Source: Thermoplasmata archaeon | GTDB taxonomy: Archaea > Thermoplasmatota > Thermoplasmata > RBG-16-68-12 > JAJISG01 | Length of the DNA stretch: 39,764 nucleotides | Assembly (NCBI GenBank): GCA_046759865.1 | Contig: JBHIDB010000003.1 | Span: 1 to 39,764, forward strand | Direction: 5' to 3' | Shown: piece by piece, positions 1 to 39,764 of the stretch | How positions within the stretch are numbered: position 1 is the first letter of the stretch | Layout: the number at the start of each line of letters is the position of its first letter | Position numbers and translations under genes: made by a program | The notes under the pieces: model-generated | The model's database searches: none | What the model saw: the letters and a program-made list of their open reading frames with translations, nothing else | What the model was told of the DNA's origin: nothing

Positions 1-745
1 CGTAGGGCTCGGTCGGGGCGAGCTGAGGACCGGTCGGGAGAAAGAGGCCGATGACGGCCGTGGCGAAGACGCTGGAGATGACGAGGGGGATGAAGGACCG
101 GGTGCGGAGTTCGAGGAGGATGAGCTCGAGGGCGAACAGGACGCCCGCGATGGGTGCGTTGAAGGTGGCGGCGATGGCCCCGGCCGCCCCGCATGCCAGG
201 AGGATCTTTCGCGGGGTGTTCGTCAGCCCGAGGGCCTGGGCGAGAGCGGATCCCGATGCCGCGCCGATCTGGACGATGGGACCCTCGCGTCCCGCGGAGG
301 CCCCGCTCCCCACGGTGAGAGCGGAAGCCAGGGATTTCAGCACGATGACTCGGGGTCGCACCCGCCCTTCTTGGGCGAGGTTCGCCTCCATGACCTGCGC
401 CACGCCCGCTCCCCGCACCTCCGGGGCGAGGTAGTGGATGATTAGGCCCACGAGGAGGCCCGCCAAGGGGAGGATGAGGAAGAGGAGGAGCCGCTGAGCC
501 CCCAGCTCCGTGTAGAAGAACGTGGCGTCCAGGTTGAAGATGCTCGGATCCACCCAGGGCTGCCCGAAGAGCATCCCACCATTGTGGAAGACGGAGAGGA
601 AGATCCAGAGGAGGTATCGGAAACCCAATGCCAAGAGGGCGGCGATGACCCCGATGAGGGCAGCGAGGCTGCTCAGCGTGAGGTATTCTCTGACGACCTC
701 CCGGGTAACGTACGGGTGAGGCTTGCCGACATCGTGGATTTCCAT
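1..745 (-). CDS. ClC-family chloride channel/H+ antiporter (3' end runs off the window)
   Basis: Manual translation from ATG at 745 (MEIHDVGKP...). Hydrophobic helices and ClC motifs GAGVAQV, GREGP and FNAPIAG. Confidence 0.9.
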   Translation of the reverse strand, partial: MEIHDVGKPHPYVTREVVREYLTLSSLAALIGVIAALLALGFRYLLWIFLSVFHNGGMLFGQPWVDPSIFNLDATFFYTELGAQRLLLFLILPLAGLLVGLIIHYLAPEVRGAGVAQVMEANLAQEGRVRPRVIVLKSLASALTVGSGASAGREGPIVQIGAASGSALAQALGLTNTPRKILLACGAAGAIAATFNAPIAGVLFALELILLELRTRSFIPLVISSVFATAVIGLFLPTGPQLAPTEPY

Positions 746-784
746 GTTCTACTGGGAGGGGCCATTCCCGCGGGCAGGAAATAC

Positions 785-3700
785 CTACTCGAAGTCGTAG
801 AGGCCGTACTGGCCCTCCCGAGGACCTTCCTCGACTTCCTCCCTGCGTCCCAACTGAGCGAGGATGCTCTTCGCGATGCCGGCGCCAATAGTGGGGATCC
901 GGGCGAGTTCCGTAACCTCCATATTGCGGAGGTCCTCCTTCGTCTTCTTCCCCCGCTCGAATAGAGCCCGGGCCCGGACGCGCCCGACACCCCGCAGGCT
1001 GACGAGGTCCAGGAGCTCCTCCTTGACCCCGTATCCCATGCGTGCCAGGAGTCGGGAGAGGGGGCGGAGGCGCTTCTTGTCGAAGAGGCGTCCCAATTCA
1101 TGCATGGCGTAAAGGAGCCACTCTGCCATCTGAACCATCCGGCGAATGTCGCCGGGGCCCACCCGGAACTTCTTCGTGATGTCATCCTCGGGGACCTCCT
1201 CCATCCAGTCCTCGAGGAGGCTGGCCGTCTTGACTTCGGAGAGGAGAAAGTCCTCGTCCTCGGGCTCCACGAAGTACTCTGACGTGGCCGCCTTCTCCTC
1301 GACCCACTCGTAGTCCTTCCGACCGAGGTACAGCGTAGGCATGTCCGGCGTCGCGGCGACAGCGTGGAGGTAGGCGAAGTTGTCACCCTTTCTCTCCGAC
1401 GTCAGGGCGTCCCGGAGGACCACTGCGGAGAGGGGGTCCACGTAGAGATCCGACGTCCGGCGACCAAACAGAGCCGGCTTCAGCGTCTCCTCCCGACGGA
1501 TCATCCCCTCCTCCTCGAGGAAGCTCAGGACGCGCTCGATTCCATCCTCCATCAGTGCGACGTCTCGTTGGTAGGCGTAGAAGGTCCGCTCCATGAAGCC
1601 GCGAAGTTCCCTCTCGGTCTGGACGTGGCCCGTTGCAATCGCGGCCAACAGGTGCATCCGGAGGGCCGGCTCACTCCCCAGCTTCGACTCGATGGCCTCG
1701 GGGCCAGCCAGGATGTAGTTGTCCATCAACTCCGAGATGTCCTCCTCGTACCGCGCCAGGAGGATGGACTCGCCAAAGTCGTCGTACTGAGGGCGGCCGG
1801 CACGCCCTGCCATCTGCTTGACCTCCAGGATGGGAATGAAGTCGTAGCCGAAATTGGGTTCGTATCTGCGCACGTCCCGGATGATTACGCGGCGGGCGGG
1901 AAGGTTGATTCCAGCGGAATTATGGACTGCAAAGGCGAACGAACAGACGTAGCTCTCATCGCCCACTACGTGAAGGTTGTACAAGTAGCCCTCATAGGGA
2001 ACTTCCCTGACCTGTCGGACAGGGGATCTGAATGAGCCATCCACGAGATTCTTCGTGTTGTACCCCCGATTCCCCTTGAAGAGGGCATGAGGGTCGACCC
2101 CCATTACCTCGGTTAAGAACCGGCGGCCCTGCTCGCCCGAGATGGCAAGAAGATACTGTGGGCGTTTTCCTATCCCGCGTGGCTGGCTTACACGCGTAGA
2201 GGCCATGTAACCAAGCCGCCTGAGTACCCGCCCGAGTTGCTCGGCCAAGCGTGGAGAGACAGTCGTATAACGTGCCTGGGCAAACCGTTCAGGGTTAATC
2301 GTCCCGTCCCCCCGCCACGCCCCTCGAATGAGCCCTGTTAGGACACTGGGGGGTCCGCTGAGCCACTCTTCGGGGAAGTGCTTATTGAGAGCCCCTCGCC
2401 CGAATTCCTTGTCGAGGAACCCCGCAAGGACCCGGGAGCAGCAATAGACCCTCCGGCGATGCCGCGTTTGGTCTTGAACACCTGGCACGCAATTGAATAC
2501 ATCACGCATGTGCTTCGATATGAACTCGGTTAGGTCATCTTCGTATGTGGCGATCCCAAAGCCGACCACACCGTTTCTGCCGGTAAATCCCTCTGCCACG
2601 TAGAGGCCGAAGAACTCGGCTGTGGACTCGTCTAGGTCGATGATCTTTGGAACTGGCCTCGCCAAGCCGGAGGGAACGCCAAACTGGTTCTTCCCAAGAA
2701 CATCCTCCTGGTGAATCTTAACCGTGACAGCGCCTCCGTCTGGGCTGACCGATGGAACCTCGACAGGAGACTGGAGCTCCTCGGCTCGTTCTGACTTAGG
2801 TGCCCAAACCCCGAGATTCCTTGCTTCCACCCACTGAGGCTCGCCTCGGACGAACCAGTGTCTGATCCCGTTCTTTCCGTGATAGCCATGGCGATAGCGG
2901 GTATTCGCCAAAATTCGATGCTCTGGACTCATTAGGACAGGAAGCATGCCGTCAGCCTTCACCTCGATGAGCCCGCCCCTAAACCAACGGCGGGTGGTCC
3001 CCAGGACCTTTCTGAACCGCCCACGATGCGTGAGCACCTCGTCGCCTCTGCGAAGTCCAGCGATCTTTACGGGACCGCGGTTGGTCGTGATCATGGTATC
3101 AGGGTGCAGGCACAGCGTTGGGGTCGCAACGATGGCTCTGAGGTTATGACCGCGAAAGAGGTCTTCGACGACCTTCCGCTGTCGATTGGTTAGCCCGGCA
3201 TGGTGGAACGCGGTACCGGCCTTTATGTCGGCAGCAAGTCGGCCTCCGAGTGAAGTTGGCTCTTCTTGACGACCCTCCATGGATTCCGCTGTTCTCGACA
3301 ATAGTCCAACTTCTTCCGAGGAAAGGTAGGGTTTCGCAGCTGGTCGCAGCTTCCTTGCGAGCGTCTCTGTTGATCTCCGGGTATTGACGAAGACAAGCGC
3401 CTGGCCACCGTCTCGAAGCGTGTCTCGGACCAACGAGGGGATATCCTCGCCCTCTGGGTCAAGCAAACGGTGGGAGAGGTCGGCGAAAGTAATCCCCCCG
3501 TCAAAAAAGACGCCCTCCCTGAGTGGAACGGGCCGCCATTCACTGGTAACGTGGCTTGCCTCCAGCCATCGTGCGAGTTCTGCCGAGTTGGCGATGGTGG
3601 CTGAGAGGGCGATCACCTGTGCGCGGGGGTTCACCTGGCGGAGTTTCGCAAGCGTAACCTCAAGCGTGGGACCGCGGCCAGGGTCGTTGATCAGGTGAAC

Positions 3701-4132
3701 CTCGTCGGCAACCACCACGCTCAGCTGTTTCAGCCAGTGGGTTCGGTGGCGGAGGAGGGAATCGGCCTTTTCGGAGGTCGCGATGATGACGTCGAAGCTG
3801 ACCAGCGTCGGCTCGTCGGAGTCGTAGTCGCCCATGGAGAGGGCGACTTTGATGCCCAGCTCCTCGAAGGGCTTGAGGTCCTTGTACTTCTCGGTAGCCA
3901 AGGCGCGGAGGGGGACGATGTAGAGGGCCTTGCCCCCGTTCAAGACGGACTTAAGGAGGGCGAGGTAGGCCACGAGGCTCTTGCCGCTGGCCGTAGGGAT
4001 GGCCAGGACGAGGTTCTCCCCCGCCAAGGCGGGTCCGATGGCCGCTTCCTGCGGCGGGTAGAGGTCGGTGATGCCCTGGCCTTCGATAATGCGCCGTACA
4101 CCGGGGTCGATCTCGAGCTCCGCGAGGCGCAT
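785..4132 (-). CDS. hel308: Hel308/Hjm DEAD/H helicase precursor containing an intein (about 717 aa after splicing)
   Basis: Start MRLAELE at 4132. Motifs PTASGKS, DEVH, SAT, HHAGL, QMAGRAGRP and C-terminal RVRAR/HhH. Confidence 0.95.
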   Translation of the reverse strand: MRLAELEIDPGVRRIIEGQGITDLYPPQEAAIGPALAGENLVLAIPTASGKSLVAYLALLKSVLNGGKALYIVPLRALATEKYKDLKPFEELGIKVALSMGDYDSDEPTLVSFDVIIATSEKADSLLRHRTHWLKQLSVVVADEVHLINDPGRGPTLEVTLAKLRQVNPRAQVIALSATIANSAELARWLEASHVTSEWRPVPLREGVFFDGGITFADLSHRLLDPEGEDIPSLVRDTLRDGGQALVFVNTRRSTETLARKLRPAAKPYLSSEEVGLLSRTAESMEGRQEEPTSLGGRLAADIKAGTAFHHAGLTNRQRKVVEDLFRGHNLRAIVATPTLCLHPDTMITTNRGPVKIAGLRRGDEVLTHRGRFRKVLGTTRRWFRGGLIEVKADGMLPVLMSPEHRILANTRYRHGYHGKNGIRHWFVRGEPQWVEARNLGVWAPKSERAEELQSPVEVPSVSPDGGAVTVKIHQEDVLGKNQFGVPSGLARPVPKIIDLDESTAEFFGLYVAEGFTGRNGVVGFGIATYEDDLTEFISKHMRDVFNCVPGVQDQTRHRRRVYCCSRVLAGFLDKEFGRGALNKHFPEEWLSGPPSVLTGLIRGAWRGDGTINPERFAQARYTTVSPRLAEQLGRVLRRLGYMASTRVSQPRGIGKRPQYLLAISGEQGRRFLTEVMGVDPHALFKGNRGYNTKNLVDGSFRSPVRQVREVPYEGYLYNLHVVGDESYVCSFAFAVHNSAGINLPARRVIIRDVRRYEPNFGYDFIPILEVKQMAGRAGRPQYDDFGESILLARYEEDISELMDNYILAGPEAIESKLGSEPALRMHLLAAIATGHVQTERELRGFMERTFYAYQRDVALMEDGIERVLSFLEEEGMIRREETLKPALFGRRTSDLYVDPLSAVVLRDALTSERKGDNFAYLHAVAATPDMPTLYLGRKDYEWVEEKAATSEYFVEPEDEDFLLSEVKTASLLEDWMEEVPEDDITKKFRVGPGDIRRMVQMAEWLLYAMHELGRLFDKKRLRPLSRLLARMGYGVKEELLDLVSLRGVGRVRARALFERGKKTKEDLRNMEVTELARIPTIGAGIAKSILAQLGRREEVEEGPREGQYGLYDFE
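1919..3112 (-). mobile_element. Intein with LAGLIDADG homing endonuclease, 398 aa
   Basis: Junctions ATPTL|CLHPDT ... FAVHN|SAGINLP; block B SPEH; endonuclease helices FFGLYVAEG and LIRGAWRGDG; lower GC than host by eye. Confidence 0.95.
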
Positions 4133-4228
4133 CCCGGTATCTATGCGAGGCGTCGGATAAGCTTTCCCGGGTCGAGAACGGGAGGGCCTTGCGACACCCT
4201 TATGGGTGATTGTCTTGTCAAGGCCGCC

Positions 4229-5884
4229 ATGTCCGATGCGGCGTTCGACGAGCTTGCGGAGGAGTTCTTCCAGGCATCCCTCGACCGGTTTCCCCTCCTC
4301 GGAACGGTCCTCGGTCTCCACGAGTACGATGGGCGTCTGTCCGAGAACTCCCGCGCGTTCTACGAGGAGACCATCGAACTCGTTCGGCAGATGCATGATC
4401 GCTTCGAAGCCCTCGACCCCGAAGACCTGACAGGCAGCCGGCGCCTGGACCGAGACGTGGGCCTCTACGTCCTGGAAATGACGGCCTTCGAGTACGAGGA
4501 GGCCCGGTCCTGGGAGGCGAGACCCGATGGGGCGGAGGATCTCGGCGGATCCCTGTTTCCCCTCTTCGCGCGGAGCTTCGCCCCCTTCCCCGATCGGCTC
4601 CAGAGCATGACGTCACGTCTTCAGGCGGGTCCGCGCTTCTTGGAGCAGATTGAGTCCCGCCTCTCCCGTCCCATCAAGCTCTGGACGGAAATGGCCCTCG
4701 AGTCGGCCGAGGGGCTTCCGGCCTTCCTCGAGGCTATCGCCGAACAGGGGAGAAAGGAAGCGACGAAGGACGCTCAGAACGCCTTTCAAGAGGCGAAGAC
4801 CGGGGCGGAGGAAGCCCTCTCGGCCTATCGGGCTTGGCTCGAGGAAGAGGTCCTCCCCCACGCCGGAGAGGATTATGCCCTCGGGGAGGAGAAGTTCGCC
4901 CGGCTCGTGAAGATTCGAGGCCTGGGCTGGGAACCCGCGGACATCCGGGCCCTTGGGGTCCGATACATGAAGGAGGCGAAGGAGGAGCTCGCGGAGGTGG
5001 CTGCGTCCATCGACCCGAAAGCGTCCGTGGAGGAGGTCTCCGAGCGGATCCACGGCGACCACCCGGCCGACTTCGCGGCCGTTCTCGCGGAGGTCCGGAA
5101 GGTCAACGAGGAGGCACGGGCCTTTGTCCGGGACCATCATCTGGCGACGCTCCCCCCCGCTGAACGGCTCCTCGTGGAGGAGACCCCCCTCTTCCTTCGG
5201 CCCATCCTCCCGTTCGCCGCCTACTTCTCGCCGCCCCGGTTCGAGAAGGTGCAGGAGGGCATCTACATCGTGACGCCGCCCTCCGACGGAGAGGACCTCT
5301 TGAAGGAGCACAACTACGCCTCGATCCGGAACACCGCGGTCCACGAGGGGTACCCGGGTCACCACCTCCAACTCTCCGCCGCCAACCTCCATCCCTCGCA
5401 CTTGCGCACGCTCTCCGGTGGAACGGGAGTGGCCGAGATGGTCGAGGGGTGGGCCCACTACTGTGAGGACCTCATGTGGGAGGCCGGCTTCATGGAGGCG
5501 CCGGAGATTCGGTTCGTCCAACTCCAGGACATCATCTGGCGGGCCGCGCGCATCATCATCGATGTGGACCTGCATGCCGATCGGATGAGCTTCGACGAGG
5601 CCGTCCAGATGCTCACGAAGGAGGCCGGGATGGCGGAGCCCTCCGCGGTGGCGGAAGTGAAGCGGTACACCCAGTATCCAACCTACCAGCTCAGCTACCT
5701 CTTTGGGAAGCATCTCATCAAGGAGCTCCGGGAGGAGGTGGAGAAGCGGATGGGAGACAGGTTCTCCCACGCCTTCTTCCACGACGCCATCATCTACGCC
5801 GGTTCGATCCCGATCTTCCTCCTCCGTCGTGCGGTGGAGGACAAACTGGCCGCGCTGGAGGAAGACGTGGAGGACCTTTACTAG
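4229..5884 (+). CDS. DUF885 family putative metallopeptidase
   Basis: ATG at 4229 (MSDAAF). Motifs HEGYPGHHLQ, EGWAHY and RIIIDVDLH. Confidence 0.88.
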   Translation: MSDAAFDELAEEFFQASLDRFPLLGTVLGLHEYDGRLSENSRAFYEETIELVRQMHDRFEALDPEDLTGSRRLDRDVGLYVLEMTAFEYEEARSWEARPDGAEDLGGSLFPLFARSFAPFPDRLQSMTSRLQAGPRFLEQIESRLSRPIKLWTEMALESAEGLPAFLEAIAEQGRKEATKDAQNAFQEAKTGAEEALSAYRAWLEEEVLPHAGEDYALGEEKFARLVKIRGLGWEPADIRALGVRYMKEAKEELAEVAASIDPKASVEEVSERIHGDHPADFAAVLAEVRKVNEEARAFVRDHHLATLPPAERLLVEETPLFLRPILPFAAYFSPPRFEKVQEGIYIVTPPSDGEDLLKEHNYASIRNTAVHEGYPGHHLQLSAANLHPSHLRTLSGGTGVAEMVEGWAHYCEDLMWEAGFMEAPEIRFVQLQDIIWRAARIIIDVDLHADRMSFDEAVQMLTKEAGMAEPSAVAEVKRYTQYPTYQLSYLFGKHLIKELREEVEKRMGDRFSHAFFHDAIIYAGSIPIFLLRRAVEDKLAALEEDVEDLY

Positions 5885-5922
5885 GGAGTCCGCTGGGGCG
5901 GAGAGGATCCGCGTCTGGGCCG

Positions 5923-6666
5923 CTACCCACCTTCAGCGATAGGGCGCTCCCCGTAGGCGTAGAGCTGGAGGTAGGGAACGAGCGAGGCGATGATGCGATT
6001 CTCGGCCTTCCGGAGGTGTTCCTCGAAGGTGGAGCGACTCACGCCGAGGCCCGCCGCAATGTTCTCGGTCTTCGTCTGCCGGGGACTGACGTAGTAGCCG
6101 TGCCGATGTGCTTTCACGACGGCGTCGATCTGCTTCCCCGTCAGGTCCGAGAACAGGCTGTTGACCCAGATGCTGGAGGGGAGGACGGTGAGGGGGAGTT
6201 CCCGCTTCCGAATCAGCTCGGTGGGCCCGCGGTTCTGCATGTCCTGAAAGAGGCTCCTGGTGTGGGCCTCATCGAACCCGATGACGCGAAAATAACCCCA
6301 TCCATCTCGGTAGATCGCCGGGGGTTCCTCGACCATCTCGTGGGCATCCCAGACGTACCACGGGCTGTTTGTGTCGTCGCAGGTGCAGCGGAGCATGAAG
6401 ATCCGTGTGCTCCCCTCCTCCATCCACCTGTCGACCACCCGGCCGAAGCTGCGGATGTCGTCCTCGATGGAAGACAAGACCTCTGGGTCGCGCGTGGGAA
6501 CCTGCAGGAGCTCTCGACCCCAAATACACCACATGGAGATGGGAACGCCCGGGTACTGGCCGGACATGCCGATGAAGGGATAGTCGTACTGCGTGCGGAG
6601 GGAGATCTCCCACAGTCCCATGGAGGGGTCAACGACCTTCCCCCGATATATGAGTACTCCCGCCAT
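5923..6666 (-). CDS. HTH-10 (bacterio-opsin activator-type) transcription regulator
   Basis: C-terminal LTGKQ...GYYVSPR...IAAGLGVSRSTFEEHLRKAE signature. Start could instead be the ATG near 6621. Confidence 0.88.
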   Translation of the reverse strand: MAGVLIYRGKVVDPSMGLWEISLRTQYDYPFIGMSGQYPGVPISMWCIWGRELLQVPTRDPEVLSSIEDDIRSFGRVVDRWMEEGSTRIFMLRCTCDDTNSPWYVWDAHEMVEEPPAIYRDGWGYFRVIGFDEAHTRSLFQDMQNRGPTELIRKRELPLTVLPSSIWVNSLFSDLTGKQIDAVVKAHRHGYYVSPRQTKTENIAAGLGVSRSTFEEHLRKAENRIIASLVPYLQLYAYGERPIAEGG

Positions 6667-6734
6667 ATGACGGCTCTCCTCGCCGGCTCAAGGCAGTTCT
6701 CCCCTCCCACCTTTCTCAGCCTAAGGTGGCAAAG

Positions 6735-6956
6735 ATGTGGTCAGCACTGGTGGAAGAGACGAGGCGAGACGGCAACTCCCGTAGTTCCGAAGACCTCCGA
6801 CGTTTCGTTCGGTGGGAGTACGGGGATACGGATGCGACGTGGCTGATTCAGTCGGCCAAGCGAAGGCGTCAGGTCAGGTCCAAGCCTAGGTTCCTTGCCC
6901 GTCTGCGCGCTTTCGTTGGCGTTCTCCGGCCTCGCGAGACCGGCGAGTCCCTCTAG
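6735..6956 (+). CDS. Small basic hypothetical protein, 73 aa
   Basis: ATG at 6735 preceded by AGGTG SD-like motif; fills the gap divergent from the HTH-10 gene. Confidence 0.5.
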   Translation: MWSALVEETRRDGNSRSSEDLRRFVRWEYGDTDATWLIQSAKRRRQVRSKPRFLARLRAFVGVLRPRETGESL

Positions 6957-7426
6957 AGGCCCCTCCTCTTCAGATATCGAAGGTCTTCCTCGTCGATCCG
7001 GCTGAGGATTCCGTCCGCGAGGGAATCCCTCTTCGAAGGCGAGACTCCAGAGAGGACGAGACGGCCCTCGGTTTCGATTCGCGTCCCGCCCGCGGCCTCG
7101 TGGTAGGCGTTCTCCCAGTACGTGCCCGACCCGAGGAGACCACTGCTTTCCTGAATTTCGATGCGAAGCCGTTCGGGGGGCACCCGATCGTACCTCCAGA
7201 TTGCCTGCCACTCCCCCCGCTTCGAGGTGGCCGTCCGTTCATGGAGGGAGTAGGAGGCGAAGGCCAGGCCGCGGTAACGGACGTCGGGACCCGCCTCCGC
7301 GACTCTGTCCGTCAGGATGGCGGGATGGATTTCCCGGAGTCGAGCTTCCTCCTGATGCCAGGCTAGGAGCTGCCAGAGTCGGTCCCGAGACGTGGGAAAG
7401 ATGGCCTCCGTCTGAATGTCGACCGT
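6953..7426 (-). CDS. SRPBCC/START-like hypothetical protein (ACG start at 7426 proposed; in-frame ATG at 7462)
   Basis: Pattern VDIQTEAIFPTSRDRLW...GGTRIETEG...DEED resembles a helix-grip fold. GGAGG lies 6 nt before the ACG. Confidence 0.6.
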   Translation of the reverse strand, partial: TVDIQTEAIFPTSRDRLWQLLAWHQEEARLREIHPAILTDRVAEAGPDVRYRGLAFASYSLHERTATSKRGEWQAIWRYDRVPPERLRIEIQESSGLLGSGTYWENAYHEAAGGTRIETEGRLVLSGVSPSKRDSLADGILSRIDEEDLRYLKRRGL

Positions 7427-7570
7427 GTTCTGCCTCCCTCCCTGGATGGATGTGGTCCCCATTCAATCCTTTTTCGGTTTCAGCGTCGCTCAGGAAACCG
7501 CCCCGCTTTCCCCGCTTCGACCCCGAGACCAACTTTAATAGCCCGGCCTAGGATAGGCCCGAGGTACGCC

Positions 7571-8164
7571 ATGAAGAGCATCGATGCCCTGGTCCGCAAG
7601 GCCATGGAGTTCAAGGAGAAGGGCCTCAGCGAGAAGGAGATCGGTGACGAGCTGCACCTCTCCCCCGAGACGGTCACGTGGCTGCTCACCCGCGGGGTTC
7701 GCGGCGAGGCCCCGCCCCAAGACATCAAGATTGGTTGGCGCTCCGTGGGCGTGTTCGGCACCCGCGTGGGGTTCGTCGCGGCAGCGATGACGGACGTCAT
7801 CCTCGAGGAGCTCGAGAAGCGGGACATGGAGGCCGATGCCATCCTGGGGATCGCCATCAACGGGATCCCTTACGCCACCCTGGTCTCGGAGGATATGGGC
7901 AAGGAACTCGTGGTCTTTCGACCAAGCGGGGCGCGTCCCGAAGGCGGGGCCTTCAGCTCGAATTACGCGGGGGTGGATGGCAAGAGCGTGGTCATCGTGG
8001 ACGACGTCCTCAGCACAGGCGGGACCATCCGGGGAGCCATCCGGGAAACCCAGGAGGCGGGCGGCCAGGTGGTCCTCACCATGGTATTGGTCAACAAGAC
8101 GGACCAAGACGACGTGGACGGCGTCCCCCTGCGGGCCCTCATCCGGGCCCGGGGCATCGCGTGA
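7571..8164 (+). CDS. gfcR: PyrE-like HTH-PRTase transcriptional regulator (GfcR family)
   Basis: N-terminal HTH (KGLSEKEIGDELHLSPETVTWLL) plus PRPP-binding VIVDDVLSTGGT. Confidence 0.85.
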   Translation: MKSIDALVRKAMEFKEKGLSEKEIGDELHLSPETVTWLLTRGVRGEAPPQDIKIGWRSVGVFGTRVGFVAAAMTDVILEELEKRDMEADAILGIAINGIPYATLVSEDMGKELVVFRPSGARPEGGAFSSNYAGVDGKSVVIVDDVLSTGGTIRGAIRETQEAGGQVVLTMVLVNKTDQDDVDGVPLRALIRARGIA

Positions 8165-8170
8165 TGAGGG

Positions 8171-9757
8171 ATGCACTGGTTCGATGAGCTCTATCCCTCT
8201 ATCGAGGCGTTTCTAGCGGGGAAGGATCGGGTCCTCTGCAACGCCGGCCTCTCCGTCTCAGGCCTCCAGCACGTCGGCCGGCTCCGGGGCGAGATCGTTC
8301 TCAACCACTTCATCGCCACGCGACTCCGCTCCGCCGGGGGGACCGTCACCCAGCATCTGGTCCTATACACGCAGGACCGGTGGAAGGGGAGTCCGGCGCA
8401 GGTGGCCCAATTTTCGGGAGATGAGGGGACGGCGTACGTGGGCTATCGCATGATCGAGGTCCCCGACCCCAAGGGTTGCCACGAGAACTGGGTCGAGCAT
8501 TACTGGGAGGGGTTTGTGGGTCCCATGGAGGCGTTCGCCCCCGGCGTCGAGGCGTCTCAGACCACGGACTTGTACCGTACGGACGCGATGCAGGCCTTGG
8601 TCCGCGAGCTGGCCAACAAGGCGGAGGCACTGCGGGAGATCGTGAACCGCTACCGGCCCCGCAACCCCCACCCCTCCGGATGGATTCCCTTCGAGCCCCT
8701 CTGCTTGACCTGCCGCAAGATTGGAGATTCGCGCGCGTTGGGATTCACCGACGGAGAAGTCGAGTACGAGTGCGAGTGCGGCGGGAGCGGTTCCTCCCCG
8801 CTTGAATTGGGCAAGCTGAACTGGCGCGTTGAGTGGCCGGCCCTATGGTCCCTCCTGGAGGTCTCCGTGGAGCCCTTCGGCAAAGACCACGCGAGCCCCG
8901 GTGGCTCGCGAGAGACCTCGCAGGTCATCGCCGAGACCATTCTGGGGATCGAGGCCCCTTTTGGGATTCCTTACGAGTGGGTCGGCTACGCGGTGGACGG
9001 GGAGGACCAGGGCGACATGGAGAGTTCCGGCTTCGTGGGGTTCGGCCCGACAACGTGGCTCGACCTCGCCGATCCCGAGGTATTGCGTTTCCTGTTCGCC
9101 GCGACGCCGATTCGGAGGAGGCTCGTCTTGGACCTGTCCCAGGTCGATGCCTACCATCAGCGGTACGATCAGGCGGAGTCTGCGCACTATGCGGGGTCGG
9201 AGGAAGCGGCAGGCCGCGCCTACCTCCTTGCGCAGTTGGAGAGCCTGCCTGAGGAGAGGCCGTTTCAACTCCCCTACCGCCACGCCTCGTTGCTCGCCCA
9301 AGTTGCCCCGAGGGATGACCGGTTGGGGTGGTCGTTGGAGCGACTCGAAGGGACCGGATTGCTTGAGAGAGAGCCGACCCGCTGGGAGCAGGACCGCATT
9401 GGAAGGCGTCTGGAGCAGGCCGGGAACTGGGCCCAAACCCTTGCACCGGCGCCCTTGCGCGTCGAGGTCCAACAAGAGCTCCCTAAGGAACAAGCAGCTG
9501 ACCTCTCGACGCCCGAGAAGGAAGCTCTGATGAGGCTTCATGACGCCCTGACTGACGTCCCCTGGCGGGAGGAGGGAATCAAGGAGGCCATGGTCCGCTT
9601 GACCAAGGATGACCTGCCCGTATCGACCCCCCGGTTCTTCGCGGCCCTCTACACCGTCCTCTTAGGGAAGCGCTCCGGACCCCGAGCCGCCCCCCTCTTG
9701 GCGGTGCTGGAACGCGATTTCGTCCTCCGTCGTCTGGAAGAGGCTGGTGGAGGGTAA
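8171..9757 (+). CDS. lysS: Class I lysyl-tRNA synthetase
   Basis: SGLQHVGR (HIGH), two Cys clusters, KLNWRVEW, EPFGKDH, DMESS (KMSKS-like) and GPRAAP. Confidence 0.95.
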   Translation: MHWFDELYPSIEAFLAGKDRVLCNAGLSVSGLQHVGRLRGEIVLNHFIATRLRSAGGTVTQHLVLYTQDRWKGSPAQVAQFSGDEGTAYVGYRMIEVPDPKGCHENWVEHYWEGFVGPMEAFAPGVEASQTTDLYRTDAMQALVRELANKAEALREIVNRYRPRNPHPSGWIPFEPLCLTCRKIGDSRALGFTDGEVEYECECGGSGSSPLELGKLNWRVEWPALWSLLEVSVEPFGKDHASPGGSRETSQVIAETILGIEAPFGIPYEWVGYAVDGEDQGDMESSGFVGFGPTTWLDLADPEVLRFLFAATPIRRRLVLDLSQVDAYHQRYDQAESAHYAGSEEAAGRAYLLAQLESLPEERPFQLPYRHASLLAQVAPRDDRLGWSLERLEGTGLLEREPTRWEQDRIGRRLEQAGNWAQTLAPAPLRVEVQQELPKEQAADLSTPEKEALMRLHDALTDVPWREEGIKEAMVRLTKDDLPVSTPRFFAALYTVLLGKRSGPRAAPLLAVLERDFVLRRLEEAGGG

Positions 9758-9758
9758 C

Positions 9759-10520
9759 GTGGATTTCTACGAGCGATCCGCCCGGTACTACGATCTGATC
9801 TACAGCTCGATTGTGGACTACGAGCGAGAAGGGACCCTGCTGGAGGAGGTCTTCCAGCGATACGCCGAGCGGCCGATACGACGAATCCTCGACCTGGGGA
9901 GTGGCACCGGAAACCACGCCCTCATCCTCGCGTCGCGGGGCTACGATGTGCTCGGAGTCGATCGGAGCGAGGCCTTCGTCGCCCTGGCGAAGGAGAAGGC
10001 CCGCGAGCCACCGGACGGGCCCCGATTCGTCGTTGGGGACATGCGGGAACTTGCGATGGAGGATCAATTTGACGCCCTGATCAGTATGTTCGGGGCGTTC
10101 GGCCACCTCCCTCGGGACGCGGCGGGCGATATCCTCGCTCGATTTCGAGATCGGCTCGAGCCCGGTGGGATTCTCGCCTTCGAGTGGTGGAACGAGCCAG
10201 GCGCGCGGGACGGCTACCTGGACTGGTTGGAACGAGAAGGGGAGGGGATTCACCTCATCCGCATGGGGAAGTCGAGGGTGGACCTGGAGGCCCACACCCT
10301 AGAGATTACGCTCAAGCACCTGATACTCCGCGGGGACCGGCTGGAGGATACCTTCACAGAACGGGCCGTCCTGGCCCTCTACGAGGTCGGGGTGATGGAG
10401 GGCTTCCTCTCACGAGCGGGCCTCACTCCGATCGCCATGCTGGACTGGACCCGCAAGGCCCTCGAGCCGCCTCGCTCTGACGACTTTCGCGTCCTCGCCG
10501 TCGCCCGGCGAGACCGCTGA
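9759..10520 (+). CDS. Class I SAM-dependent methyltransferase
   Basis: YYDLIY and ILDLGSGTG motif I. GTG at 9759 follows GGAGG; alternative GTG at 9747. Confidence 0.88.
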   Translation: MDFYERSARYYDLIYSSIVDYEREGTLLEEVFQRYAERPIRRILDLGSGTGNHALILASRGYDVLGVDRSEAFVALAKEKAREPPDGPRFVVGDMRELAMEDQFDALISMFGAFGHLPRDAAGDILARFRDRLEPGGILAFEWWNEPGARDGYLDWLEREGEGIHLIRMGKSRVDLEAHTLEITLKHLILRGDRLEDTFTERAVLALYEVGVMEGFLSRAGLTPIAMLDWTRKALEPPRSDDFRVLAVARRDR

Positions 10521-10521
10521 C

Positions 10522-10535
10522 GGAAGGCTTTTAGG
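10522..10535 (+). promoter_or_regulatory. BRE/TATA promoter of tRNA-Gln
   Basis: GGAAGG followed by TTTTAGG, about 26 nt upstream of the tRNA 5' end. Confidence 0.6.
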
Positions 10536-10560
10536 CCGAGGCCAAGCTCAGACTCCCCGC

Positions 10561-10653
10561 AGCCCCGTGGTGTAGCGGTCAATCATGCGAGGCTCTGGAT
10601 CGTCCTCGCCGAGGAGAGACCTCGTGACGGCAGTTCGAATCTGCCCGGGGCTA
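10561..10653 (+). tRNA. tRNA-Gln(CUG) with a 20-nt intron (10599-10618) at position 37/38
   Basis: Acceptor stem AGCCCCG/CGGGGCT; anticodon stem CGAGG/CCTCG; anticodon CTG at 10595-10597; GTTCGAAT T-loop; BHB motif (CTCT paired with GGAG, 3-nt bulges). CCA not encoded. Confidence 0.93.
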
Positions 10654-10661
10654 TCCTCCCC

Positions 10662-11234
10662 TCACGCGGCCAAGAACCGCCGTAGCTCGGGTTCCCCCTC
10701 GATGGGGCCACGGACGACCAGCAGATCCTCAGCAAGGAGCGGGGTGTTCTCGTCGGGTCCGTAGATCCAGGACCCCTCGCGACGGATGGCAAGGACCCAG
10801 GCTCCCGTCTCCGAGGCCACCTTCAACTCCCCGAGGGTGTGCCCTGCGGCCGGGGACCGATCGGGCACCGTGAGGGTCGAGATGCTGGTATCGGATTCCT
10901 TCAATGCCTCGGCCACGACCGGGTGGGGCTCGATGTCCCGGAGGACGACGTCGGCGATCTGGAGGGCCCCGTCCGCGATGTCCTCGATGGAGGAGGCCAT
11001 GCGGATGAAGACGAGGGCCTTGTCCACGTCCCCGTCCTCGGTGGCCCGCCGGATGGCCTCTTCCTGAATCTCTTGGTCCCACCCGTCGATTCTATCCTCC
11101 AACTCGACGACGTGCCGGGCAATCTCCACATTGTCGTAGAGGAGGGCGGAGTAGGCGAGGTCCACCATGAGTTCGGAGGTGTCCTTCATCTCCAGCAAGG
11201 TGTCTTCGATGGTCACGTTCTGGCCTCCGGCCAT
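10662..11234 (-). CDS. PhoU + TrkA-C (RCK_C) domain protein
   Basis: EMKDTSELMVDLAYSA PhoU-like helix; GAWVLAIRR...DLLVVRG RCK_C. Confidence 0.88.
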   Translation of the reverse strand: MAGGQNVTIEDTLLEMKDTSELMVDLAYSALLYDNVEIARHVVELEDRIDGWDQEIQEEAIRRATEDGDVDKALVFIRMASSIEDIADGALQIADVVLRDIEPHPVVAEALKESDTSISTLTVPDRSPAAGHTLGELKVASETGAWVLAIRREGSWIYGPDENTPLLAEDLLVVRGPIEGEPELRRFLAA

Positions 11235-11809
11235 GCTTCCTCGCCCCGAGCGTACCGGCTGAGGCGCTGAAAGCCGTCCTCCGTGCCGCGTAGAACGAGG
11301 AGGTCCCCCTCCCGCAAGACCGCCTCCCCTTCCGGGTCGTACGTCCACTTCCGGCCGCGCTGGAGGGCAATGATTCGCATCCCGGTCTCGGTCTCCACCC
11401 GCAGGTCCCCGATGGCCCGCCCAGCCAGGGTCGACCCCGCGAGGAGACGCGCCGCCCGGAGCTTCTCGTCGGCCTCTCCCAGGACAAACGGCAGGAAAGG
11501 GCGCGCCTCGATCCGTTGCTCGAGCAGGTCCACGATGTCGCCGGCCCCGTTGGAGATGGTCTCGGCGGCGGATGCCACCTGGAGGATCCCCGCAAGCTGT
11601 TCGGCGTCCTGCTTGGTCCGACTGGCCATCAGGGCGATCATCCGGATCTGGTACCGGAGGTAATCCATCCGTTCCTCCAGGGCCCGGACCTCCGTGCCGA
11701 GGTCGTCGCTGTCGAAGACGACGGCGGCGTAGGCGAGGTCGACGATGTGCTCGCTGATGTCCTTCATCTCCACGAGGAGGTCCTTGACGCTCATAGGGGT
11801 GTACTCCAC
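11213..11809 (-). CDS. PhoU + TrkA-C (RCK_C) domain protein (paralog)
   Basis: EMKDISEHIVDLAYAA; TGMRIIALQRG...GDLLVLRG. GTG start following an SD-like GGGAG. Confidence 0.88.
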   Translation of the reverse strand: MEYTPMSVKDLLVEMKDISEHIVDLAYAAVVFDSDDLGTEVRALEERMDYLRYQIRMIALMASRTKQDAEQLAGILQVASAAETISNGAGDIVDLLEQRIEARPFLPFVLGEADEKLRAARLLAGSTLAGRAIGDLRVETETGMRIIALQRGRKWTYDPEGEAVLREGDLLVLRGTEDGFQRLSRYARGEEAWPEART

Positions 11810-11829
11810 CTCCCGATACGCGTCCGACG

Positions 11830-12387
11830 TCAGAGGATCGCCCCCAGCACGAGGACGAGTAAGGCGATCCCCAGCAGGTCCCCCATGGTGGTGACGATGG
11901 GAGTGATGAAGTTGTCCGGGTCCAGGCCCCGGGAGAAGGAGAGGAGGGCCACGGCCACGGTGACCAGGATCAGGACCCCCGCGAGCATGAGGCCAGTGGT
12001 CAGCATGAGGAAGAGGAGCACCTCCACTCCGAAGGGCGGCGTTACCCCCAGGCCTACCGCAGCCCCGTATATGAAAATTGCCAGGAGGGTGAAGGTCAAC
12101 AGGTAAAGGGCCAGCGCATCGCGGATCTGAGTCTGCAGGCCGCGGTCGGTGAGGCGGACGGAAAGGCTCCCTGTGTAGAGTCCGGAGGTGAGGCGGGCTC
12201 CCAAGACGGTCCCGACGTTCCCACCGACGCCGTTGATGACAGGCACCAGGATGAGGAGGAAGGGGAAGGCGAGAAAGATCGGTTCGTTGAGGTTCAGGAT
12301 CTGGCCCGCCACGAGGTTGAACACCACGAGGAAAACGAGGGCCGGCACACTCTGTTGGACGATGCCGGTCCAGCGGTAGAAGGTCAC
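11830..12387 (-). CDS. MgtE/SLC41 membrane-domain divalent cation transporter subunit
   Basis: GTG at 12387 overlaps the upstream TGA. Motifs PVINGVGGN and DPDNFITPIVTTMGD. Confidence 0.88.
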   Translation of the reverse strand: MTFYRWTGIVQQSVPALVFLVVFNLVAGQILNLNEPIFLAFPFLLILVPVINGVGGNVGTVLGARLTSGLYTGSLSVRLTDRGLQTQIRDALALYLLTFTLLAIFIYGAAVGLGVTPPFGVEVLLFLMLTTGLMLAGVLILVTVAVALLSFSRGLDPDNFITPIVTTMGDLLGIALLVLVLGAIL

Positions 12388-12941
12388 GGAATTCCCCCGA
12401 CGAGGAGAGCGACGAGGAAGAGGAGGAGCACGGTGAGGATGTCCCCCACCGTGGCCAGGGTGGGGGTGGTGACGTTGTCGGGGTCCAACCCCCGCCGAAA
12501 GGCCAGAATCAGGACAGCGAAGGTGACCCCCACCTGCAGCAGCCCCGCCACAGTCCCCGCCACGGTAGCGATCAGGACGAGCTTCCCCAGCCCGGCCGAG
12601 GGAAGGCCCAGAAGGACGGTCGTGAAGTGTCCCAGGACCCCCGTGAGGGCGGACAGGGTCAGGCTCAGGAAGACCGCCGCCAGGACCCCCTGGTGCGCCT
12701 CCTCGTTCCACAGGTTCCTACGTTCGATGAGGCCCATGTGGATGGCGGATCCCATGCGGGCACCCATGGCCCCGCTGACCCCCCCGCGGAGGGCGATGAG
12801 AACCGGGACCATCACAATGAGACCAGGAGTCCGCCGAAGGATGCCCTCCATCTCCTGGAAGAGGAGGCCCGCCAGCACCAACCCGAGCCCCGAGAGGAGG
12901 AGAACGGGAAGCGCCTCCCGGTACACGGAGGGGAGGGGCAT
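12384..12941 (-). CDS. MgtE/SLC41 membrane-domain subunit (paralog)
   Basis: Five hydrophobic segments and DPDNVTTPTLATVGD. TTTTTAG TATA-like box about 20 nt upstream. Confidence 0.88.
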   Translation of the reverse strand: MPLPSVYREALPVLLLSGLGLVLAGLLFQEMEGILRRTPGLIVMVPVLIALRGGVSGAMGARMGSAIHMGLIERRNLWNEEAHQGVLAAVFLSLTLSALTGVLGHFTTVLLGLPSAGLGKLVLIATVAGTVAGLLQVGVTFAVLILAFRRGLDPDNVTTPTLATVGDILTVLLLFLVALLVGGIP

Positions 12942-13121
12942 CGCATGGGGAAGGCCGGACCCTAAAAAGCGTTATGTTGAGAGTACCCGGAGTAATTTCC
13001 CTTTCCCTGAGTCAATGGTAGGCTATATCCGTGTCTGGCTCGACGGTTCGACGTCTTGGAATCGGGTGTTGTTTCGCGTCTTCTCTGACCGGTGATAAAC
13101 GGATCACCAACGACTCAACGA

Positions 13122-13337
13122 TTACTCGCCAAATCTGTCCCTGCGCTGTCGGACTAACGCCATGAGAGCCCCGATGGCGAACGCAAGTCCTGCGCCGATA
13201 ACAAGCCAAAGCCCCGGGTTAATTGCGGCTGCGAGCCGTCCTGCGACCACTACGATTATGACGATGAGAACCACTCCAACCCCGACGTAGCTGGCTAGTC
13301 GTAGCGCTACGCCTCTCTGTTCAGGTTCCGCCGCCGT
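13122..13337 (-). CDS. Small two-TM membrane protein, 71 aa, putative ACG start
   Basis: (M)AAEPEQRGVALRLASYVGVGVVLIVIIVVVAG...LWLVIGAGLAFAIGALMALVRQRRDRFGE*. GGGGAG 6 nt before ACG; TTATCT TATA-like box at 13381-13386. Confidence 0.55.
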   Translation of the reverse strand, partial: TAAEPEQRGVALRLASYVGVGVVLIVIIVVVAGRLAAAINPGLWLVIGAGLAFAIGALMALVRQRRDRFGE

Positions 13338-13406
13338 ATGACTCTCCCCGTTGTCGAGGGCACAGGAAAGATACCCTGCGAGATAAGACCTCCCGCCTTT
13401 CCCCGT

Positions 13407-14327
13407 TCAGTCGGCCAGCACGCGGACCGGGAGGAAGCCTGGGAGAAGGCTCGCCTTCATGGGGAGGGTCCCGACAAGCTCGCCATCCATCTCCGCCAGA
13501 ACGGTATCGTCGGAGCTCGCGCGCACGGACTTTCCTCGGGTGAAGGAGACCTTGGGATGAGAGAGGTGCTCCCCTCGGCGAAGCTTGCCCAGGCTCCCCA
13601 CCGCCTCCCCGACGCTGACGTCGCCAAAGATCACCACGTCCAGCAGACCGTCGTCGAGGCGAGCTCCCGGGGCGGGCCGCAGGCCGCTCCCGAAGTATTG
13701 TCCGTTGGCTACGATGACCCCATTCATGGAGCCCTCGGCAAACGTCGTGCCGTCCACGTCCACACGAATGGGCTTGTTGCGGTAGGAGAGGAGGGTGATG
13801 AGGGTGGCCATCAGGAAGGCCATCCGCCCGCCGAGGGGCTTCGCGCTCCGATTCACGCGTTCGACGACTTCGCCGCCCGAGCCGGCCTCGAGGATGTTCG
13901 CGAAGTACCTCGTCTGGGAGATGCCCTGGAAGTCGACGCACTCGCAGCGGCCCACGTCCACCGGCAGGTAGGTCGAGGAAGCGAGGATGTCCGCGGCGTG
14001 CTCCAGCCCCCGCGGGAGGCCCAGGGTCTTCGCATAGTCGGTCCCACTTCCGACGGGAATAATCGTGAGGCGCGCCCGCGGGTCCGCAAGGGCGTCGTCC
14101 CGGACAAGGCCATTTAGGGCCTCGTTCACGGACCCGTCTCCTCCCACGACTCCCACCTCGGTCTCCCCGCCCCGTACGGCGTCGCCCACCAGGGTTGTCG
14201 CAGATCCAGGCCCCGTAGTCAGGGCCGCCTCGAGGCCGGGTACCAGGTCTCTCAGCACGTCTTCGAGGGCGGACCATTCGCGCCCTACGCGGCCGCCCGC
14301 GGCGTGGGGGTTGACGACCAGAAGCAT
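13407..14327 (-). CDS. Diacylglycerol/lipid kinase, YegS/Rv2252/BmrU family
   Basis: NPHAAG, GGDGSVNE, GSGTDY, NGQYFGSG and DGE motifs. TGATG overlap with the upstream gene. Confidence 0.92.
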   Translation of the reverse strand: MLLVVNPHAAGGRVGREWSALEDVLRDLVPGLEAALTTGPGSATTLVGDAVRGGETEVGVVGGDGSVNEALNGLVRDDALADPRARLTIIPVGSGTDYAKTLGLPRGLEHAADILASSTYLPVDVGRCECVDFQGISQTRYFANILEAGSGGEVVERVNRSAKPLGGRMAFLMATLITLLSYRNKPIRVDVDGTTFAEGSMNGVIVANGQYFGSGLRPAPGARLDDGLLDVVIFGDVSVGEAVGSLGKLRRGEHLSHPKVSFTRGKSVRASSDDTVLAEMDGELVGTLPMKASLLPGFLPVRVLAD

Positions 14328-15943
14328 CAGGCCGCCCCCCGGAACGCCTCGTTGGACGCCACTTCGCCGCGATACCGCTCCAACTCCTCCTCGATGCGGG
14401 CGGCGTCCCACCCCAACTGGGATGCCATGAGTCGGGCCACATCCGGGGCCGCGCGGAGGCCGTGGTCCGGGTCTTCATCCATGATCCGGGTTCTCCGCGC
14501 CAGGACGTCCTCCAGCCGGAGAGCCATCTCGTGGTGAACGGCATAAACCGCCTCGCCGCGAACGTAGGGGAGGTCCACCACCATCGGGTCGGTAAGGCCT
14601 TCACCCGTCAGGCTCGCGTAGACCTCGGGCAACTCCAGGCCGAAGGCCGAGGACAGATGGTCGATGGCCTCCTGGCCGAGGCCCAGAGCCTCGCCACGCT
14701 CCCGCCCCCAATCGGAGCCTTCCGTCAGAACGGGAGTCGGCGCCTTTGGATCCCCTGGCGAGGGGCGGAGATCTCGGATGGCTCGGCGGAGTACGCGCCG
14801 CGCCACGATCGGATAGGTCGTGAGCTTCCCCCCGATGAGGGTCACCAGGCCCGGGGCATCCCGGATGATTTTCTCTCGCCGGCTCACCGAAGATTCAGGG
14901 ACCCCGAGTCGGCCCACGAGGGGTCGCAGGGCGGCATAGCTACTGATCACGTCCTCAGATGTCGCATTGGCCAACGGAAAGGTACCGTTGAGGGCGTCCA
15001 GGAGGTAGGCCGCGTCCTCGGGCTCGGCGCGCGCCTCCTCGGGGGGTCCCCGATGGTCCGTGTCGGTCGTCCCGACGAGGGTCAGGTTGCGCCAGGGGAG
15101 GGCGAACACGAAACGCCCGTCCTCGGGGGCTCGCATGACCACCGCATTCATGTTTCCCACCTGGGTCCGGGGGAGGAACAGGTGCACCCCCTTGGTGGGC
15201 CGCAACCGGGGTGACCTCGCCATCATCCCCCGGACGCTATCGCTCCACGGGCCCGTCGCGTTAACCACGACGTCGGAACGGACCTGATAGCGTCGGTCTC
15301 CCAAACGATCACGGAAAGCGACCCCGACAACGCGCCCGCCCTCCCGCCGAAGGGTCTCGACCCGGGCGTACGTGAGGATGTGGGCTCCCGCCTCGAAAGC
15401 CATCTTGGCGTTCAGGAGCACCAACCGAAAGTCGTCCGTCCAGCAGTCGTAGTAAAAGGCGCCACCGAGGAGCTCCTCCCGCCGGAGGCGGGGTTCGGCG
15501 GCGACGACCTCGCGTGGCGTCAGCCTGCGGTGTTTCCCCACGTTTGTGTATCCGGAGAGGTAGTCGTAGAACCAAAGGCCGAGGCGCGTAACCCAGTGTC
15601 GACCTTCGCCCCGATAGAAGGGGATGAGAAAGCGCAGCGGCTTGACCAGGTGCGGATAGTGGGTGCGTAGCCAGTGGCGCCCCCGGCTCGCCTCCCGAAC
15701 GAGGCGAACCTTCCCGTCCCTCAGATATCGGAGTCCGCCATGAATCAGGCGGGAAGACCGGCTGCTCGTCCCGCCCCCCACATCCCCCTGGTCCAGGAGG
15801 AGCACGCGATACCCGCGCCGGGTCGCCTCGAGGGCGATGCCGCAGCCGTTGATGCCGGCTCCCACGACGACGATGTCGTACCGGTTCGGCAACTCCCGAA
15901 GGAGCGCCTCGCGGCCGTTTGCGTCAAACCCCTGCAGGTTCAA
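14327..15943 (-). CDS. glpD: FAD-dependent glycerol-3-phosphate dehydrogenase/oxidase (GlpD/GlpA family)
   Basis: VGAGING, TSSRSSRLIHGGLRYL, NATGPW, GTTD and GGKLTT motifs. Confidence 0.92.
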   Translation of the reverse strand: MNLQGFDANGREALLRELPNRYDIVVVGAGINGCGIALEATRRGYRVLLLDQGDVGGGTSSRSSRLIHGGLRYLRDGKVRLVREASRGRHWLRTHYPHLVKPLRFLIPFYRGEGRHWVTRLGLWFYDYLSGYTNVGKHRRLTPREVVAAEPRLRREELLGGAFYYDCWTDDFRLVLLNAKMAFEAGAHILTYARVETLRREGGRVVGVAFRDRLGDRRYQVRSDVVVNATGPWSDSVRGMMARSPRLRPTKGVHLFLPRTQVGNMNAVVMRAPEDGRFVFALPWRNLTLVGTTDTDHRGPPEEARAEPEDAAYLLDALNGTFPLANATSEDVISSYAALRPLVGRLGVPESSVSRREKIIRDAPGLVTLIGGKLTTYPIVARRVLRRAIRDLRPSPGDPKAPTPVLTEGSDWGRERGEALGLGQEAIDHLSSAFGLELPEVYASLTGEGLTDPMVVDLPYVRGEAVYAVHHEMALRLEDVLARRTRIMDEDPDHGLRAAPDVARLMASQLGWDAARIEEELERYRGEVASNEAFRGAA

Positions 15944-17520
15944 GCCCCGTCCTCCCAGACCTTGCCCGGGTTCATGACCCCCTTCGGATCCAGGCTGTCC
16001 TTCAGTGCCTGGAGCGCCCGCAAGCCCACGGGCCCCAGCTCACGTTCCATCCATTGGCGGTGGTCGATGCCGATCCCGTGGTGGTGGCTGAGGGTGCCAC
16101 CCAGGCTCAGGATCCGCTCCGTAGCCGCCGCTTTCAGGGCCTGCCACTGCGGGATCTCTGTGCCGGCCGCCCGGGAAGTGAGGAGGGTGAAGTAGAGGGA
16201 CCCCCCGTCCCGGTAGGCGTGAGATAGATGGCAAAGAACGAGTCCCGGCTTTCCGGCGGCCGCGTAGGCCCCTTCGAGGGCTTCCTTCACCCCCGCGTAG
16301 AGCGTTTCGAGGTTGCTCCAGGATGCCGCGGTCTCGAGGGTCTCCACGACGAGGCCTCGCGCCATGAGCTCGTCCCGGAGGTACGGAGCCCGATAGTACT
16401 CCTCCTCCCACCCGGACGCCGCTTCACGGCCCAGATCCCAGACGCGGCCCTCGGTCCAGAGTTCGACGGCCCGTGCCATTTCCTCGGGGACGCGCTCCGC
16501 CGAACCCTCGAACTCGAGGAGGACGAAGGAGCCGGCGTCCTTGCTCTTCAGGCCCCGGGTGGCCATGAGGGCCCGGGTCTCCTCCGCGTTGGACACCCGA
16601 ACCGTAGCAGGTCGGATGCTCGCCTGGATCATCGCGCGGCATCGATGGAGGGCCTGAGGGAAGGAGGGGAGCAGGAACCCGCGCCCGGCCCGGACCTCCG
16701 GCCGAGGATGGGTTCGAATGACCGCTTCCACCACAACGCCCAGGCGGCCCTCGGAGCCCAGAAAGAGCTCCCTGAGTTCAGGACCGGTGGACCGAGCGGG
16801 AACTTCGGTGGTTCGGACTTCTCCCGACGGCGTGACCACCGTCAGGGCCTGGACGAGGTTCTCGATGCGGCCGTACTTCCCCGAAGCGTGGCCAGCGGAA
16901 CGGGTGGCGACCCAACCACCGAGAGTTGAGAAGTGGAAGGATTGGGGGAAGTGGCCCAGGGTCAGGCCACGGCCCTCAAGGTCCTTCTCCAACGCCGGTC
17001 CGGAGATGCCAGTCTCGACACGCAGGAGGGCGGATTCCTCGTCGACCTCGAGCACCCGCTTGAGTCGATGGAGGTCGACGGTCAGGACGGCGTGATGGGG
17101 CCCCCGCACCGGGGAGACGCCGCCGAGGACGGAGGTCCCCCCGCCGAAGGGAACGATGGCGAGGCCCCGGGCGGCCGCAACCCGGAGGAGACTCGCGACC
17201 TCGCGCACGGCCCGCGGATGCGCGACGGCATCGGTGATGAAGTCCAAGTCGCCCGACCTGGCGCGAACGAGGTCCATGTAGCTCTTCCCGAGGGAGTGGA
17301 CAAGCCTTTCCTCCTCGTCCAGGCGGATCTCACAGATGGCCCGCACGGCATCGAGGTCATCCGGCGTTAGGGAGGTGGGCGGGAGGGTTGGCATCGCGGG
17401 GGGGCCGGCTGCAGGCTCGACGTGGATGCCCTGGGCCTCCAGATACTTGAGAACCCGCGGGAGCAACTCCTCCGGATACCCCCTGTCCAATGCCCCCCAG
17501 CCCCACCACTTGCTCCTCAT
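15940..17520 (-). CDS. Alkyl-dihydroxyacetonephosphate synthase-like FAD oxidoreductase (VAO/PCMH family)
   Basis: ATG at 17520 after GGAGGG. Motifs KWWGWG, PFGGGTSV, GHFPQSFHFSTLGGW, GSEG, ETLETA, HLSHAY..G.SLYF, SHHHGIG and MNPGK. Confidence 0.88.
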   Translation of the reverse strand: MRSKWWGWGALDRGYPEELLPRVLKYLEAQGIHVEPAAGPPAMPTLPPTSLTPDDLDAVRAICEIRLDEEERLVHSLGKSYMDLVRARSGDLDFITDAVAHPRAVREVASLLRVAAARGLAIVPFGGGTSVLGGVSPVRGPHHAVLTVDLHRLKRVLEVDEESALLRVETGISGPALEKDLEGRGLTLGHFPQSFHFSTLGGWVATRSAGHASGKYGRIENLVQALTVVTPSGEVRTTEVPARSTGPELRELFLGSEGRLGVVVEAVIRTHPRPEVRAGRGFLLPSFPQALHRCRAMIQASIRPATVRVSNAEETRALMATRGLKSKDAGSFVLLEFEGSAERVPEEMARAVELWTEGRVWDLGREAASGWEEEYYRAPYLRDELMARGLVVETLETAASWSNLETLYAGVKEALEGAYAAAGKPGLVLCHLSHAYRDGGSLYFTLLTSRAAGTEIPQWQALKAAATERILSLGGTLSHHHGIGIDHRQWMERELGPVGLRALQALKDSLDPKGVMNPGKVWEDGA

Positions 17521-17607
17521 CCCTCCGCGTCCATCGCATGGCGGTAGAATAGGTTTCTGCAGCCGGGGAGGTTTATGTAGCGGCCAGAGGATGCGTAGGC
17601 AAGGGAG

Positions 17608-18765
17608 ATGATCGAGAGGGAGCAAGTGTGGGACGTCCTGAAGAGCTACGGCTCCGACGCGGTGACGATTGGGGTCCTGGCCTCCCACTCGGCTCTGGAC
17701 GTCTGTGATGGGGCGGTGGACGAGGGCTTCCGAACCCTGACCCTCTGCGAGGAGGGCCGGGAGGAGCCCTACACGCGTTACTTCAAGGCGGAGCGTGACG
17801 CCAAGGGGCGGGTCCTTCGCGGCGTGGTGGACGAAGCCATCGTGCTCACGAAGTTCCGGGAGGCCATTTCGCAGGAGGTGCAGGACAGGCTCCGACGCAA
17901 GCGGGTCCTCTTCGTCCCGAATCGCTCCTTCGTCTCTTACGTGGGACTGGTGGAGGTCGAGGACGACTTCGGGTTGCCCATGGTGGGGAGTCGGAACCTC
18001 ATGCGGTCCGAGGAGCGGACGGAGGAACGGGGGTACTACTGGATCCTGGAGAAGGCGAGGTTGCCGTATCCTCGCCGCTTCAGGAGCCCAGACGAGATCG
18101 ACTCCTTGGCCATCGTGAAGCTCCCCCATCGGGTCAAGCGCCTGGAGCGGGGTTTCTTTACGGCGGCGAGCCACGAAGAGTACGAGGAGAAGTCGGAGCG
18201 ACTCCTAGAGGGGGGTGTCATCACCTCCGAGGACCTCGCAGCGGCCCGGATGGAGAAGTACATCCTGGGCCCTGTCTTCAACTTCGATTTCTTCTACTCG
18301 CCCCTCGACGGAATCGGAGAGCCACTGGAACTGCTGGGCATCGACTGGCGTTTCGAGACCTCCCTGGATGGCCACGTGCGCCTCCCTGCGGAGCAGCAAC
18401 TTACCCTCCAGGGCGAGGAGCGGGACCCAGAGTACGTGGTGACCGGCCACAACTCCGCGACCTTGCGGGAATCCCTCCTCCGCAAGGTCTTCCCCTTGGC
18501 CGAACGGTACGTGGAGGCGACCCAGCTCTACTTTCCGCCGGGCGTCATTGGCCCCTTCACCCTCCAGACCTGTGTGGACAAGGATCTGAATTTCTCCATC
18601 TACGACGTCTCTCCGCGCATCGGCGGCGGGACCAACGTGCACATGGCCGTGGGGCACCCGTACGGCAACGTCCTCTGGCGGTCGCGAATGAGCACGGGGC
18701 GCCGGGTGGCCATGGAGATCCGGCGGGCGCAAGAGTGGGGCCAGGTCGACCGGATCGTCACCTGA
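17608..18765 (+). CDS. purP: PurP-family FAICAR synthetase (ATP-grasp)
   Basis: ASHSALD, VPNRSF, ERGFF, IGPFTLQ, PRIGGGTN and MSTGRR motifs. Confidence 0.9.
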   Translation: MIEREQVWDVLKSYGSDAVTIGVLASHSALDVCDGAVDEGFRTLTLCEEGREEPYTRYFKAERDAKGRVLRGVVDEAIVLTKFREAISQEVQDRLRRKRVLFVPNRSFVSYVGLVEVEDDFGLPMVGSRNLMRSEERTEERGYYWILEKARLPYPRRFRSPDEIDSLAIVKLPHRVKRLERGFFTAASHEEYEEKSERLLEGGVITSEDLAAARMEKYILGPVFNFDFFYSPLDGIGEPLELLGIDWRFETSLDGHVRLPAEQQLTLQGEERDPEYVVTGHNSATLRESLLRKVFPLAERYVEATQLYFPPGVIGPFTLQTCVDKDLNFSIYDVSPRIGGGTNVHMAVGHPYGNVLWRSRMSTGRRVAMEIRRAQEWGQVDRIVT

Positions 18766-18768
18766 CCG

Positions 18769-19401
18769 CTAATCTCGTTTCTCGAGGAACTCCGGCGGGA
18801 CTTCGGTCGTGATGTACACGAACTTGCCCGCCTTCTGAATCTCTACGCCTGCGTCCTGGGCCTTCTCGACGTCGACCTCCAGGATCACGGGGCTGTCGGA
18901 CCGCACCCGGCCCGCCTCCATGGCGCTCTCCAGGGTATCGCTGAGGTGGACCCATCGGCGGTCGGAGGGCTTGAGGCCGATCTCCAGGAGGATGCCTGCC
19001 TCTTCCTCCGTAGTGGGGTAGTATAGGGGGGTGGGGATGTTGTCCGTTGGGAGGTCCATCTCCAGGTCGAGGGAGTGGCCGTAGGTGGCCCGGACCCGTC
19101 CCTCGTCGAACTGGTAGCGGCCCTTGGGGTCCGTCTGGACGACGGCGATGAGGTGATGCCCCTTCAGGAAGCGGAACTTCTTGTGGCGGATGCGGATGGC
19201 GGTGACCATGTCCTGGAGGTCCACCCACCCATTGTGGGTCATCTCCAACCCGTAGCGCTGGGGGAAGTGGCGCAGGACGCCCGCCATGGTGCGGCCCAGC
19301 TGATTGAGCTCCTTCTCGTTTAGGAGGAACTTCCCTTGGTCGCCGCAGTTCGGGCAGACCTCGCCCCGAAAGAAGCCATGGGAGCGGCACTCTTTGAGCA
19401 C
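18769..19401 (-). CDS. kptA: RNA 2'-phosphotransferase Tpt1/KptA with N-terminal Zn ribbon
   Basis: LRH, KGRY, RATYGHS and VHLS motifs; N-terminal CxxH...CxxC. Confidence 0.92.
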   Translation of the reverse strand: MLKECRSHGFFRGEVCPNCGDQGKFLLNEKELNQLGRTMAGVLRHFPQRYGLEMTHNGWVDLQDMVTAIRIRHKKFRFLKGHHLIAVVQTDPKGRYQFDEGRVRATYGHSLDLEMDLPTDNIPTPLYYPTTEEEAGILLEIGLKPSDRRWVHLSDTLESAMEAGRVRSDSPVILEVDVEKAQDAGVEIQKAGKFVYITTEVPPEFLEKRD

Positions 19402-19463
19402 GAACCCTCTCCTCCCACGAAGCTATTCGAAAGGGGCATTAAAGGCCTTTGCCTCCCAGGACC

Positions 19464-20282
19464 CTAGAGGGGTTCGAGGTCCCCCTCCCGGACAACCCGC
19501 AATCCGGCCGCCTCCACCATATCTAGGAGGCGTTGACGGGCGGGGCCCTTCAGCCCCTTCCGGTGCACGTAGGCGAAACGAGCCTCAGGGGTCTTCGCCA
19601 CCGCCTCCTGGAAGACGGCCTCGTCGAGGTCCTCCGCCGCGTAAGACGGGATTAGATGGCCGAAGGAGACACGCCGCGCGAGGGCGACGTCGGTCATCCG
19701 GGGGACGTAATGGCCCCCTCCAATGCCCAGCCCTACCGGACCCTCGGCCGGATGGATTCCCAGCAGGGTCTTTGCCACGACAGCGGCGGGGCCCTCATCT
19801 TCCCACTGCGCCGGGTCGCTGCCCAGCTCCACGAAGAAAGCGGGGGTTTCGAGGTAGGGACCGTGATGGGTGGCCTCGAAGGTCACCGCATGGGGGTAAT
19901 CGGCCGCGTGCTCCTTGAGGAGACGCAGCGCCTGCGTCATCCAAGGGGGGCTGGTCGGAACGAGCCGTTCGGGCCGGCCGCCAAACTCCGCCGCACCAAA
20001 GTTGCCCAGGGGGTGGACGGTGAAGCTGGGAATCCCACGCTGACTGCTGTGACGTGAGGCGAAGACGAGGACTTCGGGATCCACGCCCAAGGCGCTCCGG
20101 ATCTCTCCGTCGAGCCCATCCCGGTCCAGGTGAAGATTCTGAATGGTAAGGAGATAGCGGTCCTCCAGGCGATAGAGAGGCGTCCCATCAAACGATCCGT
20201 GTTCCTCCCAGGCGGCCTCCTCGAGAAGCTTGCGCCGAATGGTGGCACTCGCGACGTCGGGCAGGGAGGTCACGATCATCAT
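19464..20282 (-). CDS. dtdA: D-aminoacyl-tRNA deacylase DTD2
   Basis: FASRHSS, TVHPLGN, EATHHGP, FVELGS, GGGHY and FGH motifs. Confidence 0.93.
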   Translation of the reverse strand: MMIVTSLPDVASATIRRKLLEEAAWEEHGSFDGTPLYRLEDRYLLTIQNLHLDRDGLDGEIRSALGVDPEVLVFASRHSSQRGIPSFTVHPLGNFGAAEFGGRPERLVPTSPPWMTQALRLLKEHAADYPHAVTFEATHHGPYLETPAFFVELGSDPAQWEDEGPAAVVAKTLLGIHPAEGPVGLGIGGGHYVPRMTDVALARRVSFGHLIPSYAAEDLDEAVFQEAVAKTPEARFAYVHRKGLKGPARQRLLDMVEAAGLRVVREGDLEPL

Positions 20283-20394
20283 CGGCACCCCCATCCGAGA
20301 CGAACCCATAGGCTTTCGGTCCTGAGGGAATGGGCGATGGACCTGCGGGGTTTCGCCCTGAAAGCTTCTAAGGTGCTCGCCCTTTCTGTGCGGC

Positions 20395-20697
20395 ATGGAG
20401 CTGGTCTACCTCAAGTCGCCTACGGGCCAGCAGCACGAACGGGCCGAGGCGGTGCTGGCCCACATCCGGGCGGTGATGCCGGACCTGGAGTACCGCGAGG
20501 TGGATCCGCGGAAGGACCCGGACTACGCGGGCCAGTTTCCGATTAGTCACGCCCCCGGCCTCATCATCGACGGCGTGATCGAGTACGTCGGAATTCCCCG
20601 CGAACGCATGCTCCTCGACCGACTCCACCAATTGGAGTCTCTAAAGAAGGGGAAAGGGTCGTCCACGGCCTCCAAGGAGGGGGACAAGGCACCGTGA
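20395..20697 (+). CDS. Thioredoxin/glutaredoxin-fold small protein lacking cysteines
   Basis: Aligns by eye with archaeal small thioredoxins (SPT...APGLIIDG...VGIP), but the CxxC position reads GQQH. Confidence 0.7.
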   Translation: MELVYLKSPTGQQHERAEAVLAHIRAVMPDLEYREVDPRKDPDYAGQFPISHAPGLIIDGVIEYVGIPRERMLLDRLHQLESLKKGKGSSTASKEGDKAP

Positions 20698-20719
20698 TAG
20701 CTTTATCTAGGAACATCCG

Positions 20720-21499
20720 ATGTCCCGTGAGGGCATGGCCTCCAGGATCCGGGTCGTCGATCACGAGGAAATCGACCTCTCCGCCGCCCTTTGCGTCGTT
20801 GGCTTCCCCGGCGTGGGGCTGGTGGGCCGCATCGCGACGGACTTTCTCGTCTCCCAGTTCAACCTAAAGAGAATCGCGTCCCTGCAGTCGGAGGACTTCC
20901 CGCCCATGGCCATCCTGGTCAAGGGCCAGACCATGAGTCCGGTGCGAATCCACGCAGCCCCGATGGTCTGCGGGGTGGACGGGACCTGCAATCAGCTGGC
21001 CGTCCTCCAGGCGGAGGTAACCCCCGCCGGCGACGTGCTTTACGAGTTGGCCGACGCGCTGATTTCCTGGTGTCTCGACAAGAAAGTGCGGGAGATGGTC
21101 GTCCTGGAGGGCTTCGTTCGCCCCGAGGGCACGTCGGATTCCGTCGTTTACGGCACGGGCAACAACGCGGAGACCCTGAACCGGCTTACGAAGATCGACG
21201 TGAAACCGCTGGGCGAGGGGATCATCAGCGGCATCGCCGGCCCTCTAAGCTACCTGGCGGAGGAGCGTGGGCTGGACGTGACCATCCTCCTGGCGGAGAC
21301 CGCCCGAGAATTCCCCGATGCGCGAGCCGCCGCGAAGCTGCTCGAGATCATCGACCCCATCGTGCCCCACATCGACATTGACGCCAAGCCGTTGTACGAG
21401 CGGGCGGAGCTCATCGAGACCCGCCTGAAGCAGAACATGGAGCAGCACCAGGAGAGCGTCGAGGGATTGACGGAGCGGTCGAGGATCATGTACGGCTAA
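20720..21499 (+). CDS. PAC2-family proteasome assembly chaperone/activator (PbaB-like)
   Basis: GFPGVGLVG and PDARAA motifs; C-terminal HbYX-like MYG. Confidence 0.9.
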   Translation: MSREGMASRIRVVDHEEIDLSAALCVVGFPGVGLVGRIATDFLVSQFNLKRIASLQSEDFPPMAILVKGQTMSPVRIHAAPMVCGVDGTCNQLAVLQAEVTPAGDVLYELADALISWCLDKKVREMVVLEGFVRPEGTSDSVVYGTGNNAETLNRLTKIDVKPLGEGIISGIAGPLSYLAEERGLDVTILLAETAREFPDARAAAKLLEIIDPIVPHIDIDAKPLYERAELIETRLKQNMEQHQESVEGLTERSRIMYG

Positions 21500-21517
21500 G
21501 GGGAGGGGGGTCCGCCA

Positions 21518-21658
21518 ACGGCGTACACGTGCCCGGAGTGTGGCGAGGAGGCCATGGAGAGGAAGGAGGAGAAGCCGGGCTGGTACACCCTCGAGTGCGC
21601 AAAGTGCGGGGCCGAGCGGGGCCCCTTCCGAGACGCCCGAGACATGTCCGTGGCCTAG
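21518..21658 (+). CDS. CPxCG zinc-ribbon microprotein, 46 aa, putative ACG start
   Basis: (M)AYTCPECGEEAMERKEEKPGWYTLECAKCGAERGPFRDARDMSVA*. GGAGG upstream; no ATG/GTG/TTG before the first Cys. Confidence 0.7.
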   Translation, partial: TAYTCPECGEEAMERKEEKPGWYTLECAKCGAERGPFRDARDMSVA

Positions 21659-21685
21659 AACTTCCACCGAGATGATTCGGCACTT

Positions 21686-21710
21686 CAAAACCTTAATAAC
21701 CTAGGGTTAG
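21686..21710 (+). promoter_or_regulatory. hsp20 promoter with overlapping palindromic operator
   Basis: TTAATAA TATA box at 21693-21699 overlapped by TAACC-TAG-GGTTA (ATAAC-N5-GTTAG). Confidence 0.65.
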
Positions 21711-21784
21711 ATAATAACCAGACTGGGCAACCCGACAGTGCGTTGGGGGCTTCCTGGGCCGCGTCCGACAGGAGTGAGGGGCGA

Positions 21785-22240
21785 GTGACCTTCGAGAAGG
21801 ATTTCGAGGAGATGCGGAAGCGGATTGACAGGATGCTCAAGGACTTTTTCAAAGGCCGCCCCTATTGGTCCGGAACGCCCGTGGATCGCCGAGGCGCCAA
21901 GAAGAAACGGCGTCGGGGCGCCGAAGAACGACGAGAGGGTGAATCGATGAGCCGTGTGGTGGAGGGCAAGGATCCCAGCGAACGGGAACCGGTGTTCGAC
22001 GTGATTGCCGGGGATGAAGACATCTTCATTACGGTGGAGCTTCCGGGAACGACCCCGGAGAAGATTAGCCTCCGGGCCTCGGAGCGTGCCCTGACCGTGG
22101 AGGCCCAGGGCTTCCGCCGATATTGGAAGGTCCTCGAGATGCCGGAGCCCGTCGAGGCGTCGAGCTTGACGTGGACCTTTAACAACGGCGTACTCGACAT
22201 CACCGTCACGAAGCAGGCGCAGAGCATCCGCGCCGATTGA
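21785..22240 (+). CDS. Archaeal small heat-shock protein (Hsp20)
   Basis: GTG at 21785 after an SD. Motifs REPVFDV, VELPG and FNNGVLDIT. Confidence 0.88.
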   Translation: MTFEKDFEEMRKRIDRMLKDFFKGRPYWSGTPVDRRGAKKKRRRGAEERREGESMSRVVEGKDPSEREPVFDVIAGDEDIFITVELPGTTPEKISLRASERALTVEAQGFRRYWKVLEMPEPVEASSLTWTFNNGVLDITVTKQAQSIRAD

Positions 22241-22362
22241 GACGCACCTCCTCCCCGCATTCATCGGTCTCACTTGTCCAGTGAACGGTCTGGTGCCGAG
22301 ACGGATGTAGGGGTATTTCCCGATCCCTTCAAGAAACGTTAAAGATTGTGCGCTGCTCTCCT

Positions 22363-22473
22363 ATGAACGTGGAGACACCCAGGGAGATCCCCCCGGAGGC
22401 GGAGACCTGCGTCGTATGCCGGTTTCCCTTGCAGGAGTGCTTCTGTCGGGACATCCACAGTGGCGGCGATTGA
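22363..22473 (+). CDS. Cys-rich microprotein, 36 aa (CxxC-x6-CxC)
   Basis: MNVETPREIPPEAETCVVCRFPLQECFCRDIHSGGD*. AAACGTTAAAG promoter-like box about 20 nt upstream. Confidence 0.55.
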   Translation: MNVETPREIPPEAETCVVCRFPLQECFCRDIHSGGD

Positions 22474-22589
22474 CCGCCCCGTGAAGGGCTGACGAGTCTG
22501 TCCCATGAGGTCTCCAGATTATCAGCTGGACTGAGCCCATTACCCTTATAACGGCCTTAAGACGTAGTCCGCCCAGAGGGAGTTCTCCC

Positions 22590-24350
22590 TTGATTACCAA
22601 CGATCTTGCCGTGATGATCGGCGGTCGGGCCGGCGACGGCAGCCTCGTGACCGGGGAAATCCTCGCCAAGGTCTTCCGGGACATCGGACTGGAGGTTTTC
22701 ACGATCCGGGACTTCCCCTCCAACATTCGCGGCCTGCCCACCAACTACACGATTCGGACGAAGGACCGTCCCATCATGGCTCGGAAGGACCACCCGGACG
22801 TCCTGCTCGCCTTGGATGAAGAAGCGGTCCGGCTCCATGGAGAGGAGCTGCCTCCTGACGGCGTGCTGATCTACGACAACTCCAGCGGCGAAGGTCCCCC
22901 CGATTTCGAGAGAGAGGACGTCCACGTCTACCAGGTCCCTTTGAAGACCATCGCGGTGGACAATCTGGGAGGCGCGCGTGCGGAGATCTTCAAGAACGTC
23001 GTCTCCCTCGGCGTGTTGGCGCACCTTCTCTCGGTTGATGTGGCAATCATCAAGGAGGCCATCGAGAAGGAATTCTCTCGGAAGGGAGAAGAGATCGTCC
23101 AGAAGAACTTCCAGGCCCTGGACCTGGGCGCGCAGTACGCCGATGAGCACTTTGAGAAGACGGACCCCTACGTGCTCGAGCGGCGCGAGAAGGAGGACAG
23201 GCTCCTCATCCTCGGAGACTATGCCATCGCCTACGGGGCCCTCGCGGGAGGGCTGCGGTTCTACGCCGGCTATCCCATCACCCCTGCCACAGAGATCCTC
23301 GAATGGCTCGCGGCCCACCTGCCGGAGTACAACGGCGTGGTCGTCCAGGCAGAGGACGAGATCTCGGCCGTCACGATGTGTCTAGGTGCCTCCTACGCCG
23401 GGCTCCGGTCCATGACGGGGACCTCCGGCCCAGGCGCCGACCTCATGACGGAGGCGATCAGCATGTCGGGGATGGCGGAGCTCCCCCTCGTCGTCATACA
23501 CGGGCAGCGGGGCGGTCCCGGCACCGGCCTCCCGACCAAAGTGGAGCAAGGGGACCTGAAACACGCTCTCTTCTCTTCCCATGGGGACTTCCCCCGGATC
23601 GTGCTTGCCCCGGGAACGATCGAGGAGGGATTCTATCTGACCGCCGAGGCCCTCAACCTCGCCGATCGATTCCAACTCCCGGTCATCGTGCTCGCCGACC
23701 AGGCCCTCTGCCAGAACAAGCAGACAATTCCGCCCTTCGACCTTTCTCAGATCGAGGTCGACCGCGGGAAGCTCCTCAACAAGCCCATCGAGGCCTTGCA
23801 ATCCGCCAACGGCGGCATCTTCCAACGCTACGCCCTCGTCGAGGATGGGGTCTCCCCTCGTCCGATTCCCTCCATCCCCGGCGGTCTGTACGAGGCCAGC
23901 AGCAACGAGCACGATGAGATGGGGTACACGACAGAGGACCCCGAGATTCGCAAGGCCATGATGGCGAAGCGGATGCACAAGTTGGAGACGGCCCGGGGCG
24001 AGTTGCCGGGACCCGTCCTCCACGGGGACCCGTCCGCGGAGATCGTCTTCCTAAGCTTCGGGTATCCGACCGGGGCCATCTGGGAGGCGATGGAGCGTCT
24101 GAGAGAGGACGGAATCGCGACGAAATACGTTCAGCTTCGCACGCTCTGGCCGTTCCCGGCGGAGGATGTGGGAGACCTCCTCGCGAACGCGAGGGAAATC
24201 CTGGTCGTGGAGCACAACTATTCGGGCCAATTGGCCACGCTGCTGCCGAGCCTCTTGGGGAAAGTGGTCCCGACGACCTCCGTCACCCGATACGATGGCC
24301 TGCTGATGACTCCCGGCGAGATCGTGGCGGCGGCGAGGGAGGTGGCGTAG
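22590..24350 (+). CDS. korA: 2-oxoacid:ferredoxin oxidoreductase alpha subunit (gamma-alpha fusion)
   Basis: GGRAGDG, SNIRG, YPITP, EDEISA, TSGPG and QRGGPGTGLPT motifs. Confidence 0.92.
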   Translation: MITNDLAVMIGGRAGDGSLVTGEILAKVFRDIGLEVFTIRDFPSNIRGLPTNYTIRTKDRPIMARKDHPDVLLALDEEAVRLHGEELPPDGVLIYDNSSGEGPPDFEREDVHVYQVPLKTIAVDNLGGARAEIFKNVVSLGVLAHLLSVDVAIIKEAIEKEFSRKGEEIVQKNFQALDLGAQYADEHFEKTDPYVLERREKEDRLLILGDYAIAYGALAGGLRFYAGYPITPATEILEWLAAHLPEYNGVVVQAEDEISAVTMCLGASYAGLRSMTGTSGPGADLMTEAISMSGMAELPLVVIHGQRGGPGTGLPTKVEQGDLKHALFSSHGDFPRIVLAPGTIEEGFYLTAEALNLADRFQLPVIVLADQALCQNKQTIPPFDLSQIEVDRGKLLNKPIEALQSANGGIFQRYALVEDGVSPRPIPSIPGGLYEASSNEHDEMGYTTEDPEIRKAMMAKRMHKLETARGELPGPVLHGDPSAEIVFLSFGYPTGAIWEAMERLREDGIATKYVQLRTLWPFPAEDVGDLLANAREILVVEHNYSGQLATLLPSLLGKVVPTTSVTRYDGLLMTPGEIVAAAREVA

Positions 24351-24351
24351 A

Positions 24352-25230
24352 GTGGCCCAGGCCTACGACCTCACCATCAAGGAGTTCAACGTCCACGAGG
24401 AGACCTGGTGCCCCGGGTGCGGGGACTTCGGGGTGAACGGCGCCTTGAAGCGGGCCATGGTCAACATGGAGCTCCGTCCCGAACAGATCGTGCTCTGCAC
24501 TGGGATCGGGTGCTCGAGCAAGATTTCGGACTACTTCAAAGCCTACACGTTCCATACGATCCACGGACGGCCCCTGCCCGTGGCCAGTGCCGTCAAGATC
24601 GCGAACCCCGATCTCAACGTCATCGTCGCCACCGGGGACGGCGACGGGTACGCCATTGGCATGGGCCACTTCATCCACGCGATTCGGCGAAACGTGAACG
24701 TCACGATGATCGTGATGAACAACCAGGTCTACGGCCTGACCAAGGGCCAGTTCTCTCCCACGGCCGCCCGCGGGTTCGAGTCAGGCTCCTCCCCCGACGG
24801 ATCGGACGAGGACCCCATCGATGGGGTTGCGCTGGCCTTGGCGGCCGGGGCCTCCTTCGTCGCGCGGTCGTTCTCGGGGGACATGAAAGGGAGCGTCGCG
24901 ACCTTCGAGGCCGCCATCCAGCACCCCGGCTTCTCCGTCGTCGACGACCTGAGCCCTTGCGTGACCTTCAACAAGGTCAACACCTACGCCTGGTTCCGCC
25001 AGAACATCCGGAAGTTGGAGGAGGAGGACTACGAGCCCGTCGATCGGACCCGGGCCTTGGACCTCGTCCTGAACTCCGAGAAGATCCCGGTCGGGATTCT
25101 CTACCAGGATGGCGACCCTCCGGAGGCCTACGAGGAACGGGTGTTGAAGGACCTGAAGAAGGCACCCGTCTGGGAAGACCTGGATCCGAAGGGCTGGGAT
25201 TACCAGCGAGTCATGGACGAGTTCCGCTAA
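24352..25230 (+). CDS. korB: 2-oxoacid:ferredoxin oxidoreductase beta subunit
   Basis: WCPGCGD, GIGCS, HGR, GDGD (TPP), YGLTKGQ and SPCVTFN motifs. Confidence 0.93.
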   Translation: MAQAYDLTIKEFNVHEETWCPGCGDFGVNGALKRAMVNMELRPEQIVLCTGIGCSSKISDYFKAYTFHTIHGRPLPVASAVKIANPDLNVIVATGDGDGYAIGMGHFIHAIRRNVNVTMIVMNNQVYGLTKGQFSPTAARGFESGSSPDGSDEDPIDGVALALAAGASFVARSFSGDMKGSVATFEAAIQHPGFSVVDDLSPCVTFNKVNTYAWFRQNIRKLEEEDYEPVDRTRALDLVLNSEKIPVGILYQDGDPPEAYEERVLKDLKKAPVWEDLDPKGWDYQRVMDEFR

Positions 25231-25297
25231 CCCATGCTCGGTCTGTCCAGTCGGTCGAAGCCTTAAATCGGGCCGATTCCCTTGTCCAGTCGCAACC

Positions 25298-25771
25298 ATG
25301 GTCCGGTCGGCGGCCCCTCGGAACAACCAGGATAAGCCCCTGGTGGAAGCGTTCTCGGCGGGGGGCGTGGTCTTCCAGCCGACCGGGAAGGTCCTCCTCC
25401 TGCGCAAGGGGAACGAACGCCGGTGGTGCCTCCCGAAGGGCGGTGTGGAGGAGGGGGAGCAACCCGAGGAGGCGGCCCGTCGCGAGATCCAGGAGGAGAC
25501 GGGCCTGTACTGCACCCTCGTGGACCATGTCCTGGACATCCGCTACCAGTACTATTGGCCCGCTGAGGCCGTCAATTACGACAAGACGGTGAGGTACTAC
25601 CTGGCCGAGGTGGTCGGCGGGAGCGTGAAGCTCGAGCCCATTTTCGATGGCTATCGGTGGTGCACCGAGAAGGACGCGCTCCGCCTTCTGCACTACGAGA
25701 ACGACAAGCGAGTGGTGCGTCGCGCCTTCCGTCGGCTCCGTGGGATACGGGGCGCGGAAGGGCGATCTTAG
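25298..25771 (+). CDS. Nudix hydrolase (Ap4A hydrolase-like)
   Basis: SAGGVV and Nudix box LPKGGVEEGEQPEEAARREIQEETG. Confidence 0.9.
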   Translation: MVRSAAPRNNQDKPLVEAFSAGGVVFQPTGKVLLLRKGNERRWCLPKGGVEEGEQPEEAARREIQEETGLYCTLVDHVLDIRYQYYWPAEAVNYDKTVRYYLAEVVGGSVKLEPIFDGYRWCTEKDALRLLHYENDKRVVRRAFRRLRGIRGAEGRS

Positions 25772-27474
25772 GCGACGAGCCAGGCCCGGAACTCCTCGAA
25801 CGGTCGGGTGTTGACTACGTCCGCCGCTTCGAGCCATCCTCGGCGGGCCTGTCCGATGCCGTACTTCATCTGATCAAGGCCGACCGTGGCGTGGGCGTCG
25901 GTATTGATGACGAGCGGAGCCCCGGCCTCCTTGGCAGCGCGTGCGTGGGCCCCGTTCAGGTCGAGGCGACTGATCCCCGAGTTGATCTCCAACGCGGTGC
26001 CTGTATCCGCCGCCGCCGCGAGGACTCGGGGCAGGTCCAGAGCGATGGGTTCGCGCTCGTTGATTTGCCGAGCGGTGGGGTGGGCGAGGATGGTTAGGTG
26101 CTCGTTCTCCATGGCCGTGATCACCCGCTGTGTCATCTCTCCCTCCTGCTGGGTGAAGCGGGAGTGGACCGCCCCGATGGCATAGTCTAAGTCCCGCAGC
26201 ACCTCCTCCGGGTAGTCGAGCTCTCCCCCTTCCAGGATCTCGATCTCCGCCCCGTGGAGAATGTGGATGTCCGGCATCTTCTCCTGGAGGGCCTTCATCT
26301 TCGCATCCTCTTCGAAGACCTCCTCCTCCTTCAGCCCCCCCGCAATGTAGAGGGATTTGGAGTGGTCGCTGATGCCCACGTAGTCGTAACCCTTCTCCTC
26401 GGCGGCGCCCACCATGGCCTCGAGGGTGTCGTGGCCGTCGCTCCAGTTTGTATGGACGTGGAGGTCCCCCTTCAGGTCTTCGAGGGTGATGAGGTCGGGA
26501 AGTTCTCCTCGTTGGGCGGCCTCGATCTCGCCCTGCGCTTGGCGGAGCTCCGGCTCGATGTAAGGGAGACCGAGGGTTTCGTAGACCTCCCGCTCCGTGG
26601 CCCCCGCGACCCTTTCCTCTCCGCGGAAGACGCCGTACTCGTTCAGCCGCATGCCTTGGGAGATGGCGAGGCTGCGGAGGCGGATGTTGTGATCCTTGGA
26701 GCCGGTGAAGTACAGGAGGCCGGCCCCGTAACTGTCCGCGTCGAGTACGCGGAGGTCCGCCTGCATGCCATCCGTGAGGATGACGGACGACTTCGTGTTC
26801 CCCTGGAGGAGGACCTCCTGCACGTCCGGCATCCCCGTGAAGGCCAACATGACCTCCGCGGGCTCCGAGGATGTCACCAGAATGTCGATGTCGCCGATGG
26901 TCTCCCGCATCCTGCGCAGGCTGCCCCCGATGGCAATCTGCTCGACGGGGGCGTGTGTCTCGAGGTAGGCCACGATGCCCTCGGCATCCGGGAGGGCACG
27001 TCCCAGGATCCGTCGCTTCTTGTAGGCCTCACGCAGTTCGATGCCCCGGAGGATGTTCTCCGCTTTCTTCGGACCGAGCCCTTTCACCCCGTACAGGCGG
27101 CCCGACTCGGCCGCCTCTTTGAGCTCTTCGACGGTGGAGATGCCCAGGCGGTCGTAGAGGAGCTTCGTCGTCTTTGGGCCTACGCCTTGGATGCGCATGA
27201 TCTCGACGAGCCCCTCGGGGACCTCTGCCTTCAGCTTCTCGTAGGCCTGGACCTGCCCGGTCTCCAGGTACTCGGCGATCTTCGCGGCGAGGGCCTTCCC
27301 GATGCCCGGGATCTCGCCGACCCGGTCTTCCCGCCAGAGGTCCTCAACGTCTTGGCTCATCCCTTCGATGTTACGGGCAGCGCGCCGGTAGGCGCTCGGT
27401 TTGAAGTCTACACCCTGAAGTTCCAGGTAGTCCGCCATCCCGAAGAAGATGCGGGCGATCTCCTGGCTCCTCAT
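25768..27474 (-). CDS. polX: DNA polymerase X with PHP domain
   Basis: HhH motifs, GSLRR, GDIDIL, YFTGSKDHN; PHP motifs HVHT..SDG and NTDAH. Confidence 0.95.
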   Translation of the reverse strand: MRSQEIARIFFGMADYLELQGVDFKPSAYRRAARNIEGMSQDVEDLWREDRVGEIPGIGKALAAKIAEYLETGQVQAYEKLKAEVPEGLVEIMRIQGVGPKTTKLLYDRLGISTVEELKEAAESGRLYGVKGLGPKKAENILRGIELREAYKKRRILGRALPDAEGIVAYLETHAPVEQIAIGGSLRRMRETIGDIDILVTSSEPAEVMLAFTGMPDVQEVLLQGNTKSSVILTDGMQADLRVLDADSYGAGLLYFTGSKDHNIRLRSLAISQGMRLNEYGVFRGEERVAGATEREVYETLGLPYIEPELRQAQGEIEAAQRGELPDLITLEDLKGDLHVHTNWSDGHDTLEAMVGAAEEKGYDYVGISDHSKSLYIAGGLKEEEVFEEDAKMKALQEKMPDIHILHGAEIEILEGGELDYPEEVLRDLDYAIGAVHSRFTQQEGEMTQRVITAMENEHLTILAHPTARQINEREPIALDLPRVLAAAADTGTALEINSGISRLDLNGAHARAAKEAGAPLVINTDAHATVGLDQMKYGIGQARRGWLEAADVVNTRPFEEFRAWLVA

Positions 27475-27701
27475 CGCACGATTCAAGGTTCAGAGCTCTC
27501 TAATAGCTTACCTACCAAGCATCCCCGGGCTCGTCGGTATGGTTTGGCACCAATTGGGGCCAAACGGACAGGATCTTAAGCTCTCCAGAGGGGGTCGCGA
27601 AAGTACCCTCAGGGATCGTCGCTCCTCCCTGTTCTCGGGCGAGATAATAGAGCGCAAAACTATAGGAAAAGAGGTAGCCATTCACGCCGCGAGCTGACTC
27701 G

Positions 27702-29282
27702 ATGGACGCTCGAGGGATACCAGAGGACTTGCTTGCCTTCTTCCGGGGGACGGGAGGCCACTCCCTTATCGTCAAGGGCTCGGCGGGGACAGGCAAGACG
27801 ACCCTTGCCCTCCAACTCATCGAGGAGCTCAACGACATCCCCGGGTCCTACTATCTCAGCCTTCGGGTCTCCGACACCTCCCTCTACCGGCAGTTCCCGT
27901 GGCTCCAAGCGAAAGTGCGAGAATCCGAATTGATGAAAATCGGGCAGCGCTTCCTGCGAAGCTTCGACGAGTTGAGCGACGAGGAACAGGAGCGGATCCG
28001 CCAGGCACGGAGTCTCCTCCGGGAAGTCTCCGAGGACGAGGTCCGCGTGAGCCGCGTCGACCGAACGGAGCTGAACAAGCTCGAAGGGCGCGTCGAGATG
28101 GGGCAGGAGGGCGGTGACATCTACGAAGGGGTGGAAGGGGGGGAGGTGACGGACGAGGGAGTTATCTTCGACCTCCACTCCGACCTGCCGGAGATGGACA
28201 TCGCGTACGAGGCGGTGGATAAGAATCTCCCCCAGAAGAGCCTCCTGGTCATCGACAGCATCGACGCGCTCAGCGAGCGGTATGGCATCCACCCCGCGAA
28301 GCTCATCAACACGATTCAGAAGGACTTGGTGGAGAACAGCAACACCAACGTGGTGTACATCCTAGAGCAGGGCGGCATTACGAAGCTGGACTACCTCGGC
28401 GACGGGGTGGTGGACATGCGTGACGTGGAGGTCAGGAGCCGACGGCTCCGTCTCATCGCCGTGGAGAAGCTGCGGGGCCGGGAGATTGCGCAGCACAAGC
28501 ACGTAATCACTCTGAAGGACGGACGGATCACGGCCTTCCCTCAGCGTCCCCCCGCAGGCCCCGGCAGGCGTCGCCGCTGGAAGGCTCGGAGCGACCTCGG
28601 GAAGCGTCTTTCCACCGGACACGAGGACCTCGATGCCCTCATCGGCGGGTTGGAGCGGGGCGGCGTTCTTGCCCTCCAGACGGACGCGCGGGTCCCGGAC
28701 GCCTTCGTGGACCCGCTCCTCATCGGCTTCGTCTCGAACTTCATGAGGAAACGACGGGGGGTGGCGTACGTCCCTCCCCGCAAGGTGGCGGCCGACGACG
28801 TTCGGGAGGCCCTCAAGCCCTACGTGGGAGCCCCTGCCCTCGACCGCTACCTCAAGGTTTTCGAGGCAGCCCCCCTGGGGACCCTCGAAAGCAGCACCGC
28901 TGCCCTCCAGATGGAGGGAGCCGACGTGGAAACGGATCTGCGGTGGAGCACGATTCAGTACCATCTCGCGGAGGCACGCCCGCCCCTCCTCTCCCTCCTG
29001 GCGTTCGACACCTTGGAGGCCGTCTACGGGCCGGATGTAGCCTCTCGGCTGACAGGACACCTCGCCGCGATTCGCAAGTCCAAGGACGTGTTCGTTGGCC
29101 TCACCGCTGCCGACTCCCCCTCCGCCGAGGCCTTGGCGAACCTCGCCTCCGTCCACATCCGCATCGAGAGTGTAGAGGGCGCCATCCTGCTCTACGGGGA
29201 GAAGCCCTACACCCCCTTTCACAGCCTGTCCTACGACCTGGAAGAGGGCTTCCCCCGGGCGCGTCTCCTCCCCGTCGTCTGA
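27702..29282 (+). CDS. GvpD/RAD55-like duplicated RecA-fold ATPase
   Basis: KGSAGTGKT Walker A, VIDSID, DGVV and EKLRG; degenerate second domain (STG..DLD). Possible in-frame ACG start at 27684. Confidence 0.82.
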   Translation: MDARGIPEDLLAFFRGTGGHSLIVKGSAGTGKTTLALQLIEELNDIPGSYYLSLRVSDTSLYRQFPWLQAKVRESELMKIGQRFLRSFDELSDEEQERIRQARSLLREVSEDEVRVSRVDRTELNKLEGRVEMGQEGGDIYEGVEGGEVTDEGVIFDLHSDLPEMDIAYEAVDKNLPQKSLLVIDSIDALSERYGIHPAKLINTIQKDLVENSNTNVVYILEQGGITKLDYLGDGVVDMRDVEVRSRRLRLIAVEKLRGREIAQHKHVITLKDGRITAFPQRPPAGPGRRRRWKARSDLGKRLSTGHEDLDALIGGLERGGVLALQTDARVPDAFVDPLLIGFVSNFMRKRRGVAYVPPRKVAADDVREALKPYVGAPALDRYLKVFEAAPLGTLESSTAALQMEGADVETDLRWSTIQYHLAEARPPLLSLLAFDTLEAVYGPDVASRLTGHLAAIRKSKDVFVGLTAADSPSAEALANLASVHIRIESVEGAILLYGEKPYTPFHSLSYDLEEGFPRARLLPVV

Positions 29283-29323
29283 CCTTTTCCGGGTCAGAGA
29301 GTCTCAGGCCTGATAACTGAATA

Positions 29324-29338
29324 GAAATAGGTTTAAAT
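29324..29338 (+). promoter_or_regulatory. BRE/TATA promoter (likely leaderless transcript)
   Basis: GAAATAGG-TTTAAAT ending 21 nt before ATG 29360. Confidence 0.6.
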
Positions 29339-29359
29339 TGACCTTCGCAACCAACCCCG

Positions 29360-29701
29360 ATGCGGGAGAAGGATATTTCGCGTCTCCTAACGGATGATTA
29401 TGCGGAACGGATTCTCGTCGCAACCCATCAACGCGCAAAATCCGTCCAGGAGATCAGCGATCGGTACGACATCCCTATCGCGGCCTGCTATCGCAAGGTC
29501 CACGAGCTCGAGGATGCCGGCTTTCTCCGTTGCTCCCGTATCGTCACCACCCCCAAGGGCAAGGCCATGAAGCTCTACCAGGCCACCCTGAAGAAGGCCC
29601 AACTGCGGTTCGAGTCAGGCTCCTTCCAGGTCCGCTTCGAGTTCGACCACGAATCCCAGATGAACGGGAGGTGGATCGAGCTCAACTCCGCGTTGAACTG
29701 A
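29360..29701 (+). CDS. Winged-HTH (ArsR-like) transcription regulator
   Basis: LLTDDYAERIL...SVQEIS...IPIAACYRKVHELE. Confidence 0.85.
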   Translation: MREKDISRLLTDDYAERILVATHQRAKSVQEISDRYDIPIAACYRKVHELEDAGFLRCSRIVTTPKGKAMKLYQATLKKAQLRFESGSFQVRFEFDHESQMNGRWIELNSALN

Positions 29702-29820
29702 CCGACCCCCACTTTTCATTGCCCTCCCTCCGCCTCAAGCCGACCGCTCGACTGGGCGGGAAGGGTTAATTAGGCGCCGCCTGCCTATTCTTCCCTGAGA
29801 CCTTTCCGAGGTACCTTCCC

Positions 29821-30738
29821 GTGCTTTACGACGTCATCATCCTAGGATCCGGCCCCGCCGGACTCACGAGCGCCGTCTATGCCACCCGCGGAAATCTCAA
29901 AACCCTGGTGGTGGCGGGATTCGAATACGGCGGGCAGCTCATGCTCACCACGGACGTGGAGAACTACCCGGGCTTCCCGGACGGCGTCCAAGGCCCCGAC
30001 CTCATGGACCTCATGATCAAGCAGGCCGAGCGGTTCGGAGGGGAGTTTGTCTACGAGAACGCCACGGAGGTTGACTTTGGCGGGAACCCGTTCAAGGTCC
30101 ATGTGGGGGACAAGGTCTACGAGGGCCGGAGCATTATCATCGCCACCGGCGCCTCGGCGAAATGGCTCGGCCTGGAATCGGAGAAGCGCCTCATCGGATA
30201 CGGCGTCTCCAGCTGTGCCACCTGCGACGGCCACTTCTTCCGAGACATGGACCTCGTCGTCGTGGGAGGGGGGGATACGGCCATGGAGGAGGCCCTCTTC
30301 CTGTCCAAGCTGGCGAAGCACGTGACGGTCATCCATCGCCGAGACGAGCTCAAGGCGAGCAAGATAATGGCGGAGCGGGCATTCAAGAACCCGAAGATTG
30401 ACTTCGTCTGGGACACCGTTGTCGTCGAGGTGCTCGGCGAGGAAAAGGTCGCAGGGGTTCGCGTCCAGAACGTGAAGACGAAGGAGACGCGGGACATCCC
30501 CGTACAAGGAGTCTTCATCGCCATCGGCCACGTCCCCAACACGAAGATCTTCGAGGGTCAGATTGATATGGAAAAGGGCTACATCACCGTATACGATTCC
30601 ACCAAGTCCAACGTCGAAGGCGTCTTCGTCGCGGGGGACGTCCATGACTACCGCTACCGCCAGGCGGTCACCGCGGCGGGTTTCGGTTCCATGGCGGCCA
30701 TGGACGCGGAGAAGTGGCTAGAGGCCCAGGACGCGTGA
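29821..30738 (+). CDS. trxB: Thioredoxin-disulfide reductase
   Basis: GSGPAG, CATCDG, GGGDTA, HRR, AGD and RQAVTAAG motifs. Confidence 0.95.
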   Translation: MLYDVIILGSGPAGLTSAVYATRGNLKTLVVAGFEYGGQLMLTTDVENYPGFPDGVQGPDLMDLMIKQAERFGGEFVYENATEVDFGGNPFKVHVGDKVYEGRSIIIATGASAKWLGLESEKRLIGYGVSSCATCDGHFFRDMDLVVVGGGDTAMEEALFLSKLAKHVTVIHRRDELKASKIMAERAFKNPKIDFVWDTVVVEVLGEEKVAGVRVQNVKTKETRDIPVQGVFIAIGHVPNTKIFEGQIDMEKGYITVYDSTKSNVEGVFVAGDVHDYRYRQAVTAAGFGSMAAMDAEKWLEAQDA

Positions 30739-30802
30739 GGCGAGTCGCCCCGGTAGGCCTTCATGGCGCCCCGGAAGAGGACCGGGCGGTGGGTTCAGAG
30801 GG

Positions 30803-31108
30803 ATGAAGCGCGAGGTCACGCTAGCGCGAACCGACGAGCTGCGGCCGGGCGAGGCACGGGTCGTGGAACGGGAGGGCCTCTTCCTTGCTCTCTACAACGT
30901 CGACGGGACCTTCTACGTCACGGACAACACGTGCTTGCATCGTGGTGGGCCTCTGGGTGACGGGTTCCTGGAGAGGACGGTCATCACATGCCCTTGGCAT
31001 GGGTGGCAGTACGACGTGCGAACGGGGGAAAATCTCGGGAGCCAGAAGCTCCGGGTGAACACCTACCCGGTCGTTGTGGAGAACGGAGAAGTCAAGATCC
31101 AACTCTGA
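30803..31108 (+). CDS. Rieske [2Fe-2S] ferredoxin
   Basis: CLH...CPWH ligand pattern. Confidence 0.92.
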   Translation: MKREVTLARTDELRPGEARVVEREGLFLALYNVDGTFYVTDNTCLHRGGPLGDGFLERTVITCPWHGWQYDVRTGENLGSQKLRVNTYPVVVENGEVKIQL

Positions 31109-31158
31109 CGGCGCGGGATGTCTGGACGAGGATCAGGATTCCGTTGCGACTGCCTCAA

Positions 31159-31420
31159 TCACCGGACATCGTAGGTGATCTTCACGCGTGCCTCGTGGAG
31201 CATGACGCGAATGGAGCAGTACTTCTCGGCCAAGGCGACCTCCCGCTAAGCCGCGCCTCATTCAGGCCCTCACCGGCGATCTCGTAGGCAAGGGGAATGT
31301 CGGAGTACACCTTCGGCTCCACCTCCGTCTCCTCCGCGACCAGCTCGAGTTGAATCTCCTCCCACTCGATTTTCATCAGACGGATGTCGTGTTTGAGAGT
31401 CGCGACGACCAACCGGCCAT
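31159..31420 (-). pseudogene. OsmC/YhfA-family remnant, frameshifted and N-terminally truncated
   Basis: EPKVYSDIPLAYEIAGEGLNEARL, frame change near 31245, then VALAEKYCSIRVML...KITYDVR*. Confidence 0.7.
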
Positions 31421-31459
31421 CCGACCAACCGGAGCTACCGGCCCTGACTTTCACGGCTC

Positions 31460-31545
31460 CTAGGCCTCTTCGCCGTGTACCTCGGCCCGATGCTTTTTGA
31501 ACTCTTCCTAGGACCCGAAGCCCATCCCATAGAACTCGGACCCGC
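31460..31545 (-). pseudogene. Degenerate C2H2 zinc-finger microprotein copy
   Basis: FYGMGFGS*EEFKKHRAEVHGEEA* mirrors CCGVEYRTTRDYRLHKSEVHGE of the neighbouring gene; in-frame TAG at 31508-31510. Confidence 0.5.
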
Positions 31546-31637
31546 CCACGGGGTAACACTTCGGGACCTCCTAGTCAAGTCCCCGGTTGGAGGGTTCAAA
31601 GCGGGGGGTGGGCCAAGGGGCACCCGAAAGCAGCGTT

Positions 31638-31814
31638 CTAGGCCTTTGTGGAGTGGACTTCGATCCGATGCTCGTCGAGCTCCTCGGCCGTTTCATACAG
31701 AATATTGCAATCCCCGCAATCGTAGATGTGCTCGCCGTGCACCTCGGACTTGTGCAACCTGTAGTCCCGGGTCGTCCTGTACTCCACCCCGCAGCATGAG
31801 AGGTACTCGCGCAT
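31638..31814 (-). CDS. Tandem C2H2 zinc-finger microprotein, 58 aa
   Basis: MREYLSCCGVEYRTTRDYRLHKSEVHGEHIYDCGDCNILYETAEELDEHRIEVHSTKA*. TTTATG TATA-like box about 25 nt upstream. Confidence 0.75.
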   Translation of the reverse strand: MREYLSCCGVEYRTTRDYRLHKSEVHGEHIYDCGDCNILYETAEELDEHRIEVHSTKA

Positions 31815-31995
31815 GTGACGTGAAGTATCCCGCCCCCCATAAACTCCCTCCGTGCCCCGCCGACTTGACGGACTCCGCCTCGTGCAGATGTGGGGCCCTT
31901 CGTTCCCATCGCGTGATAATTAGACCGGAACGCTTAAATATCGAATACCAGCATCCGCCGTTTCCCTCATGGATGGGATGGTGGAGAGAGGGCCG

Positions 31996-32343
31996 ATGAA
32001 TCCTCTGCAAGCCTCACAGCTTCTCACAGACGAATACAGCGCGAAGATCCTTCTAGCCACCTACAAGCGAAAGATCAGCGCCCAGGAGATCAGCGCCCGG
32101 TATGGCATCCCCATCGCAGCCTGCTACCGGAAGATTCGAGTCCTCGAGGAGGCTGGGCTCATTGAGTGTGTCGATCGGGTCCTCACGCAGAAGGGGAAGC
32201 GCAAGAACCTCTACACCTCGAAGCTGCGGAACGCCTACATCTTCTTCGAGAGCGGACGACTACGGGCCCGCTTCCAACTCATCACCGGGGTCGTCAGGGA
32301 CTTTGGCGGCGACTGGACCGGCGTGGACGTACTCGAAGAGTAG
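31996..32343 (+). CDS. Winged-HTH regulator, paralog of 29360-29701
   Basis: LLTDEYSAKIL...IPIAACYRKIRVLE. ATG 31996 after an SD; CTTAAATA at 31933-31940. Confidence 0.85.
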   Translation: MNPLQASQLLTDEYSAKILLATYKRKISAQEISARYGIPIAACYRKIRVLEEAGLIECVDRVLTQKGKRKNLYTSKLRNAYIFFESGRLRARFQLITGVVRDFGGDWTGVDVLEE

Positions 32344-32444
32344 GCCCCGTGGGTTCGACCCACCCCCCACTTCACGCGCGTGATTCTCTGTCTTGATAAC
32401 AGGGTCTGACCCTTTAAGTACGCTCAAGACCAGACGATTTCCTC

Positions 32445-32567
32445 ATGAGGATACGCTTCCGGAAGATCCTCCCAGACGGTCGGAGCGTCCGGTTCGAGAA
32501 GGAGAAGGACACCCTGACTCTGAACATCATCGTCTGGAAGGACCGAGTCCGAAGCGGCGCGAGCTGA
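32445..32567 (+). CDS. Basic microprotein, 40 aa
   Basis: MRIRFRKILPDGRSVRFEKEKDTLTLNIIVWKDRVRSGAS*. TTTAAGTA box 24 nt upstream. Confidence 0.5.
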   Translation: MRIRFRKILPDGRSVRFEKEKDTLTLNIIVWKDRVRSGAS

Positions 32568-32769
32568 ACTCCGGCGGACGTTCGCCCGCCTGCCCGGCTA
32601 AGGGTCGAAATCCTGACCGGGTTCGTCCCGCCTCTCCTTCCTCGCCGATGGCGTTTTCACCGACACAACTCCCTTCTTGGTACCGTCCCGTGCGGTCTCC
32701 TCCGACGGGGGCCGCGAGCCAAAGAGTGAACCGTCGATGCTCGCGGAATACCGGGGGGAACCTTTGGTC

Positions 32770-33453
32770 CTATGGCCCTGAACCCCCCTCGGTGCCCGGG
32801 GCGAGGAGATACCCGTCGCCCTTCCTGCCCGCCGTGCCGGCTTGTGCGAGCTCCTTGAGAGTGTCCTCGATGAGATCGGGTGCGAGATCGAGTTGGAAGC
32901 CAGATTGGAGAGCATCCTTGATCTCCGCAACGGGCCGTGCGGTTCCGTCAAGGGCCTTTGGGACGATGGTGCGCAGGTCTTCGTGCAGATTCCAGGGGAA
33001 GATGAACCAAGCCCACTCCTCCTTCGGAACCTCGACCTCGTAGAAATCGGGGGTGAACTTCGAGTGGGTGATGTGCAGCACGGTGGCGCTGCGGAGCTGA
33101 GAAGGGCTGGCTTCGGCCACGTGCTGCATGGCGAGGGCGAGGCTTTCCCCGGTGTCCGTGATGTCGTCCACAAGGAGGACCCTGTTCTCGGAGATGTCGA
33201 CAGTGAGTCCCTGGACGAGACGCGCCTTGCCGTCCGGCTGCGCCGTGACGCCCCAGTGTTCGACCTTGACGGCGTAGAGCCGTTTGATCGCGAGTAGGTC
33301 GCATAGGAGTCGCGCAGGGAGCCACCCGCCCCGGGTCAGCCCAACGATCACATCGGGGTCGAAGTCACTCTCCCTGATCTTCGCCCCCAGACCGAAGGCC
33401 CAGGTCGCGATCTCGTCCCAGGTTACGATCCGGCATCGAAAGGTGTCGTCCAT
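32770..33453 (-). CDS. Type I purine phosphoribosyltransferase (xanthine/guanine/hypoxanthine-like)
   Basis: TRGG, LLVDDITDTGES and WFIFPW motifs. Confidence 0.9.
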   Translation of the reverse strand: MDDTFRCRIVTWDEIATWAFGLGAKIRESDFDPDVIVGLTRGGWLPARLLCDLLAIKRLYAVKVEHWGVTAQPDGKARLVQGLTVDISENRVLLVDDITDTGESLALAMQHVAEASPSQLRSATVLHITHSKFTPDFYEVEVPKEEWAWFIFPWNLHEDLRTIVPKALDGTARPVAEIKDALQSGFQLDLAPDLIEDTLKELAQAGTAGRKGDGYLLAPGTEGGSGP

Positions 33454-33490
33454 GGTGTCGTCCTCGGGCCTGAGAGTTCTGCCGCGCGCC

Positions 33491-34300
33491 TCAGACCTCC
33501 GCGCCCTCGAGCGCCCTCGCGCAGACGCATCCGCGCTCTTCGGGGATGGTGGGCACCGCCTTCGCAAGCAACGCCTGCGACTTGCTCTGGTTCTCGGCGA
33601 GGGTCTTCATGATCCCCGGGACCTCCACCGGTTTCTCCGCCCAGACGTCGTAGTCCGTGACCATGGCGATGCCGAGGTAGCAGACCTCCATCTCCCGCGC
33701 GAGCTGTGCCTCCGGGCAAGCCGTCATCCCGATGATCTCCGCGAATTGGCGAAACATCCGGCTCTCCGCTCGGGTAGAGAAACGCGGGCCCTCGATGCAC
33801 GCGTAAGTGCCTTTGTCGTGAACGGGAAGGTTTAGCTTCCGTGCGTGGGCCGCAAAGTGAGTGCGCAGGGTCGGGCAGAACGGGTCGGCGAGGGAGACGT
33901 GGACGGTCTTCCCCTCGTCGTAGAACGTGTAGGTTCGGGTCTTCGTGTAGTCGATGAATTGGTCTGGGAAGACGAAATCGCCCGGCCTGTACTCCTCCCT
34001 TAGCGAGCCCACCGCGGACGGGGAGACGATTCGGCGGACGCCCAGGTGGTGCAGGGCCCACACGTTCGCGCGATAGTTGATAGAGTGCGGCGGGATGGTG
34101 TGCCCCTTCCCATGCCGGGGGAGGAAGGCGATGGGCGTCCCGTGGAAGTCCCCCAGCTCGATGGGTGCGGAGGGTGGGCCGTATGGCGTGGACACCTCCA
34201 TCGAGCGGACTTCGCTCACCTGTGACGTGTCGTAGACTCCAGTCCCGCCAATGATCCCGATGGGCGCAGAGCCGTCGGCCGTTGGAGCAGCGTGCGGCAT
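33491..34300 (-). CDS. mtnP: S-methyl-5'-thioadenosine phosphorylase
   Basis: IIGGTG, TPYG, PRHG, EGPRFSTRAES, GMT and VTDYD (6-aminopurine-type). Confidence 0.92.
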   Translation of the reverse strand: MPHAAPTADGSAPIGIIGGTGVYDTSQVSEVRSMEVSTPYGPPSAPIELGDFHGTPIAFLPRHGKGHTIPPHSINYRANVWALHHLGVRRIVSPSAVGSLREEYRPGDFVFPDQFIDYTKTRTYTFYDEGKTVHVSLADPFCPTLRTHFAAHARKLNLPVHDKGTYACIEGPRFSTRAESRMFRQFAEIIGMTACPEAQLAREMEVCYLGIAMVTDYDVWAEKPVEVPGIMKTLAENQSKSQALLAKAVPTIPEERGCVCARALEGAEV

Positions 34301-34374
34301 CGGATCCCGGTGGCAAGAAGGGGGCACTTCCTCAAATAGACGGGGGGACCGTGAAGGCAGCGGGTTCGATTGAA

Positions 34375-35439
34375 ATGAAGATAGACAAGAACCTTCTGCT
34401 TGAGCACTTAAGGTCCCTGTACGGCAAGGAGGTGCGCATAGGCGGCCTTTCAGAGATGGGAACCGGCACCCACGGGACCGCCCATCGTGTGGATGCACAT
34501 GTCAAGGGCAGAAAAACCAGCATGGTGCTCAAGAGGCTTCACGGAAACGGGCTTGGTCACGACTATCCGGCGGACAGGGCCCAGGTATTCATGCTCTCCA
34601 TGGACACGTTCAACCGCTTCCCAAGGCACGTCAAGGCCATAGACGTCATCGGCATCGAGGAGGACGGTAGCTGGGTTTCACTTGGGAGAACGCGGGATTT
34701 CCTGTTCCTCATGGAGGCAGCCACTGGGACGCCGTATTTTGACGACCTCGAGCAGATGAGGGGGGGCGAGGGGCTGTCTGGGAAGGACGAATGGAAGGTA
34801 GAGCGCCTTGCCTCCTTTCTTGCAACCATCCACTCCAAACAGCCGAGTTTCTCATCACAAAAGGCCACCCAGATTTACCGCAGGAAAGTACGTGACACCA
34901 TCGGTCACGGGGAGTGCCTGATGGGGGTGATGGATACCTATGTGGATCCCACTTTCATCACCAGAAGGCAGATGTCAGATGTCGCGAAGCGTTGCATCGA
35001 CCACTGGATTCGGATAAGGGACATGGACAGGCTGTGTAGGATACACGGCGATTTTCACCCCGGTAACATCTTCTTTGAGAATAGGAAGCTCACGCTTCTT
35101 GACAGAAGCCGCGGCGAGTTTGGGGAGGCGGCGGACGACATAACCGCGCTTGCCATAAACTACGTCTGGTACTCGCTGATGCACAACGGAAGATTCTCCG
35201 GCCCTTACAGGGAAGCCCTTGATCGGTTCCTTGAAGTATACCTCGAAAAGACAGGCGATGAAGACCTGCTCTCGGTGGTTCAGCCCTTCTTTGCCTTCCG
35301 GGGCGTCGTAGTAGCAAATCCGGCCTTCTATCCGGACGTGCCTGACAACGTGAGACGCAAGCTGATAAGATTTGTGTTGGGAGTGCTCAAGACCTCAAGG
35401 TTCCGGACGACGAGGATCAACGAATACACGAGGGGATAG
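34375..35439 (+). CDS. Aminoglycoside phosphotransferase/choline kinase-fold kinase
   Basis: Gly-rich GTGTHG, VLK, HGDFHPGNI and LDRS motifs. Alternative GTG at 34351. Confidence 0.85.
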   Translation: MKIDKNLLLEHLRSLYGKEVRIGGLSEMGTGTHGTAHRVDAHVKGRKTSMVLKRLHGNGLGHDYPADRAQVFMLSMDTFNRFPRHVKAIDVIGIEEDGSWVSLGRTRDFLFLMEAATGTPYFDDLEQMRGGEGLSGKDEWKVERLASFLATIHSKQPSFSSQKATQIYRRKVRDTIGHGECLMGVMDTYVDPTFITRRQMSDVAKRCIDHWIRIRDMDRLCRIHGDFHPGNIFFENRKLTLLDRSRGEFGEAADDITALAINYVWYSLMHNGRFSGPYREALDRFLEVYLEKTGDEDLLSVVQPFFAFRGVVVANPAFYPDVPDNVRRKLIRFVLGVLKTSRFRTTRINEYTRG

Positions 35440-35440
35440 C

Positions 35441-35998
35441 ACGTTCGCCGTATGGATCACGGGTCTCCCAGGAAGCGGCAAGTCAACCATCGCAAGGCAT
35501 CTTTCCTCAGGGCTCAAGAAGCGCGGCATAGGGTTCCAACTCCTCGAGATGGACCGCATCAGGCCGATGCTGACCCCGGAGAAGAGATACACAGAGCAGG
35601 AGCGTGATTTCGCCTACAGGGCGTTGGCAGTCATGGGGGCGCTCCTCGTCGAAAGCGGCACAAATGTCATCATAGACGCAACGGCCCACAGGAAGCGGTG
35701 GAGGGATTTTGCAAGAGAACACATCAGAGATTTCAAAGAGGTATATGTGAGATGTCCGGTTGAGGTCTGCATCGAAAGGGAGGCCAAGAGGAAGTCCACC
35801 GTTGTCCGGCAAGACATCTACAAGGACGCTCTCAAAGACCTCAAAAGGGAAGAGAGGCCAGAGGGGCTCGGCCAGGTCATAGGAGTGGATGTGCCCTACG
35901 AGGAGGGGGAGCCGGACCTTACGGTGGATTCCGACAAGACCGATCCCAAAGAGGCTGCAAGCGCGATAATGGAGATGATTCTGTGGATTACAAGGTAA
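35441..35998 (+). CDS. Adenylyl-sulfate kinase-like P-loop kinase (ACG start proposed; alternative TTG at 35372)
   Basis: FAVWITGLPGSGKST, EVYVRCP.EVC..RE and GVDVPYE motifs. Confidence 0.82.
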   Translation, partial: TFAVWITGLPGSGKSTIARHLSSGLKKRGIGFQLLEMDRIRPMLTPEKRYTEQERDFAYRALAVMGALLVESGTNVIIDATAHRKRWRDFAREHIRDFKEVYVRCPVEVCIEREAKRKSTVVRQDIYKDALKDLKREERPEGLGQVIGVDVPYEEGEPDLTVDSDKTDPKEAASAIMEMILWITR

Positions 35999-37233
35999 AG
36001 GATATTGGGCTTTCAGAAGGCGGTCGGCTGCGGGTAGAGTGGGCCCTCGACCACATGCCAGTTCTTGCAAAACTTCGAAAGGAATACGGGCCCAAAAAAC
36101 CCCTGGAGGGCTACCGCATAGGTGGCGCCATCCACGTCACGAAGGAGACGGCCTCGCTCATCCATACGCTCCGCGAGCTTGGGGCGGAGGTTTCTTGGTG
36201 CGGCTGCAACCCCCTGAGCACGCAGGATGATGTGGCCGCCTCTCTCGCAGAGGACGGGATTTCGGTCTTCGCATGGAGGGGACTGTCGGAAGAGCAGTAC
36301 TACTGGTGCATAGACCGCGTGTGCAAGACCAAGCCTCATTTCACGATGGATGACGGGGCTGACCTGGTGTTCTGGATCCACGAGAAACTTCCGAGGCTCA
36401 TTTCAGGGGTGGTTGGCGGGACAGAGGAGACCACCACGGGGGTCAAGAGACTCAAGAACATGGCGAGGGACGGTGCCCTCAGATATCCTATCATTGCCGT
36501 GAACAACGCCCAGACGAAGCAGGACTTTGACAACGTGTACGGCACAGCCCAGGGCACGATGGACGCCATAATGCGTGCAACCTCCGTGATGATCGCGGGC
36601 CAGACAGTTGTCGTGGCCGGTTACGGGCACTGTGGCCGCGGCGTCGCCATGAGGGCTCACGGCATGGGAGCCGATGTTATCGTGACAGAGGTGAACCCCA
36701 TCTATGCACTCCAGGCGGCCATGAACGGCTTCAGGGTGATGAGCATGGATGATGCCATCGAGCAGGGTGACATCTTCATAACAGCAACTGGTTGCAAGTC
36801 CATAATAACCCGAAACCACTTCCCTCGCCTCAAGGACGGGGCCATACTGGTGAACGTCGGTCATTTCGACGTCGAGGTAAGGGTGGACCAACTCGAAGAG
36901 TATGCCCTCGAGAAGACGGAAATCCGCCCCAACACAGAGCAGTTCCTCCTTCCCGGAAGGAGGAAGGTCTATTTGATCGCGCAGGGTCGCCTGGCCAACC
37001 TGGGCGCGGCCGAGGGCCACCCAAGCGGGGTTATGGACCTTTCCTTCTCAAACCAGGTCCTTGCCCTCATAGAATTGTCCCGGGGCAAGTTCACCGAGCC
37101 AGGGGTGTACGAGATTTCAAGAGAGCAGGACGAGAGAATAGCTCAGGACAAGCTCGAGGCAATGGGCATCAGCATCGACTCACTTACAGAGGAGCAGGAC
37201 GCGTATCTTCGGGGCTGGAAAGAAGGGACTTAG
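35983..37233 (+). CDS. ahcY: Adenosylhomocysteinase (SAH/SIH hydrolase)
   Basis: CNPLSTQDD, DDGAD, EETTTG, FDNVYGT, GYGHCG, GHFD and EGHP motifs. Confidence 0.95.
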   Translation: MDYKVKDIGLSEGGRLRVEWALDHMPVLAKLRKEYGPKKPLEGYRIGGAIHVTKETASLIHTLRELGAEVSWCGCNPLSTQDDVAASLAEDGISVFAWRGLSEEQYYWCIDRVCKTKPHFTMDDGADLVFWIHEKLPRLISGVVGGTEETTTGVKRLKNMARDGALRYPIIAVNNAQTKQDFDNVYGTAQGTMDAIMRATSVMIAGQTVVVAGYGHCGRGVAMRAHGMGADVIVTEVNPIYALQAAMNGFRVMSMDDAIEQGDIFITATGCKSIITRNHFPRLKDGAILVNVGHFDVEVRVDQLEEYALEKTEIRPNTEQFLLPGRRKVYLIAQGRLANLGAAEGHPSGVMDLSFSNQVLALIELSRGKFTEPGVYEISREQDERIAQDKLEAMGISIDSLTEEQDAYLRGWKEGT

Positions 37234-37304
37234 TAACAGGTTTCCATAGATCCCCTATTAGGGGCTGTAACGCCGCAGGTCGTGCCAAGGAGTCCACGAG
37301 CAGC

Positions 37305-38558
37305 TCACCTCTCCTTCAGGCCCTGGGCCCGTTTCTCGGCCTGCTCGACGATTTCCACCTCCCCCTCCACGTGGCCCCCGCGCATGAGGAGGCGTCCGTC
37401 GCAGATCACGGTGTCCACGACGGACCCGTTGGCGGCGTATGCCACGAGGGACGTGAGGTTGTGCCGGGGGACCAGCTGGGGATTCTGCAGGTCGATGAGG
37501 ATGAGGTCGGCAAGCTTCCCTTCCTCGAGACGACCGGTGGGAAGGTCTAGGGCGTCCGCCCCGCCCTCCGTGGCCATTTTCCACGCCTCCCCGGCCGGAA
37601 GGAGGGTGGGCTCGCCCGCGGCAAATTTCTGCAGTAGGGAGGCCAGTTTCACCTCCTCGAACATGTCCAGGTTGTTGTTCGACGCGGCTCCGTCCGTGCC
37701 GAGGCCCATCGTAACGCCCGCCGCTCGCAGGGCCTGATAAGGGAAGGCCCGTCCCACGCCCAGCTTCATGTTGGACGTCGGGTTGTGGATGGCCCTCACC
37801 CCTCGCTCCCCAAGGATGCCGGCACCTCGTTCTCCGATCCACACGCAGTGGGCGGCCACGAGCCAATCCCCCAGAAAACCCATCTCGTCGAGGGCGCGGA
37901 CGGGCCCCTTCCCATACCGCTCCCTGGATGCCTCCACATCGCGTTCCGTCTCGGCCAGGTGGAAGTGGATCTTCACCCCTTCATCTAGGGCCAGACCTCT
38001 GGCGGCCGTCAGGGTGGCCCCCGAGACCATGGACATCGCGTGAGGACCGACGGCGGCCTGGACGCGGGGGTTCCGCAAGTTCCGGATGAACCGAAGGAAT
38101 CCCTCCGTGGCCTTCAGCTCCGCCTCTGCCTTCCTCTCGTCGAAGTGGTCGATGATCCCGTAGGAGAGGACTGCCCGGAGGCCGGTGTCCGCGACGGCCC
38201 GGGCGGCTTCCTCCATGAAGAAGTACATGTCGTTGAAGGTCGTCGTGCCGCTTCGGATCATCTCCAGGCAGGCGAGCTTCGTCCCCCAGTAGACGTCTTC
38301 AGGCCGGAACTTCGCCTCCAGGGGCCAGATCCGCTGCTCCAACCACTCCTGGAGATTCATGTCGTCGGCATAGCTCCGCAGCAAGGTCATCGGGGCGTGG
38401 GTATGTCCGTTGACCAGCCCTGGGAGGCAGGCCTTTTGCCGCCCATCAATGACGACGTCGGCTTCCTGACGCCGCCCGATCGCCGCGATGCGATCCTCCT
38501 CCACGTACACGTCCTGGGGGCGCCCGTCCACCAGCGCGTCCCGGATGAGAATGCTCAC
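37305..38558 (-). CDS. mtaD: MTA/SAH/5'-deoxyadenosine deaminase (MtaD/DadD amidohydrolase)
   Basis: NGHTH, HFHLAET, AAHCV, SNMKL and LGTDGAASNN motifs. Confidence 0.88.
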   Translation of the reverse strand: MSILIRDALVDGRPQDVYVEEDRIAAIGRRQEADVVIDGRQKACLPGLVNGHTHAPMTLLRSYADDMNLQEWLEQRIWPLEAKFRPEDVYWGTKLACLEMIRSGTTTFNDMYFFMEEAARAVADTGLRAVLSYGIIDHFDERKAEAELKATEGFLRFIRNLRNPRVQAAVGPHAMSMVSGATLTAARGLALDEGVKIHFHLAETERDVEASRERYGKGPVRALDEMGFLGDWLVAAHCVWIGERGAGILGERGVRAIHNPTSNMKLGVGRAFPYQALRAAGVTMGLGTDGAASNNNLDMFEEVKLASLLQKFAAGEPTLLPAGEAWKMATEGGADALDLPTGRLEEGKLADLILIDLQNPQLVPRHNLTSLVAYAANGSVVDTVICDGRLLMRGGHVEGEVEIVEQAEKRAQGLKER

Positions 38559-38677
38559 GGCACCGCCCCCAGGAACGCGCGCACCCCGTCCTGGACGACC
38601 TCTGCGTTCGACTCCTGGGTGGCCCGAATGTCTTCGAAGGTCAACGTTTCCATCGTAATCCCGTTGCAGTAGTTGTA
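38555..38677 (-). pseudogene. C-terminal remnant of a PNP/MTIP-family nucleoside phosphorylase
   Basis: YNYCNGITMETLTFEDIRATQESNAEVVQDGVRAFL resembles the phosphorylase C-terminus (NxxxG plus final helices); its stop overlaps the mtaD GTG. Confidence 0.55.
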
Positions 38678-38727
38678 GCCCAGGCGGGTGGTCACCGGCG
38701 TCGGAATCCTCTCGCTGATAGACGGTT

Positions 38728-39764
38728 TCACAGGAGGTTGATGAGCACGTTCTTCACGCGCGAATAGTGGTAGACTGCGTCGAGGCCCTGCTCCCTCCCG
38801 ATGCCGCTCTCCTTGTACCCACCGAAGGGCGTCTGGGGGAAGGTAATGGGGTACTCGTTGACCGACACGATCCCGGCCTGCAAGCGGGCCGCCATCCGGT
38901 GGGCCCGGGCCAGGTCGCGCGTCCAAACCCCCGCGCAGAGGCCGAAGCCCGTGTCGTTGGCGATCTGAATCGCCTCCTCCTCGTCCTCAAAGGCCAACAC
39001 GCTGAGCACGGGCCCGAAGATCTCCTCCCTGGCGATGGTCATGTCGGGGGTCACCTCGGTGAACACGGTCGGTCGGACGAAGTTGCCCTTCGCGAGGGCT
39101 CCCTCCTCCACCTTCCCGCCTCCCGCCAGGAGGGTTGCGCCCTCGGCCCGTCCAAGCTCGATGTACTTCAGGACCTGCCCTTCCTGTTCCGGGGAGATGA
39201 GGGGTCCCATCTGGCTTTCCTTCGCCGAGCCGGGCCCGACCACGAGGCTGTCAGCCTCCGCCTTGAGTTCCCTGAGGAAGGCGTCCTGCTCCGACGCCGG
39301 CAAGAGGAGACGGGACCCCGCCCAGCACATCTGTCCCGCGTTTGTGAAGATCCCGCGAACGGCGCCCCGCTGGGCGCGGGCAAGGTCGGCGTCCTCCATG
39401 ACGACGTTGGGACACTTGCCCCCCAGCTCCAGAATCACTGGGACGATGTGTTCGGCGGCCGCCCGCATGATTGCCCGCCCCGTGTCCACAGAACCTGTGA
39501 ACGTGATGCCGTCGATTTCGGGGTGCCCGGCCAACGCCTGCCCCGTCTCTCGGCCCGATCCAGAGACGACGTTGAGGACCCCGTTTGGGAGCCCTGCCTC
39601 CTTGGCCAGCTCCGCGAGTCTCAGGTTCGTTAGCGGGGCGGCGCTCGATGGCTTGACTACGGCCGTGTTCCCCGCCGCCAAGGCAGGCGAGATGCCCCGG
39701 GAACCCAGAACCAGGGGGTAGTTCCACGGAACGATGTGGGCCGTGACCCCCAGCGGCTCCACCC
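38728..39764 (-). CDS. NAD(P)-dependent aldehyde dehydrogenase (5' end outside the window)
   Basis: PWNYP, KPS, FTGS, ELGGK, GQMCW, EEIFGP and PFGGYKESG motifs. Confidence 0.95.
   Translation of the reverse strand, partial: VEPLGVTAHIVPWNYPLVLGSRGISPALAAGNTAVVKPSSAAPLTNLRLAELAKEAGLPNGVLNVVSGSGRETGQALAGHPEIDGITFTGSVDTGRAIMRAAAEHIVPVILELGGKCPNVVMEDADLARAQRGAVRGIFTNAGQMCWAGSRLLLPASEQDAFLRELKAEADSLVVGPGSAKESQMGPLISPEQEGQVLKYIELGRAEGATLLAGGGKVEEGALAKGNFVRPTVFTEVTPDMTIAREEIFGPVLSVLAFEDEEEAIQIANDTGFGLCAGVWTRDLARAHRMAARLQAGIVSVNEYPITFPQTPFGGYKESGIGREQGLDAVYHYSRVKNVLINLL

Follow-up and report, generated by a model that had tools for sequence, protein, structure and literature searches.

Candidate ACG translation starts in a handful of genes of a Thermoplasmata lineage

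Can an archaeon begin some of its proteins at ACG? The question is raised by a 39,764-nt stretch of DNA, here called the window, on contig JBHIDB010000003.1 (GCA_046759865.1) of a Thermoplasmata archaeon; we refer to this organism as G000, to the eight species of its genus as G000 to G007, and to positions by the coordinates of the whole window. Five in-frame ACG codons had been pointed out there from the letters alone, at 7426(-), 13337(-), 21518(+), 27684(+) and 35441(+), each behind a motif resembling a Shine-Dalgarno (SD) sequence, and all five are read at these places (Table 1). To our knowledge, ACG is absent from the start set of NCBI table 11, whose rare starts are CTG, ATT, ATC and ATA, as in the AUU of infC. 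With a probability of about 0.68, we read the data as a lineage that starts some proteins at ACG, which, across the genus and more widely its order, would work as a weak start in a limited set of genes; at the same probability, near-cognate initiation is the best reading of the conserved ACG starts.

The motifs themselves carry little of this argument. G-rich motifs do stand before the five codons, as the original prediction had said, but they are no commoner than chance: with a duplex of -7 kcal/mol or better counted as SD-like, such a duplex precedes 38 of the 233 ACG codons (16%) in the pre-start zones of G000, and the share is 19% for random internal codons and 29% where the codon is a first ATG. 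In addition, an SD criterion served to choose most of the ACG cases, whether in the first reading or in the genome screen, which makes the association circular. Because the motif before ACG is no commoner than chance, comparison with relatives is the proper test. For this we used a start-column sample of 218 kb in G000, with ORFs projected onto relatives by blastn; the codon-usage gene maps included some antisense ORFs, revealed by Pfam and by first-position variation, and wrong-frame ORFs were still present in the later start-column scans.

Table 1. Positions of the genes, motifs and codons discussed (window coordinates unless a contig is given; ACG starts are putative)
Feature	Position	Strand	Details
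157-aa gene, weak SRPBCC-like match	6953..7426	-	probable start ACG 7426-7424
SD-like GGGAGGGAGG	7442-7433	-	6 nt ahead of ACG 7426
71-aa two-helix membrane ORF	13122..13337	-	start ACG 13337-13335
SD-like GGGGAG	13349-13344	-	6 nt ahead of ACG 13337
46-aa CxxC...CxxC zinc-ribbon gene	21518..21658	+	start ACG 21518-21520, stop TAG 21656-21658
SD-like GGGGAGGGGGG	21500..21510	+	7 nt ahead of ACG 21518, in the spacer after the PAC2 stop TAA 21497-21499
ACG, chance codon in the leader of a GvpD/KaiC-like ATPase gene	27684..27686	+	gene start is ATG 27702
ATG start column of a PNP/MTA-phosphorylase-like gene	34298..34300	-	ATT in G002, ATC in G004
185-aa APS-kinase-like P-loop kinase	35441..35998	+	start ACG 35441-35443
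SD-like GAGGGGAT	35430-35437	+	3 nt ahead of ACG 35441
AcnX gene	contig C21, 10244	-	start ACG
EamA transporter gene	C1:46600		ACG in G000 versus ATG in 7/7 relatives
Deoxyhypusine synthase gene	C8:11605		ACG in G000 versus ATG in 6/6 congeners

Comparative data strongly favor initiation at ACG for the putative zinc-ribbon gene at 21518. This gene is kept 3' of the PAC2 gene in all 14 genomes of the genus and family, and its start column reads ACG in seven of the eight genus species (G000 to G006) and ATG in G007; the ribbons of the sister genus have an ATG three codons upstream (five genomes) or one codon downstream (one genome). In G000 the nearest in-frame stop lies 7 codons upstream of the ACG and the next ATG 12 codons downstream, past the first CxxC, with no canonical start between that stop and the first CxxC. 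Variation in the first 12 codons past the ACG, which include this CxxC, is nearly all synonymous; Pfam matches the protein to zinc ribbons, weakly. Since the ACG is common to independent genomes, an assembly error is excluded at this site, and among the differences listed from four mapped metagenome runs (DNA contigs only) none falls at the three ACGs that were covered. Two of these four runs are polymorphic for a 1-nt deletion at 21505, and the PAC2 stop is in frame with the ribbon in G000 and G006 and out of frame in G001, G002, G003, G004 and G005. Because the frame of the stop varies by species and the indel is polymorphic, the spacer between the two genes is taken to be untranslated, and readthrough from PAC2 is ruled out as the source of the ribbon.

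Three further sites in the window fit ACG initiation moderately well. At 13337, an in-frame stop lies 24 codons upstream and the next GTG 21 codons downstream, within the hydrophobic core; no canonical start occurs between the stop and the ACG, and our table of upstream stops and next starts agrees with the earlier claim that neither this ORF nor the ribbon has a canonical start ahead of its core. Two paralogs in G000, on contigs C144 and C94, carry ATG at exactly this codon behind an identical ..TCAT spacer, and G003 keeps the ACG. A stretch of about 410 bp around the ORF (about 12992-13403) is missing here in G002, G004, G005 and G007, and the ORF could be a decaying copy.

The probable start at 7426 is kept as ACG in all three genomes where the gene was found (G000, G002 and G007). 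G000 also has an in-frame ATG at 7462, 12 codons upstream, that the first reading did not mention; in G002 and G007 it loses the frame through a 1-nt indel within the 36-nt stretch. A Pfam Polyketide_cyc2 match, below the cut-off, begins two residues past the ACG; downstream, the nearest ATG, GTG or TTG is 81 codons away. The kinase ACG at 35441 follows by 1 nt the stop (TAG 35437-35439) of an upstream APH-like gene, and position 3 of the Pfam APS_kinase profile aligns one residue past it. The sole upstream alternative is indeed, as had been stated, a TTG with a 68-nt overlap with the upstream gene, at 35372; in the G003 kinase (91% identical) the ACG is kept (two of two genomes) and this TTG reads TCG, a difference that is synonymous for the upstream gene. 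A more distant homolog in G014 (39% identical) has TAA-c-ATG where G000 has TAG-c-ACG.

The proposal of relaxed start selection with ACG initiation is thus supported by relatives or paralogs at four of the five sites and fails at 27684, where the ACG is unconserved. An SD-like AGAGGT stands 8 nt ahead of that codon, and relatives read CGG, CCG, ACG, ACG and CCG there; an ATG at 27702, six codons downstream and overlooked in the first reading, is kept in six of six genomes (G000 and five relatives). A start at ACG 27684 is therefore ruled out.

Outside the window, the AcnX gene offers the broadest sampling of a start column. The Pfam AcnX alignment spans residues 2-381 of the protein and positions 2-398 of the 400 in the profile, which places the ACG at profile position 1. 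Across 30 genomes of the order this column reads ATG in 8, GTG in 7, TTG in 4, ACG in 10 and GCG in 1—that is, 19 genomes have a canonical start, and 10 of the 11 that do not have ACG, spread over three separate groups. In-frame stops lie one or two codons upstream of the ACG in G001, G004, G006, G038 and the C259 copy of G002; a TTG two codons past the ACG in G001, G004 and G006 is a possible substitute start. The other three threonine codons (ACC, ACA and ACT) are absent from the zinc-ribbon and AcnX start columns, and at ordinary conserved threonine columns with ACG in G000, ACG is found in all genomes for only 45 of 208. In the EamA transporter gene the ACG has GGAGG 7 nt upstream, and the next canonical start lies 17 codons downstream, within the first helix of the domain; for deoxyhypusine synthase the NCBIfam match begins at residue 6. 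These ATG-to-ACG changes, seen in G000 only, may represent start codons lost recently or variation between strains.

As judged from these alignments, ACG is one of several candidate near-cognate starts in the lineage, besides CTG and ATT or ATC. The conserved N-terminus at C2:34939, putatively that of a transaldolase, has CTG at its start column in three of six genomes. The start column of the PNP/MTA-phosphorylase-like gene reads ATG in G000, G003, G005 and G007, and in G002, with ATT, there is no other canonical start from the upstream stop to six codons downstream; G004, with ATC, is not so listed. Further ATT or ATC start columns, at C5:1335 and C7:2744, come from a relaxed orphan scan that is mostly noise: wrong-frame hits dominate, and ACG occurs once among 24 codon types.

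The ACG starts look real, but these sequence comparisons suggest that they are few, a handful of genes. GTG and TTG starts are frequent, as the original prediction held: 189 conserved canonical columns in G000, some perhaps internal, comprise ATG 106, GTG 58 and TTG 25, and in relatives none of the 189 has ACG. Among 77 strict ATG start columns the sole variant is GTG, six times, again with no ACG. Genome-wide enrichment of ACG, which the original prediction itself had named as its test, was not found: in a screen for coding signal plus SD before the first canonical start, in G000 only, ACG scores 5/233 against 0.95% overall, and CTG, CTC, GAG and GAC rank level with it or higher. Five ACG hits came out of this screen; AcnX and EamA are supported by relatives, and the rest include C78:1873 and C10:4104. 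For one ACG hit of the screen, a CTG start located one codon upstream is the better reading, since the ACG of this hit becomes ACC in G005. Nine columns with mixed ACG were inspected, and one is a true start column (deoxyhypusine synthase). It is because the enrichment screen is null and the strict columns vary by GTG only that we regard ACG starts as few.

How might such a start work? Read directly, ACG differs from AUG at one base, position 2. At 21518, 13337, AcnX, EamA and deoxyhypusine synthase it stands where orthologs or paralogs have ATG, GTG or TTG; the conserved N-termini have no usable canonical in-frame start, the alternatives present in G000 at 7426 and 35441 not being kept in relatives; and the codons that immediately follow the ACG are conserved at the protein level. 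We propose that the ordinary CAU initiator tRNA would pair with ACG despite a single mismatch, at the middle base, much as it pairs with other near-cognate codons, aided by an SD duplex 3-7 nt upstream, so that ribosomes would begin at ACG and insert methionine. In several cases the putative start lies directly behind the stop of the upstream gene, and translational coupling may contribute.

Inspection of the initiator tRNA, a check suggested with the first reading, gave a tRNA of ordinary type with anticodon CAT (CAU) in G000, and the initiator anticodon arm (CAT) occurs once in seven of the eight genus genomes. No dedicated initiator tRNA with a CGU anticodon was seen: the two CGT pattern matches in 41 genomes both lie within protein-coding sequence. 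Neither ARAGORN nor Rfam detected a tRNA in four small loci, a match at L395 aside, and these loci include the control L396, which has an intron-bearing initiator gene. Loss of aIF1 and loss of the t6A enzyme Sua5 were discarded as causes, the genes being found in 38 and 39 of the 41 genomes, respectively.

Among the alternatives to near-cognate initiation, it is unlikely, though the least so, that the ACGs are not starts at all, the proteins being truncated at the next canonical codon or the genes being start-less and decaying, with SD matches due to chance. This is true of 27684, and several points speak for it: SD-like motifs lie ahead of 16-19% of arbitrary codons, genome-wide ACG enrichment is absent, an internal ATG, GTG or TTG lies 12-36 codons downstream everywhere save at 7426 (81 codons), the ACGs of EamA and deoxyhypusine synthase in G000 resemble fresh ATG-to-ACG mutations, and the 13337 ORF sits within a repeated insert. 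However, the segments that separate each ACG from the next canonical codon show protein-level conservation and form part of the family profiles: they hold the ribbon's first CxxC, positions 2-21 of AcnX, the P-loop of the kinase and the first EamA helix. ACG also persists without synonymous change over six to seven diverged species at two columns, and the ten non-canonical AcnX genomes with ACG, out of eleven, fall into three separate groups.

Site-specific C-to-U editing of the mRNA, by which ACG would become AUG and GCG would become GUG before translation and the genomic ACG would be only apparent, is a still less probable explanation. Start-codon editing, as in plant organelles, classically shows itself when one genome has ACG and its relatives have ATG at the start codon, and the archaeal columns share this pattern in conserved genes. 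The AcnX start of G005 is the sole observation that fits editing better than near-cognate decoding, since near-cognate pairing does not account for its GCG. Seven other genomes have GTG there, so that position 2 of the codon again has C in place of T; CTG at start columns would similarly turn into UUG. Editing leaves the ATT or ATC at C3:34300, C5:1335 and C7:2744 unexplained, however, as C-to-U cannot convert these into AUG, GUG or UUG, and in this respect the lineage differs from plant organelles. Start-codon editing in plant organelles requires PPR-DYW factors, and the DYW-type deaminase PF14432 was found in 0/5 genomes, in a search without a positive control that also gave 0/14 in control genomes. 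We know of no mRNA C-to-U editing in archaea; the specific claim that this lineage edits the second base of start codons (ACG to AUG, GCG to GUG), to which we give slim odds, would if true be the first.

It is very improbable that the ORFs are made as extensions of the upstream protein, by readthrough (in G000 a single in-frame stop separates the upstream gene from the ribbon, at TAA 21497, and from the 13337 ORF, at TGA 13407) or by a +1 frameshift at TAG 35437 (the kinase lies in the +1 frame, and the junction has a G-rich motif), given the shifting PAC2 stop and spacer indel described above and the ATG that the sister-genus ribbons, the 13337 paralogs and the G014 kinase homolog each have of their own.

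Near-cognate initiation at ACG is known in eukaryotes and viruses, for example for VP2 of AAV and C' of Sendai virus. The start proposed here from sequence would share with these the codon and an ordinary Met-tRNAi with one mismatch; in contrast, its placement would depend on an SD duplex or on coupling to the stop ahead of it, in place of scanning, and it would be the sole start of housekeeping genes, not the start of an alternative isoform. It would resemble the rare starts of table 11 in being the single, one-mismatch start of SD-led genes, and CTG and ATT or ATC also occur in the lineage. For yeast CYC7, the available part of a review gives ACG about 0.5% of the efficiency of AUG (PMC4705826), which would be too low for a sole start. 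The same part describes archaeal aIF1 and aIF2 as homologs of eIF1 and eIF2, and names only AUG, GUG and UUG as archaeal start codons (PMC4705826). An experimental hint of archaeal initiation at near-cognate codons comes from ribosome profiling of Haloferax volcanii, where about 30% of the putative alternative starts identified with harringtonine are reported at near-cognate codons; the authors set these aside to limit false positives, ACG goes unnamed in the main text, and the sites are alternative ones rather than the conserved, single starts of annotated genes (PMC7261190). A limited search of the literature found no paper describing ACG starts in archaea or prokaryotes.

Since archaeal starts are assumed to be AUG, GUG or UUG, the three named in the available part of the review (PMC4705826), genes with an ACG start are missed, truncated or over-extended by gene finders that use table 11. 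The genes affected here would be those of a conserved zinc-ribbon protein, a kinase and AcnX, and in G000 deoxyhypusine synthase. If the conserved sole ACG starts are real, then aIF1, aIF2 and Met-tRNAi, together with the SD duplex, would tolerate a mismatch at the middle position at useful efficiency. Such starts would bear on the evolution of start-codon stringency in archaea versus eukaryotes, and these genes are concrete cases open to experimental test.

The window belongs to a metagenome-assembled genome (G000; 1.32 Mb in 158 contigs, 64% G+C), of which it is contig C3, and its DNA was found in hydrothermal-vent metagenome runs. The genome is archaeal. Among its features are PAC2 proteasome-chaperone paralogs, aIF1, and an initiator tRNA carrying A1:U72 and, in its anticodon stem, three G:C pairs. 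The original prediction held that five ACG codons lie in frame behind Shine-Dalgarno (SD)-like motifs. All five are in place and the motifs are G-rich; however, the pattern by itself is no more than usual. Duplexes with the anti-SD that are at least as stable as -7 kcal/mol precede 29% of first ATGs vs 19% of random internal codons in G000, and 38 of the 233 ACG codons in pre-start zones. In a genome this rich in G, an ACG preceded by such a motif is no surprise and on its own proves nothing; relatives were therefore compared, drawing on seven congeneric species (G001-G007; nucleotide identity 74-93%) plus 33 more genomes from the order. The features discussed are summarized below.

Candidate and comparison start codons (C numbers are other contigs of G000; plain positions lie in the window)
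Feature	Position	Strand	Observation
ORF at 7426	7426	-	
Two-helix ORF	13337	-	71 aa; within ~410-bp stretch
Zinc ribbon	21518	+	46 aa, CxxC-x21-CxxC; weak Pfam zinc-ribbon matches
ORF at 27684	27684	+	
APS-kinase-like gene	35441	+	
AcnX	C21:10244	-	ACG in 7/8 genus genomes, GGAGGGGG + 7 nt ahead
EamA transporter	C1:46600		ACG in G000 vs ATG in 7/7 relatives; GGAGG 7 nt upstream
Deoxyhypusine synthase	C8:11605		ACG in G000 vs ATG in 6/6 congeners; found by column scan
Conserved N-terminus VKLFLDTAHIPHIKE	C2:34939	+	GTG in G000, G001, G007; CTG in G002, G004, G005
PNP/MTA-phosphorylase-like gene	window		ATG in 4, ATT in 1, ATC in 1
Zinc-ribbon gene (orphan-scan column)			TTG in 5, CTG in 1
MetE-like methionine synthase gene	C78:3743	+	CTG in 4/4 genomes, behind GGAGGAGG

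The zinc ribbon at 21518 follows a PAC2 gene in all 14 genomes of the genus and family. As predicted, no canonical start (ATG, GTG, or TTG) precedes its core: a stop lies seven codons upstream with none between, and the next ATG is 12 codons downstream. The ORF opens with ACG in G000-G006 and with ATG in G007, and nearly all differences within the genus in the codons that follow (GCG TAC ACG/GTG TGC CCG GAG TGY) are synonymous; in the six genomes of the sister genus an ATG stands nearby, three codons upstream in five of them and one codon downstream in the sixth. Translation as a readthrough extension of PAC2 is rejected, and the ribbon is a separate cistron, because species differ in the frame that the PAC2 stop has with respect to the ribbon, and because the G-run of the spacer shows a polymorphic 1-nt deletion (21505) in two of the four vent runs (partly in X3, wholly in X4).

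Three further sites have moderate support from relatives. At 13337, too, the absence of a canonical start before the core was borne out (stop 24 codons upstream, none between, next GTG 21 codons downstream); G003 retains the ACG, and two paralogous copies in G000 both have ATG exactly at its position, with an identical spacer. The surrounding stretch (12992-13403) is at this place in G000 and G003 only. Similar copies, 69-75% identical, lie on contigs C144 and C94 of G000, and every copy has a short ORF for a two-helix membrane protein; the stretch is possibly a small gene cassette, either mobile or duplicated. At 7426 the ACG and its SD are retained in G002 and G007. An ATG 12 codons upstream (7462), absent from the original prediction, is in frame in G000 and out of frame in those two genomes via a 1-nt length difference, so the stretch between 7462 and 7426 is non-coding. 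For 35441, the proposed TTG alternative does lie 23 codons upstream, overlapping the upstream gene by 68 nt, and the next downstream ATG is 36 codons on, past the P-loop; G003 retains the ACG and has TCG for the TTG at 35372, a change synonymous in the overlapping gene. A homolog in G014, another genome of the order (39% identical), reads TAA-c-ATG vs TAG-c-ACG in G000. The block 34349-37297 (APH-like kinase, APS-kinase-like gene, and ahcY) is common to G000 and G003 only; in G002, G004, G005, and G007 its flanks match and the block itself is unmatched.

The fifth site, 27684, is rejected as a start: relatives carry CGG or CCG there, and the ATG six codons downstream (27702) is invariant in the six genomes compared, so this ACG is due to chance. 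In the remaining window genes the start columns (aligned codons at the initiator position of orthologs) are conserved as ATG, GTG, or TTG, with ATG/GTG swapping as in any prokaryote. Simple gene finding misled at one locus—a long helicase ORF (788-4612, minus strand; Pfam DEAD, archaeal helicase domain 4, and HHH matches) contains an intein (Hint and LAGLIDADG matches) and runs antisense over the beginning of a divergently oriented DUF885 gene (3605-5881, plus strand).

Beyond the window, a 218-kb portion of G000 contigs C1-C8 was projected onto five to seven congeners, and G000 alone was screened for non-canonical codons with an SD and coding potential before the first canonical start. The screen gave five ACG hits; relatives were compared for four, of which two are clear (AcnX and EamA). 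In AcnX, residues 2-381 align to positions 2-398 of the 400-position Pfam profile, which places the ACG at the family's first position; in deoxyhypusine synthase, the NCBIfam alignment begins at residue 6. Across 30 genomes of the order, the AcnX start column holds ATG in 8, GTG in 7, TTG in 4, ACG in 10, and GCG in 1. Of the ten ACG genomes, six are from the genus, three from the sister genus, and one (G038) from another family, making three groups; in G038 a stop codon immediately precedes the ACG. Such a result, with ACG in 10 of the 11 genomes lacking a canonical codon and in separate groups, is hard to get by chance; given kinship, it amounts to three or four events, not ten. The G002 bin (7% contamination) has two AcnX copies, on its contigs C3 and C259, one starting with ATG and the other with ACG, and is probably a mixture of two strains or species.

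Of the checks attached to the prediction, conservation of ACG in sister genomes is borne out, but genome-wide enrichment of ACG did not appear: 5 of 233 ACG codons passed the G000-only screen vs 0.95% overall; CTG reached 9 of 177, and several common sense codons were no lower than ACG. At 189 conserved canonical columns ACG never occurred in relatives, and in 77 strictly defined ATG columns the sole variant was GTG, six times. A scan for orphans (genomes whose codon is non-canonical where the column is otherwise mostly canonical, with no alternative start close by) gave CTG 7, ATC 4, ATT 1, and CCT 1; three inspected hits were real start columns (C2:34939, the PNP/MTA-phosphorylase-like gene, and the second zinc-ribbon gene of the table), the others being wrong-frame ORFs, and a relaxed scan gave mainly noise. 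CTG is likely a start codon at C2:34939, which we take to be transaldolase, and at C78:3743. An ACG beside the latter CTG is ACC in G005. The ribbon and AcnX start columns hold zero synonymous ACC, ACA, or ACT; of the 208 ordinary conserved Thr columns where G000 has ACG, only 45 keep it in every genome, a modest extra point. The picture suggested is one of tolerance: several one-mismatch codons (CTG, ATT/ATC, and ACG) serve as starts in at most a few per cent of the lineage's genes, and initiation is not recoded.

ACG-to-AUG editing is known in plant organelles, and C-to-U editing of mRNA start codons is the main rival. It would also account for a lone GCG (to GUG) at the AcnX start of G005 (locus L365), where seven genomes have GTG and ten ACG and no canonical start is nearby; that codon may reflect editing, another start, or a defect. 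Editing does not account for the ATT/ATC starts, and a DYW deaminase was not found in a search that had no positive control. A dedicated initiator tRNA with a CGT anticodon seems unlikely, the only two CGT arms among 41 genomes lying within protein-coding sequence.

The G000 initiator tRNA gene (contig C24, minus strand, about 1990-2150) has anticodon CAT and A1:U72 and, by reading of its sequence, two introns, in the D-arm region and T-loop; a matching layout occurs in G009 of the sister genus. ARAGORN miscalled it as tRNA-SeC, and ARAGORN and Rfam tRNA scans of the small locus with this gene gave no match. An initiator anticodon arm with CAT occurs once in seven of eight genus genomes. Many G000 tRNAs were called by ARAGORN only with introns, several at non-canonical positions; elongator tRNA-Met and tRNA-Thr(CGU) were not found by it in the bin, which is 83% complete. 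Outright loss of a fidelity factor is not seen, since aIF1 is present in 38 and the t6A enzyme Sua5 in 39 of 41 genomes. We infer, as the simplest explanation, that Met-tRNAi pairs with ACG as a near-cognate codon, where the SD duplex would hold the start in place. Three of the starts lie close behind an upstream stop: the kinase at a distance of 1 nt, the ribbon at 18 nt, and AcnX with the stop inside its SD-to-start spacer.

ACG initiation is known in eukaryotic and viral mRNAs. A literature phrase search found no paper on ACG starts in archaea or prokaryotes. Archaea are described in a review as initiating at AUG, GUG, and UUG (PMC4705826); in Haloferax ribosome profiling, ~30% of putative alternative initiation sites were near-cognate, and the authors set them aside (PMC7261190). 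For the present lineage, the original observation is confirmed in part, and comparative evidence partly supports the ACG-initiation reading, at four of the five sites (all except 27684) and in the AcnX, EamA, and deoxyhypusine synthase genes. Such starts would matter for annotation and for the view of archaeal start-codon selection.

Follow-up and report, generated by a model that had tools for sequence, protein, structure and literature searches.

What does an operon that joins an alkyl-DHAP synthase (AGPS)-like flavoprotein, a GlpD-like dehydrogenase and a lipid kinase do in an archaeon, and does it represent, as an earlier note on this DNA proposed, an unexpected piece of archaeal lipid biochemistry? 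The locus lies in a stretch of 39,764 nucleotides (the window). The host is a vent-dwelling archaeon.

Layout of the operon

All three ORFs are intact and occupy exactly the coordinates first assigned to them (Table 1). The three-gene operon with overlapping stop and start codons described in the earlier note is real: the TTGA and TGATG junctions can be read directly from the sequence, and the operon is accordingly laid out in a way that predicts translational coupling. That the GlpD-like gene begins at this TTG is backed by residues 6–17, which are conserved in a consensus alignment of homologues. The promoter presumably lies within the 87-bp spacer.

Table 1. Features of the operon and its upstream flank, in window coordinates
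Feature	Position	Strand	Details
AGPS-family (alkyl-DHAP synthase-like) FAD flavoprotein	15940..17520	(-)	526 aa; ATG at 17520, TGA at 15942-15940
GlpD/GlpO-family FAD-dependent glycerol-3-phosphate dehydrogenase-like protein	14327..15943	(-)	538 aa; TTG at 15943, TGA at 14329-14327
YegS/Rv2252/BmrU (DgkB-like) soluble lipid kinase	13407..14327	(-)	306 aa; ATG at 14327, TGA at 13409-13407
TTGA overlap, 4 nt	15940..15943	(-)	AGPS-like stop and GlpD-like TTG start, from sequence
TGATG overlap, 1 nt shared	14325..14329	(-)	GlpD-like stop and kinase ATG start, from sequence
Divergent intergenic region, 87 bp, operon versus purP	17521..17607		ORF layout; putative promoter
purP	17608-18765	+	Across the 87-bp spacer from the operon

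The three encoded proteins

The first gene encodes a protein with FAD_binding_4 (PF01565) and FAD-oxidase_C (PF02913) domains in Pfam. Its best sequence matches in the PDB are to AGPS (2uuu, 1.6e-87; 4bby, 3.1e-66), as against 8.6e-40 for a D-lactate dehydrogenase (D-LDH; 8jdc), and it scores 298 bits with Dictyostelium AGPS versus 140 with D-LDH. An AF2 model (pLDDT 92.2) gives Foldseek TMq values of 0.89–0.92 to mammalian AGPS versus 0.75 to D-LDH, and the match spans ~540 columns, the AGPS-specific N-terminal domain included. The AGPS-type motifs noticed earlier are all present: ETLETA (393–398), SLYF with its tyrosine, Tyr443 (441–444), and SHHHG with the HHH triad, His479–His481 (478–482); there is also an N-terminal KWWGWG motif. 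Arg308, Ser433, Tyr443 and His479–His481 align, respectively, with Arg419, Thr568, Tyr578 and the HHH run of the Cavia enzyme, the serine thus facing a threonine. Across 75 homologues, each residue of this signature is either invariant or conserved in at least 90%. Some 20–30 residues present after position 321 in most relatives are missing from the window protein. Judged by sequence, modelled fold and catalytic signature, the flavoprotein is of the AGPS type and not of the D-lactate/glycolate dehydrogenase type. A grouping with the latter enzymes, which the earlier note had named as counting against its proposal, did not emerge from the PDB matches, the tree, Foldseek or the residue comparison; that identity was rejected on the weaker D-LDH bit score and TMq, and on the G-E-H found in place of the HHH run in GlcD-type outgroups.

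The second gene gives Pfam matches to DAO (6e-59) and DAO_C (3e-25), and its best NCBIfam match is PRK12266, at 303.7 bits under the cut-off of 360. In the PDB, it matches 3da1 (1.4e-79), GlpO (2rgh; 9.4e-77) and Escherichia coli GlpD (2qcu; 6.4e-64). The residues at the positions of E. coli Arg54, His233, Arg317, Arg332 and Lys354 are invariant in 23 trio-linked homologues; this substrate site would suit plain glycerol 3-phosphate (G3P) equally well. The third protein combines DAGK_cat and YegS_C domains (Pfam) and scores 132 bits with TIGR00147 (cut-off 118.65); its PDB matches are the diacylglycerol kinases 4wrr and 3s40, BmrU (3t5p), DgkB (2qv7) and YegS (2jgr).

The first protein has the fold of VAO/FAD-linked oxidases, and most members of that superfamily are dehydrogenases. 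It is conceivable, albeit unlikely, that the protein does not perform AGPS chemistry, but is a dehydrogenase or redox partner for another glycerol-derived or hydroxy-acid substrate, making the trio a variant glycerol-phosphate catabolic unit; PA3026 of Pseudomonas aeruginosa is annotated as an oxidoreductase acting on CH–OH groups, and one Thermoplasmata family (f4) has Tyr at the position equivalent to Arg308. However, the full-length fold match takes in the AGPS-specific domain, and Tyr443 and the HHH run, the latter replaced in GlcD-type proteins, are kept in 21 of the 22 archaeal trio rows (the exception has HQH) and in all five bacterial ones. Moreover, all four archaeal copies that stand apart from GlpD and kinase neighbours have lost either Tyr443 or both Tyr443 and the HHH run; retention of the signature tracks the trio context.

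Partner enzymes and candidate pathways

Partner enzymes were sought with Pfam models in 14 genomes of the archaeon's family, six of which are at least 90% complete; the absences depend on MAGs and on these models, and an acyltransferase or a source of G3P may have gone unrecognised. The GNPAT/PlsC acyltransferase family PF01553, which also covers PlsB-type enzymes, was found in none of the 14, and neither were FGGY glycerol kinase or the glycerophosphodiesterase GDPD. GpsA-domain matches are weak (E 2e-10 or worse); the best of them sit in ORFs of ~660 aa, and the one from the host's own genome has a strong 3HCDH_N (FadB-like) match. Because glycerol kinase and GDPD were not found, and GpsA-like matches are weak, there is no evident source of G3P in these genomes; GNPAT/PlsC was not found either, and there is little support for the canonical AGPS pathway or for plain catabolism of glycerol. 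No fatty-acyl reductase (FAR) is recognisable in the family, the best one of three PF07993 matches being a generic NAD epimerase, and at eight loci no reductase lies in or beside the trio. The cluster itself comprises a kinase, an oxidising dehydrogenase and the AGPS-like protein, with no reductase, FAR or acyltransferase, a composition that would suit a catabolic or salvage direction.

Further evidence comes from natural fusions. AGPS and GlpD domain sets are joined in 18 protein clusters of 1050–1146 aa (P0123–P0139 and P0146) and in a single 1155-aa ORF of one Desulfarculia genome. The AGPS part is N-terminal in most, but C-terminal in P0146, so that bacterial fusions occur in both orders (in P0140 it is also C-terminal, but the domain set differs), and the fusion label requires at least six changes on the tree. 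These fusions argue for functional coupling and, probably, for consecutive steps.

We infer the substrates, the order of the steps and the direction of the pathway as follows, and advance the scheme tentatively. The YegS/DgkB-type kinase would phosphorylate a neutral monoradyl glycerolipid (1-acyl- or 1-O-alkyl-glycerol) to 1-radyl-glycerol-3-phosphate; the GlpD-like flavoenzyme would oxidise its free sn-2 hydroxyl, giving 1-radyl-DHAP and passing electrons to the respiratory chain; and the AGPS-type flavoenzyme would cleave or exchange the C1–O bond with the chemistry of AGPS, in which enolisation is followed by an adduct at flavin N5 and the C1 substituent departs. The most likely role of the module would be the use or remodelling of scavenged lipids of bacterial or eukaryotic type, including ether lipids, yielding DHAP and a fatty acid or alcohol for β-oxidation rather than building the archaeon's own membrane. 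Such a pathway is consistent with the fusions and with the absences described above. The gene content of the host would also be compatible with lipid use as a lifestyle: its genome encodes three acyl-CoA dehydrogenases, two strong 3-hydroxyacyl-CoA dehydrogenase matches, five AMP-binding ligases and a haem-copper oxidase (the latter in 11/14 family genomes), and McrA was found in none of the 14. Against salvage stand the conserved GlpD substrate site, the FGGY kinases encoded in the P. aeruginosa cluster and 1 kb downstream of one Chloroflexota locus, and the Tyr that replaces Arg308 in f4. Moreover, mammalian AGPS is not known to run readily in reverse, and no flavin enzyme known to us performs the sn-2 oxidation of lyso-phosphatidate or alkyl-G3P.

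Two biosynthetic schemes are harder to sustain. If GlpD supplied DHAP from G3P, some acyltransferase made acyl-DHAP and the AGPS-like enzyme exchanged its acyl group for a fatty alcohol to give alkyl-DHAP, then the archaeon would make some G3P-type alkyl ether lipids. The intact AGPS signature and GlpD substrate site would allow this, JGI names many of the homologues alkyldihydroxyacetonephosphate synthase, and a comparable in-silico scheme for PA3026–PA3024 is drawn in PMC8151288; but the acyltransferase, G3P source and FAR are those sought above in vain, the kinase is left without a role, a fusion of non-consecutive enzymes is less expected, and the lineage has an ordinary G1P dehydrogenase (74/79 genomes of the order and all seven other genomes of the genus), making the scheme improbable. 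The second would dispense with GNPAT, which was not found in the family: the GlpD-like enzyme would turn lyso-phosphatidate into acyl-DHAP, the AGPS-like enzyme would give alkyl-DHAP and a reductase encoded elsewhere would produce alkyl-G3P. This corresponds to the option in the earlier note of the route running in reverse. It makes the fused enzymes consecutive, and AGPS is known to favour the exchange of an ester for an ether; nevertheless, it is doubtful, as it calls for a PlsC/PlsB-type source of lyso-phosphatidate and a FAR that the searches in the family did not reveal, and for a reductase, of which there is none in or beside the cluster at the eight loci compared, and its oxidise-then-reduce loop costs an extra enzyme.

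Distribution and related systems

The synteny comparison that had been proposed across Thermoplasmata and bacteria bears out the trio as a unit. The genes are side by side in seven of eight archaeal loci of a first set (the eighth ends inside GlpD) and in 13/17 of a second (L032 being a duplicate of L008), altogether in three Thermoplasmata families (f1, f4 and f17) at 19 distinct loci plus the window. Among six bacterial loci, four have the trio adjacent (two in Chloroflexota, one in Rhodothermales and one in bacterium BMS3Bbin03), the fifth has the first two genes fused, and the contig of the sixth ends inside the first gene; a Streptomyces plasmid provides a further case. The arrangement is beyond chance, and no additional conserved neighbour was seen in the eight loci compared. 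Given this spread and the bacterial fusions, the trio is therefore a widespread prokaryotic module and not an archaeal invention; the suggestion of a specifically archaeal peculiarity does not hold, and a related P. aeruginosa cluster has been published. The best explanation, put forward as part of the same tentative reading that favours use of scavenged lipids, is horizontal transfer between bacteria and Thermoplasmata. The archaeal host itself is secure: that a bacterial fragment was mis-assembled or mis-binned into this Thermoplasmata MAG, as the bacterial identity of the nearest non-archaeal relatives might hint, has a negligible chance and is, in our reading, already refuted by the conserved flanks, since the trio is embedded in its 39.8-kb contig amid archaeal housekeeping genes (PurP, Tpt1, class-I LysRS, DTD2, PAC2 and a Hel308-type helicase) and the order Tpt1–PurP, trio, MgtE recurs in independent MAGs of two families.

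AGPS/ADHAPS (EC 2.5.1.26) of animals, Dictyostelium and Myxococcus xanthus (MXAN_1676) shares with the window protein the two-domain FAD fold and N-terminal domain (TMq ~0.9) and the Arg, Tyr and HHH signature, at 28% identity in the structural alignment. Its canonical partners, however, are GNPAT and FAR, neither found in the archaeon's family, whereas the window gene adjoins genes for a GlpD homologue and for a lipid kinase; in M. xanthus, according to 10.1101/2025.10.10.681575, the AGPS gene adjoins a FAR–GNPAT fusion gene.

The GliR (PA3027) regulon of P. aeruginosa, PA3026–PA3023, resembles the trio, to judge by its description, in its flavoprotein, GlpD homologue and YegS-type lipid kinase, but differs in its FGGY carbohydrate kinase (PA3024), AraC-type regulator, co-induction with phospholipase C and bacterial host. 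PMC8151288 presents the cluster without an assigned function; its authors see in it a conversion of glycerol by way of G3P into DHAP, suggest that the FAD-binding oxidoreductase turns acyl- into alkyl-glycerone phosphate, and report a deletion without phenotype.

On Streptomyces fungicidicus plasmid p1, the same three families adjoin, annotated as G3P dehydrogenase, TetR, FAD-binding oxidoreductase and YegS/Rv2252/BmrU lipid kinase. The AGPS-like protein is 43% identical over window residues 65–519, the match starting at residue 65, and keeps the signature; the GlpD gene, unlike that of the window, is divergent with a TetR regulator in between, and is thus not translationally coupled. The Mycobacterium tuberculosis Rv2249c–Rv2252 layout would be glpD1, TetR, flavoprotein and lipid kinase. 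The similar trio that the earlier note placed there gains indirect backing from the Streptomyces annotation and from a published paper, in which Rv2252 is named a diacylglycerol kinase and Rv2250A/Rv2251 flavoproteins.

GlpK–GlpD glycerol catabolism has the same logic, in that a kinase acts first and a GlpD-family flavoenzyme then delivers DHAP to central metabolism, and the same aligned substrate-site residues; the trio differs in its DAGK/YegS-type, rather than FGGY, kinase and in a third enzyme, of AGPS type, that is coupled and sometimes fused. Finally, alkylglycerol monooxygenase (AGMO), which depends on oxygen and tetrahydrobiopterin, is unrelated to the trio in chemistry and family, and no homology is claimed; if the trio is catabolic, the outcome, cleavage of 1-O-alkyl glycerol ethers, would be the same. 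In PMC7911779, AGMO is described as the only known alkylglycerol-degrading enzyme.

Layout and genomic setting of the operon

The three genes of the trio form, as judged from the ORF layout, one transcription unit: the AGPS-like and GlpD-like genes overlap by 4 bases (TTGA), and the GlpD-like and kinase genes by a single base (TGATG). An earlier note, made from the sequence alone, had placed three overlapping genes here, and its coordinates proved exact for three intact minus-strand ORFs (see the table). The TTG start of the GlpD-like gene is supported by the conservation of residues 6–17 of its product among homologues.

Features of the window referred to in the text, with strand and description
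Feature	Positions	Strand	Description
Hel308-type archaeal helicase gene	788-4396	minus	1203 aa; intein inside (Hint_2 and LAGLIDADG homing-endonuclease domain)
tRNA-Gln(CTG) call	10561-10653	plus	93 nt, which exceeds a plain tRNA; possibly intron-containing
PhoU/MgtE run	10665-12941	minus	just downstream of the operon; two PhoU + TrkA-C genes and two MgtE-domain ORFs
Lipid kinase gene (protein 3)	14327-13407	minus	intact ORF, 306 aa, ATG start
GlpD-like gene (protein 2)	15943-14327	minus	intact ORF, 538 aa, TTG start
AGPS-like gene (protein 1)	17520-15940	minus	intact ORF, 526 aa, ATG start
GvpD-like / KaiC-type ATPase gene	27702-29279	plus	GvpD_P-loop and GvpD_bR2 domains

The window is one entire contig of a metagenome-assembled genome (MAG) with a size of 1.3 Mb and a completeness of 83%. 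The operon is surrounded by archaeal housekeeping genes, encoding PurP, Tpt1, a class-I lysyl-tRNA synthetase, an archaeal D-aminoacyl-tRNA deacylase and PAC2, together with genes for a 2-oxoacid:ferredoxin oxidoreductase, PolX and the intein-bearing helicase. The immediate flanks are purP, which is divergent from the operon at a distance of 87 bp, and the mgtE-like genes; the operon itself contains neither an FGGY gene nor a dedicated regulator. The MgtE flank is kept with the trio in the host's own family (f1). The closest public records are MAGs named Thermoplasmata or Methanomassiliicoccales, and the stretch is present in four DNA sequencing runs, all from a single study and carrying the label hydrothermal vent metagenome, which may include the source sample; no RNA run was listed as containing it.

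The AGPS-family enzyme and its two partners

By sequence, fold model, residues and phylogeny, protein 1 of this archaeon truly belongs to the AGPS family. It has the two-domain architecture of AGPS, namely FAD_binding_4 (PF01565, 2.1e-33) followed by FAD-oxidase_C (PF02913, 2.8e-41), and among PDB entries it scores 297.9 bits against Dictyostelium AGPS (2uuu) and 227.6 bits against the guinea-pig enzyme (4bby), compared with 140.4 bits for mitochondrial D-lactate dehydrogenase (8jdc) and 107 bits for glycolate oxidase (9qgz). The AlphaFold2 model (pLDDT 92.2, pTM 0.90) aligns with mammalian AGPS (4bby, 4bca and 5ae2) at Foldseek TMq values of 0.89–0.92 over 538–553 columns, N-terminal domain included; the corresponding value for D-lactate dehydrogenase is 0.75. 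Since the protein reaches no NCBIfam model (the top one is glcD, at 156 bits where the cut-off is 568), its public label is simply 'FAD-binding oxidoreductase'.

The signature residues tell the same story. R308, S433, Y443 and H479–H481 align, respectively, to R419, T568, Y578 and the HHH run of the guinea-pig (Cavia) enzyme, and across 75 homologues the tyrosine and the three histidines are invariant and the arginine is at least 90% conserved. We take Tyr578, the HHH loop and Arg419 to be the catalytic residues of AGPS; PDB titles list structures of its Arg419His and Tyr578Phe mutants. The SLYF, ETLETA and HHH elements singled out in the earlier note are all present, and a KWWGWG motif at residues 4–9 is conserved. 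A 90-row tree divides the AGPS-type rows (87) from the three GlcD-like ones with a support of 100, and in an alignment made with MAFFT --retree 2, nine long rows left out, the latter have G-E-H at the site of the AGPS-type H-H-H. A grouping with D-lactate or glycolate dehydrogenases, which the same note had named as an outcome that would tell against its reading, is thus absent: bit scores, fold, tree and HHH run all side with AGPS. Around residues 321/322 (about 16555–16560), the f1 proteins are without some 20–30 residues that are found in AGPS from bacteria, eukaryotes and two further Thermoplasmata families (f4 and f17).

Protein 2 combines a DAO domain (PF01266, 6e-59) with the C-terminal domain of alpha-glycerophosphate oxidase, DAO_C (PF16901, 3e-25), and matches glycerol-3-phosphate (G3P) dehydrogenases and oxidases in the PDB (3da1, 1.4e-79; 2rgh, 9.4e-77; E. 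coli GlpD 2qcu, 6.4e-64). It falls below the NCBIfam equivalog cut-offs (303.7 versus 360 bits for PRK12266, and 299.9 versus 352 for PRK13369). R54, H233, R317, R332 and K354 of E. coli GlpD, which are presumably its substrate-site residues, align to R72, H254, R340, R355 and K373 of protein 2, and all five are invariant across 23 trio-linked sequences. Protein 3 has DAGK_cat (PF00781, 1.9e-23) and YegS_C (PF19279, 2.1e-34) domains, scores 132 bits on TIGR00147 (YegS/Rv2252/BmrU lipid kinases; cut-off 118.65) and matches the solved structures of DgkB, BmrU and YegS. A complex prediction for protein 1 with residues 1–470 of the GlpD-like protein, run without controls, gave no verdict, the scores being 0.00 and 0.00.

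Distribution, fusions and gene history

Within the class, 62 of 401 genomes have a match to protein 1 at E <= 1e-60. At this threshold, full-length strong matches are found in all 10 genomes of f1, in 15 of 34 genomes of f4 (same order; some matches partial) and in 10 of 59 genomes of f17; matches in the other families of the class are weaker (31–35% identity) and begin near residue 40–95. All three genes are adjacent in seven of the eight archaeal loci of the genome collection, the eighth breaking off inside GlpD, and among 17 further archaeal loci the trio is present in 6/6 from f4, 2/2 from a second f1 genus (one of which duplicates locus L008) and 5/9 from f17. The synteny for which the earlier note had proposed a check therefore holds, as the trio is adjacent in f1, f4, f17 and bacterial loci. 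Its location is identical in f1 and f4, beside purP and tpt1; therefore, the trio either was already there when the two families split or has undergone replacement in situ. The f4 AGPS-like proteins of loci L016–L021 (6/6) have Tyr in the Arg308 column (mammalian Arg419), with the trio still at the purP-adjacent site; most relatives have Arg there, as does protein 1.

In f17, four AGPS-like genes (loci L026, L027, L029 and L030) have no GlpD or kinase neighbours. Those of L026 and L027 have lost the catalytic Tyr and have HHL for HHH, and those of L029 and L030 have lost the HHH run as well as the Tyr; thus, signature and gene context go together, and the copies outside the trio may be decaying or may have acquired another function. 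Beyond the trio itself, the 33 flanking ORFs of eight trio loci include no conserved neighbour gene, and specifically no conserved reductase, fatty-acyl reductase (FAR) or acyltransferase. There are single cases of an FGGY kinase (L013) and an alpha/beta hydrolase (L028), and ArsR-type regulator genes adjoin the trio in only two of the eight loci, both from f17 (L023 and L028).

The trio also occurs in bacterial loci (L011, L012, L013, L015 and L043): its genes lie side by side in two Chloroflexota MAGs, in bacterium BMS3Bbin03 and, with a different gene order, in a Rhodothermales MAG, and a Streptomyces fungicidicus plasmid is annotated with the order G3P dehydrogenase/oxidase, TetR, FAD-binding oxidoreductase, YegS/Rv2252/BmrU lipid kinase. 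Other contexts exist: one AGPS-like gene has a TetR gene alone alongside it on a Mycobacterium dioxanotrophicus plasmid, and another, on a Roseovarius plasmid, has genes for a GMC oxidoreductase and a CaiB CoA-transferase alongside it. The trio is a real and well-conserved operon, and a module common to many bacteria, where it has been noticed before without being given a function.

In a Desulfarculia genome (L010:5830-9297, plus strand), the AGPS-like and GlpD-like proteins are encoded by a single ORF of 1155 aa. When longer proteins were searched, 18 protein clusters of 1050–1146 aa (P0123–P0139 and P0146) proved to combine the FAD-oxidase domain set with that of DAO/DAO_C; a further fusion, P0140, has a different domain set, with GMC-oxidoreductase domains in addition. 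Most of the fusions begin with the AGPS part, and P0146 and P0140 have it at the C-terminal end. By name, the sources of the fusions are Desulfarculia, Riflebacteria, KSB1, Calditrichaeota and Pseudomonadota, and the fusion label requires at least six changes on the 90-row tree. Of all the findings, it is these recurrent and independent fusions that speak most strongly for the two flavoenzymes acting together, most simply on consecutive steps.

The phylogeny that the earlier note had called for sets protein 1 apart from the GlcD-like rows. Archaeal and bacterial rows are interleaved in the protein 1 tree, so transfer of the gene between bacteria and archaea is likely. This tree, a quick one, places f1 and f17 in one clade (support 95) and f4 elsewhere, with deep nodes supported at just 82–86; in an AU test, monophyly of the 26 archaeal rows is not rejected (p 0.173); and in small GlpD and kinase trees, f17 is separated from the bacteria and from both f1 and f4.

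Host metabolism, possible function and known systems

AGPS is the committed enzyme of animal ether-lipid synthesis, and canonical-style synthesis would require a DHAP acyltransferase and a fatty-acyl reductase to co-occur with it. Fourteen own-family MAGs, six of them at least 90% complete, were searched with Pfam models, and control genomes matched as expected. PF01553, the acyltransferase family that includes GNPAT and PlsC, matched in 0/14 (the control was positive in 10 of 14 named genomes). PF07993 (FAR-type) gave three weak matches in the own genome, the best of which is a generic NAD epimerase and was rejected as a FAR-type reductase. As for ordinary sources of free G3P, glycerophosphodiester phosphodiesterase matched in 0/14, as did FGGY glycerol kinase, and GpsA-domain matches were weak only, the best being in ORFs of ~660 aa that, in the own genome, have a strong FadB-like 3HCDH_N match. 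The canonical partners of AGPS and an ordinary source of free G3P were thus not found in these MAGs, which is no proof of absence; an AGPS-signature enzyme is nonetheless stably inherited in three Thermoplasmata families. There was also no Fe-ADH_2 (glycerol-1-phosphate (G1P) dehydrogenase) match in the own genome. A lineage lacking the G1P pathway was considered and rejected, as the enzyme is present in 74/79 genomes of the order and, within the genus, in 7/7 of the remaining genomes; incompleteness of this MAG (83% complete) accounts for the miss.

The host's family seems to live as heterotrophs that respire oxygen and can use fatty acids as fuel, despite the Methanomassiliicoccales labels on some of its relatives. 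Haem-copper oxidase is found in 11/14 own-family genomes, the own genome included (533.9 bits), and McrA in 0/14. Subunit I of the haem-copper oxidase is encoded in the own genome together with enzymes of the beta-oxidation type (C37:2879-4204, and contigs C51, C53, C87 and C28). The genome has five AMP-binding ligases and three acyl-CoA dehydrogenases, as well as two strong matches to 3-hydroxyacyl-CoA dehydrogenase.

Our main reading, held tentatively although we prefer it to any other, is a scavenging or catabolic pathway in which the kinase would phosphorylate a mono-radyl glycerol, the GlpD-like enzyme would oxidize sn-2 of the resulting lyso-lipid phosphate, and the AGPS-type enzyme would remove or exchange the C1 substituent at the DHAP level. 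The lean towards catabolism arises because the cluster has a kinase and an oxidizing enzyme, with no reductase, FAR or acyltransferase, because the cell can respire and oxidize fatty acids, and because the usual route of glycerol assimilation was not found. The chemistry would fit ether and ester substrates alike, ethers presenting the only obvious reason to deploy an AGPS-type enzyme over an esterase. Two observations count against this reading: the residues at the E. coli GlpD substrate site are kept in the GlpD-like protein, so that free G3P fits too, and some bacterial clusters have an added glycerol-kinase-type gene. Moreover, we know of no lyso-lipid dehydrogenase of the GlpD-like kind, and the reversibility of AGPS is doubtful.

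A bolder form of the proposal, which we regard as rather unlikely, is that the trio constitutes an unrecognized oxygenase-independent route for dismantling 1-O-alkyl (and 1-acyl) glycerolipids: the lipid kinase would trap the lipid as its phosphate, a GlpD-like 'lyso-lipid dehydrogenase' would form the sn-2 ketone, and the AGPS-type enzyme, working in the cleaving sense, would free the alcohol and DHAP. About as improbable is that the AGPS-like protein performs some chemistry other than that of AGPS. Each of two forms of ether-lipid synthesis, one in the canonical style and one by a GNPAT bypass, is less probable still. That the trio is an artefact has a negligible chance.

The observations make a specific pathway hypothesis directly testable, and the vague label 'FAD-binding oxidoreductase', which a great many bacteria have in common, gives way to a precise biochemical question that is inexpensive to address: is GlpD-type oxidation of lyso-glycerolipids followed by AGPS-type cleavage or exchange of the chain, in the actinobacterial and Pseudomonas clusters included? 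If so, a new lipid pathway would extend across the bacterial/archaeal 'lipid divide'; if not, the trio would be a variant glycerol-phosphate unit gained by transfer. Should the oxygenase-independent route prove correct, it would be the first ether-lipid catabolic pathway of its kind, with the first flavin-dependent alkyl/acyl-G3P dehydrogenase, active in bacteria and archaea, and could influence what becomes of ether-lipid biomarkers at vents and in sediments.

A literature search found no description of the archaeal trio, of AGPS-GlpD fusions or of an AGPS and glpD operon; within the reach of these searches, new observations are the presence of the trio in archaea, the recurrent fusions and the failure to find the canonical partners. 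In its available part, a 2025 preprint on plasmalogen origin reports no evidence of the pathway in Archaea, and notes that the AGPS of M. xanthus adjoins a FAR-GNPAT gene (10.1101/2025.10.10.681575). A LUCA study, in the portion available, gives one sentence to AGPS as being among the recovered lipid enzymes, and the accessible text of a Black Sea study tallies Agps homologues for bacterial phyla, with supplementary tables that could list archaeal ones (PMC11868695). The available part of a preprint on ACAD10 identifies the animal alkylglycerol kinase, which is of a different kinase family and whose kinase domain co-occurs with AGPS. For mycobacteria, the accessible text of one paper describes Rv2252 as a diacylglycerol kinase and Rv2250A and Rv2251 as flavoproteins, Rv2251 being merely a list item (PMC6689984).

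A related known system is that of Pseudomonas aeruginosa, where, according to the available part of a 2021 report on GliR, PA3026 (FAD-binding oxidoreductase), PA3025 (GlpD homologue), PA3024 (FGGY kinase) and PA3023 (YegS lipid kinase) are induced >40-fold, along with phospholipase C; a database-based suggestion was conversion of glycerol to alkylglycerone phosphate, and deletion had no phenotype (PMC8151288). That cluster includes an FGGY kinase and a regulator, both of which are missing from the window operon, with no FGGY match in the 14 own-family genomes; the two have in common that the same three families stand together in one cluster.
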